IMG/VR virus record: IMGVR_UViG_3300008259_002461 | From: a virus | Lineage: Duplodnaviria > Caudoviricetes | Reading direction: 5' to 3' (one strand) | DNA length: 64,000 nucleotides | Part shown: piece after piece, positions 1-64,000 of the stretch | Numbering within the stretch: position 1 is the first letter of the stretch | Layout: each line of letters opens with the position of its first letter | The notes under the pieces: model-generated | Databases searched by the model: none | What the model was told of the DNA's origin: nothing | What the model saw: only the letters and a program-made list of their open reading frames with translations | Made by a program: the position numbers and the translations under genes

Positions 1-401
1 GATTTCCTAGTTTTCAAAGTCCGTTGGCACTACCTAATCATATTAAAGATCATTGCCATAAAAAGCTGTCAACATGGTATGCGCAAAATAAAGACCTACC
101 AGGTTGGCACGAATTTGAACGTGCAAGTATTGAAAGATTAATTGATTATCTTGTTACAGTAGATGCACCTCATCGCAGAACAAGTAATCCTATTACACTG
201 TGGAGAGACTTTAAAACTTTTTATCAGCAGTACGATCAGCGCAGATCAAAATCCATATATGTATTTCCTAAAATTTTAACAGATTGGATTGATACTATAC
301 CTGATACAGACATAGCAATAAAAGAGTTAGCAGACAAAGAAGGCTGGGTGTTAACACCTGACTCAAGGAACATTGATGATCCTATTGCGACCTACAATTA
401 A
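1..401 (+). CDS. Partial CDS, likely C-terminus of a radical SAM protein
   Basis: Frame is open from base 3 (FPSFQSPLALPNH...). The C-terminal FYQQYDQRRSKS..FP resembles the tails of the N-twitch rSAM paralogs downstream. The cluster motif lies outside the window. Confidence 0.5.
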   Translation, partial: FPSFQSPLALPNHIKDHCHKKLSTWYAQNKDLPGWHEFERASIERLIDYLVTVDAPHRRTSNPITLWRDFKTFYQQYDQRRSKSIYVFPKILTDWIDTIPDTDIAIKELADKEGWVLTPDSRNIDDPIATYN

Positions 402-1668
402 TTTATATTACGATAATATTGTTAACGGAATACCTGTTCCTAACGGCATAACACGATATAAAATTAATAAACAGTACGATATTCCAGTGATGTCTAGTTT
501 AGAATACAGTGATCAAGTCCTTAAAACTACGTATTTTTATAATGTAATGAAGGCAAACGAAGTCACAGTTAATTTGTTTACTAAAAGAGATATGGCGTCA
601 AATTTATTTTATCCATTGGAGCTTTCAAAAACAGCAATACGGAATCGTCTTATTGATATTATTCCGGAAAAGACATTAACTCGTATTAAAAAACGAAAAA
701 TGAAATTATTATTACTTTATCAACAATGGATAGGTGATTATAACTTTATGCAAAATCTTAAAGAAAGAATTGATGTATTAATTCGAAACGGAGTTCCTAC
801 TGATCAAATTTATTTAATAACCGGTGATATTAATTGTTCCTATCAGGAATTATTTGACAAGGTTAAAGTATTTGGTATTGATTGGTGGCAAATTGCTTAT
901 CAACTAACTTGTAAATCTAAGTATCAAAATATTGATTATCATTGGGTCACATTTTTACTAGATGATGAAGTGCGTGAAAGTTTTGATATCAATAATTGGA
1001 ATAATCCCAGTTTACTATTTACAGCATTAACTGGTGAATCGTCAATGCATTCACTGGCTACTATTACTGAACTAGAATCTAGAGAATTATTAGATAAAGG
1101 TTGCTATGAATTTAATGTTAAGAAAAACAAAAATCTAAATTTAGATAGTAAAATATTTACTAATGAGTCATTGTTAAATAACAAACAGTCAAAAAAAGAT
1201 ATAATTAATAATTTATTATCATCTGAGACAACTATCGCAAATATATCGGAGTCATTAGAAGACAGTCTATTTGCAATTGTAGCAGAGCCGTTCACACCTA
1301 TGATGGATAAAACGTATCTGTCAGAAACAAATGCACTATGGGTATCGCCAAATATATGGAACGCTATTGCTCAAGGTTATCCTTTTATGGTAGTAGGAAG
1401 TTTATCTACTATGCGTTATCTTAATAACGAAGGATATTTTAGTTATGTAGATCTGTTTAATGAAACATATGATAGTGTTAGTGATTTAAAAATTAAATTA
1501 AATTTAATAATGACTGAAGTTGACAGATTATCTAAATTGTCTAAAGAAGAAATTAATGATCGTATAATTTTAACAAAACCATTTATCGAGGCCAATAAGA
1601 AAAAGTTTTATGATAAAAAACACACTTGGAAATTTTACGACCTTTTCAAAGAAATGCAATATGAATAA
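373..1668 (+). CDS. Glycosyltransferase-like protein (GT-B/GT10-like C-terminus)
   Basis: SLFAIVAEP...IWNAIAQGYPFMVVG...YLNNEGYFSY, paralogous to 31123 and 33295. Confidence 0.45.
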   Translation: MMILLRPTINLYYDNIVNGIPVPNGITRYKINKQYDIPVMSSLEYSDQVLKTTYFYNVMKANEVTVNLFTKRDMASNLFYPLELSKTAIRNRLIDIIPEKTLTRIKKRKMKLLLLYQQWIGDYNFMQNLKERIDVLIRNGVPTDQIYLITGDINCSYQELFDKVKVFGIDWWQIAYQLTCKSKYQNIDYHWVTFLLDDEVRESFDINNWNNPSLLFTALTGESSMHSLATITELESRELLDKGCYEFNVKKNKNLNLDSKIFTNESLLNNKQSKKDIINNLLSSETTIANISESLEDSLFAIVAEPFTPMMDKTYLSETNALWVSPNIWNAIAQGYPFMVVGSLSTMRYLNNEGYFSYVDLFNETYDSVSDLKIKLNLIMTEVDRLSKLSKEEINDRIILTKPFIEANKKKFYDKKHTWKFYDLFKEMQYE

Positions 1669-2920
1669 AGATTTTAATAATTTTTGTGTAGCACCCTGGA
1701 TGCACTTGCACGTCATCAACGACGGTAGAGCTTTTGCATGTTGTCAAACCCCATTAAAAAACGAAAATAGTTTTGGAAATGTAAAAACTCAAAAACTTAT
1801 AGAAATTGTTAATAGTGATCAAGCTAAAGTAATGAGGAAAAATATGCTTGAAGGCAAGCCTCTGCCTACTGCTTGTGAAAGATGTACTTCTAAAGAAGCT
1901 GTTGGACTTAATAGTATGCGAACAGGCTTTAATGATAGATGGTATGCAGAAATGCAACCGTTAATTGAACAAACAGATATAGACGGTGCCATTCCTTCAT
2001 TGCAATTAAAATACTGGGATTTTAGATTTAGTAACTATTGTAATCTAGCTTGCACAACATGTTCACCACTGTTTAGTACACAGTGGGCATCTGATTGGAT
2101 TAAACTACATCCTGGATACGACAAATATTCTGAAACAAGATTAATTGATTTAGAAAAAGCAGATTTATTTTGGGACGACATTGCACAAAATTTAGATACA
2201 ATGAAGCAGATACATTTTGCAGGTGGCGAACCACTAATGATGCCTGAACATTGGAAAATTTTAAAACTACTTGATGAACGTAAAAAATATGACATTGAAT
2301 TAAGATACAGTACCAATGGGACCACGTTAGGTAGAGATAAAGACAATGTATTAGATTATTGGAAAAAATTTAAACATGTACATTTAAGTTTGAGCATCGA
2401 TGGCGAAGGTGATGCATTTGAATATATCAGATATAAAGGTAACTGGAAATCTACATTTGAAAATTTAAAACGTATACGAGAAAGCGGAGTAGTTGATTAT
2501 TGGTTTCATCCTACAGTGAGTATATTAAATATATTTAGATTAACAGAATTGCATGAAGTTTTACATAAAGCAGATCTTATGCCTTTAAAATCAATACACA
2601 AGCACATGGGCTTCAACATTGAAAATTATTGGGTTGATAGATTTCACCTGAATCCTTTGTTTACTCCTGATTATTATAGTATAACAGTTCTTCCTGCCCA
2701 TTTAAAAGATCAAGCCGCTGAAAAAATAACAAAGTATGGCAAGAAGCTTGAGGCTGACACAGCAATACCTTTTAGCGGTTGGCAAAATATTATTGATTTT
2801 ATGTATAGTGAAGATCGCAGCATACTATTTGAAAAGTTTAAATGGAAATCGCAACAGATTGATACTATTCGAAACAATGATGTTTTTGCATTTAATCCGG
2901 AGCTTATCAATGTTAAATAA
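1661..2920 (+). CDS. Radical SAM protein with N-terminal SPASM/twitch domain
   Basis: CVAPW..DGRAFACC at the N-terminus, CNLACTTC and FAGGEP. Start moved to ATG 1661. Confidence 0.9.
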   Translation: MNKDFNNFCVAPWMHLHVINDGRAFACCQTPLKNENSFGNVKTQKLIEIVNSDQAKVMRKNMLEGKPLPTACERCTSKEAVGLNSMRTGFNDRWYAEMQPLIEQTDIDGAIPSLQLKYWDFRFSNYCNLACTTCSPLFSTQWASDWIKLHPGYDKYSETRLIDLEKADLFWDDIAQNLDTMKQIHFAGGEPLMMPEHWKILKLLDERKKYDIELRYSTNGTTLGRDKDNVLDYWKKFKHVHLSLSIDGEGDAFEYIRYKGNWKSTFENLKRIRESGVVDYWFHPTVSILNIFRLTELHEVLHKADLMPLKSIHKHMGFNIENYWVDRFHLNPLFTPDYYSITVLPAHLKDQAAEKITKYGKKLEADTAIPFSGWQNIIDFMYSEDRSILFEKFKWKSQQIDTIRNNDVFAFNPELINVK

Positions 2921-3761
2921 AATAAAAAAATATATAAGAGGTTTAACTCTTGAAGAGTATATAAAATATGTAAAAACATCATCAAGTCATGTTAATAGTA
3001 TTGACGACCTTGCACAATTTGGTATTAAAAAATCAGTATGGTCTAAAGATGACTATGAGCGCGGCTATACAACTGTACTAGGTATGAATTCAGCAGAGGA
3101 AAAAATAGTAAAACCTGGAGATTGGGAGTACGTTATCAATAGATACAATTTTAGAGAAATATGGGACTTTAATTCTCCTAGACCTAAAATTGGATTTTTT
3201 GGTTGTAGTTTTACATTTGGTGAAGGTATAGAATATAAAGATACATTTGTTAGTATGGTTTCAAAGCAGTTTGACCTTAATTGTTTTAATTTAGCTATAG
3301 GTGGATCTTCTTTACAAAGGGTGGCAAAAACGTTTAGTGCTGCCTCTAAAGTAATAGATCTTGATTATGCTGTGTTTACCTTGCCGCAATGGCATAGACA
3401 AATGTATCTTGACGATCAAGGTAAAATTGTTAATCTTATACCCCAATGGCCGCATCAACAGTATGAAGAATTAAGTAATCAGCTTACTGCTTTAGACGAG
3501 GAATATTATATAGTACAAGCAGTATCTTATGTAAACTGGATACATGATTTAGCAGAACATAAAAATATAAAAATAATTTTATGTTCTTGGGATTATCCAC
3601 TAAACGATTTATGTGAGGTTATGTACCCTAATGAAACAATAAAACCTTTTCCTAATATTGATGATAAATGCGCTAGAGATAAAATGCATCCTGGTATACG
3701 TTCTCAACATGCACATGCAGAGCAAATTAAAAGAGCAATATATGATAGAGCTTGGTTTTAG
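2910..3761 (+). CDS. SGNH/GDSL hydrolase-like protein
   Basis: GFFGCSFTFG block I, NLAIGGSS block II and D..HP at the C-terminus. Start moved to ATG 2910. Confidence 0.6.
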   Translation: MLNKIKKYIRGLTLEEYIKYVKTSSSHVNSIDDLAQFGIKKSVWSKDDYERGYTTVLGMNSAEEKIVKPGDWEYVINRYNFREIWDFNSPRPKIGFFGCSFTFGEGIEYKDTFVSMVSKQFDLNCFNLAIGGSSLQRVAKTFSAASKVIDLDYAVFTLPQWHRQMYLDDQGKIVNLIPQWPHQQYEELSNQLTALDEEYYIVQAVSYVNWIHDLAEHKNIKIILCSWDYPLNDLCEVMYPNETIKPFPNIDDKCARDKMHPGIRSQHAHAEQIKRAIYDRAWF

Positions 3762-4704
3762 AAATAAAGATAATCAAATAAAATATCTTCAGATTAAACC
3801 TGATGATACAGCATTGGCATCTGCATGGACTAAACAATTAGATCATTTATTACTAACACATAATAACAAAATATTTCAAAAGAATTTTAGTTTGTTAGGG
3901 TTTCATAACGATTGCAGAACGCGAGAACATATTTGTAATGATTTAGATAGGAGTATCCAAACAATAAATTATTATAAAGCATATAGAATTAATGAAGATT
4001 TTAGTTCTTTAAGATACGAACACAATCAAGATCTTCTTAATGTTCTACATCATCATTTTGAAATAACACAAGGACAATTATGGAAACCAGGTACTGTTTT
4101 AGCTAAAGCTAATGGGGAAACAAGAAATGCAATATCTATGCTTAACCATTGTTGCCATGAATTAGAGGCATGGTATGAAACAGAAAAAAATAGCCCTGAA
4201 TGGACCAACGGATATTTTTATTATAATGTACTTGGAGTAACAGATCGTATTGAAATTCCTCTAGAAGAAAAACGAAATTTTACTAGAGACATTACTGATG
4301 GTTTAGTTTATCTTCATTATGCGCAAACAGGCAAGACATGGTACGAAGCATATCTTGACAATGATAATATAGTAGAAGCAAATGGCATTTCAGAACACAG
4401 AATAATCAGCGGCGAGTTTAATTGTTACTTTGGAACAGGCTATGAATTGCCTATGGATGACAATTTTACAAAATGGTTAGAAGCAAGAGGAGTAGATCCT
4501 ACAGACGAACAGCTTGCACTTGGTTATGCACCTGTGGGAAAAATTATTGATATGCCATATACTGAGGCAGTAGATTTTTTTAAAGAATATACAGATTTTT
4601 ACTCAATTGAATTTAATAAAAAACGCATAGAATACGACTACAGACATACTGATATTGGTTATTTTCCTATGTTAGAACGTATGTGGAGTAAATGGAATGG
4701 CTAA
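3742..4704 (+). CDS. Hypothetical protein
   Basis: Long ORF tightly coupled to its neighbours, no motif recognised. Start moved to 3742. Confidence 0.75.
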   Translation: MIELGFRNKDNQIKYLQIKPDDTALASAWTKQLDHLLLTHNNKIFQKNFSLLGFHNDCRTREHICNDLDRSIQTINYYKAYRINEDFSSLRYEHNQDLLNVLHHHFEITQGQLWKPGTVLAKANGETRNAISMLNHCCHELEAWYETEKNSPEWTNGYFYYNVLGVTDRIEIPLEEKRNFTRDITDGLVYLHYAQTGKTWYEAYLDNDNIVEANGISEHRIISGEFNCYFGTGYELPMDDNFTKWLEARGVDPTDEQLALGYAPVGKIIDMPYTEAVDFFKEYTDFYSIEFNKKRIEYDYRHTDIGYFPMLERMWSKWNG

Positions 4705-5506
4705 TTTTATTAATGGTATATGGGAAAATGCTGGAAATGAATTTTGGAATATTAAGAAACCTGACGAAATATTAGGTATAGCTCGTGTGTCTAAACACAT
4801 GTTAAGTTATTGGCCCAGAATTAAAAACTACGAAAACTACTTAATAAATTATTTTCAATACGGTATTAATAAAGAAGTAGAACCTACTATATGGTTATCT
4901 CACACAGATCCTGTGTATAACAGATATCAAGAAGAAATTGAAGGATATGTAAAAGCAGTTTGGCTTACACATGGATTTTTTACTGAAGGCGGTCTAAGAA
5001 AGCCAGTTGGGGTTCATTGGAGTCCTGTGTCTCTTGACTGGAGAATACATCCGGGTGGAACAAGACAAGCAATTATAAAATATTTTGCACCCGATGAAAT
5101 AGATTGTCTTTGTTTTAATACAGGCGGTCAACCTATGCAATTTATAAAAGAATTTAACACAGTAGAAGAAATTGCTGAATATACTAATAGCTCTAAAGTT
5201 TTTTTAGTAGTTACAGATGAACGCGGTCATTATATACCGCATGTTCATTTAGATGGATTTACTATTAAACCTGCAATGGTCGAGACACATGCACAGATGA
5301 AAAAGTTTTTTAGAAAAACTAAGATTGAAGCTAATTTTGATTTAGCTGAGTTAGGATATGATGAAACAAAAATATTAAAAACTGAAAAAAAACGCATAAA
5401 AATAACTATTGAAGATCAGTCTATGGATACAAAGGTAAAAGCAATGCTACTATTACCGTCGTTTAATAATTTTGAAGGACATGGAGTTAAAATTGAGCGT
5501 ACCTAA
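4697..5506 (+). CDS. Hypothetical protein, possible ParB/sulfiredoxin-like domain
   Basis: GLRKPVGV...WRIHPGGTRQAII resembles the ParB-N GxxR motif. Confidence 0.35.
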   Translation: MANFINGIWENAGNEFWNIKKPDEILGIARVSKHMLSYWPRIKNYENYLINYFQYGINKEVEPTIWLSHTDPVYNRYQEEIEGYVKAVWLTHGFFTEGGLRKPVGVHWSPVSLDWRIHPGGTRQAIIKYFAPDEIDCLCFNTGGQPMQFIKEFNTVEEIAEYTNSSKVFLVVTDERGHYIPHVHLDGFTIKPAMVETHAQMKKFFRKTKIEANFDLAELGYDETKILKTEKKRIKITIEDQSMDTKVKAMLLLPSFNNFEGHGVKIERT

Positions 5507-6476
5507 TCTAGAACGTGCAGTAGTTGAAGTTTTTGGGGGATGTAATTATACCTGTCAAATGTGTCCACAGACTGAAGGTAGAGGCAAGGCCTGGACACGT
5601 AAAATGCCACTTAATATGTTTGAAAATATATTAGATCAGTTACCAGGTAATCCAGTTATTAATCTTGAAGGTAGTGGCGAACCTACTCTTGCTAAAGATT
5701 TGCCTTTGTACATAGAAGCATGCACTAAACGAAATTTTCCTAGTTTTATGTATACTAATGGAAGTTTTTTCAGCGGTCATTTCATGCAAGATTGTGTAGA
5801 CGCTGGACTAAGTTTTGCAAGATTTAGCTGTATTGGATACAATAAAGAAAAATATCGTGAGTGGATGAATGTTGATAATTTTGATTTACTAAAGACCAAT
5901 GTAATAAAGGCCAAAGAGTATATTAAAAAATCTAACAGCAAATGTATACTGTCTAGTTATCATTTGATATTAGATAATACGCAAATAGATTACGAAGTTG
6001 AACAGTACCGTAATAATTTTATTGGCCCAACTGGAACGTTAGGATACATATGGAAAATGCACAACTGGAGTGGCAATTATACTCCTGTATATTTTAGAGA
6101 TCCTAAAAAACGTAGAACTTGTGGTAGACCATTTGCTCCTGAAATTACAATCCGAGCCGGTGGCAATAATGGTCTTACAGGCGCAGTTACTTCGTGTTGT
6201 CAAACAATGGGTCCACCAAACGAAAGTTTAAGTGTGCTAGGACATGTAGAAACACAATCAATAGAAGAAATATGGAACGGAGAAGCATACAATAAATTAC
6301 GTGATGCACATGCTAACAAAAATTTTGATAGTATTGATTACTGTAAGAATTGTGATTTTTTATACGACGACCCCGAGGTGTTAGTTTGGAGTAACGACAA
6401 AGCAGCATCACTAGATCATATGCTTGGAACTAATTTTAGTCTTAAAGACTTTATGGTTGACAATACTTTAAAATAA
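5481..6476 (+). CDS. Radical SAM/SPASM domain protein
   Basis: CNYTCQMC, GSGEP and C-terminal CGRPF..SCC..CKNC. Start 5481 follows GAAGGA. Confidence 0.9.
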   Translation: MELKLSVPNLERAVVEVFGGCNYTCQMCPQTEGRGKAWTRKMPLNMFENILDQLPGNPVINLEGSGEPTLAKDLPLYIEACTKRNFPSFMYTNGSFFSGHFMQDCVDAGLSFARFSCIGYNKEKYREWMNVDNFDLLKTNVIKAKEYIKKSNSKCILSSYHLILDNTQIDYEVEQYRNNFIGPTGTLGYIWKMHNWSGNYTPVYFRDPKKRRTCGRPFAPEITIRAGGNNGLTGAVTSCCQTMGPPNESLSVLGHVETQSIEEIWNGEAYNKLRDAHANKNFDSIDYCKNCDFLYDDPEVLVWSNDKAASLDHMLGTNFSLKDFMVDNTLK

Positions 6477-6485
6477 TAGTATAAT
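6457..6485 (+). promoter_or_regulatory. Consensus sigma70 promoter, probably leaderless transcript
   Basis: TTGACA-17 nt-TATAAT with the ATG 6 nt after the -10 box. Confidence 0.75.
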
Positions 6486-6491
6486 AATAAT

Positions 6492-7175
6492 ATGTATGAT
6501 ATCATTTTTATTTCTTATCAAGAACCTTATGCAGACATTAATTGGGAAAGATTAAAGTCTAAATTTCCTACAGCTAAAAGAGTTCACGGAGTAAAAGGAA
6601 TTCATCAAGCACACATCCAAGCGGCAAAATTGTGTTTTACAAAGATGTTTTGGGTCGTAGATGCTGATGCAGAAATAGTTGAAGATTTTAAATTTGATTA
6701 TGTTGTTCCTGAATGGGATTTAGAAACAGTACATGTATGGCGCAGTATAAATCCTGTTAACGATTTAGTTTATGGTTACGGAGGTGTTAAACTACTTCCT
6801 CGTAAATTAACAATAAACATGGATACATCAAAAACTGATATGACAACAAGTATTAGTACGTTGTTTAAAGCAATGCCTGAAATATCTAATATTACAGCAT
6901 TTAATACTGATCCGTTTAATACGTGGAAAAGTGCATTTAGAGAATGTGTAAAATTATCAAGCAAAACAATCGATAGGCAAGACGATATAGAAACTCAGTT
7001 AAGACTAGAAGCGTGGTGTACATTAAATGAGTCAGCGCCATACGGCAAATATGCACATCTGGGAGCTATTGCTGGAAAATATTTTGGTTTGTTTTGGCAA
7101 AATGCACCTAGTGAATTAGCGAAGATAAATGACTTCGAATGGTTAAATGAACAATTTTCAAAAAATACCTTTTGA
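6492..7175 (+). CDS. GT-A fold glycosyltransferase-like protein
   Basis: DIIFISYQE N-terminal strand and FWVVDADA DxD motif. Confidence 0.6.
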   Translation: MYDIIFISYQEPYADINWERLKSKFPTAKRVHGVKGIHQAHIQAAKLCFTKMFWVVDADAEIVEDFKFDYVVPEWDLETVHVWRSINPVNDLVYGYGGVKLLPRKLTINMDTSKTDMTTSISTLFKAMPEISNITAFNTDPFNTWKSAFRECVKLSSKTIDRQDDIETQLRLEAWCTLNESAPYGKYAHLGAIAGKYFGLFWQNAPSELAKINDFEWLNEQFSKNTF

Positions 7176-8133
7176 ACAAATAGTACGCTTTGGTCAAAAA
7201 ACTTTATTAGATACTCGTCTTTTTACAGTATCGTGGATCCTTGCAAGATTCTGTAATTATAATTGTTCCTATTGCTGGCCCTATGCTAGGTCTGACAAAC
7301 CAGATCATCAAGAATTAGAATTATACCTACGTACTATTGACAGTATAAAAGCTCAAGCTCGCGCAAATAATTTTCCAGATTTTCATTTTAGTTTTAGTGG
7401 CGGCGAACCTACTGCTTACAAACAATTTGATAAAATTATAGAACATTACTGTGCGGATAGTAATGCTTTGTATCAAAGCATCCACATGACCACTAATTTA
7501 TCCCCTGGCAGTAAATGGTGGAACAATTGGTTAACTACTACAGACTCTTTACAGCGAAGAAGTATTACAGCAAGTTATCATGCTGAGTTTGCAAAAGAGC
7601 AAGAGTTTGGCGACAAATGTTTATATCTTATAAACAATGGAGTATTTGTAACCATTAATCAAGTTATGGTTCCTAATCAGTTTGATGACTTATATGCTAG
7701 ATGTGAAAGATTTGCTGAACGAGGTATTAATGTTACTTTAAAACCTCAAAGTGACCCCACCGCAAGTTTTGTAATAAATGAATACACAACGGATCAAATT
7801 GATAAAATGCAAATAGGGTTTCCGCAAGTGTGGCAAAGCGAAAATGTATCTCAAATTGAATTAGAGGATGCAACAGGTAATAAGTATTATATAGATCAAG
7901 CTGAGCGATTCAATGCATTTGGATTTAATAAATTTAAAGGTTGGTTATGTAATGCAGGATATCAAGGAATAGTAATTCGAGAAAACGAAGTAAAGCGTAG
8001 CTATAGTTGTTACGAACAACCTTTAGGAACATTAGAGCATGGGTTTGATATTTTTAAATCAGCAAAACACTGTGTAACACCTAGTTGCGTTAGTAGCGCA
8101 GATAGCAAAATACCAAAGATGAAAAATGTATAA
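7147..8133 (+). CDS. Radical SAM protein
   Basis: CNYNCSYC, FSGGEPT and C-terminal CNAG...C..PSCVS. Confidence 0.9.
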   Translation: MNNFQKIPFEQIVRFGQKTLLDTRLFTVSWILARFCNYNCSYCWPYARSDKPDHQELELYLRTIDSIKAQARANNFPDFHFSFSGGEPTAYKQFDKIIEHYCADSNALYQSIHMTTNLSPGSKWWNNWLTTTDSLQRRSITASYHAEFAKEQEFGDKCLYLINNGVFVTINQVMVPNQFDDLYARCERFAERGINVTLKPQSDPTASFVINEYTTDQIDKMQIGFPQVWQSENVSQIELEDATGNKYYIDQAERFNAFGFNKFKGWLCNAGYQGIVIRENEVKRSYSCYEQPLGTLEHGFDIFKSAKHCVTPSCVSSADSKIPKMKNV

Positions 8134-9112
8134 ATTAGAAGATATACGAGACATACACTTAGAAATTACCAGCAAGTGCCAGGCTCGTTGTCCTATGTGT
8201 CCTCGAAGGATAAACGGCGGTGTAATTAATCCGTTAATTAAATTAGATGAAATTAATCTAGACAAATTTAAGTCTTGGTTTCCTGACTCATTTATTAAAC
8301 AACTAGATAGTTTGTTTATGTGTGGTAACTTAGGTGATCCTATTATTGCTAAAGACTGTTTAGAAATCTTTGAATATCTTAGAACAGTAAATCCTTTAAT
8401 ACAATTATCAATGCACACAAACGGTAGTGCAAGAGATAAATCATGGTGGCAAGGTCTAGCCCGTGCAAATGTTCGAACAGTATTTGGTATAGACGGGTTA
8501 GAAGACACTCATAATTTGTATCGAATTAACACAGACTTTGATAAGATAATTGACAATGCTTATGACTTTATACAAGCTGGTGGATATGCTGAATGGCATA
8601 TGTTAGTGTTTGATCATAACGAGCATCAAATAGAAAAATGTAAAAAACTAAGCGAAGAGCTTGGATTTAAAAAATTTCAAATTAAACATACTACTAGATT
8701 TGAAAAAGGTAAATTCAATGTACTTGACGATGTAGGTAAAACTACACATATCTTATACCCTACACAAAAAAGCAAAGATATGATGAGTAAGGTAACTGGT
8801 TACATTACAGATGTTAAACCAGAGATAAAATGTAAAGCACAGAAGAACAAAAATTTCTATGTATCCTCGTGTGGTAAAATTACTCCGTGCTGTTGGTTAG
8901 ACTTTGATTGGATACTGCCTAATCAAAATCGGCGGATTGATTATATGGATAAAATTGGAGTATTACCAGATCTAAATAGTCATTCCTTGGGTGAAATTTT
9001 TAACAGTGGGTATTTTGATAAAATAGCAGAAACTTGGAATAATGATCCTCTAATAGAATGTAGTAAACAGTGTGGAACGTTTGACAAATTAGGAGCGCAG
9101 TTTGAAAGTTGA
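8126..9112 (+). CDS. Radical SAM/SPASM domain protein
   Basis: CQARCPMC, MCGNLGDP and PCCW...CSKQC. Confidence 0.9.
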   Translation: MYKLEDIRDIHLEITSKCQARCPMCPRRINGGVINPLIKLDEINLDKFKSWFPDSFIKQLDSLFMCGNLGDPIIAKDCLEIFEYLRTVNPLIQLSMHTNGSARDKSWWQGLARANVRTVFGIDGLEDTHNLYRINTDFDKIIDNAYDFIQAGGYAEWHMLVFDHNEHQIEKCKKLSEELGFKKFQIKHTTRFEKGKFNVLDDVGKTTHILYPTQKSKDMMSKVTGYITDVKPEIKCKAQKNKNFYVSSCGKITPCCWLDFDWILPNQNRRIDYMDKIGVLPDLNSHSLGEIFNSGYFDKIAETWNNDPLIECSKQCGTFDKLGAQFES

Positions 9113-9707
9113 TATACAAGATGTTTTATTTTGGATGGATGCAATTCGTAACAGCGATAATCAACATCGCACACTTGAAAGTTTTTGGAAAGGACAAATT
9201 AACAGTAAAGTTTGGTTAATAGAATCTTTAGAAAAAACGTTCTCATGGCTTCCAGTAACAGCAAATATTGTTATATATGGAGGATGGAATGGAGTACTTG
9301 CAAGTTTGTTGTTTAATACAGATATAGGTATTAATCATATTACAAGTATTGACATTGACCCTGAATGTGAAAAAATTGCATCTACAGTTAATAAGAGACA
9401 AGAGATAGAAGGTAGATTTAGTGCTATTACAGGTGATATGTGTCATTACACTAATCCCGAAGCTACTATAGTTATTAACACAAGTTGTGAACATATAACA
9501 CAACAACAATACGATCAATGGTTTAATTTACTCTCTGACGATGTATTAATTATTGTGCAAGGTAATAATTACAATATACCAGAGCATGTTAGAATTTCTC
9601 AAGATTTAGAAGAATTCAAATCTCAGTGTAATATTAAAAATATTTTATATGCTGGCGAAATTGATCTTCCTCTATATAAAAGATTTATGATTATTGGTAA
9701 AAAATGA
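9102..9707 (+). CDS. Class I SAM-dependent methyltransferase
   Basis: IVIYGGWNG motif I, SIDID and VINTSCEH. TTG start. Confidence 0.7.
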   Translation: MKVDIQDVLFWMDAIRNSDNQHRTLESFWKGQINSKVWLIESLEKTFSWLPVTANIVIYGGWNGVLASLLFNTDIGINHITSIDIDPECEKIASTVNKRQEIEGRFSAITGDMCHYTNPEATIVINTSCEHITQQQYDQWFNLLSDDVLIIVQGNNYNIPEHVRISQDLEEFKSQCNIKNILYAGEIDLPLYKRFMIIGKK

Positions 9708-11098
9708 ATAAAATTAAACAATGGCAAGATAAAATTGAAGTAGTATCAGGAAGCAAGACTTTTTGCATATTGCCATGGATACATTTTGCTACACGACCCA
9801 ACGGTGATATGCGATTGTGCTGTAGTGCTAATGCTAGTGGTGCAGGTGAGAATCATACTGTAGGCCTTGTTAAAAACGAAAAAGGGCAACCAGCAAATTT
9901 TGGCCGTGAAACTCCTATGAGTGCTTGGAACAATGAGTATATGAAAGATGTACGCTTAACTATGCTTGAAGGGAAGATACCTGCTAGTTGTAGTAAGTGC
10001 ATTGCTGAAGAGTCACGTGGGGTTGCCAGTAAACGTATTTGGGAAACAGGTTCTTGGATGGAAGATGGAATTGATGTTGAAGAACTTATTAAACAAACCA
10101 AAGAAGATGGCACTGTTCCTGAGAAACTTGTTTATTTAGATTTAAGATTAGGACACACTTGTAACTTAAAGTGTGTTATGTGCAGTCCGCATGACAGCAG
10201 TCAATGGGTTGGTGATCACAAGAAAATCTATCCACTATTTCAAGCAAAAGAACTTAAAGAACAAATGCAATGGGATAGAAAAGATTTTAATAACTTTTGG
10301 CATGAAAATCCAGACTTCTGGAAAGAAATGTATGCACAGATTCCTAATTTAAAACAAGTATACTTTGCTGGCGGAGAACCATTGATGATTCGCGAGCATA
10401 AGTGGTTCCTTGAAGAAATTATTCGTCAAGGGTATTCAGATAAAATTCTTATACGTTATAATACAAATGGATTATTAGTTGATGACGAAATTATTGAGCT
10501 TTGGAAAAAATTTAAAAAAGTTAAAGTGGGATTCAGCATCGATGCAGTCGGCGATCGTAATTATTATATACGCTATCCTAGTGACTGGGATACTATCGAG
10601 CGTAATCTTCACAAGTTAGATAATACACCTGACAACATACAAGTTAGTATTGCTACTGCTATACAAATTCTTAATATTAAACACTTGGCTGATTTTGCTA
10701 AATGGAAAATTAAACAGAATTTTAAGAAAGTTAATCTTGAAAATACTGTAGGCGGTATACAAGCTGGCGGCGGAATTGTTAATATGCATCTGTTGTACAT
10801 ACCTACATTTTTAAGTATTAGACTATTGCCCGAAGCAGACAAAGAAGAAGTACGTAAGAGTTTTGCAGATCTTGCTAGTTGGTTATATGAAAATTACAGA
10901 CAAGATGAAGACTTCTGGAAAAATAATCCGTACGGTTGGAAACGTTGGCAAGCAGTATTAGATTTTATGAATGCAGAAGATCATACTGATCAACTACCTG
11001 CTTTTAAAGAATACATTGAAAAATTAGAAGCATTACGTAAGACTAATTTTAAATCTACGTTTCCAGAGCTGGCACATTTGCTACATTGCCCAGTCTAA
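9704..11098 (+). CDS. Radical SAM protein with N-terminal twitch domain
   Basis: CILPW..NGDMRLCC, CNLKCVMC and FAGGEP. Confidence 0.9.
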   Translation: MNKIKQWQDKIEVVSGSKTFCILPWIHFATRPNGDMRLCCSANASGAGENHTVGLVKNEKGQPANFGRETPMSAWNNEYMKDVRLTMLEGKIPASCSKCIAEESRGVASKRIWETGSWMEDGIDVEELIKQTKEDGTVPEKLVYLDLRLGHTCNLKCVMCSPHDSSQWVGDHKKIYPLFQAKELKEQMQWDRKDFNNFWHENPDFWKEMYAQIPNLKQVYFAGGEPLMIREHKWFLEEIIRQGYSDKILIRYNTNGLLVDDEIIELWKKFKKVKVGFSIDAVGDRNYYIRYPSDWDTIERNLHKLDNTPDNIQVSIATAIQILNIKHLADFAKWKIKQNFKKVNLENTVGGIQAGGGIVNMHLLYIPTFLSIRLLPEADKEEVRKSFADLASWLYENYRQDEDFWKNNPYGWKRWQAVLDFMNAEDHTDQLPAFKEYIEKLEALRKTNFKSTFPELAHLLHCPV

Positions 11099-12128
11099 CT
11101 TTAGGGTTATTAAAGACTGGATTAGTTAGCACTTCTTTAAATGCTGTATATTCTGGATGTTCTGTTTTCCAGATAGTACGTTGATTGTAAATGTCCTCAC
11201 TCCATGTTCCCCAATCAATAACTAACTGAAACTCTACATAATAAAAATTAGGGTAACGTGTAAGTATTAAGTTAGTATAGTCGATCATTTCTTTATAATT
11301 TAAATCTTGTACTACAAATTGTGTTAGTACGTTAATGTTGGGATATTTGCTTATTTCGTTATTGATGTAGTCGCAGTTTATTAGCAACGTTGGCCAATTT
11401 CCTCCCCGCCGCACTACGTTATAAGTTTCCTCGCAAGCCGCATCAAAGCTAATTCGAATACTTCTAATTTTACTGTGCCACTTAGCTATTCTACGCCAAT
11501 ATGCTGGTGTAAGCATTACCCCGTTGGTTTGTAGGTCTAATATTAAGTTAGGCCACGGTGTTGGATCAAAATTAACTAGAAACTCACGAAATATTTTAGA
11601 ACCAAATGGATCTCCACTGCCGGTCATATCTAATGTAATATGTTTGTTATGTGGTTTGTCAAATACAGTATTGATAATTTTATAATGTAATGCCAACTTA
11701 CGTTCATAGTCCGGCCCTTCATGGTCGTATATTTTTTCAGTACGACAACTTGGACAAGTTAAATTACAACTAGCATCGTTTTCAAACATAATGTGTGTTG
11801 GAAATCCTGCTGGTGTAGGAGTGCCTTCAATATCAGGCAACCGGTTATCGGATATATCGCCACACACTGTATGATTACAATATCTAAAACTTCCGTCTAG
11901 TATAGATTCACGAATTATAGTGGCCACTTCGCCGTGCCATATATCTTCAAATGACTGTTCGTTTAAATTGCCAATGCTATAAGGTAACCAGCTTGTACAG
12001 CACATCCAGCAACTGCCATCATCACGCACTGATAATGTTTCAAATGGCTTACTACAAAATTTACCCTGTAAATTCTTTGTTTCGTGATTAAGGCCGGCAA
12101 GGTCACGCCCATTATCTACCTTAATCAT
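11055..12128 (-). CDS. Radical SAM protein with N-terminal SPASM domain
   Basis: FCSKPF..DGSCWMCC, CNLTCPSC and TGSGDP. Start moved to 12128. Confidence 0.88.
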   Translation of the reverse strand: MIKVDNGRDLAGLNHETKNLQGKFCSKPFETLSVRDDGSCWMCCTSWLPYSIGNLNEQSFEDIWHGEVATIIRESILDGSFRYCNHTVCGDISDNRLPDIEGTPTPAGFPTHIMFENDASCNLTCPSCRTEKIYDHEGPDYERKLALHYKIINTVFDKPHNKHITLDMTGSGDPFGSKIFREFLVNFDPTPWPNLILDLQTNGVMLTPAYWRRIAKWHSKIRSIRISFDAACEETYNVVRRGGNWPTLLINCDYINNEISKYPNINVLTQFVVQDLNYKEMIDYTNLILTRYPNFYYVEFQLVIDWGTWSEDIYNQRTIWKTEHPEYTAFKEVLTNPVFNNPKVRLGNVANVPALET

Positions 12129-12130
12129 TA

Positions 12131-13222
12131 TTATTTTACTAGTTGAGTCCATATTACTTTAAAGTCCTTTTCATCTCTTGCTTTAGGAGTACACATACCA
12201 CATCCGCATCGTTGATTTGGACAAATAATTGGTGTTGGATTTTTTAAACGTTCTTTTAAATCTGCAATAAGTTTTTCACCATCTTTAAGATTACCAATAG
12301 CACCTATCTTCTCACCGTGTAATGCTCGGCAAGTTTGATGATGGAATATATCTCCAAACTCTTGATTAATATGTAAAAAGTACCAGTCAACTGTACAACT
12401 CCAGCCTTTAAAGTGATTGTCAACTAATTTTATATCTTGCCATTCGTCTTCTACTTTTCCTATTAAACATCTACCGCCACAACATTTACGACCAATATTT
12501 GTGCCCTCATTACTATTACTAGCTGAACCTTTAAAGTTAGTTTTCTTCCAAAACCATTCTTGTTGTTCTTTATTGTAAACATGACTTGTACGTCGATTGT
12601 TTCCGTCGGCATCAATGAACCAACCACTGATGGCTCTATTGCCATCTCCAATCGGAACAGGGTTATATTTGATTCCTTTAGAATCTAGAAAGTCACATAC
12701 TTGTACAACCTCATCCCAATAATCAACATGAAGCATTACGTTAACTTGTAACCAAAGACTAGTCTGCGCAATTTCAACAATATTTTTTAAAACACGGTCT
12801 TTTAATTTTTTATCTGCTTCTGGGTGATAACTAATTGAAAGACCAAATAATGTATCAAGCACAGTGTCCATACGCTTATAATGCCAAGTGCCGTTAGTAG
12901 TTAAACTTAGTCTCCAGCGATCATCGATAGTTTTAATCTCTTTAATTAATTTCCAAAAGTTAGGATTGTTAGTTGGTTCACCACCAGTGAAATCAATGCC
13001 AGGATCGTACACTGGATTCGCACGATGAGCTGTATAAGTTTCATACCACTCTTTTGCAAAATGAAAAGTCTTTAAAAGTTCATCTAAACTAGAATGTTTG
13101 CTATAATTAGTATGTCTGGTTGCATCACAATATGTACAGTCGTAGTTACATCTACGTCCAGTATCCCATGTAATCATCATACTAGATTGAACTTTTTCGT
13201 TGATTGCTGTTGTCTTTATCAT
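12131..13222 (-). CDS. Radical SAM protein
   Basis: CNYDCTYC, FTGGEPT and Cys-rich C-terminus CPNQRCGCGMC. Confidence 0.9.
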   Translation of the reverse strand: MIKTTAINEKVQSSMMITWDTGRRCNYDCTYCDATRHTNYSKHSSLDELLKTFHFAKEWYETYTAHRANPVYDPGIDFTGGEPTNNPNFWKLIKEIKTIDDRWRLSLTTNGTWHYKRMDTVLDTLFGLSISYHPEADKKLKDRVLKNIVEIAQTSLWLQVNVMLHVDYWDEVVQVCDFLDSKGIKYNPVPIGDGNRAISGWFIDADGNNRRTSHVYNKEQQEWFWKKTNFKGSASNSNEGTNIGRKCCGGRCLIGKVEDEWQDIKLVDNHFKGWSCTVDWYFLHINQEFGDIFHHQTCRALHGEKIGAIGNLKDGEKLIADLKERLKNPTPIICPNQRCGCGMCTPKARDEKDFKVIWTQLVK

Positions 13223-13246
13223 TACTGACCTTTTTTTAATTGTATA

Positions 13247-13918
13247 TTATTGTATATCGATAGCAGATTTAATGTAATTAAATACTAGTTCATTTTTTAA
13301 TTTATTGGATAAATGATTGGGAGCTGTATCATTAAAGATATCATCTAAAGGGTTATCCATCATACACACCGACATTAACGACGGCCTAACTTCAACACCA
13401 TTTTTCCAAGTATAATAATATTCAAGATTACTTGCGTTAAATCCTGCCGTATTCCATTCTTTTGGTTTTCCAAACGACCACAGATGTACAATTTTAGTTT
13501 TAGTTGGTAGTTTAGGTAACACGTTATTATCAACATGTTCTAATAATGCTACATATTGTAATTCTAAAAATTCCTGATCATTTAAGTATGTAAAATAATC
13601 TCGAGCTGAATCCCATACCTTAGATCGTTCAGTATTAGTTTGTACCGATGCGTAATTTAAATTTCTAATAGTTCGATGAAATAATCTACCTGGATCAGTC
13701 CATGCAAAAACACAAATATCAGGAACCTTGTTTTTTTGAATGAATGGTTTTAATTGCAACAAAATAAGATCGCCAATAGAACTACCGCCAGTTCCCAAAT
13801 TTACAATTTTAGCATTATAATAATCAGAAAGCATTGAGGTATAAGTTTTGTAGTTAAACGACAATGAATATCGACTAGCACAAAAGCTATCACCAAAAAA
13901 TCCAATAGTACGTTTCAC
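13247..13918 (-). CDS. SGNH/GDSL hydrolase-like protein
   Basis: GFFGDSF, NLGTGGSS and APNH. Confidence 0.6.
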   Translation of the reverse strand: MKRTIGFFGDSFCASRYSLSFNYKTYTSMLSDYYNAKIVNLGTGGSSIGDLILLQLKPFIQKNKVPDICVFAWTDPGRLFHRTIRNLNYASVQTNTERSKVWDSARDYFTYLNDQEFLELQYVALLEHVDNNVLPKLPTKTKIVHLWSFGKPKEWNTAGFNASNLEYYYTWKNGVEVRPSLMSVCMMDNPLDDIFNDTAPNHLSNKLKNELVFNYIKSAIDIQ

Positions 13919-14802
13919 AATTTTTCCTTAGTTAACGGTATGTCTGCCGCGCAGGTACAGAAATTACGGTTGCACGTAACTGGTTCGCTAGGAACAACAA
14001 AGTTATCTTCATAAATATTGCCTAGACTACCACCAACTCTACAAGTTGCCCTGTGTACATCTCCATCCCAATTTATCATCAGGCTTTCTATACCTGCGTT
14101 GCAAGTCCAACCATTGTATTTGTTTAAATGCAATTTAATTACATCGTTGGCATGTATTAATTGCGTGTCATCTATTATTGTATTTGGCTGAACTGTTGCA
14201 TCTTGTTCTTTTAACCAATTTAAGTCATTTGCATTATATCGAAGATCGTCAAATAAATCGTGATCACCCTTAGTCCATCGTATACGTCTAACAGTACTAG
14301 GAATTTCTGCTAGCAAACACTTTGCTCGTAATTGTAATACAGCGTCCATATAATTGTGATGAGCCATAATTTGTGCTATTACATTTATCTTAGTAATGTC
14401 AACAACACTTTCTATAGTGTTAAAAACACGTTTCCAGTCATACTCTAGATGTATGCTGAATACATATTGATCTACTGGAAGACTAGCATAGAATTCGTAC
14501 GGTAATGTGCCGTTAGTTGTTACACTAATCCAACTAATGCCTACATGTTTACAGTATCTTACTAATTCTAGGAACTTAGGATGAACGCATGGTTCACCGC
14601 CTGTAAAACTTAAACGTATAGATTTGCCTAATGTTACTAATTTATCTACAGTACGTTTAAGTATTTCTATATCAGTATGTGGACTTGAGTTGTCGTGTAT
14701 ACTACTTGGACAATAACTACAATCATAGTTACAACGTTTGCCGATGTTCCATTCGATCTTAATACTATTCTGGTGCGGCCACCTACTTGTAACTTTATAC
14801 AT
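13915..14802 (-). CDS. Radical SAM/SPASM domain protein
   Basis: CNYDCSYC, FTGGEP and CNAG..C..CNRNFCTC. Confidence 0.9.
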   Translation of the reverse strand: MYKVTSRWPHQNSIKIEWNIGKRCNYDCSYCPSSIHDNSSPHTDIEILKRTVDKLVTLGKSIRLSFTGGEPCVHPKFLELVRYCKHVGISWISVTTNGTLPYEFYASLPVDQYVFSIHLEYDWKRVFNTIESVVDITKINVIAQIMAHHNYMDAVLQLRAKCLLAEIPSTVRRIRWTKGDHDLFDDLRYNANDLNWLKEQDATVQPNTIIDDTQLIHANDVIKLHLNKYNGWTCNAGIESLMINWDGDVHRATCRVGGSLGNIYEDNFVVPSEPVTCNRNFCTCAADIPLTKEKL

Positions 14803-16042
14803 ATGGCCTAAACTCTGGAATTACATCAAACAAACTTTGATTGCGTGTGGCATCTAAAGCTAGATTAAACTCTAAAAAGTCTCTCCATAGATTATGCTGA
14901 TCTTTTGCTTGAAGATAGTTAATATTATCTTGTATTTGTTGATGTGTAACTGTTCTTAGTAAAGGATTTTTCTTAACTGCTTCCCATTCATCTACTTGAG
15001 ACTTAACTGCTAACAATTTAGTAATAGCTAATGCTTTTAAATCGTTAGGCAATACCTGTGCTGATAAGCAATTAGGGTAGCTTACGCGATGACTATAAAA
15101 TACTATGTCCATTTTGTTAATAAAATAATCAATACATTCTGCGGCTTGTAGTATGTTACCAGCCTGTGCTGTAAATGCACCAACTACACGACTTACATTT
15201 GGAATCTTTTTTATCTCTTTAATGTTTCTTTCAACGTCATTAAAGTTACCGTTACCACGTATGTAATTGTAAATATCGTGAATGCCGTCAATGCTGACAT
15301 TAACGGCAACACTTCTAAAATGTGGCCAATAATCATGTATAGTCCTTCCTTTGCTTATGCCTAATGTTGTGCCATTAGTGGCATATTTAATTTCTATATT
15401 CTTACCATATGGTTTAAGCATATCAAGTATTTTGTAATGCTGCGGATCCATTAGTGGTTCTCCGCCTGCAAACTCAACTCGTTTAAAATGTGGAATTAAT
15501 TTTTCAAAACTTGTCCACCAATTATCTGTGTCGTCAAATGGTCCAATATATTGACCTGGTGTTTTAACAAGACTTTCTATAGTAGGTACAAGATAGTTAT
15601 TTTCTTTTTTATAAAATGGAACAACCTCATTCCAATCTTTCCAGTTAGTGCTATCTAGCGGATTGCACATACGACATTTTAAATTACATAAATTATTAAG
15701 TTTAATTTCCATTGTAGGAAATTCAAAAGGCATTATTTCTTGTAGCGGTGTATTAGGATATAAGTTAATACGTGCTTCAGGTATAACACCATTAATGTGA
15801 CGTTGTCGTAAACTTTCTACACCTTGATCTTCTAAATCAAAACAGGGTTTACAAACTTCAGGACGTTCTCCGCACAATACTTGCTTGCGAACAAGTTGCA
15901 TATTGTCACTATTCCACACCTCTTCTAAACTTTGATTTTGTATCCAGCCAATAGGTTGGCTCCGGCAGCAAATTTTAATTGCACCATCTTCGCGTGTTGC
16001 TAACCCTGTAAAAGGGTGCATACAAAATGTTTCACTTTTCAT
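14795..16042 (-). CDS. Radical SAM protein with N-terminal twitch domain
   Basis: CMHPF..DGAIKICC, CNLKCRMC and FAGGEP. Confidence 0.9.
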   Translation of the reverse strand: MKSETFCMHPFTGLATREDGAIKICCRSQPIGWIQNQSLEEVWNSDNMQLVRKQVLCGERPEVCKPCFDLEDQGVESLRQRHINGVIPEARINLYPNTPLQEIMPFEFPTMEIKLNNLCNLKCRMCNPLDSTNWKDWNEVVPFYKKENNYLVPTIESLVKTPGQYIGPFDDTDNWWTSFEKLIPHFKRVEFAGGEPLMDPQHYKILDMLKPYGKNIEIKYATNGTTLGISKGRTIHDYWPHFRSVAVNVSIDGIHDIYNYIRGNGNFNDVERNIKEIKKIPNVSRVVGAFTAQAGNILQAAECIDYFINKMDIVFYSHRVSYPNCLSAQVLPNDLKALAITKLLAVKSQVDEWEAVKKNPLLRTVTHQQIQDNINYLQAKDQHNLWRDFLEFNLALDATRNQSLFDVIPEFRPYV

Positions 16043-16652
16043 TTATAATCTTATAAAGTTTTTCTGCGGCAATACTGTGTGAAATAGGACCAGGATGACT
16101 GTTATCGCTTGCTAAATCAACAATGTTTAAAATATTACTATACAGAGTATTTTTACCAACAAATTTAGGTATACTTCCAAGATACTGTCCGGCAACAGAA
16201 TCTAATATCTTATCCAATATAGAATCTGCATAAGACGGAGCCCAAAAATTACAATGTTTAATGCCTATACTATTCATATATAACTCTGCGTGATGTATAT
16301 AAATTCCTGCTCTCACATTATTATCATAATTGCTATGTAGCTCAGTCCATTTTTTAAATAACGTACTATCTCTGCCTGGCGAAATTCTTATATCTGGCAA
16401 TAATTTATTAAACACTATATCTCTATGACAATATGTCCATCCTACAACAACTATATCATCTTCTTTAAATTTAAACGATAATATGTTATTAAGTATTTCA
16501 AGATTACTACTTCCTGGAATACTTTTATTAACTACAGTCCGTTTAATAAGTTTACCTAAAACTACAGGCCATGCTTGTGATGAATCTGTTAGTCCGTAAC
16601 CAGATGTAAACGAACACCCGAATGTTATAAGCCTTGACACTCTAATGCCCAC
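16032..16652 (-). CDS. SGNH/GDSL hydrolase-like protein
   Basis: LITFGCSFT, SIPGSSN and DNSHPG. The true start may be GTG 16640. Confidence 0.65.
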   Translation of the reverse strand: MGIRVSRLITFGCSFTSGYGLTDSSQAWPVVLGKLIKRTVVNKSIPGSSNLEILNNILSFKFKEDDIVVVGWTYCHRDIVFNKLLPDIRISPGRDSTLFKKWTELHSNYDNNVRAGIYIHHAELYMNSIGIKHCNFWAPSYADSILDKILDSVAGQYLGSIPKFVGKNTLYSNILNIVDLASDNSHPGPISHSIAAEKLYKIINEK

Positions 16653-17308
16653 TCACGTTCTTTACACCAGAAACAATTACCGCATACAGGAACATATTGT
16701 CCTGGTGTATATGTTGTATAATCTATATCTTCAAATTCGCCCTCACAACTACGAGTTAATTTTAAAAGGTCTTCAATGTTGTTTTTAAAATACTGTTTTA
16801 TTATCCAGTCTTTCATAGTATACACGAAAGGATGATAAATGTCAATACCCATATGTTTCATATGAATGGGTAACACGCCTTCATCTCTTTCTTTTAAAGC
16901 TCCTACTATATCTATATTTGGATTTTTAGTTACAGCAGAAAACCAAGCATCTAATTTATATGTATGAATTATGAATTCGTTATGGGCCCTAAGTATTATC
17001 CTATTACCTGGTTTAGTTTGTCCGTATTCGTCTTTAATATAGGTAGTATTTGGTTCTTCTAATTCTGGCGGAATAAACCCTTCGTGTCTTACAAATTTAT
17101 TTTTTGGAAAACGCTTTTCTAACCATTTAAACACTTCCAAACTATTATGTCGTTGCCATGGTCGATTTTTCCAACATCTTACTTGACTAACAATATGTAT
17201 TTCTGCATCTGTTCTAAGACAAATTAGATAAGCAAGAAGTGCGCTATCAGCACCACCACTTAGACTTATTCCAATTTTTTGCCACGCAGGATTTATATAA
17301 AGTTCCAT
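16625..17308 (-). CDS. queC: QueC-like PP-loop ATPase (7-cyano-7-deazaguanine synthase family)
   Basis: ISLSGGADS PP-loop and TRSC...CGNCFWC Zn motif. Confidence 0.6.
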   Translation of the reverse strand: MELYINPAWQKIGISLSGGADSALLAYLICLRTDAEIHIVSQVRCWKNRPWQRHNSLEVFKWLEKRFPKNKFVRHEGFIPPELEEPNTTYIKDEYGQTKPGNRIILRAHNEFIIHTYKLDAWFSAVTKNPNIDIVGALKERDEGVLPIHMKHMGIDIYHPFVYTMKDWIIKQYFKNNIEDLLKLTRSCEGEFEDIDYTTYTPGQYVPVCGNCFWCKEREWALECQGL

Positions 17309-17310
17309 GT

Positions 17311-17360
17311 TAATATTTACCAGGATAACTGCGCACTTAATTTAGAAGCGGTAAATATTA
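17311..17360. promoter_or_regulatory. Divergent late-type promoter pair
   Basis: 11-bp inverted repeat taatatttacc (17311-17321) / ggtaaatatta (17350-17360). Each GGTAAATA lies 5 nt before an ATG. Confidence 0.6.
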
Positions 17361-17362
17361 TT

Positions 17363-18022
17363 ATGCTAGTAAAAACGACAATAACAGTACCTTCTGATCT
17401 ACTATTAATTGCAGAAACAAAGTCTTTTGATGTGATGAAAACTACATTAAATGAGCCGACGGGCGATCTATTTTATGATCCTTGGACATTAAAACAAGAA
17501 TTTATTGGATCTGTATGGGAAAAACTAATTGAGCCTCTAGGCCCTAACATAGGTGAGGTTAGAATTATTGTATTAGATTCACCAAGTGCTTATACACAAC
17601 ATGCTGATATTGACGATAGATATCATTTAAACATTACAGGGGACGGTAGTTACTTGTTGGACCTCAATGATTTAAAAATATATCCTTTAATTAATGATGG
17701 CATATGGTATATAATGAATGCTGGTAAACTACACACAGCAATCGCTGTTGGAAAGAAATACAGAATTCAATTAGTTGTTAGAAAATTATTAACTCATTCT
17801 GTATTAGTAGATCCAATTAATGTTAAATTAACACAAATTGATCCAAACTCAAGATATGACTTTGATAATTCTATAAGTAGTTGGTTAAATCAAGCAGTTA
17901 AAAGAAGTATTTTAGACAACTTTAGAATAGAAGGTAATAGTGCGTTATTTGCAGTTGAACATAAGTGTTTGCATGAGTTACTAACAATAGTACCATCAAC
18001 TATAAAGATTTATATGAATTGA
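17363..18022 (+). CDS. 2OG-Fe(II) oxygenase / AspH-like cupin
   Basis: HADIDD...LHTA facial triad. Start moved to ATG 17363. Confidence 0.7.
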   Translation: MLVKTTITVPSDLLLIAETKSFDVMKTTLNEPTGDLFYDPWTLKQEFIGSVWEKLIEPLGPNIGEVRIIVLDSPSAYTQHADIDDRYHLNITGDGSYLLDLNDLKIYPLINDGIWYIMNAGKLHTAIAVGKKYRIQLVVRKLLTHSVLVDPINVKLTQIDPNSRYDFDNSISSWLNQAVKRSILDNFRIEGNSALFAVEHKCLHELLTIVPSTIKIYMN

Positions 18023-18023
18023 T

Positions 18024-18701
18024 ATGCAGTGGACACCTTATTTAAAACTTAATGAAGAAGGTATTTCTAGTATGGCTCAGCAAACCTATGAGCCATTAAT
18101 AAGTAGTGACGGAAAAATTTTCTGCAAAAACTACAGTTGGCCAAATAACTATCAGTTCATGTATGAAAAAGAAAGACCGCTTTATACCAAAGAAGTCGTA
18201 GATTGGTTTTTTTCTAATGAATTATATTGGATAGAATATTTTAAAGATAGTGCATATGCACCTGAAGTAACTGATATTGATTTAATCAATAAGAAAATAT
18301 ACATTAAGTGGTACGGCGAAAGCTGTAATCAAATTATATACAGCGGAAAATTTTGGCCACAGCAAGAATGGCGTAAACAAATAAAAGATATAATTATTGA
18401 TCAATATTCTAAAGGAGTTTATAAATTAACAATGTATCCTCATTGTCATTATATTGATAATAACAACAATATGAGAGCAATAGATTGGTATGGATGTGTA
18501 CCGGTCAATGAACCTTATATACAGGAAAAATTTATGCAAGGTATTATACACGAAACTGCAAAATTTAGATTAGATGAAACTGGATCTTCAATTAATAATT
18601 TATTAAATTTAGAAACTATGTTCAAACGTAGTTTAAACACACATGTAATGTGGGGTAATCAAAATATGAATTACATTTACAAGGAGATTTTTAATGCCTA
18701 A
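18024..18701 (+). CDS. Kinase/phosphotransferase-like protein
   Basis: FSNELYWI..APEV..ID and MRAIDWY, paralog of 22409. Confidence 0.45.
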   Translation: MQWTPYLKLNEEGISSMAQQTYEPLISSDGKIFCKNYSWPNNYQFMYEKERPLYTKEVVDWFFSNELYWIEYFKDSAYAPEVTDIDLINKKIYIKWYGESCNQIIYSGKFWPQQEWRKQIKDIIIDQYSKGVYKLTMYPHCHYIDNNNNMRAIDWYGCVPVNEPYIQEKFMQGIIHETAKFRLDETGSSINNLLNLETMFKRSLNTHVMWGNQNMNYIYKEIFNA

Positions 18702-19269
18702 AAGAGTAGGAACAACACAGGGCTTAATTGACTGGGATAAAGTTGTTGCTGATATTCAACATCATGTTGGTGATCATAATACTGTTACTAGTGTAGTGGA
18801 TCGCAGCGAAGCAGAAGCAGTAGACGACCAAGAATTACTAAGCTCTTATAGAGAAGTAATTGGTACTTGGGAAAAAGCTGGTTACGATTTAAAACAAATA
18901 GAATGGTGGGACTATTATCCAGGGCAACACTTTGATATAGAAGTACAACAGGTGTTTGAACGTATGTTTAATATAAAACCTCGACGAGTGTTTATAAGCA
19001 AAGTAATGCCAGGTAACATGGTTCCTTATCACTGGGACGTCGAGGATCATGAAAAGGAATGGTTAAAAGAAGGTACATTAGTGCGCTACGTTTGTTTTAT
19101 AGACCCTCCAAAATTTGGTCACGTAATGATTTTAGAAGACAAGGCCTTTCATAATATTAAACGTGGAGAAATATATCAGTGGGATAATTATCGATCCCAT
19201 CACGCAGGTGTTAATGGCGGCGAAGGACCGCAATATCTATTTCATTTTTTAGGATCGTTAAATGATTAA
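18694..19269 (+). CDS. 2OG-Fe(II) oxygenase (AspH-like)
   Basis: VPYHWD...HHAGVNGG. Confidence 0.75.
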   Translation: MPKRVGTTQGLIDWDKVVADIQHHVGDHNTVTSVVDRSEAEAVDDQELLSSYREVIGTWEKAGYDLKQIEWWDYYPGQHFDIEVQQVFERMFNIKPRRVFISKVMPGNMVPYHWDVEDHEKEWLKEGTLVRYVCFIDPPKFGHVMILEDKAFHNIKRGEIYQWDNYRSHHAGVNGGEGPQYLFHFLGSLND

Positions 19270-19822
19270 ATTTTTAGGTAACTCTAGCGATATAATTAAC
19301 TGGGACGAAGTTATAGCCGGACTAGAAAAATGTGGTCACGAAAGTCATCCAGGCCCGTTTACTGGGCCAAGTCACAAAGAAGGTGATGATATTCCTAAGT
19401 TAAATGAAGTTATTGAGTTATGGAAGCAAAATGGATACAAAGCCGTAGAAGAAGGTGGTACTGTGCAATGGGATATGTTTTTTCCCGGTGTACACTTTGA
19501 TCAGAGTGTAGTAGATGCATTTTGTAAAAAGTATAGTATTGAAAAGTATGACTCTGCGTGGATTAGTCGAGTGTGGCCAGGCCGCTTTGCCCCAATACAC
19601 TGGGACGTAAACGACAACGAGGAATACTACCTGTCTATTCCAGATAGATTAAGATGGCATGCTCATATTAGCAAGCCAGCATTTGGTCATGTATTTGTAG
19701 TAGATGATGAAATACTGTATAGTAAAGAACAAGGTGACGTATTTCAGTGGGATAGTCGAAGGTTATGGCACTCGGGTATGAACTGCGGCTTAGTACCAAA
19801 ATATTTATTTAACATATGGTGA
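19262..19822 (+). CDS. 2OG-Fe(II) oxygenase (AspH-like)
   Basis: APIHWD...WHSGMNCG, tandem paralog of 18694. Confidence 0.75.
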   Translation: MIKFLGNSSDIINWDEVIAGLEKCGHESHPGPFTGPSHKEGDDIPKLNEVIELWKQNGYKAVEEGGTVQWDMFFPGVHFDQSVVDAFCKKYSIEKYDSAWISRVWPGRFAPIHWDVNDNEEYYLSIPDRLRWHAHISKPAFGHVFVVDDEILYSKEQGDVFQWDSRRLWHSGMNCGLVPKYLFNIW

Positions 19823-19826
19823 TAAA

Positions 19827-20858
19827 ATGGAAAAAGGTATAGTTACATGGTTTAATGATGCTAAAGGCTTTGGATTTGTTAGAACAGATCAAGGTGACGA
19901 AATAATCTGTGACAAGCGACACTTAATTACAGAACCAAAGACTATGAAGGAACTACAACAAATTTCTTTTGAGCGTGTAACTGTAAATGGCAGAGATCAC
20001 GCAACTGTTATTTCTGTTATACGTGATGATGCTATAGCTAAACCCATTCTTACTATGAAAAACTGCAAAGTATATTCTATGATGCCGTTCATAGCTGTAT
20101 TTGAAGATGTAGTATCTATTGATATGTGTAACGAAATAATAAACAAACATGTCTTAGATGGTATGAATCCTAATAGTGGCGGTCAATCAAGACAAGAAAG
20201 CTACACTCAAGTAACTGAAGATGTTGAAAATCGAGGAATTAGCCTAGGTATGGATCCGCATCATTACAACATTATTGCTAGAACTATCGTAGATAACATT
20301 GGTATACCTTATTCGTATATAGAAGCGATCGACATATACAATTATGAAGTAGGACAGTTCTTAGATCTACATCACGATTACCCTTATGATCCTACGCAGA
20401 TTAATTATTACAGTCACGGTGGTGATAGAGTTGGTACAGGTATTTTATATTTAAACGATAACTTTGACGGCGGCATTACTAGTTTCCCTAAATTAGATGT
20501 ACACATTAAACCAAAAACTGGTTCAATGTTATATTTTAAACAAGGATACGAGGACGAAGCTATAAATTGGTCAACAATTCATGAAAGTACACTAATAACC
20601 AAAGGTACTAAATGGGTAGCTAGTTGTTTTTTTAGTGCTAGTGAACGAATTGGATTTACTGACAGAGAAGATTTTGTTCCTCAGGAAAATCCTCAACTAC
20701 GTAACGAATTTTATGTTAAGAAGTTTATGGACATACAAAGGGGTAATATTCAACTTTATAGAAAATTAAAAAATCTTGAAACCAGTCCATTAAGAACAAA
20801 AGTTGAAGAAGTGTTAGGTATAGACTTTTTTAAAAATATAGATGATTTAGTTAAATGA
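19827..20858 (+). CDS. Cold-shock domain fused to prolyl-4-hydroxylase-like 2OG-Fe(II) oxygenase
   Basis: N-terminal KGIVTWFNDAKGFGFV (RNP-1), then LHHDY..YLND...GG.T.FP..IHES..KW. Confidence 0.85.
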   Translation: MEKGIVTWFNDAKGFGFVRTDQGDEIICDKRHLITEPKTMKELQQISFERVTVNGRDHATVISVIRDDAIAKPILTMKNCKVYSMMPFIAVFEDVVSIDMCNEIINKHVLDGMNPNSGGQSRQESYTQVTEDVENRGISLGMDPHHYNIIARTIVDNIGIPYSYIEAIDIYNYEVGQFLDLHHDYPYDPTQINYYSHGGDRVGTGILYLNDNFDGGITSFPKLDVHIKPKTGSMLYFKQGYEDEAINWSTIHESTLITKGTKWVASCFFSASERIGFTDREDFVPQENPQLRNEFYVKKFMDIQRGNIQLYRKLKNLETSPLRTKVEEVLGIDFFKNIDDLVK

Positions 20859-21295
20859 AAGTCGGTATTACTGGAACTACTCGCGGACTTGGCCAAGCAC
20901 TACACGACCATTTTGTTAACAAAGGTCATCATGTTATAGCCTTTAATAGAGGATCAGACATTGGTGACGCAGTTGGTTGTGACTTGCTTATTAATAACGC
21001 CTATGGTATACAAATGGATATACTTAATCAGTTGTACACAAGTGTTGGCAAAATGGTTGTTATGGGCAGTATAGTTACAGACTTTCCTGATGTAGAAATG
21101 CCAGACTATACACAGCAAAAAACAAAATTAGAAGAACGTGTACTAGATCTTAAAAGTCCGAACGTAGTTCTATTAAAACTATCTAGTACTGCCTACAACG
21201 ATTCGCAAATCGTAATCAATGCTATTGAGTATTGGCTGGCAAATCCATTAGTTAATGTTATATCGTTCAGAGCAACCGGAGGTCCTAATAGATGA
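20855..21295 (+). CDS. Minimal short-chain dehydrogenase-like protein
   Basis: ITGTTRGLG, LINNA and Y...K. Confidence 0.65.
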   Translation: MKVGITGTTRGLGQALHDHFVNKGHHVIAFNRGSDIGDAVGCDLLINNAYGIQMDILNQLYTSVGKMVVMGSIVTDFPDVEMPDYTQQKTKLEERVLDLKSPNVVLLKLSSTAYNDSQIVINAIEYWLANPLVNVISFRATGGPNR

Positions 21296-21891
21296 CAAAG
21301 AAAATAATTATAACAGGCCATACACATGGTATAGGTAAAGCAATATATGATAAGTTTACAGAAATAAGTTGCCACGAGATTATAGGAATGAGTCGTAGCA
21401 ACGGTTACGATATTGATAAAGACTTTGACAAGATAGTTGCTGAAGCGGAAGGATGTGAGTTGTTTATCAATAATGCTTACCGTGATCAGCAACAGACTAA
21501 ACTAGTTAATGCTCTTAAAGACAAAGTAGATATGATGGTAGTTATGGGAAGTGTTAGTAGATTCTACCCTGAACTTATACCTACGCAATATGTACATGAT
21601 AAACAAGAACTAGCAGAAACTTGTAGACTAATAAGTTTGAATCCAGATGGTATTCCTTTATTACATTTAGACTTAGGATTTTTAGAAGGTACAGCAGTAG
21701 ATAATGCTGACCCAACTGCGTTTGTTAGCGACTACAATACTAAATTAGACGATATTGTTGATACAATTATATTCTGGGCGCAAAAGCCTAGCATTAGGCA
21801 AATTGAATTTAGATGGAAATTAACTCCACATGTATTAGCAGAATTAAATCGTATCAATCCTAACCTAGATCCATCTAGGATACAGTTCTAA
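21292..21891 (+). CDS. Short-chain dehydrogenase-like protein
   Basis: ITGHTHGIG, FINNA and YVHDK. Confidence 0.7.
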   Translation: MTKKIIITGHTHGIGKAIYDKFTEISCHEIIGMSRSNGYDIDKDFDKIVAEAEGCELFINNAYRDQQQTKLVNALKDKVDMMVVMGSVSRFYPELIPTQYVHDKQELAETCRLISLNPDGIPLLHLDLGFLEGTAVDNADPTAFVSDYNTKLDDIVDTIIFWAQKPSIRQIEFRWKLTPHVLAELNRINPNLDPSRIQF

Positions 21892-22416
21892 ATTAGCAAG
21901 AAATCGATCTGGATATATTCGCCAGACAGTTTGATCAGTATTGCGATAATTCATTTCGCACACACGTTCTACAATCCCTAGTTTAGCAAGTGTAGGAAAA
22001 TAATGTCTATGTACTAGACGTTGACTTGCTACAACACTTTCATTGCTTGTAGCATACAAATCCCCCTTTGCCCAGTTAATACATGCAGGGAGTAAAAACT
22101 GATCTGTTAAGTTTTGATGTTCAGCAATTAATTTCTTAGCTGTAATCAATCCAGTGTTTAAATTAGCCTCAGCAAGTGTACAGGTACGTGCTAGTACACG
22201 ATAAGCGTTAGGCCCCATGATATTAAAACTATGTGCAGCTACACTTCCAATAGCACGATCATTTTGATATAGAATCCATGCTGCCCACTCTGGTTCATTT
22301 TGAAAACAGTCAATCATTACTTTTTGATTACTATTGTTTTCAAACCCCCTACGTTTTGCATTAGAATAGAATTCGGTTAAGTCTAATTCTTCTGACCATG
22401 GAACAATTTTAAACAT
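21865..22416 (-). CDS. Hypothetical protein, possible GNAT-fold acyltransferase
   Basis: WILYQNDRAIGSVAAH...YRVLARTC pattern. Start moved to 22416. Confidence 0.4.
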   Translation of the reverse strand: MFKIVPWSEELDLTEFYSNAKRRGFENNSNQKVMIDCFQNEPEWAAWILYQNDRAIGSVAAHSFNIMGPNAYRVLARTCTLAEANLNTGLITAKKLIAEHQNLTDQFLLPACINWAKGDLYATSNESVVASQRLVHRHYFPTLAKLGIVERVCEMNYRNTDQTVWRIYPDRFLANLELYPRWI

Positions 22417-23104
22417 ATAATTTTTTACATTCATCCATAAAGTCTGAAGGAAAATTTGTTTTAAAACTTTCAAATGCTAGTAACTGTATATCTTTAAAAG
22501 GAGTTGGCATATTTACGTCTATACCCGCAGCAGTCATTTTAGGTAGCAAGTCCTTTTGTCTATCTTCGCTGATGTGACTCATCACACTACGTAAACTAAT
22601 TTGCTGATCAAGGTCTCGATAACAGAAAAAATAATTGATACTTTTAAGCTGACCGTTAACAACAAAATAACTACTGGGATGTAAACTATATTTGTATATT
22701 CCTAATGACGTATGCGCCTTAAATATTTCCAACATTTGTTCACGCCAATTGGGTAGTACACTATCATAGTCTTGTTTAATAGGATCAGCTTGTTGCCAAA
22801 AATCAACACCGTCTATTTCAAGATAGAGTTTTCTTTTTTCTAAATCTATATTAATAATCTTAGGAACTAGATGCGGAAATGTATTACGCATTTGAGTAAT
22901 GTAGTTTACTTCACGTAACCATTTTTCCTCCATTAAGTCAGGATCAACAATTTGATTTTGTCCTCGATGATAATCAGTATCATTATGGTACCATTGACAA
23001 AATGTTTTACGATCCTTACTTATAAGACTTGTATAAATTAAATTATTACGACATAATCCTTTACCAGGTACGTCATTATAATAGTATTCAAAATTAGTGG
23101 ACAA
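22409..23104 (-). CDS. Kinase/phosphotransferase-like protein
   Basis: WLREVNYI..VPKIINID..LYLEI, paralog of 18024. TTG start. Confidence 0.5.
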   Translation of the reverse strand: MSTNFEYYYNDVPGKGLCRNNLIYTSLISKDRKTFCQWYHNDTDYHRGQNQIVDPDLMEEKWLREVNYITQMRNTFPHLVPKIINIDLEKRKLYLEIDGVDFWQQADPIKQDYDSVLPNWREQMLEIFKAHTSLGIYKYSLHPSSYFVVNGQLKSINYFFCYRDLDQQISLRSVMSHISEDRQKDLLPKMTAAGIDVNMPTPFKDIQLLAFESFKTNFPSDFMDECKKLYV

Positions 23105-24065
23105 AGTTAATCACCTTATTTTTTGGTGTTTCAATTATATTGTACTTGTGCTTGTGTTCTTCTTTGATTAAATGTATTGTTTGATCATTATATGAAAATA
23201 TAAAATTTCCGTCAGCAAAATTTTGTTCTATTCTAAAATTATTGTTGGCATTTACAATTAATGGATATTGTGCAAAAGTTCCCCAGTTGTCACAAATGTC
23301 TGTATAAAGTTTATGTTCTTTGTACTTGATTCCAGTTCTAAATATTAACAAATAATTAGTTCCTGTTTCTAATTCAATGTTCCAATCAATACCTTCTTGT
23401 GTAACAGGTTCGTTAATATTAATATTATACATTTTTGTAGGTAAACTGTTTGATATTTCGCAAACATCTAATACTTGATGTATATTATTGATAGTTATAC
23501 CATGAAGACCATCTTTAAGTTGTACTTCTGATTTATTTAATATTTTGTTTACTACTGCACTAAATTTTTCAGTAATTTCTAAACCGGGATTACAAACTTC
23601 TTTATCGTCATTGATTAATCTTTTTGCATAATTATTGCTAATTGGAACTGCATATACTTCTAAAAAATAAATGTTCGGTAAAATTTCTGGAAGCGCACCA
23701 CCTACTGCCTTAAGCATAGACTCTCCAAACAGAGTGTGATTAATTGTTTCAGTAAAAATGTAATCTATATTTTTGTGGTTGTGTATTTTATCTGGTCTAA
23801 ACTGTTGGCCTATAAGTTCAATTTTATTTTGTAAACCTAAATTTTGAATAATCTCAAGTCCTAGTTGATAAGTTTCTAAATCTTCTTCGTAAGCAACAAT
23901 ATGATTAGCACCCGCTTCAAGTGCAAGGATAGATAATATACCAGATCCAAAACCTATTTCTAAACAGTTTTTATTTTTTGTATCTTTTAGAATCTTTTTA
24001 TAAAAACTATTTCGAACAACGTCATTTATCATTGTCATGCCGTACTTGAGATGTTTATATACCAT
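23094..24065 (-). CDS. PRMT-like class I methyltransferase
   Basis: MINDVVRNSFY, LEIGFGSGILS, IVAYE and TETINHTLFGE (double-E loop). Confidence 0.7.
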   Translation of the reverse strand: MVYKHLKYGMTMINDVVRNSFYKKILKDTKNKNCLEIGFGSGILSILALEAGANHIVAYEEDLETYQLGLEIIQNLGLQNKIELIGQQFRPDKIHNHKNIDYIFTETINHTLFGESMLKAVGGALPEILPNIYFLEVYAVPISNNYAKRLINDDKEVCNPGLEITEKFSAVVNKILNKSEVQLKDGLHGITINNIHQVLDVCEISNSLPTKMYNININEPVTQEGIDWNIELETGTNYLLIFRTGIKYKEHKLYTDICDNWGTFAQYPLIVNANNNFRIEQNFADGNFIFSYNDQTIHLIKEEHKHKYNIIETPKNKVINFVH

Positions 24066-24098
24066 GTGTCAGTTTCTCGATTGTATATATAATTACCA

Positions 24099-24106
24099 GA
24101 TAAATA
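24099..24106 (+). promoter_or_regulatory. Late-type promoter motif
   Basis: GATAAATA 4 nt before ATG 24111 at a divergence point. Confidence 0.55.
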
Positions 24107-24110
24107 TTTT

Positions 24111-24926
24111 ATGATTAAAGGAATTGGCGGTAAGCCTTATATAAACTTAGATCCATTTTTAGATATTGATGGATTTAAAAATCTACATCCAGAAATATGT
24201 AAAGGGTTTGCCCTAGCTAGAGATTATGCCAAGGAAGGCACTTGGATGAAACCAGGGTTTGATTGGAAAGATGCTAGTTACATAGTTAATTGGAAACCAA
24301 TTTATAAAGCAGTAGAAGAATATCTAGCTTTACCCAAGGAGCATCCTATTCGTGTACACGGCGATCCTATGTATTTTACAGACTTGAGTGATTTTAAAAA
24401 TCGTAACTTATTCACACGTTATCTTAAAATGGCCATGGGTGCGAGTGATCCTTATATTTACTACTTTCTGTGGGAACAAGGTGATTGGAACGACCGTAGC
24501 GCAGAACGCAAACCTACAGAAGAAAGCAAATACTTTCCTGGTGTAGTAACGTGGGTAAACAATCTAGTAGAACAAAACATTATTAGCCAAATTGGTCGAG
24601 TTATATTCTTTCACTGTGATCATAATGGACTAGGGTTTGAGCACAGAGACTTAGATGCTAACAATGGTGTATTAGAAAAGAACTCCTACACTGACCACCG
24701 CAACGAATTTATACACATACGTTTTAGAACCAAGCGTGGATTTTATATTTGGGATCCGGATACTGAGAACAAACACTATATCAATAGCAATGCCGGCTTC
24801 TGGAATGACGAAGACTGGCATGGCGGCGACAGTATAGGCGAACAGGATTATGCTTTACGTGTAGATTGTAAATTTACAGAAGAGTTTCGCAAGGCTCTTA
24901 AGATAGATTATTTGGAAAATTATTAA
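24111..24926 (+). CDS. Putative Fe(II)-dependent oxygenase (cupin)
   Basis: FEHRD...WHGG. Confidence 0.55.
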   Translation: MIKGIGGKPYINLDPFLDIDGFKNLHPEICKGFALARDYAKEGTWMKPGFDWKDASYIVNWKPIYKAVEEYLALPKEHPIRVHGDPMYFTDLSDFKNRNLFTRYLKMAMGASDPYIYYFLWEQGDWNDRSAERKPTEESKYFPGVVTWVNNLVEQNIISQIGRVIFFHCDHNGLGFEHRDLDANNGVLEKNSYTDHRNEFIHIRFRTKRGFYIWDPDTENKHYINSNAGFWNDEDWHGGDSIGEQDYALRVDCKFTEEFRKALKIDYLENY

Positions 24927-25660
24927 TGAAAATAGGTTTTTTTGGCGACAGCTTTTGTGCAGAAATGAATAATACTTATACTTGGAAAAACAAGTATGAT
25001 ACTTATATCAACAAATTGCAGGATCATTACAAAGCAAAAATAGTAAATTTAGGATATGGGGGTAGTAGCTATTGGGATCTAATACTGTATCAATTTCCAA
25101 AGTTTATTAATAACTTACCTGATGTATGCATATTTGTATGGACTTCGCCTGGACGAATTTATCATCCTGAGTGTCGAAACATTACTTCTTGGGTTTTAGA
25201 TATAGATAATGTGCCTATTTCAGAATTTCATTATACTAGACTTTTATATAAGAAAAAATATAAAGTTGCAGCTGAATTTTATAAAGAGCTCTATAATGAG
25301 GAAAAAGAAAAGCGAGAAAGATTAGCAGCCTTATATCATTACGATAGAGAAGTATTACTTCCCTTAATGGAAAAAACTAAAATAATTCATCTATGGAGTT
25401 TTGGTAACTTTAAAACTTGGCACGACCCTAACACACGTTATAGTGCAAACAACATGTATTATGATTATAGATTTTTAAGTGGCACAGAGTGTAGACCAGC
25501 TTTAGAAAATTTTTCTAAGTATAATAAAGATGTTGATTATAATACAGATACAGTTTCAAATCATTTATTTGGTAATGAAATTAATGATCTTGTAAAAAAC
25601 ATGTTAGTAGAAGCAATTGACAATCATGGTAACGGAAAAGTTTTAGATTTTAATTTATGA
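24926..25660 (+). CDS. SGNH/GDSL hydrolase-like protein
   Basis: GFFGDSF, NLGYGGSS and VSNH. Confidence 0.6.
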   Translation: MKIGFFGDSFCAEMNNTYTWKNKYDTYINKLQDHYKAKIVNLGYGGSSYWDLILYQFPKFINNLPDVCIFVWTSPGRIYHPECRNITSWVLDIDNVPISEFHYTRLLYKKKYKVAAEFYKELYNEEKEKRERLAALYHYDREVLLPLMEKTKIIHLWSFGNFKTWHDPNTRYSANNMYYDYRFLSGTECRPALENFSKYNKDVDYNTDTVSNHLFGNEINDLVKNMLVEAIDNHGNGKVLDFNL

Positions 25661-26154
25661 AATATATAGGAAATTATAGTTCTTGGATAAATGACAATTG
25701 GATTTCTAAAATATTAGAAACTCCAGGACAAGCCCGCCCCAGAGATTGGCCGCCAAATTCTAAAATTGAACAAGAAGAATATCAGCGATATGCAACTTCT
25801 GGATACGATCTAAACGCAGTTAATTGGTGGATTTACGAAAGTAAAGATCTAGATATAATAATTTCCCCGCCTTGGACCAATGGAAAAATTCATTGGTGGA
25901 TTACTAAATTAACCCCAGGACAATTCATGCCAATGCACACTGATCCTCATACACACGATGTTAGCTGTTTGCGATATTGGGTTCCGTTACAGGACTATCA
26001 TCCTGGGCATATATTTGTATACAAAGATGAAATGATCACTAATTATAAAAAAGGTGATGTATATGTTTACACTAGTTCTACAGATTTACATGGCGCTGCT
26101 AACATAGGCCAGATACCTAGACTTGTTTTACAAATTACAGAATATGACATCTAA
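25657..26154 (+). CDS. 2OG-Fe(II) oxygenase (AspH-like)
   Basis: MPMHTD...LHGAANIG..PR. Confidence 0.75.
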   Translation: MKYIGNYSSWINDNWISKILETPGQARPRDWPPNSKIEQEEYQRYATSGYDLNAVNWWIYESKDLDIIISPPWTNGKIHWWITKLTPGQFMPMHTDPHTHDVSCLRYWVPLQDYHPGHIFVYKDEMITNYKKGDVYVYTSSTDLHGAANIGQIPRLVLQITEYDI

Positions 26155-27298
26155 GACATATTGCGTATATCCTTTTATAAGTTCTAGTCTGCAAGCAGAT
26201 AACACAGTTTTGCCTTGCGGACAGTTTATGAAATCTACTCTATTTCAAAACATTATTCCAATAAATGAAGTAAGACACGGCCCTGTAATGCAAGAAATGC
26301 GTAGAAAAATGTTAAACGGCGAACGAGTAGAAGGATGTCAATGCTATGCTGAAGAAGATGTAGGTATTCCGTCAATGCGCCAAAGCGGACTTAACAAATA
26401 TGAATTTACTACTGACACTACAATAAAAAAATTAGAATTAGTCATGGATAACATCTGTAACATAAAATGCAGAAGTTGTGGTTCACCTAATAGTCATACT
26501 TGGCACGAAGATGAAATAAAAATTTACGGAGAATCTTTTTCTAAGAAAAAATATATTAAAAATACTTTATACAAAGATCTTGAGTTAGATAGCTTAATTG
26601 AAATAGAAGTTCTTGGTGGTGAGCCAATGTACAGTCCGGGAACTAGAGATTTTTTTAAATTATTAAAAGACAAGGACATTTTAAAAAATCTTTCTATACA
26701 ACTAAGCACAAACGGAACTATAGAACCAACTGACTCTGTATTAGACAGTTTATTAAGTTGTAAAGAATTAAGTTTAAATATTAGTATAGACGGATTTGGT
26801 CATTATAATGATTATATTAGAAGCGGCTCCGATTGGAATGCAATTGAACAGAATTTAAAATTTTATGATAACTTAATTGATTTAAGAAAAGATAAAAAAA
26901 CATCAATGAACGTGCATACGGCAGTAAGCATTTATAATGTAAACCAACTCGACTTGTTAGACAACTACGTTAAAGAACACTTCCCTAGATTTTCTAAAAC
27001 ATTTCAACTAGTACAATATCCAGTATTTTTGTCTATTAAAAACACTCCATTAGAATATAAAGAACTAGTCTCTAAATACATTAATAACGATAGTATTACT
27101 GAATATCTCAACTCAGAAGGAAATGATCATTTCCAACATTTTATAAACTATTCTCAACAGCTTGATGAAATTAGATCGGAAGATATGGCAGAATTTAATC
27201 CGCTGTTAAAACAATATATTGAAAAGTATACTTCTAAGGTAACTAGAGCAGAAAGTAAAGTTTTTTTAATAAAAGAATTTAAAAAACTACAAAATTAA
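26144..27298 (+). CDS. Radical SAM protein with N-terminal twitch domain
   Basis: YCVYPF..PC, CNIKCRSC and LGGEP. Start moved to 26144. Confidence 0.88.
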   Translation: MTSKTYCVYPFISSSLQADNTVLPCGQFMKSTLFQNIIPINEVRHGPVMQEMRRKMLNGERVEGCQCYAEEDVGIPSMRQSGLNKYEFTTDTTIKKLELVMDNICNIKCRSCGSPNSHTWHEDEIKIYGESFSKKKYIKNTLYKDLELDSLIEIEVLGGEPMYSPGTRDFFKLLKDKDILKNLSIQLSTNGTIEPTDSVLDSLLSCKELSLNISIDGFGHYNDYIRSGSDWNAIEQNLKFYDNLIDLRKDKKTSMNVHTAVSIYNVNQLDLLDNYVKEHFPRFSKTFQLVQYPVFLSIKNTPLEYKELVSKYINNDSITEYLNSEGNDHFQHFINYSQQLDEIRSEDMAEFNPLLKQYIEKYTSKVTRAESKVFLIKEFKKLQN

Positions 27299-28518
27299 TT
27301 CCAGTCTAGATTATAATGCCAAGTTGGTTTTTTTAAAGTTTCCATATTAGTAATTTTAAAATCTTTACTAATTCCCAATGTCTTTAAATTTTCTACAAAT
27401 CCAACTGCGGCCCTAATATTAAAATTAATTGTACATTCAGGAACTTTTTCTTTTAATGAATTAATAATTTCATTTTCTTTGTGTACCCTATAGTACAACG
27501 GTGACAAACATGCTGTACCTTCGTAGCAAAAAATATTTGATAAATTAATTAACGTAGTTGAATTATGCTCTGCGTTGATGTAATCTATAAGATTATTTTC
27601 TAATAGTAAATCGGCTTTTACAAATATATACTCAATATTATTCTTTTGTTGAATTTTGTTCTTCCAGTAGTTTAAAGCATTATCATTGTAATCATAAACA
27701 ACGATTCGACCCTCGTCAATTAAATCAGTATAAAGTAGACCACTAGCTGGAATAATTAATTGTGTAAATTTTTTATTAACATTGCTATGTTCTTCGGTAT
27801 TTTCTGTATGAATAAATTCAGATGCTGCATACTTTTCTCGAAAGTATACCCAATTAAGATTTTCTAAAAAGTCTTTTTTAGATTCTGGATAAAGATGTTT
27901 TTTGTTATGTCTAATATCGTTATTAAATATTTTAACAGGCAGATTATATGTAAGTGCTAAACTTAATATATTCCATCCGTGACATTTATGATCATATGAT
28001 TTAGTTTGATATCCAGTTTTAACCCAAATAGGTGTATAATCATCGTGTATATTTTCTACACTTCTTTCTGGAATCACTTGAGTATGTTTAGTACCAAGCT
28101 CTAATTGACCAATTGCTGGACAACCTAATTTACGATATATTTCTAAATTTATTAGATAACACTGATTGTGCAGTTCATAATATGCGGTACCTCTATCTAG
28201 AATATGTCCATAGATAAAAAAATCGTCTTTGATAAGATCTTCTAATGAATTAAAAAACTCACTTCCGTTAATAAATTCTGTCCCAGTACTAAAGACAAGA
28301 GCATAGGTATAATCTAAATTTGCTACATGTTGTAATACAGTATCCTCATTTAAAGACTGATATACATCATAATTTTTATTTAGTACATTTGATAATGTAT
28401 AATCAGACTGATTTTTTATAATTTCCTTACAAAAATTATCTTGTATCTGATTAGTATTATCTATAAAACAAAATGCAATCTTATTAGAAGAATTATAATT
28501 GTACTCAACTACATTCAT
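27295..28518 (-). CDS. Hypothetical protein, possible glycosyltransferase-like N-terminus
   Basis: Long ORF. GHILD..YELHNQCYLINL suggests a GT-A-like region (weak). Confidence 0.35.
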   Translation of the reverse strand: MNVVEYNYNSSNKIAFCFIDNTNQIQDNFCKEIIKNQSDYTLSNVLNKNYDVYQSLNEDTVLQHVANLDYTYALVFSTGTEFINGSEFFNSLEDLIKDDFFIYGHILDRGTAYYELHNQCYLINLEIYRKLGCPAIGQLELGTKHTQVIPERSVENIHDDYTPIWVKTGYQTKSYDHKCHGWNILSLALTYNLPVKIFNNDIRHNKKHLYPESKKDFLENLNWVYFREKYAASEFIHTENTEEHSNVNKKFTQLIIPASGLLYTDLIDEGRIVVYDYNDNALNYWKNKIQQKNNIEYIFVKADLLLENNLIDYINAEHNSTTLINLSNIFCYEGTACLSPLYYRVHKENEIINSLKEKVPECTINFNIRAAVGFVENLKTLGISKDFKITNMETLKKPTWHYNLDWN

Positions 28519-29516
28519 TTTTTATAAAATTTAATAGGCAAAACATTTTCTTCGGTCAATATTACTTCATTTTGAGATGACGGACACATTGAACATTCAC
28601 TAATTGGTTTATACTTAGAAATAGAAAAATTTTCTACTTCTTCGTCAGTACAATTAGTTAAGTCAAGAGGTTTGTATGCTAAAAATTTCTGCCATTCTTC
28701 GTCGTCGACTGCATTATGTCTTTCTAAAAAGTTTTTTAAAGTTCCTAATGCTGCACACTTATAAAGTTTTTTATTATACATAAATGTACAGTAACAACTT
28801 GGACAGTTACCATAATAAGCCTTTTCAATATCCGTTGAGTTAAACGGTTTTGGTTTATTATCTTTCATGTAAAAATGTTTTAGATGGGAATCTTGATCAA
28901 TTGAAAGTACACCGTACTGGCCGTTCCACCAAAAGTCATCATCAGGCGGAATTGGTGATTTATTTTCTATAGCACAATAAGCATTATGTCTATAGTCCTT
29001 AACATCAATCCAATAATTCCTCCAACCATCAGTAGAGTCGTACATCATCTTTGACCAAAAATTCTCACTAGGAAGTTTTTGAATATCAAGTTTTTCTGTT
29101 AACACTTCAACGGCAGCTTTTATTCTATTTGATCGAGTCTTATCTTCAAATTGAATAAAGTGATCACTAACTAATATCATAACTTTATACTTAACAATAA
29201 TATTAGATAAGAAGTCTATGTTCTTATCGATAAGTTCGCCATTAGTTGGAATCCATACTGGTGTAGTTTGATCAAAGCTTCTAATAAATTCTAGGAGTGA
29301 TTCAATTCTGTCTTTGTATAACAGTGGTTCACCGCCTAGTAAACTATAGTGTTCAATATGAAACTTTTCTTTAGTTAACAGAATTCCTTCTTTGATTGTT
29401 TCAAGGTCAGGATCATGTTCTCCTTTTCTAATCAAGTCACTACGTGTATCACACTGTTGGCAGGCAATTTGACATTTATTGCCGTAAAAAATATCAAAAA
29501 CTTTAAGATTGGGCAT
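28515..29516 (-). CDS. Radical SAM protein
   Basis: CQIACQQC, LLGGEPLL and LYKC..CSMCP. Start moved to 29516. Confidence 0.85.
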   Translation of the reverse strand: MPNLKVFDIFYGNKCQIACQQCDTRSDLIRKGEHDPDLETIKEGILLTKEKFHIEHYSLLGGEPLLYKDRIESLLEFIRSFDQTTPVWIPTNGELIDKNIDFLSNIIVKYKVMILVSDHFIQFEDKTRSNRIKAAVEVLTEKLDIQKLPSENFWSKMMYDSTDGWRNYWIDVKDYRHNAYCAIENKSPIPPDDDFWWNGQYGVLSIDQDSHLKHFYMKDNKPKPFNSTDIEKAYYGNCPSCYCTFMYNKKLYKCAALGTLKNFLERHNAVDDEEWQKFLAYKPLDLTNCTDEEVENFSISKYKPISECSMCPSSQNEVILTEENVLPIKFYKK

Positions 29517-30249
29517 TATATTCCTTTTTATAACTTCTAGCAACGAGTTTAGTAAACTCACTTGTTTTATTTTCTAATTTACCGTGCGCAATTAAATGTA
29601 TCCTAGACGTGTTAGATAAATTTATTACGCTATGATAATTTCTAATATTTATGATAAATGCTTTTCCGGTTTTAAATGGAACACATCCGTAACCGTCCAA
29701 GCTCATATAACATTCTTCTGGATGTACTAATGCTATGTTTATGGGAACTCCAAATTTGAGAGCATCAAAGTTTTCTTCACCAGGTAATTTACCAGGGGCA
29801 TCACTATGCGGGCTAATATGCCCTCCTGCTTCCAATTCCATAAATCTTATTCTTCTATAAGTATCGTACGGAAAGTTCTTCCAAAATTCTTTAATTACAG
29901 GTGTTTTGGATGCTACCGGGGTCCAATCATATGGTACTTGATCTTCATGGGTGTAACCATACGAAGTCCATGCACCGGTGCTAGCCGCGTTTATACCGTG
30001 TATACAGCAACTATTCCACCCATGACTATCGCTTTCTCTATGAGGAACTAAATGTACTTTTGAATCCTCAGCTTCTTTAATCCATTTATCAACATCAAAC
30101 TCAATATCAAGTTCTAACCAACCAAAATTACTTTTGTTCAATAACCAATCTGCTATTTCATAATCAGTTTTCGCCCATTCAGGCATTTTAGGTAAGTTAG
30201 ATTTTATATTTTTGTTTTTGTGATAAAAATCCAACGCAGTGGTATTCAT
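29503..30249 (-). CDS. Aspartyl/asparaginyl beta-hydroxylase-like 2OG oxygenase
   Basis: ISPHSD...YHSVIN..RIHLI. Confidence 0.8.
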   Translation of the reverse strand: MNTTALDFYHKNKNIKSNLPKMPEWAKTDYEIADWLLNKSNFGWLELDIEFDVDKWIKEAEDSKVHLVPHRESDSHGWNSCCIHGINAASTGAWTSYGYTHEDQVPYDWTPVASKTPVIKEFWKNFPYDTYRRIRFMELEAGGHISPHSDAPGKLPGEENFDALKFGVPINIALVHPEECYMSLDGYGCVPFKTGKAFIINIRNYHSVINLSNTSRIHLIAHGKLENKTSEFTKLVARSYKKEYNAQS

Positions 30250-30276
30250 GTCATTAACCTAGTATTTTATATCTTG

Positions 30277-30288
30277 TATTTATAAATA
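30277..30288. promoter_or_regulatory. Palindromic bidirectional T4-type late promoter
   Basis: Perfect palindrome TATTTATAAATA gives TATAAATA on both strands between divergent genes. Confidence 0.65.
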
Positions 30289-30292
30289 GTTT

Positions 30293-31126
30293 ATGAACAC
30301 AAAAATAAAAATCCCACATCTTGAGTGGCATGTTGCTCATGCTTGTAATCTATCTTGTAAAGGTTGTTGCCATCTTTCTGATTATGGGCAAAAAGGAATA
30401 GTTAGTTATAATGAGATCAAAGACTGGTATTCAAAATGGAGTCATAGACTAGCACCAAAATCAATAGACATTTTAGGGGGAGAACCTTTATTAAACAAAG
30501 ATATCTGTAAAATTATTTCTTTAACAAGAGAAATGTGGGATGATCCGTATCTAGAACAATTACAATTAACAACTAACGGACTTTTAATTCACAAATTTCC
30601 AGATTTACCTAAAGTATTAAAAGATTCTAATTGTTCTATTTCAGTGTCTTGGCATAGTGAAGATCCAAGTTATAATAAATTGTTTGATAAATCTAAAAAC
30701 ATTTTAAATGAATGGGTAGAAAAATACGGAATCCAAGTTCGTATACTAGATTTTTATAATTATTGGACTCCATTTTATAAAGGTTACGGTAGCACTATGG
30801 AACCGTTTAACGAAGAAAACTTTGAAAAAAGTTGGGATAATTGTATAACGGGACAAGATTGTTTTCAGATATATAATGGCGATATTTATAAATGCTCAAA
30901 TTTAGCGTACTTGCCTATGACTAAACAAAAAATTAATCTTTCAGAGAATTGGGATTATTATCTAAGTTATGTTCCACTAAAGCCGGAAGCTTCGGACAAT
31001 GAAATTACAGAGTTTTTTAATAAAGGTGCAGAAAAATTTTGTAGTATGTGTCCCAATTCAGTTGAAATGATTAAAAAACCAGATCCTTTAAAATTTCGTA
31101 AACAAATACTGATGAAGAAAATTTGA
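30293..31126 (+). CDS. Radical SAM protein
   Basis: CNLSCKGC, ILGGEPLL and IYKC..CSMCP, paralog of 28515. Confidence 0.88.
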   Translation: MNTKIKIPHLEWHVAHACNLSCKGCCHLSDYGQKGIVSYNEIKDWYSKWSHRLAPKSIDILGGEPLLNKDICKIISLTREMWDDPYLEQLQLTTNGLLIHKFPDLPKVLKDSNCSISVSWHSEDPSYNKLFDKSKNILNEWVEKYGIQVRILDFYNYWTPFYKGYGSTMEPFNEENFEKSWDNCITGQDCFQIYNGDIYKCSNLAYLPMTKQKINLSENWDYYLSYVPLKPEASDNEITEFFNKGAEKFCSMCPNSVEMIKKPDPLKFRKQILMKKI

Positions 31127-32331
31127 TTATGAAACAAGGAAGATTAATAAACTTTGAATTACTGTGGGATACTGACCTAAGCGTCAATGTTGTATTACCA
31201 AAACTACTTGAATTAGAATTTCAAGAAGCAGTAGCTGACGGAGTAACTACCATTTTTGGAATGTTTTTAATGGAGGGAATTTATCCGCATGATTGTCATA
31301 ATCAACAACTGTTTTTAGAAATTAAAAAAATAGCTGACAAATACAATTTAGAAGTTATTCTATTGTCAGGCCTTGGAGAAAGTTTTAACAATCAGTATAG
31401 TATAGAAAATGGTAGTATTTTAAACAATCTTCCATTTGAGGTAATATACTCATCATATCCTTTAAGAGTATGTTACAACATCATTAATAATATTCCTAGA
31501 AAATCAAAAACTATCAATAATAAGTTTTTATTCTTAGGTGGAATTCCTACTAGATTAAATAGAATTTATTTATTAAGTAAGTTGTATGAAAACAATCTTT
31601 TAATAAATGGTAAATGGTCATTTTTTATTCCGTTATCCCAAGAAGATAAAAATTATTGCAGAAATTTATTATCACATTATTCAGATGAAGAGTACGAAAC
31701 TTTTTTAAAAAACTGTACTAGCTCAATAGATGAAAAATATCAAGAAATGGCTAACTTTTTTCAAGACTATGCACCGTACGAAGAAGGCGATCTTGAAAAG
31801 TGGGGCGAAATAGTTCATACTGATTTTTGGAAAAATCCTATATACATAGATCCTGAAGTTTACGATGAAACTTCGTTAAGTATAATTTCTGAAGGTCCAA
31901 ATTATTGGTCGCCTGATTATAAATTTATTACAGAAAAAACATGGCGGACAATAATTTATAAGCATCCTTTTATATTTGCAGGCCCGCCTGAACAGTTTAG
32001 ATATATTAAACAAATGGGATTTGAAACATTTGAAAAATATATGCTTATTCAAAATTATGCACAGGTGGAAGATGAAAAAGAAAGAATTGAATTGATTGTT
32101 AAAAATGTAGAACATTTTTTAAAACACCAAACTTATCATCAAAAAGAAATACAACAAGATATTGAACATAATTTTAACTTATTCTTAAAACTAGCCAATG
32201 ATCAAAATTGTCTACTAACATCTTTAAAATCAAAATACAATATTCCTGATGCTGAGTTTTCAAAATTTTTTAGTACAACCGGCTATGAAAATTTGATTAG
32301 GCCCGTTGCCGACCTCAAAAAATTAGGCTAG
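31123..32331 (+). CDS. Glycosyltransferase-like protein (GT-B/GT10-like)
   Basis: SIISEG..FITEKTWR..HPFIFAG..GFETF. Confidence 0.5.
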   Translation: MIMKQGRLINFELLWDTDLSVNVVLPKLLELEFQEAVADGVTTIFGMFLMEGIYPHDCHNQQLFLEIKKIADKYNLEVILLSGLGESFNNQYSIENGSILNNLPFEVIYSSYPLRVCYNIINNIPRKSKTINNKFLFLGGIPTRLNRIYLLSKLYENNLLINGKWSFFIPLSQEDKNYCRNLLSHYSDEEYETFLKNCTSSIDEKYQEMANFFQDYAPYEEGDLEKWGEIVHTDFWKNPIYIDPEVYDETSLSIISEGPNYWSPDYKFITEKTWRTIIYKHPFIFAGPPEQFRYIKQMGFETFEKYMLIQNYAQVEDEKERIELIVKNVEHFLKHQTYHQKEIQQDIEHNFNLFLKLANDQNCLLTSLKSKYNIPDAEFSKFFSTTGYENLIRPVADLKKLG

Positions 32332-32363
32332 CATCATATTCGTAGTTATCAATAGTGTATGGT

Positions 32364-32403
32364 TATAAATAAGTTTATGACTATATCTGTTAGACTATCA
32401 TGA
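32364..32403 (+). promoter_or_regulatory. Late promoter plus 8-codon upstream ORF
   Basis: TATAAATA at 32364-32371, then ATG 32377 encoding MTISVRLS with a TGA overlapping ATG 32400. Confidence 0.5.
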
Positions 32404-33314
32404 AAAATAATTACGATAAACGGCATCTTCCTTTTGGACATTCTACAGCTATACAAGACAAAGAAACATTATCTTTTATCAATAATTGTAGTATCTCAAC
32501 ACAAACATTAAACGATCAAACAATTAACGAACAATTCCTTAGCAAGTATGTAGAATGGATATTGACTACAACAAATAACAAAGTAACTGGTATTGATCAG
32601 TATCCATTCAAATGTTTTTCGCAAGGGACATCTGAAGCGTTTGAAAAATTTTATATGAATTATTCTCATAGAAGATTTCGATGTTTTAAAGGCGAGTATG
32701 TTTATCATAAATTAGCTTGGAGAGATGATAGATTTAATTGGAAATACTTAGAGGATGATGCGCTTGATGCCAATGACGTAGTAATAATTAGTCAACCTTT
32801 TTCTGATACAGGCGATCAGCATCCTTTACTTAATGATATTTTAGATCAATGTGACAAACTAAATATTCCTGTAGTACTTGATTGTTGCTACTTTGGTATT
32901 TGTAGTAATATAAATTTTGATTTTACAAGACCTTGTATAAAAGAAATCATCTTTAGTTTATCTAAAACTTTTCCAGTAGCTCATATTAGAATAGGTATGC
33001 GTCTTTCAAGGATTGATAATGACGATTTGTTATTTGTGTATAACAAAAGTGGCTACACAAATAGATTAGCAGCAAGTATAGGACTTAATCTTATTAATCA
33101 TTTTGATTCTGACTACATAGTTAATAAGTATAAAAATAAACAAATTGAAATCTGTAAAAAATTAAATGTAACTCCTAGCAATACTGTGTTGTTTGGAATA
33201 GGCGGCTCTGAATGGCAGGAATACAATCGTGATAGAGCTACTAACAGATTAGGATTACATAATTTTTTACACATGGAAGATACAGAGTGCTTAGATGAAT
33301 ATGTCAAAATCTAA
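32400..33314 (+). CDS. PLP-dependent aminotransferase-like enzyme (fold type I)
   Basis: VVLDCCY and FSLSKTF (PLP lysine)..RIG. Confidence 0.75.
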   Translation: MKNNYDKRHLPFGHSTAIQDKETLSFINNCSISTQTLNDQTINEQFLSKYVEWILTTTNNKVTGIDQYPFKCFSQGTSEAFEKFYMNYSHRRFRCFKGEYVYHKLAWRDDRFNWKYLEDDALDANDVVIISQPFSDTGDQHPLLNDILDQCDKLNIPVVLDCCYFGICSNINFDFTRPCIKEIIFSLSKTFPVAHIRIGMRLSRIDNDDLLFVYNKSGYTNRLAASIGLNLINHFDSDYIVNKYKNKQIEICKKLNVTPSNTVLFGIGGSEWQEYNRDRATNRLGLHNFLHMEDTECLDEYVKI

Positions 33315-34482
33315 AATTATAAATTTTGAATGGATGTGTGATCACAATCATTACACCCATGAACAATTTGATAAAATTAAAACTGATTTAATTAAAAAAG
33401 ACATTGATCAAGCCATAGATGAAAATGTTGATACTGTTGTAGGGCTTTATCTAATGGATGGGTTTTTACAACCTAAGTATAGATACAAAGAGTTTATTTT
33501 GCACCTAAACGAAATAAAAGATTATGCTTACAATGCTGGAATTAAAAAAATAATTCTAATAAGTGGCCATGGCGAAACATTAGATAATTGTCCCTTTGAA
33601 TACCTGTTTTTAGATTTTAATCTTAGATTATTAATTAATAGCTATCCTGATCTAAATGTATTACCTAAATTCAATCCTGAAAATACAAAGTTTCTCTTTT
33701 TAACTGGCATGCCAAATAGACCTAATCGTATAGGTCTATTGAGCAAGTACTATGATAAAGATTTATTAGACACTGCTGAGTGGAGTTTTTTTGGCCCATG
33801 GACACCTATGGATCAATCTTGGTGTAGAGAATATCTTAAACATTATAGTGATGAACACTACAATACATTTTTAATTAATTGTGAAAGATCTTTTGATAAT
33901 AGATATGAAACGTGTAAGCCATTCTATGGATCGTATACTTCAACGGAAAATGCACCGCTATGGTATGATGTAGTTAATATTGACTGGGTTCAATTACCCA
34001 GTCATATTGATTCTAAAGTATATAGCGATACACTTTTTAGTGTTATATCTGAAGGTCCAAATTTTTGGTCTGAAGATTGGAGTTTCATTACAGAAAAAAC
34101 ATGGCGAACTTTTTTACATCGTCATCCTTTTATATTTGCCGGGCACCCTGATCAATTTAGATATATTAAGAAACTTGGATTTAAAACATTTGAAGAATAT
34201 TTGTTAATCAAAGATTACGCCTATATTGAAGATGAAAATGAAAGACTAGATGCTGTAGTCAAAAATACAGAATACTTATTAAAAAATATAAAAAATAATT
34301 TAGATGCTATAGAAAAAGACGTAGAATATAATTATCAAATGTATTTTAATCATGTAAACAATCAGGATAAAATTTTTAAATTCTTAAAGCACGATTTAAA
34401 TGTTTCGTCAGATGATATCCAGCCATATGCTAATATCAAAGGTTATCCGTATCTCATTAGGAGAATACCTGATGGATTCTAA
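33295..34482 (+). CDS. Glycosyltransferase-like protein (GT-B/GT10-like)
   Basis: Close paralog of 31123: SEGPN.W..FITEKTWR..HPFIFAG. Confidence 0.5.
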   Translation: MNMSKSKIINFEWMCDHNHYTHEQFDKIKTDLIKKDIDQAIDENVDTVVGLYLMDGFLQPKYRYKEFILHLNEIKDYAYNAGIKKIILISGHGETLDNCPFEYLFLDFNLRLLINSYPDLNVLPKFNPENTKFLFLTGMPNRPNRIGLLSKYYDKDLLDTAEWSFFGPWTPMDQSWCREYLKHYSDEHYNTFLINCERSFDNRYETCKPFYGSYTSTENAPLWYDVVNIDWVQLPSHIDSKVYSDTLFSVISEGPNFWSEDWSFITEKTWRTFLHRHPFIFAGHPDQFRYIKKLGFKTFEEYLLIKDYAYIEDENERLDAVVKNTEYLLKNIKNNLDAIEKDVEYNYQMYFNHVNNQDKIFKFLKHDLNVSSDDIQPYANIKGYPYLIRRIPDGF

Positions 34483-35404
34483 ATGTGCAGCTTTCTGGAA
34501 ACATACTAATGTTCGTAGCGATAACAAAATATTTCCCTGTTGTAGATTTAAGAATCCTGTAGATAATTTCAACGGCGATTTAATTCATATATTAGAGTCC
34601 AGTGCATATAAAGAACTTAGAAAAAAAAGTTTAAACGGTGAATTTATCCAAGGTTGCGAAAAATGCTATTACGAAGATGCCAACGGTAGGCAAAGTCTTC
34701 GACAACGATTAAACAAAGAATATACTACTGACACAGTTGAATTAGAATTTTTAGAAATAGGGTTTGACAATATATGTAATTTAACCTGTGACGGATGCTG
34801 GAGTGATTTTAGTTCCGAGTGGAGTAAAAAACTTAACCCTACTGCAAACAAGATTACTCACTATCGTTCAGTTGATGAGATTGTTAAAGTTCCGTCTAGT
34901 ATTAAAAAAATACTCTTTTTAGGCGGTGAACCTTTAATGACCAACCGGCATGAAAAGTTTTTAAAACTAATTGAAAATCCAGCAGCAGTTGAAATAATTT
35001 ACAACACTAACGGAATGTTTTTGTTAAAAGAAGAATTTATTAATTTTTTACATCAGTTTAAATCGGTAAAATTTACGTTAAGTATTGATGGGTACAAAGA
35101 TCTAAATAACAAAGTTAGATCTGGAAGTAAGTGGGAAGATATTTTAAGTTTTATAGAACAGATATCTAAATCTAACTTTGATCTAGAAGTGAATACAGTG
35201 TTACATTTAAATAACTGGCACGGAATAAAGGAGCTTGAATCCTTTATACAACAATTAGGAGTACCGTGGATAGTAAATGTTTTAACATATCCTACACATT
35301 TAGATATTTCTAATTTTGAACAAAAGGAACAAATTATTAATTTGATTAGCGAAACAAACATTCCAAATAAAACTTATGTCATTAACCATCTATTACATAA
35401 TTAA
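34472..35404 (+). CDS. Radical SAM protein with N-terminal twitch domain
   Basis: CAAFW..FPCC, CNLTCDGC and LGGEP. Start 34472 follows AGGAG. Confidence 0.88.
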   Translation: MDSKCAAFWKHTNVRSDNKIFPCCRFKNPVDNFNGDLIHILESSAYKELRKKSLNGEFIQGCEKCYYEDANGRQSLRQRLNKEYTTDTVELEFLEIGFDNICNLTCDGCWSDFSSEWSKKLNPTANKITHYRSVDEIVKVPSSIKKILFLGGEPLMTNRHEKFLKLIENPAAVEIIYNTNGMFLLKEEFINFLHQFKSVKFTLSIDGYKDLNNKVRSGSKWEDILSFIEQISKSNFDLEVNTVLHLNNWHGIKELESFIQQLGVPWIVNVLTYPTHLDISNFEQKEQIINLISETNIPNKTYVINHLLHN

Positions 35405-35419
35405 TAAAAGGAGTTATTT

Positions 35420-36040
35420 ATGAGTTCAGAATTTTATCAGTATTTTGATTATCCAAATTGGTTAGAACATCAAAAAAAATTGTTAGCATATAGACAATTA
35501 AAGATGGCTGACATCGTAACTGACAATCAATCATGGGCTGCGTTAAACTATGATGAATTTTCTATGGATTTAAAAGATGTTATTGACGATTATGCACAGC
35601 TTGGTCTATACATAAAACAGTTAATTTTTATATCTTTCCCCCCTACTGATTTAAATTCTACAGACATGAATGATCCAAAAACAATTTATATACATGTTGA
35701 CAGTAAGGATGACGATGAACATTTGTTAAAGGAATCAGCTCCTACATTGTTTTCTCCAAGATATGTATTTAATATTCCATTAATAAATTGTGAAAACAGT
35801 ACTACGTTTTTTTATGATTTTATAGATCCAAATAAACACACAAAAGACACTCATGTATATTTTGGAGGTTGTGTCGATTACAGTAATGTAGTTGAAGTGG
35901 ATAAATTTACTCTTAACAAACCTGCATTTCTAAAAGTTAGTGTTCCCCATGCAGTGCATAATCCTACTGATAGTTTAAGAATTGTTTGTAGTATGCGTGT
36001 TGATGATAGTAGTCCATTACTAAAAAGGCTTTTCAAATGA
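35420..36040 (+). CDS. Putative 2OG-Fe(II) oxygenase/cupin
   Basis: YIHVD...PHAVHN..R. Confidence 0.6.
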   Translation: MSSEFYQYFDYPNWLEHQKKLLAYRQLKMADIVTDNQSWAALNYDEFSMDLKDVIDDYAQLGLYIKQLIFISFPPTDLNSTDMNDPKTIYIHVDSKDDDEHLLKESAPTLFSPRYVFNIPLINCENSTTFFYDFIDPNKHTKDTHVYFGGCVDYSNVVEVDKFTLNKPAFLKVSVPHAVHNPTDSLRIVCSMRVDDSSPLLKRLFK

Positions 36041-36612
36041 CATCAACTATAAGCTGTAAACGGTATATTGAATATAACAAGATTATTAGTGCTGTAGATT
36101 CAATGGCTAAAAAAGTTGCAGAATTTAGAGAAACTATGTCAAGTGATATGTACGACTTGACTCAAGTTGACCCGGCTCCTGATTTAACAGACATACATCC
36201 TAGAGATAGAAAAAATGTTAAAATTCTTTGCGGTGCTTTGCCCTTTGATGGAAAACCAAACTTAGGCAAACTATTAAAAGAAGAATCAGATATACTAACA
36301 AATTTAAAAGGATATTCTGCTGGGTTTGTTTTCTTTATGACTCCAAATTCAATCTTACCATTACATGTACACGGCGAATATGTAGCGAAAGATTCAAACG
36401 ATACAATAGGAGTTTGGAATGCCTGTTTTGGAATTACAGTACCGTCGACAGATTCTAACATGGTAGGTATAGAAGTAAACGGTGAAGTTTATTCTCATGG
36501 TCATAATGTAGATGTAACATTTGACCCACAAACACCGCATCAAGCATGGAACCACACTAACGAGTGGTGGACTATGTTAATCTTAAATATTGATAAGAGA
36601 TTTTTTATTTAA
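36037..36612 (+). CDS. AspH-like cupin oxygenase
   Basis: LPLHVH...PHQAWN. Confidence 0.65.
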   Translation: MTSTISCKRYIEYNKIISAVDSMAKKVAEFRETMSSDMYDLTQVDPAPDLTDIHPRDRKNVKILCGALPFDGKPNLGKLLKEESDILTNLKGYSAGFVFFMTPNSILPLHVHGEYVAKDSNDTIGVWNACFGITVPSTDSNMVGIEVNGEVYSHGHNVDVTFDPQTPHQAWNHTNEWWTMLILNIDKRFFI

Positions 36613-36622
36613 AGGAAATATT

Positions 36623-37681
36623 TTGAAAATATCAACAAATAATCATTGGGATCCATTAGAAGAAATAATTGTAGGCATAGCTGATCATGCACGAGTGCCT
36701 ACAGTGGACAGAAGCACCATGAATATGAGCTACAGTAACTATAGTATGGATAGTGTTAAACCTTTAGAAGGAGCATATCCTCAATGGTTAATTGATGAAG
36801 CTAACGAAGACTTGGAAGGATTGGCTACCGCGCTAAGAAAAGCCGGAGTTAAAGTACATAGACCAAAGCCGTTAGATCACAGTAAACAGTTTAGTACACC
36901 AGAGTGGCAAACTACTGGTTGGTATACTTGGTGTCCTAGAGACTTACTGTTGCCGTTAAAAAATCTAATTATTGAAACGCCTAGTGGGTGTCGTTCTAGA
37001 TATTTTGAAACTAGGGCATATCACGATATAATGTTAGAAGCAGTTCGAGATGGAGTTGAATGGATAGCAGCACCTAAACCTATTCTATTAGATGAAGGCT
37101 ATCAATTTGAAGATATACAAGGAAAGCCAAGTTTATTAAATTTAGAACCTATATTTGATGCTCCTAACTGTGTGCGTTTGGGTAAAGATATTTTATTTCA
37201 AATTTCAAACACTGGTAATCATTTAGGAATGCAATGGTTAAAAAATGTGCTTGAACCTAGAGGTTATAGAATACATGCGGCAGAGCATATTTACAGTTTT
37301 GCTCATATGGATAGTACCATCGTTCCTTTAAGTCCGGGGAAAGTTTTGTTAAATAGTACTAGAGTCACGCCTGAAAATTGTCCTAAGATATTTGAAAAAT
37401 GGGATAAGATATGGTTTAAAGATGTAAATATTAATCCTACTACAGAAACCGGACCAGGCAGTATCAGTCCGTGCAGTCCGTATATAGGAATGAATATTTT
37501 AAGTATAAACCCTAGTACAGTAATAGTAGGCGAAGATCAGATTAATTTAACAAGAGTTTTAGAAAAACAAGGATTTGATGTAGTACATGTAAAAATGCGG
37601 CACGCTCAAACACTTAGTGGCGGACTTCATTGTACTACTTTAGATTTAAGAAGAACAGGATCGTTAGAGGATTATACATGA
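36623..37681 (+). CDS. Amidinotransferase (glycine/inosamine-phosphate amidinotransferase family)
   Basis: WDPLEEIIVG, CPRD, HMDST and GGLHC (catalytic Asp/His/Cys). TTG start follows AAAGGA. Confidence 0.9.
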   Translation: MKISTNNHWDPLEEIIVGIADHARVPTVDRSTMNMSYSNYSMDSVKPLEGAYPQWLIDEANEDLEGLATALRKAGVKVHRPKPLDHSKQFSTPEWQTTGWYTWCPRDLLLPLKNLIIETPSGCRSRYFETRAYHDIMLEAVRDGVEWIAAPKPILLDEGYQFEDIQGKPSLLNLEPIFDAPNCVRLGKDILFQISNTGNHLGMQWLKNVLEPRGYRIHAAEHIYSFAHMDSTIVPLSPGKVLLNSTRVTPENCPKIFEKWDKIWFKDVNINPTTETGPGSISPCSPYIGMNILSINPSTVIVGEDQINLTRVLEKQGFDVVHVKMRHAQTLSGGLHCTTLDLRRTGSLEDYT

Positions 37682-38172
37682 TTGAGTTTGTAACAAATAT
37701 AAAAGATTTTTGGTCAACTGATTTAGAAAAATTTGTCTTTCCAGTTATGTCACCTCTTAACACTAATGTAAGAGATTATTGGAATCATCCTAATTTTCAA
37801 AATGCCAAACCTCTCTTGCAAGCATTTGACAATGATTTACCAGAGTATTGGAATAAATTTCTAATTGAGCTAGGTACAACAGAAGGTACAGTATCTTGGA
37901 CTAACCTAGTACCGGGTCAAGTCCTACCTGTTCATACTGATGAGTTTTATAAACTAAGAACCAAGTACAATGTTGATATAGAAAAATGTAGAAGATATTT
38001 AATTTTTCTAAATGATTGGGTACTTGGACATTCTGTTGATTTTGAAGAAAAGACTATAACAAGATGGAAGTGTGGAGATGTTTGGTTATTTGATCATCGT
38101 TCATTCCACTGCGCCGCTAATGCTTCTACAGTAGATTTTATAACCTGTCAGGTTAATACTATTACGATTTAA
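37678..38172 (+). CDS. 2OG-Fe(II) oxygenase (AspH-like)
   Basis: LPVHTD...FHCAAN. Start moved to 37678. Confidence 0.72.
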   Translation: MIEFVTNIKDFWSTDLEKFVFPVMSPLNTNVRDYWNHPNFQNAKPLLQAFDNDLPEYWNKFLIELGTTEGTVSWTNLVPGQVLPVHTDEFYKLRTKYNVDIEKCRRYLIFLNDWVLGHSVDFEEKTITRWKCGDVWLFDHRSFHCAANASTVDFITCQVNTITI

Positions 38173-39314
38173 GGATTTAGAGGATATAGTGGAAGTGCAT
38201 AATCTACGCCATCAACTATAATTCTAATATATTTAACTGTTCCACCTGTATTAACTTCGCCGGAACCAGCACCAGCTACTATTGAATTATCTTGTATTCC
38301 GATAATCCCCTCGCTGTCTATAGATAACATAGTAACAAGTTCTTCTGTAGCATTTACACAACCTAATTCTATTCTACCTGGAATATACCCAGCACCCGGA
38401 GTGTCATCTACAAAAATTTGAATACCGGCTACTACAGCAGGACTACCGTTGCTATCTGCACCAAGCCAGTATTGACTAACAATTTTATCACCAATTTGAA
38501 GTGGCAATGGTGTTTCATGCGTTCCTCTATATCTACTATACAATACTGCTGGCCCTTCTACAGTATTAGAAGCGCCATAGATAGACATAGCGTCATACGC
38601 ATCGTCCGCAGTACCAGTAGTATATACAGCTAATCCTGCTAAAGTACCGTTATTATTTTGTCCTGATAATGTAATTGTAGCACCGTTAACATCTTTAGTA
38701 GTAATGGCAATATTATCAACTTCGCCAACAATTTTTCCAGCTACTGAATCAACAAGAGTGCTAGAATCATCAGCAAAAACAGAACCTGTTAAATCGCCTA
38801 TGATTTCTCTTGCAGTAAGTGTATCAGTTTCTGCGTCCCATAGCACTAAATTACTATCTGCTGAGCCGCTTGAGAGTTTAATAATTTGTGAACCAACTGC
38901 TAACGTAGTGTCTACGTTTGCTTGAGTAGCCCAAAGATTACGCCACTGTTTGGCACTTGTACCTAAATTATAAGAATCGTCAATGGCTGGAGTCAGTGAC
39001 GAATTAATTAAACCAAGTACACTGATATTGTCGGTTGCATTGTCACCTAAGTTAATAGATCCAGTAGCAGTAATATTACCAGTAATATTAATGTTACCTG
39101 TGCCTATTATGTTATTACCGTTTAAGTTTAAATTGCCGCCCAGCAGTGGACTTGTTTCAGTTGAAAGGGCAGTTGGGCCAACGAGAATACCACCTGTAGT
39201 AGCTCCGTCGCCTACAAATAACTTTTTCGTATCAGTAACGTAGACAATTTCGCCTATGTCTACGAATGCAGTAACACGTTCTGCTTCAGTACCGCGTCTT
39301 AATTTCAAAGCCAT
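38169..39314 (-). CDS. Tail fibre-like virion protein with Mtd_N-type N-terminal domain
   Basis: LKLRRGT..GEIVYVTDTKKLFVGDG.T.GG, followed by a G/N/T-rich fibre-like sequence. Confidence 0.7.
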   Translation of the reverse strand: MALKLRRGTEAERVTAFVDIGEIVYVTDTKKLFVGDGATTGGILVGPTALSTETSPLLGGNLNLNGNNIIGTGNINITGNITATGSINLGDNATDNISVLGLINSSLTPAIDDSYNLGTSAKQWRNLWATQANVDTTLAVGSQIIKLSSGSADSNLVLWDAETDTLTAREIIGDLTGSVFADDSSTLVDSVAGKIVGEVDNIAITTKDVNGATITLSGQNNNGTLAGLAVYTTGTADDAYDAMSIYGASNTVEGPAVLYSRYRGTHETPLPLQIGDKIVSQYWLGADSNGSPAVVAGIQIFVDDTPGAGYIPGRIELGCVNATEELVTMLSIDSEGIIGIQDNSIVAGAGSGEVNTGGTVKYIRIIVDGVDYALPLYPLNP

Positions 39315-39344
39315 GTAAATACTCCTGGTATCAATATCATATAG

Positions 39345-39352
39345 TATTTATG
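39345..39352 (-). promoter_or_regulatory. Late promoter motif
   Basis: CATAAATA upstream of the AGGAG SD. The ATAAATACTAT 11-mer recurs at 63271-63281. Confidence 0.55.
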
Positions 39353-39367
39353 CCTTTGAATAAAAGA

Positions 39368-39703
39368 CTACTTGTTCTTTTTTAAGAAGCTTTTAGTGCG
39401 AGTTTGTATATCTCGTTTGATACGATCTGTATCTAACCTAAAATCAACGTTAATAATGTGCTCGTCGTACTCTTTAAACATCTGTTCGAGAACAGATTCT
39501 AAGTCTAAACTAGAGTGTTTTTGTCGAGATTTTTCAACGTCAATATCCCATACTTTTCCGCCCTTAAAGCTAACTCTAACGGAATGGAGATACTCTATGG
39601 GTACTGCTTCAACTCTAACATCTTGAAATACTTCAGGCCAATGTGCTATTACATCTTCAGGAAGTTCTGTTATTTTTTTAGGCACTTTCTTCGGATTTTG
39701 CAC
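39368..39703 (-). CDS. Hypothetical protein
   Basis: ORF within the operon. Start may be GTG 39685. Confidence 0.7.
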   Translation of the reverse strand: MQNPKKVPKKITELPEDVIAHWPEVFQDVRVEAVPIEYLHSVRVSFKGGKVWDIDVEKSRQKHSSLDLESVLEQMFKEYDEHIINVDFRLDTDRIKRDIQTRTKSFLKKNK

Positions 39704-40301
39704 TCTTTTTCTTTACAGGTGATAACTTATCTGCTTCTTCTCTAAGACGTTTAGCTTCTTTATATAATCGATCAGCATCGCTGCGATATTTAGAAGCTAT
39801 TTGATCATCTGTAAGTACGCCGTCGGCTGGTGCCGCAAGTGTTTGTATAGTAGCAATATCTGTAACCTCAACGGAGTTTTCGTCAGTATTTACTACTGAT
39901 GCAGTTTGCATATCAGAACTCTTAAGAGCTAATTCGTCAATACTTACACCTTTTTGTTGTGCAATTGCTTGATTTAAATCGCTTAACAAAATAGTAGTTT
40001 TCATATCCGGCGTCATTTCTACTAAATTAGTGGCCATTTTTACCATTTTACCTGTAACGTGAAATGCTGCCAACATATTCCTACCGTCTGGTAGTGATGT
40101 GCGAGCCATTGCTTCTGCAAATTCATAAGCAGTTTGGCCAGCATTTGATTCAATCAATTTCATTAAAGTGTCATGCTCGTCTGCTTGTAAGTTCTCTGTA
40201 GTAACTACAATACAGTTTTCTGCATCACCTGGTATTGTACGATACGCTACAACTATTTTTCTTTGGTTATTTTTTACTCTACCAACATGTTTTAGAGACA
40301 T
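39678..40301 (-). CDS. Hypothetical protein
   Basis: ORF with GGAG SD and coiled-coil C-terminus. Confidence 0.75.
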   Translation of the reverse strand: MSLKHVGRVKNNQRKIVVAYRTIPGDAENCIVVTTENLQADEHDTLMKLIESNAGQTAYEFAEAMARTSLPDGRNMLAAFHVTGKMVKMATNLVEMTPDMKTTILLSDLNQAIAQQKGVSIDELALKSSDMQTASVVNTDENSVEVTDIATIQTLAAPADGVLTDDQIASKYRSDADRLYKEAKRLREEADKLSPVKKKSAKSEESA

Positions 40302-40302
40302 A

Positions 40303-40536
40303 TTATTCTCCTTCTTTTTTAGGTTGTTGTGAAGCTACAGCGGCTAGAAATGCTTCTAGTTTATTGTATGTCTGTCCTACTACAACCATTTCGCTGGGTT
40401 TAAAAGTACCCCTTTGACTTGCAACATCAATAATTTGCTTTAGGGCGTTTAGATCCTGCACAGTTAGTTCTGCGCTAGGTTGTGCAGGTGCAGTTGTTGC
40501 AGTAGTTTCAGGTTGTTTCTTTTGTTCATCGCTCAT
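40303..40536 (-). CDS. Hypothetical protein
   Basis: ORF with AAGGAG SD. Confidence 0.7.
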   Translation of the reverse strand: MSDEQKKQPETTATTAPAQPSAELTVQDLNALKQIIDVASQRGTFKPSEMVVVGQTYNKLEAFLAAVASQQPKKEGE

Positions 40537-40569
40537 AATATCTCCTTAATTAAATGCGCTTTTTATTTA

Positions 40570-40848
40570 CTAGTATTTTAAATATGGACACGCCAAAGTG
40601 AAATAAGAAAGTTCTTTATGATCTTCAAAACCTATTTTTAACAAAGTTACTACTTGATTGGTAGAATCTACTTCTACAGTTTTTCCAACATAAAATCTGC
40701 CCTTTTGATGATCCATAATCCACTTTGCAATACTGTCTTGCAAGTTGTAATTCATGGGAACTGAGACATACTCAAAATGCTTTGGAGGCACTTTGAGTTG
40801 TCTCAGATCAAAAAAGTTTAAAGGATTTGGATCTTTAAGACGTAACAT
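40570..40848 (-). CDS. Hypothetical protein
   Basis: ORF coupled to the upstream stop codon. Confidence 0.7.
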   Translation of the reverse strand: MLRLKDPNPLNFFDLRQLKVPPKHFEYVSVPMNYNLQDSIAKWIMDHQKGRFYVGKTVEVDSTNQVVTLLKIGFEDHKELSYFTLACPYLKY

Positions 40849-42131
40849 TACTTGTCGTAGTGCGCAGTCAATCCAAACGGTGCTTGTAAATTTTTGTCAT
40901 GATGTCCGTGAACAATAAAAATAGTATCACAGTAATCATCCTCGCCCCAACTGTCCCACGGATAACCGTCAGTAAACATAATAAACTTTTTAGGGTTAAT
41001 ATCATGGTCTCTCATGTATTTCCAGTTAGCCATAAAGTCAGTACCGCCGCCGCCCATAATCTCGTAACTGAGCAAGTCATCGCCTGTGTCAGCAGTAAAG
41101 TCTTGTTCATTATACACTTTTGTATCAAAGCACCAAAGTTTAATTTGATAATCTTTGTACTCGTCCATAATGCCTTTAATTTCACTTAAAAAGTCTTTAG
41201 CCTGATCATCACCGATACTTCCGCTCATATCCAAACTAACAGCAATATCGATAGTTTCGTCGTATTGTTGTCCGGGTAATACGGCACCAGTATGCCAGCC
41301 TTTACGCGAAGGACGAGCAAAGGTAAAGTCATGCTTAATAGTGCTTTGGATTTGTTGACGCAGAAGTTCACGCCAATTCATTTTTGGCTCAGTAAGCTCT
41401 TTGATCATACGTACAATTTCGCCCGGAGTGTTACCAGCACCTGCTGCCTGTGCCGCTTGTAGCATGCCTTCTTTAATCTCGTCACGAATCTTTTGCATCT
41501 CATCTTTAGAATACTTTGGACGACCTTTGCCTTTACCGTCTTTGTCATCACCTTCTCCATCACCTTCACCGTCGAGGTCTAGGTGTTCGTCTAGCATAGA
41601 ACCTAGACTTTCTAGAAATTCTTTACCATTTTTTTGTGCTTGCTTAAATAGTTCTTCGTAAACTTCTTCGCTAGTCCAGCCAGCATATTTTGCATCTTTA
41701 AAGCAGTCTACTAGGGTAGGCTCTACACCAATTCGATCTCGAATTAACAAGTTGTTGACAATGTAGTCCTGTGCAATATTAGACAAAACTGGATCCATGT
41801 TACGATCTTGCCAAGTACGGCGACCAAGATGGTCAAATACACAATGCAGGATCTCGTGTGCAATAACAAACTCAATCTCTTTATTAGACATTGCATTAAA
41901 GAATTGAGTATTGAAATAAAGATTTCGACCGTCTACAGCGGCAGTAGGCAACCATTCATCTGCTGCCTGAATTCGCAAACGAGTTGCCATGTTACCAAAG
42001 AATGGGTGACGTAGAAGTAAGCCAACTCTTGCAACAATGATACGATCAAGAACTTCTGTACGCATCTCTGCAAGTTGTTCGGGTGTAATATTTGGATCAG
42101 GTGTCCATTGTTTTTTGCTTGCTACGCTCAT
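40848..42131 (-). CDS. VWA-domain protein with HExxH metallopeptidase-like domain (DUF2201-like)
   Basis: AHEILH, acidic linker and LDMSGS MIDAS motif. Confidence 0.85.
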   Translation of the reverse strand: MSVASKKQWTPDPNITPEQLAEMRTEVLDRIIVARVGLLLRHPFFGNMATRLRIQAADEWLPTAAVDGRNLYFNTQFFNAMSNKEIEFVIAHEILHCVFDHLGRRTWQDRNMDPVLSNIAQDYIVNNLLIRDRIGVEPTLVDCFKDAKYAGWTSEEVYEELFKQAQKNGKEFLESLGSMLDEHLDLDGEGDGEGDDKDGKGKGRPKYSKDEMQKIRDEIKEGMLQAAQAAGAGNTPGEIVRMIKELTEPKMNWRELLRQQIQSTIKHDFTFARPSRKGWHTGAVLPGQQYDETIDIAVSLDMSGSIGDDQAKDFLSEIKGIMDEYKDYQIKLWCFDTKVYNEQDFTADTGDDLLSYEIMGGGGTDFMANWKYMRDHDINPKKFIMFTDGYPWDSWGEDDYCDTIFIVHGHHDKNLQAPFGLTAHYDK

Positions 42132-42162
42132 ATGCTATACTCCTATGTAACTGTATATATGT

Positions 42163-42190
42163 ATTATACAGCATTTGCGGATAAAGTCAA
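42163..42190 (-). promoter_or_regulatory. Sigma70-like promoter
   Basis: TTGACT-16 nt-TATAAT. Confidence 0.6.
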
Positions 42191-42224
42191 GAAAGAAAGT
42201 GGGCGTTTTTTGGAGAAACGCCCA
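42191..42224 (-). terminator. Rho-independent terminator
   Basis: 9-bp stem tgggcgttt/aaacgccca followed by a U-rich tract on the minus strand. Confidence 0.65.
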
Positions 42225-42235
42225 TAAACTCTATA

Positions 42236-43327
42236 TTACGCCTTTTGAGCGGCAGTAATATACTTACCAAATCGACTGTGGAACTCGTCAAAACATTCGA
42301 CTTCGTCCGGATCAATTGGCAAGCTGTACTGAGTAAGAGCGAGTTTGATGCCCATAACAACCAATTCAGTTTCAAAATTATCCATTGCAAAGCGCAGGAA
42401 ATTGTTAACTTTATTGTCAAACTTCTTATCGCTCTTGTCAGACGCCTCTTTTAGCTCGTAGCAGAGCGAGACTGTCAAGGAATACATGGCACTGATTTCT
42501 TTAGTCTTCAGCTCCTTTACCTTGCCATCCAAAATATCTGTTGGATTAGGCATCTGACTGGCAACCTTGCGGTGCGCCATAAACTTAACAGCAAGACCTT
42601 CACCGACTGCGCCAGAGACTAGGTCAGTAAGTGTATTGCTATCAAGCTCGTCATCTAACAGTTCGCTAACAAAGGACCACGAACGTGGAGTAGCAAACGA
42701 ACGGCTAGGGGACTTTGGATCAAAGTCGTAGAGGTCCTTCTTGCTAAAAGTCAAGAAGCCTACAACGTCTCTGTGGATACTATGATTTACAGCCCATTGG
42801 AACCAGTCATCAAAATTGACAGCCATTTCCAAGTGAACAAAACGGTTAGCTAACGGAGCAGGCATACGATAAGTAACACCTTTGTCAGCTTCTCGATTAC
42901 CGGCTGCAACAATAAACACGTTATCGGGCAATTTGTATTGTCCAACTCGACGGTTCAAAACTAATTGATAAGCCGCTGCCTGTACGCTAGGAGCCGCACT
43001 ATTCATTTCATCTAAGAACAAAATAATATTTTCGTGCTTTGATGCCATGATCTCATCAGGCAATTCTGCCGGAGGAGCCCAAACCATTTTACCTTGATTA
43101 GAATCAAAGTAAGGAATACCTTTAATGTCTGTAGGTTCCCAAAGAGATAGACGAACGTCAATTACGTGAGCGTTCATATATTCACCAATTTGGTGAACAA
43201 CATCAGATTTACCAATACCTGGGGGACCCCACAGGAAAATTGGTCGACGTTTGATGATTGCATGTTTAATGCTAGCTTTTGCCGAATTAGGCGAAAGTTG
43301 ACGGGCCGATGAGCTTTCCGATGCCAT
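42236..43327 (-). CDS. MoxR-like AAA+ ATPase
   Basis: GPPGIGKS Walker A, LFLDE Walker B, AAGN and PLANRF. Confidence 0.9.
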   Translation of the reverse strand: MASESSSARQLSPNSAKASIKHAIIKRRPIFLWGPPGIGKSDVVHQIGEYMNAHVIDVRLSLWEPTDIKGIPYFDSNQGKMVWAPPAELPDEIMASKHENIILFLDEMNSAAPSVQAAAYQLVLNRRVGQYKLPDNVFIVAAGNREADKGVTYRMPAPLANRFVHLEMAVNFDDWFQWAVNHSIHRDVVGFLTFSKKDLYDFDPKSPSRSFATPRSWSFVSELLDDELDSNTLTDLVSGAVGEGLAVKFMAHRKVASQMPNPTDILDGKVKELKTKEISAMYSLTVSLCYELKEASDKSDKKFDNKVNNFLRFAMDNFETELVVMGIKLALTQYSLPIDPDEVECFDEFHSRFGKYITAAQKA

Positions 43328-43377
43328 TGTGTATTCCTTGTTAAGTTATAAAACAGTCAGTGCCTTACTGTTCTTAT

Positions 43378-43405
43378 ATTGTAACACCTACACAATATAA
43401 GTCAA
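43378..43405 (-). promoter_or_regulatory. Sigma70-like promoter
   Basis: TTGACT-16 nt-TACAAT. Confidence 0.55.
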
Positions 43406-43421
43406 GATCTAGTTTACCAAA

Positions 43422-43808
43422 CTACTCCGCATCGTGTCGTTTCATTGCTTTGGTTAATCCGTATTTACGTATGTCTCCGGAAAAAAGATGAAGTTCGAGA
43501 GCTTTCTTTTCGTCCGTTACAATAATTGAATCTCTGCCTAACCAATATGGACAAGTAATAAATCGATCTAACCAAATTATGGTTTGCGTAGTTAATTCAA
43601 AATCTTTTGGAAAAGGAACTTCGTATGTTTGGAGATCAAGTGTATCAGTGACAAAAAGATATCCTTGATCTGTAAGACGCAGGCCACCTTCGTCTTTGGA
43701 TCTAGTGTTTTGCCACCATGTTGAATAATATTCTTTAAAAGATATTTCGTTAACACCTTTTCCGGCCTGTTTTAGAAATATCTTTGTATATGTTTCTTTC
43801 CAATTCAT
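43422..43808 (-). CDS. Hypothetical protein
   Basis: ORF with ATGA coupling. Confidence 0.75.
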   Translation of the reverse strand: MNWKETYTKIFLKQAGKGVNEISFKEYYSTWWQNTRSKDEGGLRLTDQGYLFVTDTLDLQTYEVPFPKDFELTTQTIIWLDRFITCPYWLGRDSIIVTDEKKALELHLFSGDIRKYGLTKAMKRHDAE

Positions 43809-44101
43809 TGTATTTCTTCAAGTACGATTTCGCCTGAAGTTAATTTTACTACTTGGAAGTCTGCGCAGGAAAACATTTCGTTTAATTTTTTTGCCAAATT
43901 AAATGCATGGCCAGGATTACTAAACGAAACTTTTTTATATTTTGGTCCCGGATAATTAGTGAGCATGTTAGAACTTTTAAGATTAAACGGATCGCCCTTG
44001 TAAAAGACAGCCCAAATAGCTTCAGCACGAAGCACTTGCTCACTCTTGTATGTTTTTTTATCTACGTGATCTAACAACACAGTGGGTTTTGGTCTACTCA
44101 T
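43805..44101 (-). CDS. Hypothetical protein
   Basis: ORF with SD and an upstream late motif. Confidence 0.75.
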   Translation of the reverse strand: MSRPKPTVLLDHVDKKTYKSEQVLRAEAIWAVFYKGDPFNLKSSNMLTNYPGPKYKKVSFSNPGHAFNLAKKLNEMFSCADFQVVKLTSGEIVLEEIQ

Positions 44102-44131
44102 ATACGCAATCCTTTAAATTAACTACGTATA

Positions 44132-44139
44132 TATTTATA
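44132..44139 (-). promoter_or_regulatory. T4-type late promoter
   Basis: TATAAATA in the intergenic gap. Confidence 0.55.
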
Positions 44140-44166
44140 TCAAAAACACATTATATTACCTGTTTA

Positions 44167-44415
44167 TTACCATCCAGGATTACTTGAACCTATTTGAATT
44201 TGAATTACTTCGTTGTCGCCTGAGTTCTTTTTAGCTAATATTTGTTCTAAATCACCGTTTAAACGTGTCATAACAAGCCCTAAAGTAAATGCTAGAGCCT
44301 TAGCTTGCTGTATGTCTATGCGGATGTCTTTGGCTCGACTGGCATCTGCACTCTTAACTTGGTTAAGAAACTGCGTAATAGGTGTAGTGTTTAACGGCTC
44401 ATTTTGTGTTGACAC
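44167..44415 (-). CDS. Hypothetical protein
   Basis: ORF within the operon. Confidence 0.65.
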   Translation of the reverse strand: MSTQNEPLNTTPITQFLNQVKSADASRAKDIRIDIQQAKALAFTLGLVMTRLNGDLEQILAKKNSGDNEVIQIQIGSSNPGW

Positions 44416-44869
44416 GACTTAACTCCTGTCTCATTTCTATCTCAGTCCTAAACGGACCTTTAGTTTCGTAGCGTTCTACAGTGATCAGCTTTGGACAAAA
44501 ACTTTTGACCCAACCTTTTTCAAAGTGAATCACATAATATCCTGCACAATATAAACTTTTTGATTTAGCTGATTTTGTAAAAAGAGGAAGTTTTCGTTTT
44601 ACATCAAATATAGGATTGTGTGGTTGACACGATGTTGCATAGCCGTGAACTTCTTTGGTATAGTCTTTGGCTATTTTAAGAGCAGTCCATGTTACATCGT
44701 TACCTAAGGTTTTCTTAAGTTGTTTTTGATTTTCAAAAAATCGTGTGCCAGCTTTGTCGCTTAGGATATACTTTTCATCGTTATAAGAAATGGTAGCTAC
44801 ATTTTCACCATCTTCCTCAACAATCCAAAATTTACCACCTAATATTTCTTTCGCTATCATTTTATTCAT
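44399..44869 (-). CDS. Hypothetical protein
   Basis: Start moved to ATG 44869 (ATGA overlap). Confidence 0.7.
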   Translation of the reverse strand: MNKMIAKEILGGKFWIVEEDGENVATISYNDEKYILSDKAGTRFFENQKQLKKTLGNDVTWTALKIAKDYTKEVHGYATSCQPHNPIFDVKRKLPLFTKSAKSKSLYCAGYYVIHFEKGWVKSFCPKLITVERYETKGPFRTEIEMRQELSRVNTK

Positions 44870-45852
44870 CCCGGATACCTCGCATTTAATGGTACAGCAT
44901 ATAACTGTGCATTGTCGGCCACTCGTTGCATGTCCCACTTAGCACAAAATTTAATCAGTCGCATTCCAACTTGTGTAATGTCTTTTGGAAAGCTAGCTTG
45001 TTTAATTGTATTATTAATTAGTTCTTTAATTTCTAAAGGTTGTGCTGTTAAATCGCATAGAGTCACATTTCTATTATAGTCGTCTAACACACGATGTTCT
45101 ACACCCTCGTGATCGGACCAACGTTGCAACATGAGATTATTCCAAGCATAGCCTTTGGTATTCTTATCAGCATATGCTTCAGTAAGGCCTACTTTATTCT
45201 TAGTACCTTTAACTCTAACACCAGGATATGCACTAAAGACATTATCACTAGTATCGCCACGCATACATTTTTCAAATAGCAACCAATCTGGATTAGGGGC
45301 AGGCTTAATTTCTTTCGTTTTCTTATCAATTACAGACTTACCCTTGTCGTCAAAATAGCCTTCATGAGTAGTTGTAATATTACTGACACCATTATATTGT
45401 TTTACGTTTGGTGCAATGAGTTGTGCAAAGTCGCCGTCTGTAGAAATAATCACGTGATTGTCATGCGGGTGATTCTGCACCCAGCCTGCAATCAAGTCAT
45501 CTGCTTCTAGTTGTGGGTGTTGCATTACAGTACAATTTGTTTTAGTTTGTACAAAATCTTTAAACTCGTCAAAGATTTCCCAAAACATTTTATCTTCCTC
45601 AGCTTCACGGGGAGTGAGCGCATCACGAGTTTCTTGTCGATTTCGCTTGTAAGGTTGATAAAAATCTTTACGCCAGCTACGTCCCTCAAGACAGAATACT
45701 ACATGATCTGCATTAAAGTCAGTCCAAGCCTTTTTAATCGAATTGAATGTAATATGCAGGGCCATGCCCACTTTTGTGTCAAGGTCACCACGTACTACGT
45801 GTCGAGCTCTAAAAAAAGTGTTTGCAGTATCTACTAGGATGTATGTGCTCAT
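44866..45852 (-). CDS. rnh: T4-type RNase H / 5'-3' flap exonuclease
   Basis: ILVD..N, WRKDFYQPYKRNR, EADD, STDGDFAQL and GDTSDN. Confidence 0.9.
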   Translation of the reverse strand: MSTYILVDTANTFFRARHVVRGDLDTKVGMALHITFNSIKKAWTDFNADHVVFCLEGRSWRKDFYQPYKRNRQETRDALTPREAEEDKMFWEIFDEFKDFVQTKTNCTVMQHPQLEADDLIAGWVQNHPHDNHVIISTDGDFAQLIAPNVKQYNGVSNITTTHEGYFDDKGKSVIDKKTKEIKPAPNPDWLLFEKCMRGDTSDNVFSAYPGVRVKGTKNKVGLTEAYADKNTKGYAWNNLMLQRWSDHEGVEHRVLDDYNRNVTLCDLTAQPLEIKELINNTIKQASFPKDITQVGMRLIKFCAKWDMQRVADNAQLYAVPLNARYPG

Positions 45853-46298
45853 GAAACTTCGCTTTTGCCTTTTGCAATTGGTACTACATTAATATAACCA
45901 GCGCCGCGATTTGCATCCATGCCTTCTTCACTTAGCATTTGTGATACAATGTCGCGGAACCAACGATCTACAACTTCTTCATCTGGATCACCTTCAAACC
46001 CGTATCCAGCTTGTCTTAATTGTACTATAAAAAGGTCATTCCAGTCAAGCTCAAAAAATCCATTCCTAATATTTTCTGGATTAACTTTAGTATCAAGCAC
46101 CGCTACCCAAGGTTCTCCTTTAACTGTAGCACGTTCTTTTGGTGTCAATTTAGCTTGTTCTTCTGCTTTGGCAGCACGTTCAGCAGCCTCAGTGGCTGTT
46201 TTGGCTGCTTTGGCAGCGGCTGTAGCTATTGCCATATTACGTTCAGCTTCTGCCTTGATCTTATCTATGCCAAATAATTTTTCTATAAATTTTTTCAT
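45849..46298 (-). CDS. Hypothetical protein
   Basis: Start moved to 46298. Confidence 0.7.
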   Translation of the reverse strand: MKKFIEKLFGIDKIKAEAERNMAIATAAAKAAKTATEAAERAAKAEEQAKLTPKERATVKGEPWVAVLDTKVNPENIRNGFFELDWNDLFIVQLRQAGYGFEGDPDEEVVDRWFRDIVSQMLSEEGMDANRGAGYINVVPIAKGKSEVS

Positions 46299-47155
46299 TA
46301 AGTACCCCATTCATTTTTAAATAGCGGCACTTGCAAACGATCGCTATAGCGTAATCCGTTTTTCATTGCCAGTAATGCTACATTCTTATTGTTTAGTGCG
46401 TACACACTTTCTACACCGCCAACTGGCATTAGATAAACATGCCCGTCAAAACCAGCCGCACGATATTCTTCAGTTGCACGTTTAGCATCTTCAAAATCTT
46501 GTTCTGTAGCAATAACAAACTTCAAATATGCTGTACCAACTTTTTCGTATTCACAAACTATTTCAGGAAGAATTGCTTCTTCCCACTTCTCACCACTACA
46601 TGGAAGTTTAGCACTTACACTGAATGTAACTTCTCTCTCGTCACTACCAAGAAACCAATCTGTTAAGTATTCTTTAAATTCTGGAGTAAGTCTCTGGGTA
46701 CCGTTTGTTTCAAATGTAATCTCTTTCAAACCCGCCATCTTAGGATGACTTAGCAAGTCTGGATAAGCACGTTGCCAACCTAGTAAAGGTTCGCCGCCTG
46801 TAATTACAAGATGTTCGTCTTCCCACTCATTGTATGGCAGTATCTCCATAATGCGATCAGCAATGGCATCACTAGTAAGCATTGGACTTAGATCTTTAAA
46901 TGCTGGATGCCAACTTGCATAACTATCACATCCTGTACTTACTAACGGAAGTTCTTCATATTTTTGAAAAGACTCTATATTTGCATGTGTATACGCAATA
47001 TCATCTGCTTCAATACTAATTTTATCACGCGGCATACCAAAGCCTGCACATTTAAAGTTGCAGCCGAATGTGCGTAAAAAGACACTAGGTACACCCATGT
47101 ACCTACCTTCGCCTTGTATACTGTAAAAAAGTTCTGCTATTTTTATTTTGCTCAT
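46298..47155 (-). CDS. queE: 7-carboxy-7-deazaguanine synthase (radical SAM)
   Basis: ELFYSIQGEG, FLRTFGCNFKC, ITGGEPLL, ETNGT and RLQVPL. Confidence 0.88.
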   Translation of the reverse strand: MSKIKIAELFYSIQGEGRYMGVPSVFLRTFGCNFKCAGFGMPRDKISIEADDIAYTHANIESFQKYEELPLVSTGCDSYASWHPAFKDLSPMLTSDAIADRIMEILPYNEWEDEHLVITGGEPLLGWQRAYPDLLSHPKMAGLKEITFETNGTQRLTPEFKEYLTDWFLGSDEREVTFSVSAKLPCSGEKWEEAILPEIVCEYEKVGTAYLKFVIATEQDFEDAKRATEEYRAAGFDGHVYLMPVGGVESVYALNNKNVALLAMKNGLRYSDRLQVPLFKNEWGT

Positions 47156-47427
47156 GCTTTTAATGATTCCATGGTTGCTATTTTTGCAATACGATCGCCA
47201 AAGTCTTGATCATTAGTGATAATATAAGTTTGGTTATGACTGCGATCCTTTATGCGATCATAGTAACGAAACTCTACAACTTTGCCGCCTATTGCATTGT
47301 ATACTTTAAAGTTTAACACAGGTTCGCCTTCAATGCAATCACTTTCTCTACTAGATATGCATATATCTTTTCCAGGAGTATCTTCTTCAAACATCCAATT
47401 ACGTAATTTACGTTTAATCCATTTCAT
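47152..47427 (-). CDS. Hypothetical protein
   Basis: Start moved to 47427. Confidence 0.65.
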   Translation of the reverse strand: MKWIKRKLRNWMFEEDTPGKDICISSRESDCIEGEPVLNFKVYNAIGGKVVEFRYYDRIKDRSHNQTYIITNDQDFGDRIAKIATMESLKA

Positions 47428-47639
47428 ACTTTGTCCTTTAACCACTCGTCTACTTTGGCTTCTGCTTCTTCCTGTGAAACAGCATAAGCATAAATCCAAT
47501 AACATTCATCCTTGCCTTTAATATCAAATGGCACAGGTCCGTTAAACAATATACCGTCTTCTAACATACGTTTAACTTCAAACTTTTTTAAATTTCTAGC
47601 ACGATTAATTAAATCGTTAGTCATGTCTATTGAGTTCAT
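47424..47639 (-). CDS. Hypothetical protein
   Basis: Start moved to 47639. Confidence 0.6.
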   Translation of the reverse strand: MNSIDMTNDLINRARNLKKFEVKRMLEDGILFNGPVPFDIKGKDECYWIYAYAVSQEEAEAKVDEWLKDKV

Positions 47640-48298
47640 TTTGTTTCCTTTATTAAACCACGCCACAGTACTACATGTTCGTTGGACCATTGATTGCCGT
47701 CCCATTGTGCATATGTAGGAAATGGCCAATTAGGTGTTACACTTGAAGTAATTTGATAAGTACCGTTTCTTACAGGATTAATATTTACAGAAAACCAATC
47801 AGTTACTTCTGGCTCTTCAACTACTATTTCTTCAACAGATTTAATAGGAACTCCGCCTACAGAAATATTTTTATCAGGTTCGCCTTGAAATACTTCGCCA
47901 GTATCTTGATTAGTAAGTTCTAAAGGACCGTAGTAGTGATATTCTGTATCGTCTAGCATCCAACCTAACGCCTCAACAGCTTCGTATGTATCTTCGTCCC
48001 AAGCAGTATTAAACTCTTCAAGGTCTGTATCAGTACAGTTACGACCTGCTTCAGTGTCTGCCCAACATCCGTCAATTAGGTCCCATAGTTCCCAACATTC
48101 GTCATTTTCAATACAGCTAAGTTCGTAACCGTCTTCGTTTTTAAGTTCTTCGTCAGTAAGTGGTCGCTCATCTGATTCTACGCTAAAAGTACCCCAGCGA
48201 TAACCTTCTTCGCGAATAATTACCTTGCTGTCTTTATACCAAAATTGTCGCTCAACAGCGGATTTTTTATATTGTGGTGAAAGTTTCCAAGTAGTCAT
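47636..48298 (-). CDS. Hypothetical acidic protein
   Basis: Start moved to 48298. Confidence 0.65.
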   Translation of the reverse strand: MTTWKLSPQYKKSAVERQFWYKDSKVIIREEGYRWGTFSVESDERPLTDEELKNEDGYELSCIENDECWELWDLIDGCWADTEAGRNCTDTDLEEFNTAWDEDTYEAVEALGWMLDDTEYHYYGPLELTNQDTGEVFQGEPDKNISVGGVPIKSVEEIVVEEPEVTDWFSVNINPVRNGTYQITSSVTPNWPFPTYAQWDGNQWSNEHVVLWRGLIKETK

Positions 48299-48308
48299 AT
48301 TTTGTTCC

Positions 48309-49148
48309 TTATCTCGGTGCAAACTCTTGTTGTAATTTGATATTGTCAAAGAATTCTTTCTTTGTATGAGGATCATCTTTAAATGTTCCTTTAAGGACTG
48401 TAGTCTGTGTTAGTGAGCTATGCGCCATAATGCCGCGATTCTCACAACATCCATGTGTTGCTTGAATGTATACTGCTACGTTTTCGGAGTCAGTAGCTTT
48501 ACTAATCTCACGGGCAATGTCGTTGCAAAGCTCCTCCTGGAGTGTGCCTCGTCTAGCACACCACTGTGCAATACGTGTGTACTTGCTGAGCCCAATAAGT
48601 TTCTGAGCGGCAATAATACCAATATAAGCAACGCCACTAACGGGTTGATGATGATGACTGCACATACTGCGAAGCTCACTACGAACAACCAACATACCTT
48701 CGTAACGGTCCTGCGAGTCGTTTGGAAATGCTGTTGCGTCTGGTCCTGGTTCATATCTGCCACTCATAATTTCGTTGAAGTACATTTTAGCAAGCCGTCT
48801 TGCTGTACCATGCGAGTTAGGATCGTTTTCACGATCAATCAACAAAGTATCTAATACTTGTTCAAATGCTTCTGTAGCTTCGTTGATTAAATGTTCTTTA
48901 TCACTTTCGTGTAAGTAATCACTTATATTGTCTCCAGCCCAATATCTCTTTCCTTCTCTTTTCATTTTAGCACGTAGTACAGCAGATAGACTAGATTCCT
49001 TATATCCGCCGTCACCTGCCATTGCGTCAAGTGCTGTTTCTTTTTTAATATAAACCGGCTTACCCAATGGTTCATATTTCTCTTCAACAAACTCCCTGTT
49101 GTCAGGACCGTTCATTATCGGATCCGGTTTAAATTCTGCTTTTGTCAA
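48309..49148 (-). CDS. folE: GTP cyclohydrolase I
   Basis: TARRLAKMY, SMCSHH, GLSK..RI, LQEEL and HGCCENRG. TTG start follows GGAG. Confidence 0.95.
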   Translation of the reverse strand: MTKAEFKPDPIMNGPDNREFVEEKYEPLGKPVYIKKETALDAMAGDGGYKESSLSAVLRAKMKREGKRYWAGDNISDYLHESDKEHLINEATEAFEQVLDTLLIDRENDPNSHGTARRLAKMYFNEIMSGRYEPGPDATAFPNDSQDRYEGMLVVRSELRSMCSHHHQPVSGVAYIGIIAAQKLIGLSKYTRIAQWCARRGTLQEELCNDIAREISKATDSENVAVYIQATHGCCENRGIMAHSSLTQTTVLKGTFKDDPHTKKEFFDNIKLQQEFAPR

Positions 49149-49155
49149 TTTTATT

Positions 49156-49182
49156 CTCCGAGTTATAGACGTGGATGTCTAT
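49156..49182 (-). promoter_or_regulatory. 5' leader hairpin abutting the folE Shine-Dalgarno
   Basis: AUAGAC-AUCCAC-GUCUAU (6-bp stem) then AACUC-GGAG. Confidence 0.45.
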
Positions 49183-49188
49183 TGTTAA

Positions 49189-49217
49189 ATTATATACTTT
49201 ATTTAGATCGTTGTCAA
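49189..49217 (-). promoter_or_regulatory. Consensus sigma70 promoter for folE
   Basis: TTGACA-17 nt-TATAAT. Confidence 0.8.
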
Positions 49218-49424
49218 TCATTCTGAAAAATATTTGTTAAGCATTTCTAGCTTATCATCATATTCTGCAATTTGAGCTATCTCTGCTTCAATAGCACTCA
49301 TTATGTCTGTATGCTCTGGAATAGCAATTGGGTTCCGTAACATAGTTTCAACATTCATTCTATGTTTTAAAATATGTGATTCAAAATGTGCTTTACTGGC
49401 TTGTAGTAGTTCTTTACGCATCAT
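49218..49424 (-). CDS. Hypothetical protein
   Basis: 68-aa ORF with GGAG SD. Confidence 0.7.
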   Translation of the reverse strand: MMRKELLQASKAHFESHILKHRMNVETMLRNPIAIPEHTDIMSAIEAEIAQIAEYDDKLEMLNKYFSE

Positions 49425-49593
49425 TGTCTCCTTGTTCTAATGCTTCTTTTAATTGCTTATCTTCATACTCAGCTAAACGTTGTCTAAATTCTTCTTCAGG
49501 CAGTCCGTGCCAACCAATACATTTACCTGTAGGACTGCGACCACATCCGCAGTTACCGATTTCGTTAACATCTTCTTTTACTCTTACTTGCAT
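49414..49593 (-). CDS. CDGSH-like 3Cys-1His [2Fe-2S] small protein (not in ORF track)
   Basis: My translation: MQVRVKEDVNEIGNCGCGRSPTGKCIGWHGLPEEEFRQRLAEYEDKQLKEALEQGDNDA (59 aa). It fills the gap and overlaps both neighbours. Confidence 0.65.
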   Translation of the reverse strand: MQVRVKEDVNEIGNCGCGRSPTGKCIGWHGLPEEEFRQRLAEYEDKQLKEALEQGDNDA

Positions 49594-49937
49594 ATAGTTT
49601 CCTTTTTATAGTTGCCTTTTTCTGGTATAACATGACGTACTCCGCCTCTAGGATCTTCCATGTCTCCCTTTCTACGGGGAATTAAGTGTATGTGCGGATA
49701 CATAACAGTTTGGCCTGCTGCCTCGCCTACATTTTGTCCAATATTAAATGCATCGCAGTATCCACGCTCAACCCAGTCATAACCCCACTTGTAGGCTGCT
49801 TCCCAACATTTTACCATGTGAGACCAATCTTCTACTTTAGGTACAAACAATAAATGTCCGTCAGTTACAGGAAATCCGTCCTTGTATACTGTAAAATCTT
49901 TAGAATCAATTAATACGTTAGTCCATGGTCCTGGCAT
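49584..49937 (-). CDS. HIT family nucleotide hydrolase
   Basis: GHLLFVPK, NIGQNVGEAAGQTV and YPHIHLIPRR. Confidence 0.85.
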   Translation of the reverse strand: MPGPWTNVLIDSKDFTVYKDGFPVTDGHLLFVPKVEDWSHMVKCWEAAYKWGYDWVERGYCDAFNIGQNVGEAAGQTVMYPHIHLIPRRKGDMEDPRGGVRHVIPEKGNYKKETICK

Positions 49938-50169
49938 TTTTCTGTTCCTCATAGGATTTAAATAAACGAGTTACTGCTTCCATTTGTTCTTGGAATACAT
50001 CTGGTGCGCCGTCGGCTGCACGTTTCATATCCCAGTCGCTAGGATAATGACGCAAACAATGTCTAGCGCCGTCTTTAATTGCTTTCGGGACTCGAGGAGT
50101 ATTCAGAATCTCAACTAAAAATTTTTGAGTCTGTACCACTGCTCGATACCTTTCGTCAGGTAGTGTCAT
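49918..50169 (-). CDS. Hypothetical protein
   Basis: MTLPDERYRAV start at 50169. Confidence 0.65.
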   Translation of the reverse strand: MTLPDERYRAVVQTQKFLVEILNTPRVPKAIKDGARHCLRHYPSDWDMKRAADGAPDVFQEQMEAVTRLFKSYEEQKNARTMD

Positions 50170-50711
50170 TCTGATTGTTCCCATGGATATACTAACCAAA
50201 CATCTTCTTCTGCCTTGTTTACTTCTGTACTGTAGTAGCTAACTTCGTCAAACTTAGAACTTAGATTGTTAGTTAGCACTGCAAATCTAACGTTCTTACC
50301 CCACACACTATTCCATGCTGAATCTTCGTTTGGAAAACATCCACTAGACCAATCTTCTTTGATCCAATTAAACGTAGCACCGGTATCGTTGATATCATCG
50401 ATAACAAGGATATTCTTTCTTTTTGAAATATCCCATCTACTCTTTAATGTCAATTGCTCTTCAGGTGATACAACCCCAAATGCATCTTCAGCTATACCTA
50501 AATCACTTACACATTGGCCACCATCACGCAGACTAACTTCTAGTGGGCGCATAGGAATATCAGTTAGATGACTTAGTATTACAGCAGGTATAGCACCGCC
50601 ACGAGTAATACCAACAATGTAGTCTGGACGCCAATTATCTTTGTACATCTGCATACTGATGCCTACACACATGTGTTGAATATCAGACCAAGTGTAGTAG
50701 AGTTTCTTCAT
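50166..50711 (-). CDS. Type I (purine) phosphoribosyltransferase
   Basis: IVGITRGG, LVIDDINDTGAT (PRPP loop) and VYPWE. Confidence 0.88.
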   Translation of the reverse strand: MKKLYYTWSDIQHMCVGISMQMYKDNWRPDYIVGITRGGAIPAVILSHLTDIPMRPLEVSLRDGGQCVSDLGIAEDAFGVVSPEEQLTLKSRWDISKRKNILVIDDINDTGATFNWIKEDWSSGCFPNEDSAWNSVWGKNVRFAVLTNNLSSKFDEVSYYSTEVNKAEEDVWLVYPWEQSE

Positions 50712-50938
50712 TGCGTTAAACCGTAGGCCAATGCTTGAAGTTCTTCTTTAGTCATAAAAAAATTGTATGTTTGACTATCGGCAACTTCACCGTCTTTTAA
50801 ACTTTCTTGAATAAGTTCAAGACTAAACAATCCCTTAGGGTTTAGTACTTCGTGTTTTACCATGCGTACACGATAACCATCGTGTTCTTTAATTGTCATT
50901 TCTCTACGAGTGTGTGCAACTGATTCATGTAGTTTCAT
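50708..50938 (-). CDS. Hypothetical protein
   Basis: ORF with ATGA coupling. Confidence 0.65.
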   Translation of the reverse strand: MKLHESVAHTRREMTIKEHDGYRVRMVKHEVLNPKGLFSLELIQESLKDGEVADSQTYNFFMTKEELQALAYGLTQ

Positions 50939-51360
50939 TTTGAGTCCTTTATAGTTTCAAATATTTTATACTTTTCTTCGGCAAGTCGATACTCTTGTGC
51001 CGCCTCTTTAATTTTTATATTAACATCACTTTGAAGTTTTTGCAAGAGTAATTGATATTGTTCTCCTGATTGTTTAAGTCCTTTAAACTTTGATTCTAAA
51101 TCCCTGTTACGATTTACAACGCCAGTGACTGCCATTAAATCTTTAAGTACTTGTTCAACATCAATGCCGTTAACGTCAAGCGGAACAGTAACAGTCATCC
51201 GACCTTGATTTATTATCAAACTAGCATCTACAGACGAATTAGTAATTGCAGAGGTAGTATATCCACCATTGACTACTGTATTGTTATTAGGAGCAAGATT
51301 ATTATACAATGAATTAACAGTCCATGCAATCGGATTGGATTTAGTATTAACTGTTCCCAT
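50935..51360 (-). CDS. Hypothetical protein
   Basis: Low-complexity N-terminus and coiled-coil C-terminus. Confidence 0.65.
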   Translation of the reverse strand: MGTVNTKSNPIAWTVNSLYNNLAPNNNTVVNGGYTTSAITNSSVDASLIINQGRMTVTVPLDVNGIDVEQVLKDLMAVTGVVNRNRDLESKFKGLKQSGEQYQLLLQKLQSDVNIKIKEAAQEYRLAEEKYKIFETIKDSK

Positions 51361-51799
51361 GCCGTTCCTTTAGATATTGTTCGTTTGGTATCCATTTATT
51401 GTTAACTAAAAATCCCCAATCACGTTTATGTGGACCAGGCATAAAAAGTGTCCAAGCAGTGACACCTTCTTTTAGTTCAATGCGATGATAGCTATTAGGA
51501 CTGCAAATACGGAAATGCCCAGGACCTCTCCATTTACGCACTTCACATGATTTAGTGCCGTCTGAATTAAATTGCGGAATCCATTCGTAGTAACCGCCTT
51601 TAAGAATTAATGTAGCATAAGGCCAAGGATGATCATGTACATCATCTGGATCGCCTTTTAAAAACTTGTGTAAAAATATATTGAAAGGAAAACGTTCTCT
51701 TTCTTTTAAGAAAAGATAGTAACGCTCTAAATACGGCTCGTCATTAACACGATCCATAATAATTCTTTTTCTACCTAAACGTTCAAGAATTTTCAGCAT
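51347..51799 (-). CDS. Cupin-fold protein
   Basis: DVHDHPW..GGYYE..YHRIEL. Start moved to 51799. Confidence 0.7.
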   Translation of the reverse strand: MLKILERLGRKRIIMDRVNDEPYLERYYLFLKERERFPFNIFLHKFLKGDPDDVHDHPWPYATLILKGGYYEWIPQFNSDGTKSCEVRKWRGPGHFRICSPNSYHRIELKEGVTAWTLFMPGPHKRDWGFLVNNKWIPNEQYLKERHGNS

Positions 51800-52181
51800 C
51801 TTTCTTACCTTTCCAATCTTGTAGTACAAGATCGTATACTGTTTTGAAGTTTTCGTATACCTTTGCTAGTGCAGGGTATTCTTTACACATAGATTCAACT
51901 TCAACTATTTCGATATGCGTGTTTTGTGTGGTTACCCACCATTGGGGGTCTACAGGGCTTATTGTAGTGTAAGTTCCACCAGCGCCGCTGGTTATCGTAT
52001 TATATCCACCTGCACCACTGCCTATACTAATAGTATCATCAAGAGTTATTGTATAACTGCTATCTATTGAACCTAGATCTTGTGCTAGGATGCCAACACC
52101 GCTACCGCCAAGATATGTAGTTGTTGAACCGTATGTGTCGTTTAAATTTATAACAACAGTGTTGGAATCTTTATCATCCAT
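51783..52181 (-). CDS. Hypothetical protein
   Basis: G/S/T-rich N-terminus and helical C-terminus. Confidence 0.65.
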   Translation of the reverse strand: MDDKDSNTVVINLNDTYGSTTTYLGGSGVGILAQDLGSIDSSYTITLDDTISIGSGAGGYNTITSGAGGTYTTISPVDPQWWVTTQNTHIEIVEVESMCKEYPALAKVYENFKTVYDLVLQDWKGKKDAENS

Positions 52182-53265
52182 TTATTGCCTCATAAAGAGC
52201 TTTTCCTGAGAAGAATTCTTTTTTAAGTTTTGCTGTTTGTTTAAGTAAGCTAGGAAGAAAACTTTCGTAATTTTCCATATATTCAACTACTTGATTTACT
52301 ATTTGTTTTCTATTTTGAATATAAGATCCAAAATCTTCTGTCCATGTACTAGGATACTTAAACTCTGCTAAAGCCATTTCAGAATAGCTTAAACGATCAG
52401 GAACCATTGGAATAGCATTTACTAGAGCGCCTTCGTACCAACTAATACCTAATGTTTCTTGCAAGTTAGCTGAAAACACTAATTTAGCACGACCAAGAAT
52501 ATTATGATATTCGTTCTTAGTTAATTGTTGCTCTTGACAAATTACAAATTCATACTGAGGTAGTTGTTCTTTAAGATCGCGAAAAATATCAACTTGTTTC
52601 TCGGGAGCAATACGATGAGGGAAAACAATTAAATTTTCCTTATCCATGCATTTGTAACTGTCTAGGCTGTGTTCTAGATATTCCATAGGCCAGCCCACAC
52701 GTTTGATTCTAGGATGTTCGCCAGCCAATGCATCAGCTATATCATCTTCTATCCAAGGATTATCTAGACCAAACAATGTTCTTACAAACATGTCAATGTG
52801 AAAATCTGTAGCAAAGAAGTTATCGTCGTATGTAAAAAACATACTCTGTTCAGCATGTCTTACCCAAGGCTTGTTTCCAATCAGTCGACCTAAGAAATCT
52901 TGAGGATCATAACTACCAGCATGCCATAAGCCACCAATTCTGATATTAATGTTTAGCAATTCAGCCATGTAACGAAGCTGTATAACTGTAGGGTTCCACG
53001 CATCAGTATAAAGGAAGTAGTCGCCATCTTTAACATCTCCCCTACAAAACATCTCCCCTATGGTTTCCAACTGTTTACTTTTATAAACATTAGTACCACC
53101 AAAATTAAGAAATGCTCCAGGAGTTGTAGCTTGTGGTGTATCACCGCCACTAATGACTACTACTTCTTTATTCGTAGCATGATGCAGTTGTTTAGGTAAG
53201 TATTCCTTCCACTGCTTAGTATAGCGAGTGTCAACTGCTTCAATATCTACGATATAGATTGTCAT
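52174..53265 (-). CDS. GT-B (GT4-like) glycosyltransferase
   Basis: FPHRIAPEKQ, NLQETLGISWYEG (ExFGxxxxE-like) and VPDRLSYSEM. Confidence 0.75.
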   Translation of the reverse strand: MTIYIVDIEAVDTRYTKQWKEYLPKQLHHATNKEVVVISGGDTPQATTPGAFLNFGGTNVYKSKQLETIGEMFCRGDVKDGDYFLYTDAWNPTVIQLRYMAELLNINIRIGGLWHAGSYDPQDFLGRLIGNKPWVRHAEQSMFFTYDDNFFATDFHIDMFVRTLFGLDNPWIEDDIADALAGEHPRIKRVGWPMEYLEHSLDSYKCMDKENLIVFPHRIAPEKQVDIFRDLKEQLPQYEFVICQEQQLTKNEYHNILGRAKLVFSANLQETLGISWYEGALVNAIPMVPDRLSYSEMALAEFKYPSTWTEDFGSYIQNRKQIVNQVVEYMENYESFLPSLLKQTAKLKKEFFSGKALYEAING

Positions 53266-53519
53266 TAAGAACCTCTACGGTCGTAAAAACGTTTTGCACC
53301 ATTGTTAGTATTGGTGTTATTGTTGTAATTATTAAATCTACCACGACTCTTCGATTTGTAGATTAAGAATTTTTGGTAAGCCTGCCAAACAGGCGACTGG
53401 GTATCATAAAGATCCTTCTCATCGAAAGGATACCCACCGTAACCTTCGAAGCGACAAAAGTCGCGGAACTTATCCAAGTCGTCGAAAATTTTATTGACTG
53501 GAGGAAAAGTTTGTGCCAT
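53265..53519 (-). CDS. Hypothetical protein
   Basis: 84-aa ORF within the operon. Confidence 0.65.
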   Translation of the reverse strand: MAQTFPPVNKIFDDLDKFRDFCRFEGYGGYPFDEKDLYDTQSPVWQAYQKFLIYKSKSRGRFNNYNNNTNTNNGAKRFYDRRGS

Positions 53520-53532
53520 TTTAATTTACCTT

Positions 53533-53922
53533 TTAAAGATTGAATGGATAATAGATAAGTGAGCCGTTTTCTCCATCTTCGGAGACTTCTATTTCGACAA
53601 AGCGGCCTGGAAACTTTGAACGAATTTGCTGATACAAATCATCTGAAATCATCTCACATGATTTGTGATTCAGTTCTAGTGTGCCTTGATTATAAAGATT
53701 TTCTAACCAACGCTTAAATTGAATAAATTCGATGTCACGATCGTCGTGAAACACTTCGATACGAATTTTAAAGTGAAAAATGTGTCTATGGGGATAGCCT
53801 AGAAAACTTACGTCATACTGATCTCCAGTTTTTAGATTAGGGTCTGTAAGTGCTGCCGGGTAAAGATGAATGCCTTCTTTACGGAAGGTTACCCAGATGC
53901 TTTTTGTAATTGCTGTACTCAT
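53533..53922 (-). CDS. queD: QueD/PTPS-like T-fold enzyme
   Basis: EGIH..HRHIFH metal site, IEFIQFK, SCEMI and EDGENG. Confidence 0.6.
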   Translation of the reverse strand: MSTAITKSIWVTFRKEGIHLYPAALTDPNLKTGDQYDVSFLGYPHRHIFHFKIRIEVFHDDRDIEFIQFKRWLENLYNQGTLELNHKSCEMISDDLYQQIRSKFPGRFVEIEVSEDGENGSLIYYPFNL

Positions 53923-53928
53923 GTTCTT

Positions 53929-53957
53929 ATGATACTTTCAATGTAGGTAGTTGTCAA
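53929..53957 (-). promoter_or_regulatory. Sigma70 promoter, probably leaderless transcript
   Basis: TTGACA-17 nt-TATCAT with the ATG 6 nt downstream. Confidence 0.65.
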
Positions 53958-53958
53958 C

Positions 53959-54483
53959 TTATTTGATAACTTCGTCTTCGGAATATTGAGACCATTCGGT
54001 AAACTTTGAACGATCCATTAGGTCGTGTAGGCTGTGACACCAAACACCGGGATTAGATGCTTTAAAATCTTTGTCGTCAATCTTAAGCATTGTGTTGTAA
54101 TTCCATAAACGGATGTATGGAATAGGAACTCGAATCTGTGGAATAAAATTGCTATACTCGTTAAATGCACTGTCGTTGAATGTTTCAACGTGGGATAATG
54201 GAATGTCTAAAGTACATAGAACACCTTGTTCCAAGAATGGAAGAATCATAGATTCCCACTCTAACCATGCGTCAAAGCTACCTATGTCAGGATGAAAGCT
54301 GTGATTAGCACCAAAGAAAATATGCTTTACATCTTGTTCGATCATGTGCTTTTCTACAACGTCTGGACTATGAACCCCTGTAACAAACAGTGTGGGCATT
54401 CCATAAGCAGGAGTTTTTTCTATTTCATATCCAAAGAAAAATACTGCGTCATCTGCTTCACCTGTGCTGTAATCTCTTTTCAT
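53959..54483 (-). CDS. Hypothetical protein between the TGT-like and QueD-like genes
   Basis: 174-aa ORF with HIFFGANHSF and NPGVWCH, fold unrecognised. Confidence 0.75.
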   Translation of the reverse strand: MKRDYSTGEADDAVFFFGYEIEKTPAYGMPTLFVTGVHSPDVVEKHMIEQDVKHIFFGANHSFHPDIGSFDAWLEWESMILPFLEQGVLCTLDIPLSHVETFNDSAFNEYSNFIPQIRVPIPYIRLWNYNTMLKIDDKDFKASNPGVWCHSLHDLMDRSKFTEWSQYSEDEVIK

Positions 54484-54689
54484 GTTAAAGTCATTCTTAT
54501 TAATTGTTGGTTGATTCGATGTATCTCGTCTTTAAGCCATAGCTTCATAGTTTTCTTTTTTCGAACTTCGTCTGAGGCTGTTATATTATTATAGCGTACT
54601 TCAATTTCTGTGTCAAGCTCTTTATGTCGCCGTTCTAATTCTTCTAGATGTGCTTTGAGTTTATCATAGTCATTATTAAAGTTGCTCAT
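54480..54689 (-). CDS. DUF465/YdcH-like coiled-coil protein
   Basis: LEELERRHKELD..KLWLKDEI. Confidence 0.6.
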   Translation of the reverse strand: MSNFNNDYDKLKAHLEELERRHKELDTEIEVRYNNITASDEVRKKKTMKLWLKDEIHRINQQLIRMTLT

Positions 54690-56235
54690 CCTCTAACGCC
54701 TCCAATTTATGTTCTTCATCTTCTGTAAAACAACCATCTTCCAGTTCTTCTACTTCAGGTTCAACTACATCAAACAAAGCTCCAAAATATGTGCTAGAGT
54801 TTACAGTCTTTTTACCAATGGCGCCTCTAGTGCCTGGAATAGCCATCCAAAACTTTGAGTTTTGTTCTATCAACTTATTTGCAGCTTCTCTTGTAGTCTG
54901 TGAAAAGATTTCTTCTACAAGATCTCTAAAGAACACCCTGTCAAACTTTTCTTGTACAAGCATGTTTGGTACAACTCCAGCATCATACTGTCTGTTAGCT
55001 TCCTGTACTGCATTAATATGGCTCCAAACATTATGGCCCATTTGAATAGCGTAACTAAAACTATCCCAACTTGTGCGACCTTCTTTGCCAATTTTATTCA
55101 AGTCACCTGGTTTGTAAACGCATACATCACTAACTTTCATTTCTGCTGTAATAGGACTATCTTCAAAGTTTTTAAAGATACCATCTTGCAATACTGCTTG
55201 TTTAAAAGTTCTAGTATCAGTTGCATACTTTTTATCGTCAATGCTTGGAACCATTCTATAGGTCCACTTGCCTCTATCAGGTGTTTCGTTCTGAATATAA
55301 ATCTGTCCATTAGCAGTTGCTAAGAATGGACTTGCACAGTCAAATGTCAACATCATAGTAGGATTGTAATACTTACGAATAGCACGTTGTAAGTCTGTAA
55401 GCAAACATGCCCACTCTAACTTACTAGTACCCAAGAAGTGCATTACATCATGTACGCCACTTTGTAGTAAGCCATCAAAGTGTAGTGCTACTATACGTTT
55501 AAGTACTAGATGCACGTCACACATATTTTGCCCACCCATTGACCACCCATTAAAGTGATTGTCAGGATACTTAACTGGATCGCAATAATCTTTCATCTGC
55601 TGATACCAATCTTCTGCATCTGTATGATTCTCACCTTGTAGTACGTTTAAGAACTTACAAGCACCTGTACGATGCTTCATCCAATAATCGTTATTGATAC
55701 GTGTTGCGGTTACAGCTTCGTCGTATGTACTAATGCCTGTAGCTTTTGCACCTTCGGGTGAGCGAGCGACCCAGGCAGGAATATCAAGTACCATGCCATA
55801 GTCCATATACGCATCCATCCAACGTAATACACCATCTCGTTTCTTTTGTGCCTTAGGACAATTAGGATCTTTCCAATCACCTTCCCAAACACCCTTACCA
55901 ATCTGGAAACCACCTGAGTCGCCTAGTAACCAAGTGTTTTGACGATCCCTGTTCCGTACCATATCTTCTTTAGGCACAATTTTGTTTGTATCTAAATCAG
56001 CGTGACCCGCAGAGTAAAGCGTCCACTTATAGGTAAACGCTCCCTGTTGTGCATTTAGATAGTTAAGACTTTCTACACCATTTTGAAAGTTAGCCGGAAT
56101 ACGAGTGTCTTCGATGTAAGGACCTTTAACAGGATCAGGAAAACGCTGCTTGCCCACGTAAGTTGCATAAAAGCCACTTAGTGCTGGTAAAAAGTGTGCG
56201 TAATCGTTTTGTGTTGCTGTTAAGTCTTTATTCAT
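54676..56235 (-). CDS. dpdA: Guanine transglycosylase family protein (DpdA/TGT-like)
   Basis: GDSGGFQ, VLDIP, VLQG, SMGG, HFLG and TFDCAS (TGT catalytic Asp motifs). Confidence 0.75.
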   Translation of the reverse strand: MNKDLTATQNDYAHFLPALSGFYATYVGKQRFPDPVKGPYIEDTRIPANFQNGVESLNYLNAQQGAFTYKWTLYSAGHADLDTNKIVPKEDMVRNRDRQNTWLLGDSGGFQIGKGVWEGDWKDPNCPKAQKKRDGVLRWMDAYMDYGMVLDIPAWVARSPEGAKATGISTYDEAVTATRINNDYWMKHRTGACKFLNVLQGENHTDAEDWYQQMKDYCDPVKYPDNHFNGWSMGGQNMCDVHLVLKRIVALHFDGLLQSGVHDVMHFLGTSKLEWACLLTDLQRAIRKYYNPTMMLTFDCASPFLATANGQIYIQNETPDRGKWTYRMVPSIDDKKYATDTRTFKQAVLQDGIFKNFEDSPITAEMKVSDVCVYKPGDLNKIGKEGRTSWDSFSYAIQMGHNVWSHINAVQEANRQYDAGVVPNMLVQEKFDRVFFRDLVEEIFSQTTREAANKLIEQNSKFWMAIPGTRGAIGKKTVNSSTYFGALFDVVEPEVEELEDGCFTEDEEHKLEALEDEQL

Positions 56236-56237
56236 TA

Positions 56238-56588
56238 TTATACCAAATGTTGTGCCAATACCATACAGCTAATCCAAGCCCATATAGTGTTGAACCCTAC
56301 TAATGTTGGTAACAGTTTCTTCTCGCTAGCCCAAATCAATGTTAGACTTGTAAACAACGTGAAGAAATATAACCACCAAATTTGTATACCAAATATTAAG
56401 CCAGGAACAATAATAAAGGCCTTAGCCGCCCAACTGGCAAACTCTACTGTATTATAGTCAGTCCAATATTCCTTTGTAAACCACATGCCGTAACATTCTT
56501 TAATTTTTTTAAATCCTATGTGACCATATACAGCGCCACACAGAACTAAAAATGCTAAACATGCAGATAGTATTTGTACACTATTCAT
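56238..56588 (-). CDS. Small multi-pass membrane protein
   Basis: 3-4 hydrophobic segments. Confidence 0.65.
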   Translation of the reverse strand: MNSVQILSACLAFLVLCGAVYGHIGFKKIKECYGMWFTKEYWTDYNTVEFASWAAKAFIIVPGLIFGIQIWWLYFFTLFTSLTLIWASEKKLLPTLVGFNTIWAWISCMVLAQHLV

Positions 56589-57319
56589 TACTTGCTCTGC
56601 GCAGGAAGAATGTAATCGTATTTTGCTAATCCGCTGTCAATACTGATCATCATAGCACCTTGATCAGAAATGCTCACAGTAGAGTCACCGTCTAGATTTA
56701 GAATACTTTGAATTTGTGCAACTGGCCAACTCCATGCATGCTTTAGAGATCCAGATATATCGTGTTGAAATACAAATGAACCTGCGTGTGTACTTGCGTC
56801 ACCAAAGTAAAAAACTAGATTATTGTTCTCTGTCTTGACAGTAAAGATTGGCTCTTCGCTGTGTGCGGCGCTCATTAGCTTCATACGTTGAATTGATGCA
56901 ACACTAGGTTTAAATGTTACTTCCCATGATGCGCCTTTGAATTTAACAGTCTTAAGTTTTTCTTCGATAATTGCTTTGTTCATAAAGCGATAATCGTTTT
57001 CAAAGTCACCTGCGGCATTTTCAAAGTGAATGTGTGTTGGAATAACGTCACCGTTTCTTTCTGCACTTTTAACTTCAATCTTTGCCTTATCCTTATACTC
57101 AGGATTTTTTAAATGGAGAGAAAGTTTATCTAAGTTTGGCATACCAAATGTGCCAATAAATTCAGCGACTGGTTTATGAGTGCTTGCAGTTAAAATAACA
57201 GAACGATCTTCTGCCATTGAATCAATAGTAGTTGATCCGTTTTCTGAATTAACTTTCACTAGTGCTAAAAATCCTAGTGCGTGTGTATGTGCTACGATAT
57301 CTTGTAGTATGTCTTTCAT
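56588..57319 (-). CDS. Sliding clamp (T4 gp45-like)
   Basis: 243 aa next to polB with its own promoter and AAGGAG SD. Sequence pattern fits a clamp. Confidence 0.6.
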   Translation of the reverse strand: MKDILQDIVAHTHALGFLALVKVNSENGSTTIDSMAEDRSVILTASTHKPVAEFIGTFGMPNLDKLSLHLKNPEYKDKAKIEVKSAERNGDVIPTHIHFENAAGDFENDYRFMNKAIIEEKLKTVKFKGASWEVTFKPSVASIQRMKLMSAAHSEEPIFTVKTENNNLVFYFGDASTHAGSFVFQHDISGSLKHAWSWPVAQIQSILNLDGDSTVSISDQGAMMISIDSGLAKYDYILPAQSK

Positions 57320-57341
57320 GCCTGTATATCTCCTTATTAAA

Positions 57342-58067
57342 TTACAGTTTAATGTCTAAGCCTTTATTTGTCAAGAACTCTTTGACATTGTATTTAGGTT
57401 CAAAGCCTAATTCTTTTAAAATTTCTATGTTTGCCTGTGTACACTTTCTTTCGTGTAGTCTATTTAAACGAAGCGGTTTTCCTGGAGCTAGATCTTGAAC
57501 GTTAGTACTTTCGCCAGTACCAACATCAACTACTCCTTTAATATTTGGATTTTTTATCAATAGCTCAATAGCATCACATAGATCCTCTACGTGAATAAAA
57601 TCTCTAGAATGATCAGTGATATATTCTAGTGAGTTTGATAACAGTTTATCCAATAACATGCCTTTTCTAGGATTGTCAGAATACACAGTATGGAATCTCA
57701 TACCCACGCTATTATCCGGAGCCATCATGTCCATGATATATTTGGATGCGGCATACGGATTTAGTGTAGGCTCATATGCTGAACTTGAACTTGCATACAG
57801 TATGCGAGCTTCACTAAACTGATCAAAAATTCTACGCGATCCTTCAACGTTGACATGCCAATAAGGTCCAGGAAGCCGCATACTTTCTCTTACACCACTT
57901 TTTCCTGCTAGATGTATTACTACATCAACTTCGTAATCAAGTGTACATGTTAGAATGTCTTTTCCATCTTTTAAATCTATACCATACATAGTATAGCCTC
58001 TATCCCACAAATATGGATAAAGGTGACTACCAATAAATCCTTTATGACCTGTCATTAAAATACGCAT
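57342..58067 (-). CDS. NAD-dependent nucleotide-sugar epimerase/dehydratase
   Basis: TGHKGFIG, HLAG, YASSSS, YAASK, RFHTVY and RDFIHVED. Confidence 0.88.
   Translation of the reverse strand: MRILMTGHKGFIGSHLYPYLWDRGYTMYGIDLKDGKDILTCTLDYEVDVVIHLAGKSGVRESMRLPGPYWHVNVEGSRRIFDQFSEARILYASSSSAYEPTLNPYAASKYIMDMMAPDNSVGMRFHTVYSDNPRKGMLLDKLLSNSLEYITDHSRDFIHVEDLCDAIELLIKNPNIKGVVDVGTGESTNVQDLAPGKPLRLNRLHERKCTQANIEILKELGFEPKYNVKEFLTNKGLDIKL
57346..57374 (-). promoter_or_regulatory. Sigma70 promoter
   Basis: TTGACA-17 nt-TAAACT. Confidence 0.65.
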
Positions 58068-58071
58068 TACT

Positions 58072-58182
58072 TTAATCCTGAAATCTTTCTTTTAATTCTT
58101 TTAACATCTGAATGAGTTCTTCGATTATTTGTAAATCGTGATCTCTTTCTGTATCTACTTCTACTTCAATTTTAATTTTCAT
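58072..58182 (-). CDS. 36-aa hypothetical protein (not in ORF track)
   Basis: MKIKIEVEVDTERDHDLQIIEELIQMLKELKERFQD fills the gap after polB. Confidence 0.55.
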   Translation of the reverse strand: MKIKIEVEVDTERDHDLQIIEELIQMLKELKERFQD

Positions 58183-58183
58183 T

Positions 58184-59224
58184 TTAGTCTCCAAAGTCAA
58201 ACAAACTGTTGAAGGTATTGTGTCGCTTAGTATCCTCTAATGGATAGTCCAGCACTCCAATCAAATTGTCTAACTTATTATCAATAATAGTTTCTGCCAT
58301 TGCTGCATCATCAAATGGCAGTTCTTTGAACCATTCAGGCATACGTAATTCATCTGTTGGATAAGCAACACTTGTATAGCCCAATGGGTTTTGTTTTAGT
58401 TTGCAAACAATAACTTTCATGCCGTCAACAATCTCTTGCGAGTATTTGTCTCCGTTCATACGTTTAAGTGTATTCCAATTAATACTTGCTCTAACGTGGC
58501 CGGGCATGTTTGCTTTGCCCTGTTTTGCTTCGAGTCGTTGATAGTGTCCAATCTTGTTTGCACGTTTTGGACTACCTTTCTCCCAACCCGGACGTTCACT
58601 AAACTCTTGCCGGAATCTTGTAATACGTTCTAATACATCTTCTCTAGGTTTATCTGTAAGCACCATAAGCAATAGTTCGCTTAGAAATTCTTGCATAAAC
58701 ACAGGTGTATCACTTCTACGCAGGTCTAAGCCCATAGCCTTTACTTTGCCTGGCTTACCATCTACGTCACTGCGGAAACCTTCTGTGTCATATACCAGAG
58801 CCGCATAACGTTTTTTAGTAATAAACAATCCGCTTTCAGCAACAATCTCACGACCTGCGGCAATAACTTCTGCTCGACTTTTTGGACAATGAAATGATTT
58901 TGCCATCATGTCAACAAACGTAGCATTGGCTGCTTCTGCTACTTGATCGTAAAGTGTAATAACATTTTCTTTAGACCACGGAATCTTACCTGCTTCTACT
59001 TCTTTACTGAGAGTAGGCCAAGCACTAAAATACACAGAGTCAGTGTCACCGTAAATTACTGCCTCACCAACGTGATCATAAACACCAGTAATAACTTTGT
59101 TTACTTCTGCACTCATGTGTTTAACAATAGTACGACCAGTAAGAGTAGTACTATTGTTAGAGCAACATCCTTGCGCTTGCTCATAACAGCTTCGTATTCT
59201 TCTGTTGCAAAACGACCTTCCCAA
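58184..59224 (-). pseudogene. polB: Family B DNA polymerase, C-terminal fragment (motif C, thumb)
   Basis: STTLTGR, YGDTDS, KKRYA and KAMGL. Homology begins near 59150 and the first about 25 aa are off-frame. Confidence 0.85.
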
Positions 59225-59784
59225 CTTCCAGCAAATGTTTTTTTCTTAAGAGTTATGTCTTCGTGAACACGAGCATCACTGATGTCTAGTCGTATTTGTC
59301 CAACGATAGTTTCTGGAGCCATATTCAAAGCACGAATCACTGACGGATACAGAGAGTTCAAGTCCATCGAACCAATCCATTTGTGCAAGCCTTTTTTAGG
59401 AAACGCAACGTATGCACCTGCGGCTTGTATATTTTCTTCGTTATCTCTGTTTGTACGATTGGGAACCTGCAATCCACGATTGTGAGCTTCGTTGATAATA
59501 CCTTGTTCAGTAACAGCAACAGCACCCATTGTAGTTTGGATAAGCACGGTGTTCTCATGTGCAATGGTATTACTCAAATCAATAAAGCGCAGTTTTTTAT
59601 CTAACTTATCAAGTAGTGCAGTATCTTGAATGTTGTATTGAATAAACTTTTTAAAGTCATTGTTGTAAAGCTGATCCAACGTACCTTCGTATGCTGTCTT
59701 GTTTTCGCCTACTTCAATTTCACCAATAGCATCTAGTCGATAACTGTGACGTTCTTCATAGGTATACTTACGATACAAGTTCAA
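59113..59784 (-). pseudogene. polB: Family B DNA polymerase, middle fragment (ExoIII, motif A)
   Basis: YRLDAI, YNIQD, GAYV and SMDLNSLYPS. Motif B (KxxxNSxYG) is absent. Confidence 0.85.
59122..59159. repeat. 12-bp inverted repeat at polB junction 2
   Basis: taacaatagtac (59122-59133), 14-nt loop, gtactattgtta (59148-59159). Confidence 0.8.
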
Positions 59785-60346
59785 ACTGTCTACGTTCTTC
59801 GATAAGTGTTAAGAACGTGTCCAGCATGTCCTTTTCTTTTTCAAACAACATTACATTAGGAATATCTTTAACTAATTCTGTCGCTTGCTCCATAGTAAGT
59901 GTCTTAGGAGGGACTGCCAAACATATCATTGTTTCTAACCACTGCAAATAAACGGAGACAGACGTAATGCCCATAAATGGATCGCTAGGGTCAGCAAATC
60001 CACGTTCGGGATCAAAGTCTGTCTCAATATCGAAAAATGCAATGTTTAGTTTTGGAGCATCTTGGTTGAGATAGTTTTCACTTAGACATTGAAAGATTGG
60101 ATTAATATCACTTTCAAATAAAGTTTTATCTCGATTGATGGCAATTTCTTTGCGGAAATCTTTTGTGTTCTTACATACAATACGACTCAAAGGATCTCCG
60201 TACACACTCTTGTACTTGCCTTTTTGGTCTTTGTAGTAAAATGTATACTTTACAGGATATTCACGGAATGTTCTAACTCCGTCTTTGCGTTCAACTATTT
60301 TGATCGTATCATGATCACGGTCAAACAATGCGTCTACGTAACTCAA
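59768..60346 (-). pseudogene. polB: Family B DNA polymerase, N-terminal fragment (ExoI)
   Basis: FFDIETD ExoI. Ends at DTFLTLIE just before the expected ExoII. TTG start. Confidence 0.85.
59792..59818. repeat. 8-bp inverted repeat at polB junction 1
   Basis: acgttctt (59792-59799), 11-nt loop, aagaacgt (59811-59818). Confidence 0.7.
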
Positions 60347-60420
60347 TTAAATGCCTCCCCGTTATTAATGGCTAACGTTGCCTCTACATGTTCGTAAGTG
60401 AACGACTCTATAAATATTTA

Positions 60421-60705
60421 TTACCACCAACTATTTGCAACGCCAAACCCGAATACGTTTATAACTGCAAAATAACCAGTCAGTAACATTGGCCAAGCCA
60501 AGCCTCTTCTATAATAAGCGTATGTGCCAGTGATACTTCCAATAAAGAAGCCAGGATAGATAACAGCCATGTTTGGACTTTGTGCAGTAAAGGCAAGAGT
60601 TAAACTTGCCGCTACTGTAAACACAAAACTAATTAACTCAAAAGTAAAAGCAGTTTTATCAATATGATAACTGTTTAGCCAAAAGTCTTTTATTTTTTTA
60701 ATCAT
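60421..60705 (-). CDS. Small 3-TM membrane protein (PnuC/SemiSWEET-like size)
   Basis: Three hydrophobic helices. Confidence 0.6.
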   Translation of the reverse strand: MIKKIKDFWLNSYHIDKTAFTFELISFVFTVAASLTLAFTAQSPNMAVIYPGFFIGSITGTYAYYRRGLAWPMLLTGYFAVINVFGFGVANSWW

Positions 60706-60962
60706 TTATCCTTGCCAACGGTTACGACCAATGTTTCTAAGTCGTCAAACTCGCCAGCAACACGATCCCAGTCGCCTTTTCGTGCAATTTTAATTGCTTT
60801 GGTAATTAAGCCAGGCTTAATGTCTAATTCTTCTGCTACTGATTTAATAGTATCTTTCAGACCTTCTTGTAGGTCTTCAATCTCTTGTAATACTGTAACG
60901 CCTTCGTTAACCAATTTTTCTAGTTTTGCCTTTTCTTCTGCGCCATAGGTGCGATCACTCAT
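60702..60962 (-). CDS. DsbA/GapR-like dsDNA-binding protein
   Basis: KLEKLV..EIEDLQEGLKDTIKSVAEELDIKP..AIKIARK. Confidence 0.55.
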   Translation of the reverse strand: MSDRTYGAEEKAKLEKLVNEGVTVLQEIEDLQEGLKDTIKSVAEELDIKPGLITKAIKIARKGDWDRVAGEFDDLETLVVTVGKDK

Positions 60963-60992
60963 GAGTGTTTTCTCCTTTAAAAGTTATATTGT

Positions 60993-61021
60993 ATTATACG
61001 GGATTAATTAAAAGAAGTCAA
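60993..61021 (-). promoter_or_regulatory. Sigma70 promoter heading the replication operon
   Basis: TTGACT-17 nt-TATAAT. Confidence 0.7.
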
Positions 61022-61726
61022 TTATTTTTTTCCTAAAAGATAGTTACTAATAATAGTATCCATCGTTCTAAGAGCTGAAAATAATCCAATATCTACGTCT
61101 TTTTTAAGAAGCTTGCCTTCTTTTTCAAATTGTTCACCAAGGCCTTGAACAATAGTATCTCTTGCTCGTTTCGCCTGATTAGTACTGCCTGTTTTATATG
61201 CATCGGCCCATTGCTTAGATCGTTTTTGTTCAATAAGTACTGCAAGCCATTTTTTAATATAGTCATGTGCGCCACCTTCCCATTTAGTGAATTCAGTTAC
61301 GCTCATGGGAACCCAAGTTGAAATGTCTTGTAAGGTTTCTTTTCTATCAGTTGCAAGCGGAGATGCCTGTGGAACAGTCTTTAGTTGAACCTTAGTATTA
61401 GCATGTGGTTTTATAAAATCATATATTTCTTGCCAAGAACTAGGTGATTTAGGAAGCCTAATACCGTAGGTAATAGCTTTTGAATTCCACATAACAGGTG
61501 ACATTGGATTGCTTTTAGCACCAAACGCAGCGTTAGCCCTATCAATTTGATATTCTCTATCCTCTGTACTAGCAGCTCGATCAAGATCTAATTTTATAAA
61601 ATGCATGATAATATTTCGCCACTGCTGGTCATCGAAGGCATTGCGCAGATCAGACATTGTCTCAATAGTTTTGCCTTGAGTTGCTGCCGCAGGATCTTGC
61701 TCTATTATAATATCAAAAACATTCAT
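61022..61726 (-). CDS. Hypothetical protein (virion-associated?)
   Basis: 234-aa ORF in a late-type block. Confidence 0.7.
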   Translation of the reverse strand: MNVFDIIIEQDPAAATQGKTIETMSDLRNAFDDQQWRNIIMHFIKLDLDRAASTEDREYQIDRANAAFGAKSNPMSPVMWNSKAITYGIRLPKSPSSWQEIYDFIKPHANTKVQLKTVPQASPLATDRKETLQDISTWVPMSVTEFTKWEGGAHDYIKKWLAVLIEQKRSKQWADAYKTGSTNQAKRARDTIVQGLGEQFEKEGKLLKKDVDIGLFSALRTMDTIISNYLLGKK

Positions 61727-61729
61727 AGG

Positions 61730-63247
61730 TTACTTTGGTGCAGTACCTTTAAATTTTCCAGCAGCGATTCCTGACAGGGTATCGCCTTTAACAACGGTAT
61801 ACGGCTCTGTCTTACCTGGTAATTTAATTGTCTGACCAACTCTAATAAGATTAGGATTTTTAATATTGTTGGCCTTAGCTAAAGCTGTAATTGCTCTTGA
61901 AAACTGTGCTGATGGATCTCTACCACCTCTAGTATTTGTTCCACTACCTGCGGCCGGATCGTTAGTGGCTGTACCAACTGATCCTACATAACTACTCCCG
62001 CCAGCGCGATCGAGGCCGCCACTAGTTGTAGTTGATCCGTCCGGTTTTACAGGGGTTACTTGTGCACCGCCACTAGTTGTAGTTGATCCGTCCGGTTTTA
62101 CAGGGGTTACTTGTGCACCGCCACTAGTTGTAGTTGATCCGTCCGGTTTTACTAGCGGATTTGTTTTAGCCCAACCAGCGGCTGGACCTGGATCGCCATA
62201 CAGCGCACTAGATGGGTGTTTTGGATTTCTCAATGCAGTGTTTACATTATTATCTCGTAACTCTATAGCTTTCTTTCTAGTAATAAATCCAGATTTATAA
62301 ATTATAACAGCATCTTCTATATTTGCATATCTTGCAGATTTATAATTTCCTGATTGGTCTTTATCAACATATACATAGCTGTCGCCATTTGGCATTGAAT
62401 ACAATCCAGGAAGATCTAATCGCTCTGCAACTCTTCCTAAGAATTGTCTTTTAATATAGTCTGGACTCATTGCGAATCTTTTAAATCCGCGGCTAAAGCC
62501 TTGAAGGAAACTGTCGTCGTCTCGTGACTGTAAGAAATCGCGTATTCCTTTTACTGTGTCGTTCATGTCTTGTTCAACTTCTTCAATAGTTGTAGGAACA
62601 CCACGCTTTGCTATTACACGATCAATATAGTCATTAACTTCGTTAGACTCAACCAGTCTGCTTTCGCCTACGTGTTCGGGCTTGCCTTTGTGCTTTGTAC
62701 TTGCATAGTCTTTAGCAGCTGATTTGCTCATGCCTTTAGCAGCCTTGGCTACTTCTGGACTTGCAGCTTTTTCGCCTTTCTTTGTAGCATAGACCATGCC
62801 CATAAATTTTTGTTGCGCTTTTGACTTAGCTTTTTCTTCTAGTTGTTGAGCTAGACGTAACTTGTATTCATCTTCTTTAACACAATTATCTACAGTCTTG
62901 CCGCCTTTTTGCTTAGTACCCATGCGCTTGTAACCGTCCCAGCATGCTTTGCCGTCAACGCCTTTTTGTTTTTCACTTTCGGCCATTTGAGCGCCAAACT
63001 TCATTTCATACTCTAAGTTATGAAAAACTGAACCAATGTAGTCAGCTGCCTTGGTAATTTTGCTCTGCTGCCATGCTTCTAGGCCCTGTTCTTCAGAACG
63101 ACCTTTAAGCATTTCGTGCAGTTTGATTGCATACTTGGCAATTTTGTACAGCTCAGAACGAGCCATTTGAATTTCGTGATCCATTTCTGCTTGTGCAGCT
63201 AAATCACCTAGGCCTTCTTTGACAGATTTTAAATCTTTTTCGCGCAT
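61730..63247 (-). CDS. Modular virion-type protein with tandem repeats and LysM-like C-terminus
   Basis: KSKAQQKFMG module, 17-aa repeats, NPNLIRVGQTIKLP and YTVVKGDTLSGIA. Confidence 0.7.
   Translation of the reverse strand: MREKDLKSVKEGLGDLAAQAEMDHEIQMARSELYKIAKYAIKLHEMLKGRSEEQGLEAWQQSKITKAADYIGSVFHNLEYEMKFGAQMAESEKQKGVDGKACWDGYKRMGTKQKGGKTVDNCVKEDEYKLRLAQQLEEKAKSKAQQKFMGMVYATKKGEKAASPEVAKAAKGMSKSAAKDYASTKHKGKPEHVGESRLVESNEVNDYIDRVIAKRGVPTTIEEVEQDMNDTVKGIRDFLQSRDDDSFLQGFSRGFKRFAMSPDYIKRQFLGRVAERLDLPGLYSMPNGDSYVYVDKDQSGNYKSARYANIEDAVIIYKSGFITRKKAIELRDNNVNTALRNPKHPSSALYGDPGPAAGWAKTNPLVKPDGSTTTSGGAQVTPVKPDGSTTTSGGAQVTPVKPDGSTTTSGGLDRAGGSSYVGSVGTATNDPAAGSGTNTRGGRDPSAQFSRAITALAKANNIKNPNLIRVGQTIKLPGKTEPYTVVKGDTLSGIAAGKFKGTAPK
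62016..62152. repeat. 51-bp in-frame tandem repeat, about 2.7 copies
   Basis: Identical units at 62016-62066 and 62067-62117, partial at 62118-62152, encoding VKPDGSTTTSGGAQVTP. Confidence 0.95.
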
Positions 63248-63274
63248 AAAACACTCCGATATTCGTTATTATAG

Positions 63275-63282
63275 TATTTATC
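63275..63282 (-). promoter_or_regulatory. Late promoter motif
   Basis: GATAAATA in an ATAAATACTAT context with a GGAG SD downstream. Confidence 0.55.
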
Positions 63283-63381
63283 TTTTGACAGGTTTGCCAC
63301 CAAGCAAATTATCATTGGTGTCTAATGCATTTTTAGCAACTTTATTTGTCTTTTTAGGCTTTGTGTTAGCACCTGGATTAA

Positions 63382-63966
63382 CTACAGCAAACCTGCTTTC
63401 ATCATAGCAGCCTTAGTTTCTGGGCCGCCCATGCTTGCGCCTGTTTTTCCATCTTTTATAGTAAGGTAAGGCGCAGGAGTTCTAGCTATAGCAGAGCCGT
63501 TATCATTCTTATTAAGTATGTAATGCGTATTACTTTGAGTGTCTAATACTGCTTTTCTTGTAGCACCAAATGCATCAATAGATGTTAAAACAAACCCATT
63601 GCCTAAGTCTTGTTGCTTAGATATGTTCTGATCTATTTCTCCTATACCTCGATTAATCCCTCTGCTACCTGTTCCGCCCTTTTTACGCTTCTTAGCAAGT
63701 TCGTCTATGCCGTGGCGTATTTGTTCAAAGTTCTGTTCTAGGCCCATAAACATGCCGCCTTTAGATAGCTTTGTAATTCTTTCCCATACTTCAAGTTCGT
63801 CGCTGTCTGCCATCTTTGCAAGTTCTTTTAACTGTGCTCTGGCCTGCATAATACGACCTTTAAGTGTCATAGGGTTAGCTTTTTCGTGCCCGTAGATTCT
63901 TGGATTGTTTGGTTCACTAGGATCCATTTCAATAGGAGCTTCGTTTACTAGATCATGTACTTTCAT
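63382..63966 (-). CDS. Hypothetical protein (virion-associated?)
   Basis: 194-aa ORF with ATGA coupling. Confidence 0.7.
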   Translation of the reverse strand: MKVHDLVNEAPIEMDPSEPNNPRIYGHEKANPMTLKGRIMQARAQLKELAKMADSDELEVWERITKLSKGGMFMGLEQNFEQIRHGIDELAKKRKKGGTGSRGINRGIGEIDQNISKQQDLGNGFVLTSIDAFGATRKAVLDTQSNTHYILNKNDNGSAIARTPAPYLTIKDGKTGASMGGPETKAAMMKAGLL

Positions 63967-64000
63967 TTCTTTTTTCCTGATTTCATATTAGCTAGCCAAT
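63963..64000 (-). CDS. 3' end of an upstream CDS
   Basis: ...WLANMKSGKKK then a TGA overlapping ATG 63966. Confidence 0.5.
   Translation of the reverse strand, partial: WLANMKSGKKK

Follow-up and report, generated by a model that had tools for sequence, protein, structure and literature searches.

The DNA analysed here includes an island that is the enzyme-rich part of a host-recognition (tail-fibre) region, and the most likely product of the island is a sugar decoration with extensive modifications. The fuller reading, in which it forms a late-expressed cytoplasmic sugar-tailoring factory that probably decorates the virion, is put forward tentatively, as a serious possibility that we would not yet call probable.

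In the window, the whole stretch of 64,000 nucleotides analysed, positions 1-39314 contain 45 contiguous ORFs and one fibre gene (Table 1), with a coding density of approximately 100% and a largest gap of at most 68 nt. The gene content agrees with the approximately 46 coding sequences of the initial annotation, several of whose class assignments nevertheless failed. As that annotation had proposed, the island runs past the left edge: it continues for ~7 kb, including a 460-aa radical SAM protein (rSAM) and an NDP-sugar epimerase/dehydratase, up to Collar-domain fibre genes and a 5192-aa protein. In total, it comprises ~45 kb of genes for soluble enzymes, with tail-fibre genes alongside. The island is genuine phage DNA, as first described: the split family-B DNA polymerase best matches jumbo phages of the Atu_ph07, Phosso and RaK2 type, FolE, QueE and a fibre gene all lie within the window, and the same sequence is present in lake metagenomes from at least 12 studies. 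The identical island was found in 41-62 blocks of public assemblies, on contigs of up to 384 kb. The jumbo phage that carries it is a member of the T4 superfamily, uncultured, and both widespread and abundant in freshwater.

Table 1. Genes and intergenic gaps of the island within the window, with the evidence for each assignment.
Feature	Positions	Strand	Assignment	Evidence
g01	3..401	+	C-terminal 132 aa of a 482-aa rSAM begun left of the window	family alignment; full gene seen
g02	376..1668	+	GT-B glycosyltransferase-like, family of g38/g40	hhalign vs g38 family 98.1%, E 1e-13
g03	1661..2920	+	N-terminal twitch rSAM (NF033640)	379 bits; Pfam
g04	2910..3761	+	SGNH-like hydrolase/acyl-esterase	GCSFT and HPG motifs; hhalign g18 100%, g15 90%
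g05	3742..4704	+	conserved, fold not recognised	invariant His, Cys, Glu residues
g06	4697..5506	+	no family	no match in Pfam, PHROG scans
g07	5481..6476	+	rSAM, C-terminal SPASM domain	Pfam
g08	6492..7175	+	GT-A fold, nucleotide-diphospho-sugar transferase-like	AF2 model pLDDT 91.6
g09	7147..8133	+	rSAM	Pfam
g10	8126..9112	+	rSAM, C-terminal SPASM domain	Pfam
g11	9102..9707	+	Rossmann-type, putative methyltransferase-like	GxGxG-like motif; best PDB match a putative methyltransferase, E 0.099 only
g12	9704..11098	+	N-terminal twitch rSAM (NF033640)	415 bits
g13	11055..12152	-	rSAM, N-terminal SPASM/twitch, under NF033640 cut-off	Pfam, NCBIfam
g14	12131..13222	-	rSAM	Pfam
g15	13247..13918	-	SGNH-like (GDS motif), g31 paralog	41% identity to g31; hhalign 99.9%
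g16	13915..14802	-	rSAM	Pfam
g17	14795..16042	-	N-terminal twitch rSAM (NF033640)	320 bits
g18	16032..16640	-	SGNH-like, g04 paralog	hhalign 100%
g19	16625..17308	-	QueC-like PP-loop ATPase	SGGADS motif, C-terminal Cys motif; PHROG QueC-like E 2.6e-7
gap g19/g20 (divergent)	17309..17362	both		TAAATA late-promoter-like core on each strand
g20	17363..18022	+	no family	no match in Pfam, PHROG scans
g21	18024..18701	+	no family, g28 paralog	hhalign to g28 100%
g22	18694..19269	+	cupin-type oxygenase-like	family g22/g23/g32/g45
g23	19262..19822	+	cupin-type oxygenase-like	family g22/g23/g32/g45
g24	19827..20858	+	cold-shock domain fused to prolyl-4-hydroxylase-type 2OG-Fe(II) oxygenase	Pfam CSD E 4.5e-8, 2OG-FeII_Oxy_3 E 3.4e-10
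g25	20855..21295	+	short SDR-like, g26 paralog	weak adh_short match
g26	21292..21891	+	short SDR-like	g25 paralog
g27	21865..22473	-	no family	GNAT call fails
g28	22409..23104	-	no family, g21 paralog	hhalign
g29	23094..24065	-	class I SAM-dependent methyltransferase	Pfam Cons_hypoth95, Methyltransf_3, PrmA
gap upstream of g30	24066..24110	+		ATAAATA
g30	24111..24926	+	no family (family searches without match)	73% identical in relative G001
g31	24926..25660	+	SGNH-like	weak GDSL_2 match; hhalign to g15
g32	25657..26154	+	cupin-type oxygenase-like	weak Asp_Arg_Hydrox; family g22/g23/g32/g45
g33	26123..27298	+	N-terminal twitch rSAM (NF033640)	233 bits
g34	27295..28518	-	two-part protein, function linked to Asp/Arg hydroxylase	fusion to g36-like domain in L063
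g35	28515..29561	-	rSAM	Pfam
g36	29503..30249	-	Asp_Arg_Hydrox-family Fe/2OG oxygenase	Pfam E 3.5e-8
gap g36/g37 (divergent)	30250..30292	both		overlapping TATAAATA on each strand
g37	30293..31126	+	rSAM	Pfam; like cyanophage S-SCSM2R ORF306
g38	31123..32331	+	GT-B fold glycosyltransferase-like	AF2 model pLDDT 90.3, pTM 0.91
gap upstream of g39	32332..32399	+	opens PLP-GT-rSAM-oxygenase-amidinotransferase run	TATAAATA
g39	32400..33314	+	fold-type-I PLP enzyme-like (aminotransferase-like)	weak Aminotran_1_2 match
g40	33295..34482	+	GT-B fold glycosyltransferase-like, g38 paralog	39% identity to g38, E 1.6e-100
g41	34400..35404	+	N-terminal twitch rSAM (NF033640)	212 bits
g42	35420..36040	+	no family	family scans
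g43	36037..36612	+	Asp_Arg_Hydrox-family oxygenase	Pfam E 4.3e-6
g44	36590..37681	+	L-arginine-dependent amidinotransferase (StrB1/AGAT/SxtG/HsvA family)	profile vs PDB
g45	37630..38172	+	cupin-type oxygenase-like	family g22/g23/g32/g45; similar to S-SCSM2R ORF308
g46	38169..39314	-	tail-fibre protein, right bound of island	Pfam Mtd_N E 2.3e-9; 43% identical at same place in relative G001

The CxxxCxxC motif occurs in exactly 13 proteins of the window, all 13 of which match Pfam Radical_SAM, as annotated. The additional partial rSAM had also been recognised correctly, since the alignment of the g01 family contains a CNLACSYC motif and an N-terminal Cys cluster; with the 460-aa protein to the left, the whole island encodes 15 rSAMs. 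Five of them exceed the 170-bit cut-off of NCBIfam NF033640, an uncharacterised N-terminal twitch family; in g03, the Pfam SPASM match spans residues 26-93 and the Radical_SAM match residues 140-296. We know of no NF033640 member, and no cassette of this type, that has been tied to a substrate by experiment. In 4 of the 7 loci inspected, cellular relatives are arranged in tandem alongside GT2, UDP-sugar dehydrogenase, AsnB-like, GT4 and GT28 genes. Nevertheless, in one cellular genome, that of Paenibacillus, the family lies inside an ACP/ketosynthase lipid-type cluster, and the nearest solved rSAM structures, at E 3e-8 only, have substrates that include lipids, nucleotides and peptides; like the lack of a known substrate, both observations count against our preferred reading.

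Four of the 4-5 glycosyltransferase (GT)-like proteins initially reported were upheld at the fold level, one GT-A (g08) and three GT-B (g02, g38 and g40), all of them missed by Pfam; g02 had no match in PHROG scans either. The g08 protein has a DxD motif (D57/D59), and its best Foldseek match is the PBCV-1 capsid glycosyltransferase A64R; in the VIA comparison, Z is 10.8 over residues 1-137. A natural 214-nt deletion joins g08 in frame to g09. For g38, GT-B fold proteins make up 49 of the 50 best VIA matches (Z 8.5-11.2), and almost all of these proteins are glycosyltransferases. Among the best structural matches of this model are the DNA-glucosylating enzymes T4 AGT and BGT, with Z values tied with those of other GTs; this counts against our preferred reading.

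The amidinotransferase call is strongly confirmed at the profile level, where g44 appears as a genuine StrB1/AGAT-type small-molecule enzyme (StrB1, 1bwd, E 3e-69; AGAT, E 5e-56) in which the C-terminal His-Cys of GGLHC is invariant. To our knowledge, all of the characterised relatives that it matches use small-molecule amines. On the same strand, g44 is encoded downstream of g39, and a pair resembling these two genes is found again in cellular loci. The g39 protein itself is a weaker case for the PLP enzyme annotated there, with aminotransferase matches in the PDB at E 0.015 and an invariant SxSK lysine.

Among the ten HxD/H..H cupins initially listed, seven were retained (g22, g23, g24, g32, g36, g43 and g45) and three were not. 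Four of the seven (g22, g23, g32 and g45) form a single paralog family with a weak Asp_Arg_Hydrox match. The classical targets of Asp_Arg_Hydrox enzymes are protein residues or lipid A acyl chains, not sugars, which argues against the sugar reading. The nearest annotated atlas cluster of g34 is a viral family of 688 aa with Asp_Arg_Hydrox in 97% of its members; at a score of 0.82, this is no more than a lead. All four SGNH-like proteins were borne out by GDS/GCS motifs and profile-profile links (g04 with g18, g15 with g31, g04 with g15), their sole Pfam match being weak. The two methyltransferases were divided, g29 being recognised by Pfam and g11 at the motif level only, and the SDR pair g25/g26 is weak. 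The kinase-like call for g21 and g28 was not supported, no conserved kinase motif being present in g21, and neither was the GNAT-like assignment of g27. Approximately 10 island ORFs have no recognisable family, which counts against our preferred reading; one of them, g05, is conserved at 62-74% identity in 13 contigs from related phages and had no match in Pfam, PHROGs, the PDB or the atlas.

Taken together, four GT-fold proteins, the NDP-sugar epimerase/dehydratase, the amidinotransferase and the PLP-type enzyme support a sugar or small molecule, rather than a peptide, as the substrate. This is also supported by the sugar genes beside the cellular rSAM relatives and by the fact that the gaps of the window island leave no room for precursor-peptide genes, while Pfam scans of the island ORFs found no RRE, peptidase or ABC/exporter families. 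The initial annotation had proposed a glycan or a hypermodified base. The latter, as the main purpose of the island, is conceivable but not supported: the QueC-like g19, whose identity was corroborated by its SGGxDS PP-loop motif and PHROG match, and the cold-shock-domain oxygenase g24 both point to nucleic acid from inside the island, a point against our preferred reading, but they are the only proteins that do so. The rest of the 7-deazaguanine pathway is outside the island, with FolE and QueE at 46-49 kb, and g19 probably serves that phage pathway rather than the island.

For a sugar decoration, we propose a fully soluble cytoplasmic pathway that would tailor sugars or a sugar-like small molecule and transfer them to an acceptor; no true island ORF encodes a transmembrane segment, membrane protein or transporter. 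Host nucleotide-sugars would first be oxidised, dehydrated or epimerised, candidates being the NDP-sugar epimerase/dehydratase, the SDR-like pair and the twitch/SPASM rSAMs, for which BtrN may serve as a model of C-H oxidising or epimerising catalysts. The PLP-like g39 would then transaminate the product, and g44 would convert the amine to a guanidino group with arginine as the donor. Subsequently, the seven cupin/2OG oxygenases may hydroxylate the product, g29 and perhaps g11 may methylate it, and the four SGNH-like proteins may add or remove acyl groups, before the three GT-B enzymes and the GT-A enzyme would attach it.

The timing of this pathway is suggested by T4-type late-promoter motifs at operon starts. 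Intergenic DNA is 2.3% of the sequence, and it holds 5 of the 6 occurrences of TATAAATA (P 4e-8) and 14 of the 68 occurrences of TAAATA (P 4e-10), including sites at island operon starts and at the fibre gene. These motifs suggest that the island genes are turned on together with the structural genes; nevertheless, some non-structural genes are also preceded by such motifs, e.g., TAAATA before FolE. Transcripts are represented only by three 151-nt contigs from one metatranscriptome, and DNA carry-over could account for these.

Position, motifs and variability are what the virion target is consistent with. In relative G001, both flanks are kept at 43-90% identity, the g31-g45 block (14 kb of the island) is absent and g20-g23 are inverted. 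Because fibre genes flank the island and relatives vary cassette by cassette, we suggest that the final product is carried by the virion; fibres or other surface proteins are the likeliest sites, and an effect on adsorption or recognition would be expected there.

The location of the island between fibre genes matches that of the host recognition cluster of pelagi- and cyanomyophages, in which GTs and rSAM cassettes are likewise present (PMC7029224). Smaller uncharacterised versions occur in Campylobacter phages CP220/CPt10, cyanophage S-SCSM2R and pelagimyophage fibre islands; in the cultured phages S-SCSM2R and CP220, the cassettes are set among GTs. In S-SCSM2R, ORF306 is orthologue-like to g37 (39% identity, 266 aa, E 6e-64) and ORF308 is similar to g45, while three CP220 rSAMs are closest, within the island, to g10. 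The decoration was rightly called uncharacterised, although a module of this kind had already been noted in Campylobacter phages in 2010.

Positions 1-39314 of the window hold 45 closely packed ORFs and one fibre gene (g01 to g46, in window order), with approximately 100% coding sequence and a longest gap of 68 nt. The initial annotation had counted 13 complete CxxxCxxC proteins in this enzyme island; exactly 13 are present, and each matches the Pfam model Radical_SAM. One partial radical SAM (rSAM) protein had also been claimed, and g01, truncated at the left edge, is indeed the end of a 482-aa protein; its family, for which Pfam gives no rSAM match, shows both an N-terminal Cys cluster and the CxxxCxxC motif in its alignment. 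Just left of the window lie another rSAM gene (460 aa) and an NDP-sugar epimerase/dehydratase gene. Thus, with the 13 proteins in the window, the g01 protein and the 460-aa protein, the island comprises 15 rSAM genes in approximately 45 kb.

Based on Pfam, a C-terminal SPASM domain is present in g07 and g10, and a SPASM-like segment lies N-terminal to the rSAM core in g03, g12, g13, g17 and g41. The latter arrangement is explained by membership in NF033640 (N_Twi_rSAM, 'twitch domain-containing radical SAM protein', NCBIfam), the curated whole-protein cut-off of which, 170 bits, is exceeded by g03, g12, g17, g33 and g41. The member g33 has no Pfam SPASM match, while g13 scores only 54 bits and is therefore not a member by the curated cut-off. 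In the five NF033640 paralogs, the N-terminal residues C21, C39, C96 and C99 and the CxxxCxxC residues C153, C157 and C160 are invariant. The solved rSAM structures nearest to the N-terminal-twitch (N-twitch) profile were found at E 3e-8 or worse and act on lipid, nucleotide and peptide substrates; the role of the island rSAMs cannot be read from homology. Their secondary NCBIfam matches are mostly to peptide maturases (YhhB, PapB, StsB, SkfB), with scores far under the cut-offs. No precursor peptide gene was found beside an rSAM maturase in the tightly packed island, and RRE/PqqD domains, leader peptidases and ABC exporters are absent among the Pfam matches of all 46 ORFs at E <= 0.01. Additionally, no true transmembrane segment was found in the island ORFs, and the gene set is wholly soluble.

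Assignments and positions of island features and of neighbouring or related loci; positions are those of the window unless a contig is named
Feature	Position	Assignment or content	Basis
g03, g12, g17, g33, g41		NF033640 members: 379, 415, 320, 233 and 212 bits, respectively	NCBIfam
Deletion in L019 (lake assembly of the same phage, JGI)	6940-7153	214 nt; fuses g08 in frame to g09	
g19	16625-17308	QueC-like PP-loop protein	
g24	19827-20858	Cold-shock domain + 2OG-FeII_Oxy_3 fusion	Pfam
g22, g23, g32, g45		One cupin-type oxygenase paralog family	
g34 and g36, flanking an rSAM gene	27295-30249	g34, unknown; g36, Asp/Arg hydroxylase	
g36, g43		Asp_Arg_Hydrox	Pfam
g46	38169-39314 (-)	Fibre gene	
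TAAATA/TATAAATA in gaps outside the island (39316-63275)	39345, 40564, 44132, 49200, 60409, 63275	Late-promoter-like motifs	
Gene pair just right of the fibre gene	40848-43327	DUF2201 metallopeptidase/VWA-like protein and MoxR-type AAA ATPase	
FolE and QueE	46298-49148	7-deazaguanine genes	
Family-B DNA polymerase	58184-60346	Divided among at least 3 adjacent ORFs	
505-aa protein	61730-63247	Central segment common to several PHROGs of unknown function; C-terminus weakly endolysin-like	
Fused protein in sequence L063	L063, 3516-5939	g34-like and g36-like parts in a single 807-aa protein	
rSAM array in L102 (Bdellovibrionales chromosome)	L102, 2387-13922	8 N-twitch-type paralogs adjoining AsnB-like, GT2 and UDP-sugar dehydrogenase genes	
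rSAM array in L114 (1.27-Mb contig labelled Parcubacteria)	L114, 1-20347	13 rSAMs; aminotransferase, GT4 and AsnB-like genes interspersed, GT28 after	

Approximately 20 ORFs have no family in Pfam, PHROGs or NCBIfam, and AF2 models of g08 and g38 settled the largest groups among them. Profile searches of the PDB were of no help with the g02/g38, g05 and g08 families or with g19, g11 and g27; the folds of g08 and g38 are predictions from the AF2 models. The g08 model (pLDDT 91.6) has a GT-A glycosyltransferase (GT) fold, with a VIA Z of 10.8 over residues 1-137 and a DxD motif in which D57 and D59 are nearly invariant. Its best Foldseek match was the PBCV-1 capsid glycosyltransferase A64R, and the top matches were either GT-A enzymes or nucleotidyltransferases; g08 may have a nucleotidyltransferase role instead. 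For g38, the model (pLDDT 90.3, pTM 0.91) has a GT-B fold: 49 of the 50 best chains in VIA-align have this fold and nearly all are GTs (Z 8.5-11.2, 250-280 residues aligned), the Foldseek match being weaker (best E 2.7e-3). The g40 protein is 39% identical to g38, and the g02 family matches the g38 family with a profile-profile probability of 98.1%. Pfam matched none of 70 members of the g38-type family, and the atlas feature search gave for g38 a GT10 lead at a score of 0.78 only, which is chance level. Neither the g38-type GT-B family (2788 cluster representatives) nor the g08-type GT-A family (more than 5000 proteins) has a Pfam model. In the L019 assembly, the deletion creates a gene for a 475-aa protein in which residues 1-149 of the GT-A-like g08 continue in frame into the rSAM g09; this may be a natural Rosetta-stone-like variant or an assembly artefact.

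A PDB search with a profile of g44 and three homologs returned StrB1 (1bwd, E 3.2e-69), 5wpi (1.6e-60), 6u1r (2.7e-58) and AGAT (5e-56), the matched families being StrB1, HsvA, SxtG and AGAT. The homology is full-length. The alignment shows no variation at G344, H347, C348 and T350, and g44 retains the catalytic His-Cys within its GGLHC motif; it is accordingly predicted from its sequence to be a genuine amidinotransferase. Characterised relatives of this enzyme use small amines. Two genes upstream of g44, g39 encodes a PLP-like, aminotransferase-like protein with the invariant lysine of an SxSK motif.

Seven cupin/2OG oxygenases are backed by Pfam or paralogy. The architecture of g24, in which a nucleic-acid-binding cold-shock domain is joined to a prolyl-4-hydroxylase-type 2OG oxygenase, is unusual and is kept in both independent assemblies. 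In an all-vs-all hhalign comparison of the non-rSAM ORFs of the island, four SGNH-like proteins formed the pairs g04-g18 and g15-g31. There is one clear methyltransferase (g29) and a weak SDR pair (g25/g26). Earlier calls of g21 and g28 as kinase-like and of g27 as GNAT-like found no support, and no conserved kinase motif is present in the former two. Homologs of g34 and g36 occur fused in sequence L063, and the nearest annotated atlas cluster of g34 is a 688-aa viral family with Asp_Arg_Hydrox, a match that at a score of 0.82 serves as a lead only. The atlas feature search gave nothing for g05.

The right part of the window encodes a split family-B DNA polymerase, nearest to those of the jumbo phages Atu_ph07, Phosso and RaK2, together with FolE, QueE, a 5'-3' exonuclease and a MoxR/VWA pair. 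The division of the polymerase among adjacent ORFs resembles that of Atu_ph07/RaK2-type jumbo phages. Letter-identical copies of island proteins were found in 41-62 blocks of public assemblies, the contigs with these proteins or with variants of more than 90% identity reach 320-384 kb, and the island DNA is complete in lake and freshwater metagenomes from at least 12 studies. A megablast search of both window halves against 50,697 phage records gave zero matches. A chimeric bacterial insertion was rejected, since independent assemblies show the same synteny and the flanks recur in a relative.

On its left, the island is flanked by a 5192-aa protein and a Collar-domain fibre protein, and on its right, by an Mtd_N fibre gene. 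In the related IMG/VR contig G001, both flanks are present, their proteins being 43-90% identical; the g31-g45 block is missing, and g20-g23 are inverted beside the fibre gene. Thirteen other related contigs keep most of g01-g12 at 36-85% identity. The DUF2201/MoxR gene pair beside the fibre gene is 70-81% identical in G001. Three small contigs in Crocinitomicaceae and Thermoplasmata MAGs look like mis-binned phage relatives: L023 and L024 have 63-66% identical copies of g12, L024 also has g20-g23 homologs, and L030 has a 42% copy.

Intergenic sequence amounts to 2.3%, and it holds five of the six occurrences of TATAAATA (P 4e-8) and 14 of the 68 occurrences of TAAATA (P 4e-10). Sites of these T4-type late-promoter motifs are located at every divergent island junction, before g39 and before the fibre gene; by analogy with T4, they would work as late promoters. 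The motif-bearing gaps outside the island could be used as a promoter map for the phage, and a motif of this type also precedes the gene of the 505-aa protein. Three small lake metatranscriptomes contained no island sequence and one further metatranscriptome contained three 151-nt island contigs, so that the RNA evidence is negligible.

A scan of GTDB genomes with three paralogs found N-twitch rSAMs overwhelmingly in Bdellovibrionota, complete chromosomes included. The cellular genes often form tandem arrays of 7-8, with 13 on one 1.27-Mb 'Parcubacteria' contig, and their loci also hold homologs of g08, g09, g10, g11, g34, g36, g39 and g44. Neighbours were annotated with Pfam at seven loci. 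GTs lie within 10 kb at four of them; AsnB-like amidotransferases are also present at two of these four, and at one there is a UDP-sugar dehydrogenase together with a PMT_2-type GT. Of the other three loci, one is an ACP/ketosynthase cluster and two lie among housekeeping genes. When 136 neighbours were tallied by Pfam family, no partner predominated and RiPP hallmarks were absent; the commonest matches were GT2 and TPR, with three each. A conserved non-rSAM partner was considered and dropped, since the g01-like neighbours turned out to be rSAMs themselves. The arrays of L102 and L114, the gene contents of which are listed in the table, are two such cellular loci.

The evidence favours a sugar or a sugar-like small molecule as the substrate of the island. 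This view is based on the four GT folds, the epimerase/dehydratase, and the aminotransferase-like gene with the amidinotransferase; on the solubility of the whole gene set, in which exporters and true transmembrane segments are absent; on the lack of room or signature for a precursor peptide; and on the partial glycan contexts of the cellular relatives. By analogy with BtrN, the rSAMs would carry out C-H oxidation, epimerisation or similar reactions on sugars. With fibre genes on both sides, late motifs and variation by cassettes, the virion proteins are our best guess for the acceptor. A bolder and rather unlikely reading is that NF033640 and its partner rSAMs are a new class of sugar-modifying radical enzymes, approximately fifteen of which, together with the phage's own GT-B and GT-A proteins and the amidinotransferase, would build a radical-tailored guanidino glycan on the tail fibres. 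Such a glycan would be a novel type of post-translational modification of the virion, tuning host recognition, and would be shared through exchange with surface-glycan loci of Bdellovibrionota.

It is unlikely, instead, that the rSAMs and the Asp/Asn-type hydroxylases act directly on fibre or other structural polypeptides, introducing cross-links, epimerisation or hydroxylation in a proteusin- or sactipeptide-like manner, with sugars added afterwards by the GTs. Members of the Asp_Arg_Hydrox family are known for the hydroxylation of protein residues, and the presence of such members in an island located between fibre genes is consistent with this view, as is the predominance of peptide maturases among the secondary NCBIfam matches. 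Nevertheless, those matches, far below cut-off, mirror the common rSAM core; the island was found to contain neither an RRE/PqqD domain nor a precursor gene or peptidase; direct modification would leave the amidinotransferase, PLP enzyme, epimerase and SDRs without a role; and the cellular arrays lie among housekeeping and glycan genes without a conserved substrate protein.

Alternatively, the phage might remodel the envelope of its host during infection, altering a surface glycan such as LPS or capsule, perhaps to prevent superinfection; such a role has been proposed for the GTs of pelagimyophage fibre islands (PMC7029224). The cellular relatives adjoin GT2, a PMT_2-type membrane GT and a UDP-sugar dehydrogenase, and the island is hypervariable in the manner of an O-antigen locus. 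We consider this function quite unlikely here, since the island has no membrane protein, flippase, polymerase, polyprenyl-phosphate transferase or exporter, and the late-promoter motifs suggest action near lysis, which would leave little time for remodelling.

The 7-deazaguanine genes bear on a different acceptor, the phage DNA. FolE and QueE are located outside the island, 8-11 kb to its right and 29-32 kb from the QueC-like g19; all three may belong to one 7-deazaguanine DNA-modification pathway, the genes of which are split between the two places. Most likely, g19 gives the QueC step to this pathway, and it is probably outside the island's own chemistry. As published, the pathway includes FolE, QueD, QueE (itself an rSAM enzyme), QueC, a DpdA and a few tailoring enzymes, and no glycosyl derivative is described in that work (bioRxiv 10.1101/2023.04.13.536721). 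Hypermodification of the phage DNA, in which GT-B and tailoring enzymes would attach a tailored sugar or side chain to 7-deazaguanine or to a hydroxymethylated pyrimidine, would agree with the QueC-like gene inside the island and FolE/QueE to its right, with the cold-shock nucleic-acid-binding domain on the g24 oxygenase, and with the T4 alpha- and beta-glucosyltransferases among the top structural matches of the g38 model. Moreover, the DNA of CP220, a phage with a mini-island, is fully ADG-substituted (bioRxiv 10.1101/2023.04.13.536721). However, the published 7-deazaguanine pathway has no dozen-plus rSAMs, amidinotransferase or SGNH enzymes (bioRxiv 10.1101/2023.04.13.536721). In addition, many non-DNA GT-B enzymes reach Z-scores equal to those of the T4 enzymes, and the 7-deazaguanine genes except QueC are in the conserved flank, while the island varies among relatives that keep this flank; DNA as the acceptor is very unlikely.

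The enzyme set, i.e., a StrB1-type amidinotransferase, an aminotransferase, BtrN-like twitch rSAMs and GTs, is also aminocyclitol-like, a comparison drawn from the streptomycin and butirosin pathways. A diffusible aminoglycoside- or aminocyclitol-like guanidino compound, freed at lysis against competitors or the host, is nevertheless highly improbable, even though a trio of S-SCSM2R genes is labelled 'antibiotic synthesis genes' by its authors (PMC12801897), since no inositol-phosphate or 2-deoxy-scyllo-inosose synthase was found in the island, Pfam scans of the island ORFs gave no resistance gene or exporter, the position by the fibre genes and the cassette shuffling fit structural decoration better, and a slow antibiotic would presumably be of little gain to a lytic phage.

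Under the reading that we tentatively prefer, decoration of the virion with a tailored sugar, host recognition by phages of lakes and oceans would gain a chemical level if the product were attached to the fibres, and this would be the first function for the N-twitch rSAM family; NF033640 is at present a named family without a known reaction. With 15 rSAMs and at least three families without a Pfam model, this one phage locus is a large store of unassigned enzyme chemistry. The module type has been a puzzle since 2010 in Campylobacter phages and recurs in cyanophages, pelagiphages and predatory bacteria. Since two cultured phages, S-SCSM2R and CP220, carry small versions of it, the question is directly testable.

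Among known systems, the aminocyclitol pathways of BtrN and StrB1 share with the island the logic of a twitch rSAM dehydrogenase combined with an aminotransferase and an amidinotransferase. The twitch domain of BtrN is C-terminal, whereas it is N-terminal in the island proteins; the PDB matches of the N-twitch profile do not include BtrN, and the island, unlike these pathways, has no cyclitol synthase. In chlorovirus PBCV-1, virus-encoded, soluble cytoplasmic GTs, including A64R, the best Foldseek match of g08, act on structural proteins. To our knowledge, neither rSAMs nor amidinotransferases take part in the virion glycosylation of PBCV-1 or mycobacteriophages. The capsid and tail glycosylation of mycobacteriophages is likewise virus-encoded and acts on virion proteins, according to work cited in PMC12619734. 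Both systems decorate structural proteins, whereas for the island we infer the attachment to the virion.

The Synechococcus phage S-SCSM2R has contiguous genes for GTs, a PLP enzyme, an rSAM, a 2OG oxygenase, an amidinotransferase and a GT2, with a tryptophan halogenase nearby. Its rSAM is 39% identical to g37, its amidinotransferase is 34% identical to g44, and its 2OG oxygenase is like g45; unlike the island, it has a single rSAM, and its GTs belong to recognisable Pfam families. The host recognition cluster of pelagi- and cyanomyophages (Zaragoza-Solas et al. 2020, PMC7029224) is a large, non-syntenic cluster of fibres, GTs and rSAM cassettes in the structural region, behind a giant VrlC-type protein, with gain and loss of cassettes; its bounds are VrlC and the neck protein gp14. 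The island is likewise variable and located in a fibre region, with fibres and GTs and the 5192-aa protein on its left. In contrast to that cluster, the published description of which is at annotation level only, it belongs to a phage of the Atu_ph07/RaK2-type polymerase lineage with a far larger genome, and its enzymes outnumber the fibres. The NF033640 genes of Bdellovibrionota form tandem arrays of up to 8 and share companion genes with those of the phage, but lie among housekeeping or polysaccharide genes instead of fibre genes.

In the Campylobacter phages CP220/CPt10, Timms et al. (2010) described 11-12 rSAM genes as 'highly unusual' and their cluster as an interchangeable module (PMC2853527). 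In the T4-like CP220, a variable cluster by the baseplate genes contains five rSAMs, an amidinotransferase 35% identical to g44 and two genes with the nucleotide-diphospho-sugar-transferase fold. The island has the same characteristics, i.e., several rSAMs, an amidinotransferase and GT-A-like genes in a variable cluster of a T4-like phage. Nevertheless, it is approximately four times larger (approximately 45 kb, 15 rSAMs) and additionally encodes NF033640 members, three GT-B proteins, seven cupin oxygenases and four SGNH-like proteins. The rSAMs of CP220 are like g09, g10, g14 and g16 and unlike the N-twitch set. Modules of this kind are already known, in uncharacterised form, from CP220/CPt10, S-SCSM2R, the pelagimyophage fibre islands and NF033640, and the island, in an abundant freshwater phage, greatly exceeds them in size and richness.

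What the first reader, a model, noticed from the sequence alone, without database searches (positions are those of the whole stretch)
32400..37681. Streptidine-like enzyme logic: dehydrogenase, aminotransferase, kinase, amidinotransferase
Seen: an intact amidinotransferase (36623), a PLP enzyme (32400), kinase-like proteins (18024, 22409) and SDRs (20855, 21292). Established: streptomycin streptidine synthesis uses oxidation, transamination, phosphorylation and StrB1 amidino transfer. Inference: the phage makes a guanidino-sugar or cyclitol, then oxidises, methylates and glycosyl-links it. I know of no such phage product.
Basis: inference. Interest (0 to 1): 0.72.

Follow-up and report, generated by a model that had tools for sequence, protein, structure and literature searches.

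The report
Phage amidinotransferase in glycan-tailoring cassette
A widespread freshwater giant phage carries an intact enzyme of the streptomycin StrB1 type that makes guanidino groups. Its conserved neighbours are sugar-transferase-like, vitamin-B6, radical SAM and oxygenase genes, so it probably decorates a sugar-linked product, not a streptidine-like cyclitol.

Summary
The amidinotransferase is real. ORF 36623-37681 matches StrB1 (PDB 1bwd) at E 1e-93 over its full length and keeps the Asp/His/Cys catalytic motifs. Ahead of the catalytic His it has a StrB1-like stretch, not the glycine-enzyme flap.

It belongs to a phage-only clade (73-90% identical across 29 related phage loci, at most 45% to bacteria).

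The PLP enzyme (32400) is also real, but it is HisC/CobD-like, not the DegT type used for streptidine. The "kinases" (18024, 22409) are kinase-fold-like by a weak lead and lack the catalytic Asp/Asn. The "SDRs" (20855, 21292) are short Rossmann proteins without YxxxK. Two related phage records hold no inositol-phosphate synthase and no DegT gene.

The conserved set is: radical SAM, GT-B-fold protein, PLP enzyme, GT-B-fold protein, N-twitch radical SAM, cupin, amidinotransferase, cupin. A more distant contig keeps PLP, amidinotransferase and two cupins back to back. A marine cyanophage shares the radical SAM, cupin and amidinotransferase among glycosyltransferases.

Best reading: a cytoplasmic route to a guanidino-bearing glycoconjugate; the final target is unknown.

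Phage amidinotransferase/radical SAM clusters were reported in 2010 and 2025 without a function. This scan also noted the same stretch in another window (e1-5366876).

The parts
36623..37681 (+). L-arginine amidinotransferase, StrB1-like, 352 aa (the ORF is open from 36590)
   Evidence: PDB 1bwd at E 1.1e-93. The C-P-R-D, F-D-A, H-x-D and H-C-x-T-L-D motifs are conserved. It forms a phage-only clade with SH-aLRT support 100. It is 73-90% identical in 29 phage loci.
37678..38172 (+). Small cupin dioxygenase (HxD...H). Its ATG overlaps the amidinotransferase stop (ATGA).
   Evidence: Paralogue of 25657 (E 8e-14). Homologue of S-SCSM2R_308, the 2OG oxygenase that abuts the amidinotransferase there (E 1e-12). 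Weak Asp_Arg_Hydrox hit. Found in 27 of 29 loci and follows the amidinotransferase directly in most of them.
36037..36612 (+). Cupin oxygenase of the Asp_Arg_Hydrox family, 191 aa, directly upstream of the amidinotransferase
   Evidence: Pfam PF05118 at E 4.3e-6, above the cut-off. Orthologues precede the amidinotransferase in several loci.
35420..36040 (+). 206-aa protein of unknown function; a variable member of the cassette
   Evidence: No Pfam, PHROG or NCBIfam hit. Found only in L007 (76%) and weakly in L001-L003 and L029.
34400..35404 (+). Radical SAM enzyme with an N-terminal twitch/SPASM-like domain (the true start is probably some 60-70 nt further in)
   Evidence: NCBIfam NF033640 N_Twi_rSAM at 212 bits (cut-off 170). 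Pfam Radical_SAM, plus SPASM at residues 29-90. 50-60% identical in 24 loci.
33295..34482 (+). GT-B-fold protein, a putative glycosyltransferase, 395 aa
   Evidence: AlphaFold pLDDT 91. In VIA-align nearly all of the top 50 chains are GT-B transferases at Z 8.3-10.9, led by T4 AGT, PimA and BGT. Viral structural relatives are fused to NDP-sugar epimerase/dehydratase or methyltransferase domains.
32400..33314 (+). Fold-type I PLP enzyme, HisC/CobD-like, 304 aa
   Evidence: The PLP lysine motif S-L-S-K189, D161, Y164 and R197 are invariant.
32364..32371 (+). TATAAATA motif in the 68-nt gap ahead of the PLP gene
   Evidence: Only 6 copies in the window against 12.7 expected. Three of them lie in island intergenic gaps. 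The promoter role is inferred, not shown.
31123..32331 (+). Second GT-B-fold protein, a paralogue of 33295, 402 aa
   Evidence: 39% identical to 33295 in alignment A1. It hits the same orthologues.
30293..31126 (+). Radical SAM enzyme, 277 aa, first gene of the plus-strand operon
   Evidence: Pfam Radical_SAM at E 7.9e-10. 39% identical to S-SCSM2R_306 (E 1e-67).
24111..30249 (.). Rest of the conserved cassette. Cupin-type genes: 24111 (a language-model lead only), 25657, 29503. Radical SAM genes: 26123, 28515. An SGNH-like gene: 24926. A conserved unknown of 407 aa: 27295.
22409..23104 (-). Kinase-fold-like protein without the catalytic Asp/Asn, at the left edge of the conserved cassette
   Evidence: 52-77% identical in 12 loci.
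18024..18701 (+). Distant paralogue of 22409
20855..21891 (+). Two tandem short Rossmann (SDR-like) proteins without YxxxK
   Evidence: A similar pair lies about 12 kb upstream of the amidinotransferase in G002.

Best explanation
ORF 36623-37681 is an active L-arginine-dependent amidinotransferase of the StrB1 branch. It would work by the usual ping-pong route through an amidino-cysteine intermediate.

It is the best-conserved gene of a phage-specific, entirely soluble cassette: radical SAM, GT-B, PLP enzyme, GT-B, N-twitch radical SAM, cupin, amidinotransferase, cupin.

Inferred steps:
1. The HisC/CobD-like PLP enzyme makes a primary amine on a small soluble precursor, either a sugar-type compound or an amino-acid-derived one, perhaps phosphorylated.
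2. The amidinotransferase converts that amine to a guanidino group and releases ornithine.
3. The translationally coupled cupin dioxygenases and the radical SAM enzymes carry out oxidative tailoring.
4. The two GT-B-fold proteins couple the unit into a glycoconjugate inside the infected cell, most likely on the phage's own particle.

It is not a streptidine (aminocyclitol) pathway.

Shown: the enzyme identities at family or fold level, and the conserved gene order. Inferred: the acceptor, the order of steps and the final target.
For: Amidinotransferase identity and intact motifs.

The stretch before the catalytic His reads Y-S-F-A-H, against StrB1's Y-A-S-T-H. The glycine/lysine enzymes have D-P-N-P-M, D-M-H-P-M or D-I-F-P-S there (PMC4887976).

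The cassette is conserved in 29 phage loci. The amidinotransferase is 73-90% identical, and the PLP, GT-B, twitch radical SAM and cupin genes are present in 24-27 of the loci.

The 3.7-kb contig L034 has an amidinotransferase 57% identical to this one. It keeps PLP, amidinotransferase, cupin and cupin back to back.

ATGA start/stop overlaps join cupin 36037 to the preceding gene and the amidinotransferase to cupin 37678.

Marine cyanophage S-SCSM2R shares the 30293-type radical SAM (39%, E 1e-67), the 37678-type cupin (E 1e-12) and an amidinotransferase, set among five glycosyltransferases. Campylobacter phage CP220 has an amidinotransferase among six radical SAM genes and two GT-A genes.

A bacterial StrB1-like gene (46% identical) forms a two-gene unit with a GT-B gene.

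GT-B fold of 33295 and 31123.

An NDP-sugar epimerase/dehydratase lies 23-26 kb upstream of the amidinotransferase in two related records.

No polytopic membrane protein was found among 46 island ORFs.
Against: No acceptor or product is shown; everything past the enzyme families is inferred from gene order.

The PLP enzyme's structural neighbours act on amino-acid-like phosphates, not on sugars.

No nucleotidyltransferase (PF00483) was found in the two related records, so any activated sugar would have to come from the host.

The GT-B assignment rests on fold alone (Z 9-11, about 10% identity), and no donor-binding motif was checked.

Fusions of related amidinotransferases elsewhere (NRPS A-T, HalD, TauD, class II aaRS-like) point to amino-acid acceptors, as does an AMP-binding gene after the amidinotransferase in L004.

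The TATAAATA motifs lie only 4-5 nt from ATG codons, so their role as late promoters is uncertain.
Confidence: 0.45

Rival explanations
1. Streptidine-like aminocyclitol route. Inositol would be oxidised, transaminated, phosphorylated and amidinated, then glycosylated.
For: StrB1 is the closest solved relative (317 bits against about 200 for AGAT). The stretch before the catalytic His is StrB1-like. A PLP enzyme and kinase-fold-like proteins are present.
Against: The PLP enzyme is HisC/CobD-like, not DegT. PF01041 and PF01658 have no match in two related phage records. The kinase-like proteins lack HxD..N. No Gfo/Idh/MocA dehydrogenase turned up in the Pfam scans. The SDR-like proteins lack YxxxK. 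The amidinotransferase is outside the actinomycete clades.
Confidence: 0.07
2. A free guanidino amino acid or a metabolic-flux function. The enzyme would make homoarginine, guanidinoacetate or a hydroxylated arginine analogue, or would shift arginine to ornithine. The cupins would hydroxylate the amino acid. The product stays soluble or is ligated by an adenylating enzyme.
For: Related amidinotransferases are fused to HalD, TauD, NRPS A-T and aaRS-like domains. An AMP-binding gene follows the amidinotransferase in L004 and L005. Pairing a class I-fold PLP enzyme with an Fe/2OG oxygenase is the known logic for capreomycidine and streptolidine (my own knowledge). Viral creatine-pathway genes have been reported in ocean viromes (PMC11360552).
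Against: The glycine/lysine-type flap is absent. The two GT-B-fold genes are as conserved in the cassette as the PLP gene. Glycosyltransferases surround the relatives in S-SCSM2R and CP220.
Confidence: 0.15
3. DNA hypermodification. A sugar or aminoalkyl group on a modified base would be guanidinylated.
For: The best structural match of 33295 is T4 alpha-glucosyltransferase bound to DNA (Z 10.9), with T4 BGT at Z 9.9. PLP and radical SAM enzymes take part in known thymidine hypermodifications (my own knowledge).
Against: The Z-scores of the DNA transferases are tied with dozens of other GT-B enzymes. The island is separated from the replication and deazaguanine genes by an Mtd-like fibre gene. 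No thymidylate-synthase-family gene was found in G001, and the one in G002 scores like an ordinary ThyA (353 bits).
Confidence: 0.1
4. Protein or peptide modification. The amidinotransferase would convert Lys or Orn side chains of a virion protein or a small peptide to homoarginine or arginine. This would sit alongside hydroxylation, radical SAM cross-linking and O-glycosylation.
For: The island is rich in families that typically act on proteins: Asp/Asn beta-hydroxylase-type cupins, SPASM/twitch radical SAM enzymes, a P4H-like oxygenase fused to a cold-shock domain, and a PrmA/PRMT-like methyltransferase. In S-SCSM2R a distant amidinotransferase and a 2OG oxygenase were found in the virion proteome (PMC12801897).
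Against: I know of no amidinotransferase that acts on protein residues. The tight PLP-amidinotransferase linkage (L034) points to small-molecule amine chemistry. I did not look for a precursor-peptide gene.
Confidence: 0.1

Closest known systems
StrB1, L-arginine:inosamine-phosphate amidinotransferase of Streptomyces griseus (PDB 1bwd)
   Same: Full-length homology at E 1e-93 and the same length class (about 350 aa). The Asp/His/Cys catalytic motifs are conserved. The stretch before the catalytic His is similar (Y-S-F-A-H against Y-A-S-T-H).
   Different: 43-45% identity to Streptomyces homologues. It sits in a separate phage-only clade on a long stem. None of the streptidine partner enzymes is present. 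The acceptor is unknown.
Radical SAM plus amidinotransferase modules of Campylobacter phages CP220 and CPt10 (Timms et al. 2010, PMC2853527)
   Same: The amidinotransferase is embedded among several radical SAM genes, with glycosyltransferases nearby, and the function is unknown.
   Different: The amidinotransferases are only 23-35% identical. No homologue of the PLP, GT-B or cupin genes was found there by BLAST. The glycosyltransferases there are GT-A.
Synechococcus phage S-SCSM2R ORF305-310, called 'antibiotic synthesis genes' (PMC12801897)
   Same: It has homologous radical SAM (39%), small cupin (28%) and amidinotransferase (34%) genes in one operon with glycosyltransferases.
   Different: Its PLP gene is annotated as AHBA-synthase/DegT-like and shows no similarity to 32400. 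It is a marine T4-like cyanophage.
AGAT, CyrA and AmtA (glycine or lysine amidinotransferases)
   Same: The same fold and catalytic mechanism.
   Different: They score about 120 bits lower than StrB1. The 300-flap that sets their acceptor choice is not present in the phage enzyme.

Membership tests
L-arginine amidinotransferases (GME/pentein superfamily, PF02274) | Full-length homology to solved amidinotransferases | tested here: met
   1bwd at E 1.1e-93 over residues 14-362. HsvA, SxtG and AGAT score between 5e-65 and 7e-57.
L-arginine amidinotransferases (GME/pentein superfamily, PF02274) | Catalytic Cys, His and Asp, plus the Asp/Arg residues that bind the guanidino group | tested here: met
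   C-P-R-D, R-S-R, F-D-A, H-x-D-S-T and G-G-x-H-C-x-T-L-D align with the StrB1 motifs. R106, D107, D179, H228, D230 and C337 are invariant across phage lineages.
L-arginine amidinotransferases (GME/pentein superfamily, PF02274) | Arginine-dependent amidino transfer with ornithine release | not testable with these tools
   This needs an enzyme assay.
Glycine/lysine amidinotransferases (AGAT, CyrA, AmtA) | The 300-flap D-x-x-P-[MS] just before the catalytic His | tested here: not met
   The phage enzyme has I-Y-S-F-A-H. Flap residues are taken from PMC4887976.
StrB1 orthologues (inosamine-phosphate amidinotransferase) | Placement inside the actinomycete clades that hold the Streptomyces homologues | tested here: not met
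   The phage clade is separate, with support 100 and a stem of 1.06 (quick tree).
Streptidine pathway | A DegT/StsC-type aminotransferase (PF01041) | tested here: not met
   The PLP enzyme is HisC/CobD-like. PF01041 has no match in G001 or G002 or in the window's scanned ORFs.
Streptidine pathway | An APH-type inosamine kinase with a catalytic Asp | tested here: not met
   In 22409 and 18024 the HxD..N positions hold Ser/Thr (alignment A4). The register was set by eye.
Streptidine pathway | An inositol supply and an inositol dehydrogenase | tested here: inconclusive
   PF01658 has no match in two related records, but these are only 80% and 59% complete. No Gfo/Idh/MocA hit in the window's scans. 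The host could supply inositol.
Fold-type I PLP enzymes, class I/II aminotransferase family | The fold, plus the Schiff-base Lys, the Asp facing the pyridine N and the phosphate-binding Arg | tested here: met
   Foldseek gives HisC and CobD at E 3e-9 and TM 0.6. D161, K189 and R197 are invariant. Pfam scores 19.6 bits against a cut-off of 19.7.
GT-B glycosyltransferases | The two-Rossmann GT-B fold | tested here: met
   Z 8.3-10.9 over 240-290 residues. Nearly all of the top 50 chains are GT-B enzymes. Foldseek is weak, at E 0.01.
GT-B glycosyltransferases | Nucleotide-sugar binding and transfer | not tested
   No sequence family hit. Motifs were not examined.
Classical SDR dehydrogenases | The catalytic Ser...YxxxK | tested here: not met
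   20855 and 21292 have TGxxxGxG and NNAY but no YxxxK, and are only 146 and 199 aa long.

The most novel reading that the evidence does not exclude
The cassette builds a guanidino-bearing sugar unit that is attached covalently to the phage's own virion proteins, or to its DNA. I know of no such modification chemistry in any virus. It would give the particle a fixed positive charge for host binding or for protection.
Probability: 0.25. Interest if true: 0.8.

Novelty: new variant of a known kind. Interest (0 to 1): 0.55.

Why it matters
Amidinotransferase/radical SAM clusters have sat unexplained in phage genomes since 2010.

This work defines a conserved core for one phage-only clade that is common in lakes: a PLP enzyme, GT-B-fold proteins, a twitch radical SAM enzyme, the amidinotransferase and small cupins. 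That core turns a vague label ('antibiotic gene' or 'glycine amidinotransferase') into a testable five-to-eight-gene pathway.

If the product is a guanidino glycoconjugate on virions or DNA, it would be a new kind of viral surface or genome chemistry. It would also be a source of new amidinotransferase and radical SAM activities.

If the product is only a free guanidino amino acid, the finding is a modest auxiliary metabolic gene.

Tried and rejected
- Profile searches of the PDB with the PLP alignment (A2) and the GT-B alignment (A1) gave nothing significant. Only the structure models resolved them.
- PHROGs gave nothing for nine cassette proteins. The amidinotransferase hit phrog_25854, a family of unknown function.
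- The N-twitch radical SAM enzyme showed only generic PDB hits (MoaA, GDGT synthase) and no BtrN-type match at E 0.01 or better.
- hhalign found no link between the phage GT-B family and the bacterial GT next to P0125.
- None of the 77 bacterial amidinotransferase loci carries a homologue of any cassette gene at E 1e-4 or better, so no donor pathway was found.
- No whole genome is held for the window.
- PF00483 (nucleotidyltransferase) had no match in G001 or G002.
- Megablast of 40-60 kb against isolated phages found no match.
- A freshwater metatranscriptome run held eight 100%-identical contigs on 30000-39500. The listed ones fall in the PLP, amidinotransferase and Mtd-like genes and just downstream. 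DNA carry-over cannot be excluded, so I do not count this as expression.
- TATAAATA as a late promoter: the count is below chance overall and three copies are intergenic, but they sit 4-5 nt from ATGs. I left this as a lead.
- I did not run complex prediction, because no claim here depends on binding.


Full report
**What the window is**

The window is part of a large phage. DNA polymerase, exonuclease, a QueE-like gene, an HNH endonuclease and an Mtd_N-bearing fibre-type protein lie at 38-64 kb. No cellular genome is held for it and no isolated phage matches it by megablast. The stretch 32400-38172 occurs at full identity in lake and freshwater metagenomes from many studies.

Positions 1-38 kb form one island of tailoring genes. 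It holds 13 proteins with CxxxCxxC motifs, many cupin or 2OG oxygenases and methyltransferases. No polytopic membrane protein occurs among its 46 ORFs.

**The amidinotransferase**

The ORF at 36590-37681 most likely starts at TTG 36623, behind AAGGA. That gives 352 aa, the length of its relatives.

phmmer against PDB sequences gives StrB1 (1bwd) at E 1.1e-93 (317 bits) over the whole length. HsvA scores 223 bits, SxtG 206 and AGAT about 200. The motifs that carry the catalytic Asp, His and Cys and the guanidino-binding residues are conserved. They are invariant even against the distant copies in Campylobacter phage CP220 and Synechococcus phage S-SCSM2R.

Just before the catalytic His, the glycine and lysine enzymes have the '300-flap' (D-P-N-P-M, D-M-H-P-M or D-I-F-P-S; PMC4887976). 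The phage enzyme has Y-S-F-A there, like StrB1's Y-A-S-T. It therefore resembles the open-site StrB1 type and not a glycine enzyme.

**Distribution and phylogeny**

A search of 5.8 billion proteins found 1747 relatives at E 1e-10 or better. The best 120 are all at least 72% identical, and those I traced lie on viral contigs of up to 287 kb.

A scan of 185,579 species genomes gave three close hits (85, 74 and 57% identity) on short contigs, and nothing else above 45%. The two MAG contigs among them, L032 and L033, carry the phage cassette, so they are mis-binned phage DNA.

In a quick maximum-likelihood tree the phage sequences form one clade with support 100 on a long stem. This clade is separate from the actinomycete, myxobacterial and proteobacterial groups, and no donor lineage is visible.

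**The other enzymes named in the finding**

- PLP enzyme (32400): real. Pfam is borderline. A model with pLDDT 85 matches HisC, the threonine-phosphate decarboxylase CobD and other class I enzymes at E 3e-9. The PLP-binding Asp, Tyr, Ser-x-Ser-Lys and Arg are invariant. This is not the DegT/StsC family that makes aminocyclitols.
- 'Kinases' 18024 and 22409: paralogues with no family hit. Only a language-model lead points to the RIO/Kdo/APH fold. By my by-eye register the catalytic Asp and Asn positions are Ser or Thr.
- 'SDRs' 20855 and 21292: 146 and 199 aa, with a dinucleotide-binding start but no YxxxK.
- Two related phage records (281 kb and 217 kb, incomplete) have no inositol-1-phosphate synthase and no DegT gene.

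The streptidine template is therefore met only by the amidinotransferase.

**What actually travels with the amidinotransferase**

I compared 29 related loci. The conserved genes are:

- the PLP gene
- a GT-B-fold gene (two paralogues here, 31123 and 33295)
- the N-twitch radical SAM gene (34400; NF033640 at 212 bits)
- cupins (29503, 36037, 37678)
- further radical SAM genes (26123, 28515, 30293)
- an unknown 407-aa protein (27295)

The amidinotransferase is the most conserved of them, at 73-90% identity against 35-60% for its neighbours.

The protein at 33295 models at pLDDT 91. Against 48,161 chains it aligns almost only with GT-B glycosyltransferases (Z 8.3-10.9). Viral structural relatives are fused to NDP-sugar epimerase/dehydratase or methyltransferase domains.

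The small cupin at 37678 overlaps the amidinotransferase stop in an ATGA. It is homologous to the 2OG oxygenase that abuts the amidinotransferase in S-SCSM2R (E 1e-12). That cyanophage also shares the 30293-type radical SAM gene (39% identity, E 1e-67), and its operon is full of glycosyltransferases.

A more divergent 3.7-kb contig (L034, amidinotransferase 57% identical) keeps PLP, amidinotransferase, cupin and cupin back to back. CP220 has an amidinotransferase among six radical SAM genes and two GT-A genes. A bacterial relative (46% identical) sits in a two-gene unit with a GT-B gene. An NDP-sugar epimerase/dehydratase lies 23-26 kb upstream of the amidinotransferase in the two long related records. 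This agrees with unchecked first-reader notes of a sugar-building module just upstream of my window.

**Most likely function**

The recurrent link of the amidinotransferase with a PLP enzyme, small Fe/2OG-type cupins, radical SAM enzymes and glycosyltransferases across three phage lineages has one simplest reading: a cytoplasmic pathway to a guanidino-bearing glycoconjugate. No transporter, flippase or other polytopic membrane protein is present.

The proposed steps are: amine formation by the PLP enzyme, amidination from arginine, oxidative tailoring, and glycosyl transfer.

The final acceptor is unknown. The island's place between fibre-type genes points weakly to the virion. So does the report of a distant amidinotransferase and a 2OG oxygenase in purified S-SCSM2R virions (PMC12801897). 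I put this reading at 0.45.

**Rivals**

- Amino-acid acceptor. This is the main rival. Related amidinotransferases elsewhere are fused to HalD, TauD, NRPS A-T and aaRS-like domains. An AMP-binding gene follows the amidinotransferase in some relatives.
- DNA hypermodification. It is not excluded, since T4 AGT is the nominal top structural hit. That hit is tied with many other GT-B enzymes, and the island is apart from the deazaguanine module.
- Modification of protein residues. This is possible but has no precedent that I know of.
- A true streptidine-like cyclitol route. This is unlikely (0.07).

**Comparison with the literature**

Timms et al. (2010, PMC2853527) described interchangeable modules of five radical SAM genes plus a putative glycine amidinotransferase in CP220 and CPt10. 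The S-SCSM2R paper (2025, PMC12801897) called its genes 'antibiotic synthesis genes'. Neither assigned a function. In the held library I found no paper on this freshwater clade or on its PLP/GT-B/cupin core.

I rate it a new variant of a known kind: a known enzyme family in an uncharacterised, phage-specific pathway context.

Noticed in passing
window 38169-39314 (-): A 381-aa protein with an Mtd_N domain (E 2.3e-9). By my recollection this is the same length as the Bordetella phage BPP-1 tropism determinant. It is a conserved right-hand neighbour of the cassette. It may be a receptor-binding protein or a target of a diversity-generating retroelement; I did not look for a reverse transcriptase or template repeat.
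   Followed up: no
window 24100, 30282, 32365: ATAAATA lies 4-5 nt before an ATG at three operon starts. At 32377 that ATG opens an out-of-frame 8-codon reading frame whose TGA overlaps the PLP gene's ATG at 32400. The motif could mark a promoter for near-leaderless mRNA or a translation-initiation element.
   Followed up: partly
L032 (JADHOR010000039.1), L033 (NYWG01000113.1): These contigs are filed in Puniceispirillum and Verrucomicrobiales MAGs. They carry the phage cassette at 74-85% amidinotransferase identity and are almost certainly mis-binned phage fragments.
   Followed up: partly
L034 (Synechococcus lacustris Tous, contig C123): A 3.7-kb contig holds PLP, amidinotransferase (57% identical), cupin and cupin back to back. 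It is the most compact form of the module. It could hint at a picocyanobacterial host or be phage DNA in a non-axenic culture.
   Followed up: partly
L121 8653-11059, L122: In a bacterial contig, a GT-B glycosyltransferase (PF13528) and a StrB1-like amidinotransferase form an isolated two-gene unit between riboflavin genes and type VI secretion genes.
   Followed up: no
P0135, P0136, P0139, P0143, P0230: StrB1-like amidinotransferase domains occur fused to a class II aaRS-like domain, TauD, an FAD oxidase, an NRPS A-T didomain and a HalD-type halogenase/hydroxylase. To my knowledge none of these fusion architectures has been characterised.
   Followed up: partly
window 19827-20858 (+): A cold-shock domain is fused to a 2OG-Fe(II) oxygenase (Pfam CSD at E 4.5e-8 and 2OG-FeII_Oxy_3 at E 3.4e-10).
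   Followed up: no
L119 16585-20337 (S-SCSM2R ORF264-269): A second, very distant amidinotransferase-like gene (ORF266) sits next to kdsA and kdsB and two 2OG oxygenases. ORF266 and ORF269 were reported in the virion proteome.
   Followed up: partly
window 1610-2920, 14795-16042, 34400-35404: Three radical SAM proteins have the SPASM/twitch-like cysteine domain at the N-terminus instead of the usual C-terminus.
   Followed up: no

Follow-up and report, generated by a model that had tools for sequence, protein, structure and literature searches.

Known leader RNAs and the folE leader of a lake giant phage

The THF-II RNA (RF02977), a hairpin of approximately 50–60 nt with internal loops that occurs in Alphaproteobacteria, lies in the 5' UTR of folE and adjoins the Shine-Dalgarno sequence (SD). 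The preQ1-I riboswitches of type III, with the E. coli yhhQ leader as reference (RF00522; PMC10622847, PMC11625349), are tiny H-type pseudoknots on translational leaders that are associated with 7-deazaguanine metabolism and form a 3-bp P2 with GGA or AGG of the SD. In preQ1-I RNAs, a strictly conserved specificity C stands directly before the P1 3' strand and is preceded by A (types II and III) or U (type I) (PMC11625349). Binding of preQ1 goes along with repression of expression in this class.

The leader compared with these systems comprises 35 bases and precedes folE of a lake giant phage. It is located in a stretch of 64,000 nucleotides, which is referred to as the window. An earlier reading of this DNA, made from its letters alone (the sequence-only reading), had assigned folE to the first step of the 7-deazaguanine route, with which we agree, and had described the leader as a hairpin (AUAGAC, AUCCAC, GUCUAU) followed by AACUC and GGAG. 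This description was exact; the element lies on the minus strand, as do the genes around it. The parts of the locus are:

48309..49148, minus strand: folE, GTP cyclohydrolase I, 279 aa (Pfam PF01227, E = 6e-40; phrog_2197)
49212..49217, minus strand: −35 hexamer TTGACA; the TGA stop of an upstream 68-aa ORF is at 49220-49218
49200..49206, minus strand: CTAAATA element in the promoter spacer, recurrent across loci
49189..49194, minus strand: −10 hexamer TATAAT, with a 17-nt spacer to TTGACA
49177..49182, minus strand: hairpin 5' arm AUAGAC; its universal core GAC is 49179-49177
49171..49176, minus strand: loop AUCCAC; the candidate anti-SD UCC is 49175-49173
49165..49170, minus strand: hairpin 3' arm GUCUAU; its universal core GUC is 49170-49168
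49160..49164, minus strand: tail AACUC, conserved, candidate pseudoknot loop L3
49156..49159, minus strand: SD GGAG; its GGA (49159-49157) is complementary to the loop UCC
49146..49148, minus strand: UUG start codon of folE after a 7-nt spacer from the SD; homologues align from residue 1

A search with the Rfam models for preQ1 and folE-associated (THF-II) RNAs, proposed as a check together with the sequence-only reading, placed the element in neither family. Searches with 601 nt, and with 61 nt at the laxest filters, gave no match on the element at E ≤ 10, and permissive thresholds yielded only chance matches of snoRNA and CRISPR type elsewhere. The folE leader thus matches no RNA family catalogued in Rfam. 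Its place in the folE 5' UTR, beside the SD, is as in THF-II, but the Rfam model of the latter gives no match at E ≤ 10.

The likeness to preQ1-I suggested in the sequence-only reading holds for the layout, which parallels type III, whereas a match to RF00522 and several defining features are absent. Common to both are the association with 7-deazaguanine metabolism, a short pyrimidine-rich loop (UUCCCUCAC in the E. coli RNA, AUCCAC here and AUCCCUC in one sub-lineage), a C directly before the 3' arm that is preceded by A or U, and, ahead of P2, a conserved segment that is reached through a linker varying in length. The tiny H-type pseudoknot and the 3-bp P2 with GGA or AGG of the SD have candidate counterparts in the folE leader. 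On the other side, the loop has 6 nt instead of the 9 in type III, and the universal P1, which is supported by covariation, has 3 bp instead of 4–5. In preQ1-I, a U directly follows the P1 5' strand, whereas the folE leader has an invariant A first and U second. The three L3 adenines of preQ1-I, which take part in the quintuple base motif and the C-preQ1-A-U quadruple, immediately precede P2; the folE leader has CUC or AUC at this place, and its AA lies 3–4 nt further upstream. Finally, P1 of preQ1-I is closed by a conserved G-C floor pair (G5), whereas the closing pair of the folE leader varies and its invariant G-C is the third pair. Speculatively, variation of the closing pair would suit a ligand that, like 7-deazaguanine or CDG, lacks the preQ1 aminomethyl group. 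The folE leader also differs in its distribution: all copies found belong to uncultured phages and stand before folE, in modules of the DpdL type that lack QueC and in which preQ1 is not expected.

Conservation of the hairpin, loop and tail

Taken alone, the hairpin of the window is not beyond chance: folding of this single sequence gave a minimum free energy of −5.7 kcal/mol (z = −1.24), and such an inverted repeat was present in 20 of 100 shuffles. The hairpin is judged real because of the comparison across loci. A protein search of IMG/VR with the window FolE retrieved 596 relatives, and the element was found just ahead of the folE start, or of a small ORF preceding folE, in 67 of the best 80 loci. 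In an alignment of 59 distinct sequences that had been gathered without requiring a stem, the three loop-proximal pairs formed in every sequence, two of the three positions showing four pair types. Covariation scored 0.335 compared with 0.09 in shuffles (none of 500 reached 0.335) and with at most 0.043 when the partners were slid; RNAalifold independently recovered the same 3-bp core.

All three loop-proximal pairs were also present in 136 of 136 uncultured-phage loci with distinct FolE proteins, again without a stem requirement. Eight core types were observed (GUC/GAC, 55 loci; GAC/GUC, 54; GCA/UGC, 16; in addition GCC/GGC, GCG/CGC, GGG/CCC, GGG/UCC, and GUG/CAC), and the core type changes at least 47 times on the FolE tree. 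The stem covariation in related phages that the sequence-only reading had asked for is therefore found. The third stem pair is always G-C, the loop-closing pair varies (C-G 114, A-U 20, G-C 3, G-U 1), and the single G-U is a pair solely in the sense strand. The 6-bp stem described before needs to be narrowed: the hairpin itself is real, but only its three loop-proximal pairs are universal, whereas the outer three are specific to the lineage of the window. We consider it very probable that the folE leader is a genuine conserved regulatory RNA.

The loop follows the consensus A-U-C-C-N-C, with A1, U2, C3, C4, and C6 invariant or nearly so and all four bases seen at position 5. Among 143 regular-expression parses, in which a few instances were parsed twice, AUCCAC occurred 100 times, AUCCUC 18 times, and AUCCCC, AUCCGC, AUCCCUC, and AUACCUC once each; most of the remaining loops are parses of the same loops in an alternative register. 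The last loop base was C in all instances, and the base before it was A (100) or U (18), rarely C or G. The tail read AACUC in 123 of the 143 parses, the others being AUCAUC, AACAUC, AACAUA, and one AACUA; taken together with the SD, the consensus AAC(A)UC-GGAG is invariant or nearly so. Hairpin and tail are separated by up to 11–16 nt in some instances. Loop and tail are kept across two phage FolE subfamilies of approximately 38% identity: the element stands ahead of 40 of 75 members of the second subfamily, whose proteins are about 38% identical to the window FolE. In this second subfamily (loci L141, L166, L184, and L318-L397), CAHHFQN replaces the zinc/active-site motif CSHHHQP.

The complementarity between the loop UCC (49175-49173) and the SD GGA (49159-49157), pointed out in the sequence-only reading, is present in the window and in nearly every copy. 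That this pairing forms an SD-masking H-type pseudoknot, as also proposed there, is a candidate assignment: all six columns of UCC:GGA are invariant in the 59-sequence alignment, which makes covariation uninformative about the knot, and the ribosome in any case constrains the SD. A sub-lineage with the SD AUAGGAAAA carries the loops AUCCGC, AUCCCUC, and AUACCUC. The last of these lacks UCC, yet its CCU could pair with AGG of the SD; when intermediates of this AUACCUC/AUAGGAA variant were sought, the AUCCGC and AUCCCUC loops were found with the same tail. The shift to CCU:AGG, a single event in one lineage, suggests compatibility with a loop–SD knot. As an H-type pseudoknot, the fold would be sterically ordinary, L1 having 1 nt (A), the junction 2 nt (N, C), and the tail 5–8 nt. 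The tail AACAUAGGAG persists in loci that have no hairpin (L003 type), so part of its conservation may be unrelated to a knot.

The element is linked exclusively to folE and adjoins its SD. A covariance model (R1) built from 59 sequences gave one match in the 64-kb window, with 53.2 bits (E = 2e-15); the next match reached 11.8 bits. Four related contigs of 209–327 kb contained one strong model match each, ahead of folE, and a fifth, 92% complete, contained none. An exact-pattern scan of IMG/VR hit at least 117 stretches; among the matches listed, 92 directly precede a folE homologue, 4 are followed by an ORF of approximately 130 aa and then by folE, and 1 is at the end of a contig, while the remaining ones are stemless and located in GC-rich DNA. 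A pattern scan of 186,000 prokaryote genomes gave no genuine instance among the 120 matches listed. In cultured phages (INPHARED), the only match to 1.3 kb of DNA was to a coding region of one Vibrio phage, and a search with the 40-nt element gave only partial chance matches. The ORF between leader and folE belongs to a family of about 125–132 aa (29–48% identity) that is present in some phages of both FolE subfamilies:

L009:2603-2998: ORF of the ~125–132-aa family between leader and folE
L078:2603-2989: ORF of the same family
L388, after 1097: ORF of the same family

Owing to its position, this ORF would be the first to be controlled by the element in such phages. Neither Pfam nor PHROG gave a match for it, and the window contains no homologue.

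Promoter, start codon and pathway genes

The hexamers TTGACA and TATAAT at a distance of 17 nt match the sigma-70 consensus in 12 of 12 positions, and a promoter scan found no other 12/12 match between 46 and 53 kb. The sequence-only reading had let the transcript begin at about 49182, at the foot of the hairpin; the exact start is a prediction from promoter geometry, with the usual +7 position pointing to about 49182. Near-consensus sigma-70 promoters at the same spacing were found in 73 of 137 motif instances, whereas the remaining copies directly follow an upstream ORF; many copies have no promoter of their own and are internal to a transcript (L001 type). Across the promoter-bearing loci the −10 hexamer ends 8–13 nt ahead of the conserved core-stem G, and the mRNA would thus begin 1–6 nt before the core stem.

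The promoter spacer contains a further recurrent element. Of 137 motif instances, 88 have CTAAATA 17–25 nt ahead of the conserved stem G; in the extended form (C/T)CTAAATA(A) (49200-49207 on the minus strand of the window), it occupies the same place in L003, L004, L020, L024, L330, L342, and others. It is kept in hairpin-less folE loci, even where it overlaps the 3' ends of different upstream ORFs (...LQKPK*). Elsewhere in the window CTAAATA is not enriched (10 copies versus 11.3 expected). As it resembles the T4-type late promoter TATAAATA, it may represent overlapping early and late promoters or a regulator site.

The SD stands 5–11 nt ahead of the start codon in all motif instances. UUG serves as the start of folE in 91 of 143 motif parses (approximately 64%) compared with 6 of 33 folE loci without the hairpin, 25 of these 33 loci using AUG; these are raw counts, uncorrected for phylogeny. 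In related folE loci the hairpin is cleanly lost, with the promoter and a short SD leader kept, and it is therefore dispensable in some lineages.

Three further genes of the window bear on the interpretation of the leader:

46298-47155: QueE-like gene
53533-53922, minus strand: 129-aa T-fold-like ORF (DpdL-like) with LGYPHRHIF
52174-53265, minus strand: 363-aa gene, 3 kb from the leader; relatives in L556, L557, L559, and L560

The LGYPHRHIF of the T-fold-like ORF corresponds to LxxxHRHxF, the signature of DpdL, a proposed CDG decarboxylase (bioRxiv 10.1101/2023.04.13.536721). A DpdL-like gene 63–76% identical to the window ORF lies near folE in five of five related giant-phage contigs, all of which lack QueC; the relevant base is thus more likely to be 7-deazaguanine or CDG than preQ1. 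The QueD motif CxxxHGH was not found in the window, and in relatives queD is 30–57 kb away from folE. The 363-aa gene ends 10–15 nt before the leader in three motif-bearing contigs and lies approximately 1 kb upstream in a fourth; a search within 10 kb of folE in G003, a contig that lacks the motif, did not find it. A search of the literature on phage 7-deazaguanine DNA modification gave no mention of a riboswitch.

Two other leaders of the pathway were observed. At 53929-53957 on the minus strand, TTGACA, 17 nt, and a TATCAT that ends 6 nt before the AUG precede the DpdL-like gene, the mRNA of which may be leaderless or nearly so. The queD leaders of two related contigs (L562:1392-1470 and L563:1392-1470) carry a different, larger element. 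It comprises a GC-rich piece with UCAUCCC or UCGUCCC and, after this, a hairpin CCUAUG...CAUAGGAG that sequesters the SD; the folE-leader model R1 does not match it.

Explanations for the conserved leader

Our preferred reading, held tentatively and short of being probable, is a riboswitch-like, metabolite-sensing pseudoknot that would control translation of folE, by analogy with preQ1-I. Such a cis-acting RNA would act on the first enzyme of the phage 7-deazaguanine DNA-modification pathway. A strong early-type promoter would start the mRNA at the foot of the short hairpin, and the loop UCC would pair with the SD GGA 14 nt downstream to give an H-type pseudoknot of approximately 30 nt. AACUC would run along the minor groove of the stem, with the invariant last loop C at the helix junction; from the positions of the invariant third G-C pair and of the tail AA, docking of L3 adenines in the minor groove would be conceivable, and the unconstrained loop base 5 would be the counterpart of the L2 base that is flipped out. 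Since three base pairs are too weak alone, an effector is proposed to lock the knot and hide the ribosome-binding site. The likeliest effector would be a metabolite of the pathway that presents a guanine-like face, for example 7-deazaguanine, CDG, or a base or pterin related to them, and the junction C would read it as in preQ1-I riboswitches. The predicted outcome is feedback control on the drain of GTP, with the weak UUG start keeping basal initiation low. In its most specific form, this reading makes the leader the smallest natural riboswitch class, of approximately 28–30 nt and restricted to phages, which would recognize a 7-deazaguanine-type base (7-deazaguanine or CDG rather than preQ1) via the junction C and shut off folE translation; we regard this version as conceivable but rather doubtful. 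To our knowledge, a 3-bp universal stem with a 6-nt loop is smaller than any validated aptamer, which counts against a riboswitch; the clean loss of the hairpin in related folE loci weighs on the same side.

The same covarying stem with a fixed 6-nt loop and one free position is the classic signature of a protein-bound hairpin, and a translational operator, at which a phage protein would bind the loop and AACUC-GGAG and block or activate 30S binding, is a possibility to be taken seriously, if also a rather doubtful one. The 3-bp core, too weak to fold alone, would fit such a binder. The T4/RB69 gp43 operator, the MS2 coat-protein hairpin, and lambda boxB are protein-bound phage hairpins that resemble the folE leader: each is short, combines a covarying stem with a fixed loop, and is placed next to or across the ribosome-binding site of a single gene. 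A difference from these systems is the negative result for a regulator: no RegA or RegB homologue (PF01818, PF10715) exceeded the cut-off in five related, incomplete contigs, in a search that recovered no positive control, and a RegA- or RegB-type mechanism gains no support from it. Candidates for the binder are FolE itself, in an autogenous circuit, and other proteins of the modification module, among them that of the 363-aa ORF. If FolE or a linked module gene provided the binder, the element would be expected to accompany folE through two divergent subfamilies, as it does, and the 363-aa gene is at or near the motif in four motif-bearing contigs and missing near folE in G003. However, domain searches identified no RNA-binding domain in FolE or its neighbors, the FolE N-terminus varies (227 to 280 aa among motif carriers), and hairpin and tail are separable, by the distances given above. 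The upstream 68-aa protein was rejected as a universal partner because its gene is absent from the related motif-bearing contigs.

An arrangement without any effector, in which the 5' hairpin, with or without a transient loop–SD contact, and the UUG start set mRNA stability and a fixed low level of translation, appears unlikely; a function as thermometer or processing site would fall under the same reading. Hairpins near a 5' end protect against 5'-end-dependent decay, and the folE hairpin lies within 1–6 nt of the predicted 5' end; the enrichment of UUG starts with the motif and the lineages that do without the hairpin point in the same direction. But a stabilizer could do without a fixed loop, a fixed third G-C pair, and a conserved tail, five of the six loop bases stay the same through the at least 47 stem changes, and the many promoterless copies are internal to a transcript. 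Highly improbable is an operator at the DNA level, with the inverted repeat as the site of a dimeric DNA-binding repressor overlapping the promoter +1. The repeat does overlap the predicted transcript start of a consensus promoter; the half-sites, however, change and stay complementary around a conserved asymmetric loop, which is the opposite of a palindromic operator, G-U is tolerated on the sense strand, and the motif also occurs without a promoter.

Three other candidates were tried and rejected. If the loop AUCC paired with GGAU of 16S rRNA (1529-1532), the two mRNA segments would stand in the wrong order with respect to the SD to form one colinear helix, and position 5 of the loop is free of constraint. 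The hexamer TATAAC, considered as a sigma-70-dependent pause element in the initially transcribed part, is not conserved. A model in which the UUGACA start region competes with the arms of the stem fails for GCA/UGC and other cores.

Under either the metabolite-sensing or the protein-operator reading, the leader is a compact, portable element of approximately 35 nt with a clear readout, which lends itself to in vitro testing and may serve as a synthetic control part. If it is a protein operator, it marks a gene-specific translational regulator in abundant lake giant phages. If it senses a metabolite, the lower size limit for natural aptamers would be pushed down, riboswitch biology would gain a new ligand class (7-deazaguanine or CDG), and the first regulatory logic for phage 7-deazaguanine DNA modification would be described, by which the phage would gain feedback over the supply line for the hypermodification of its own DNA.
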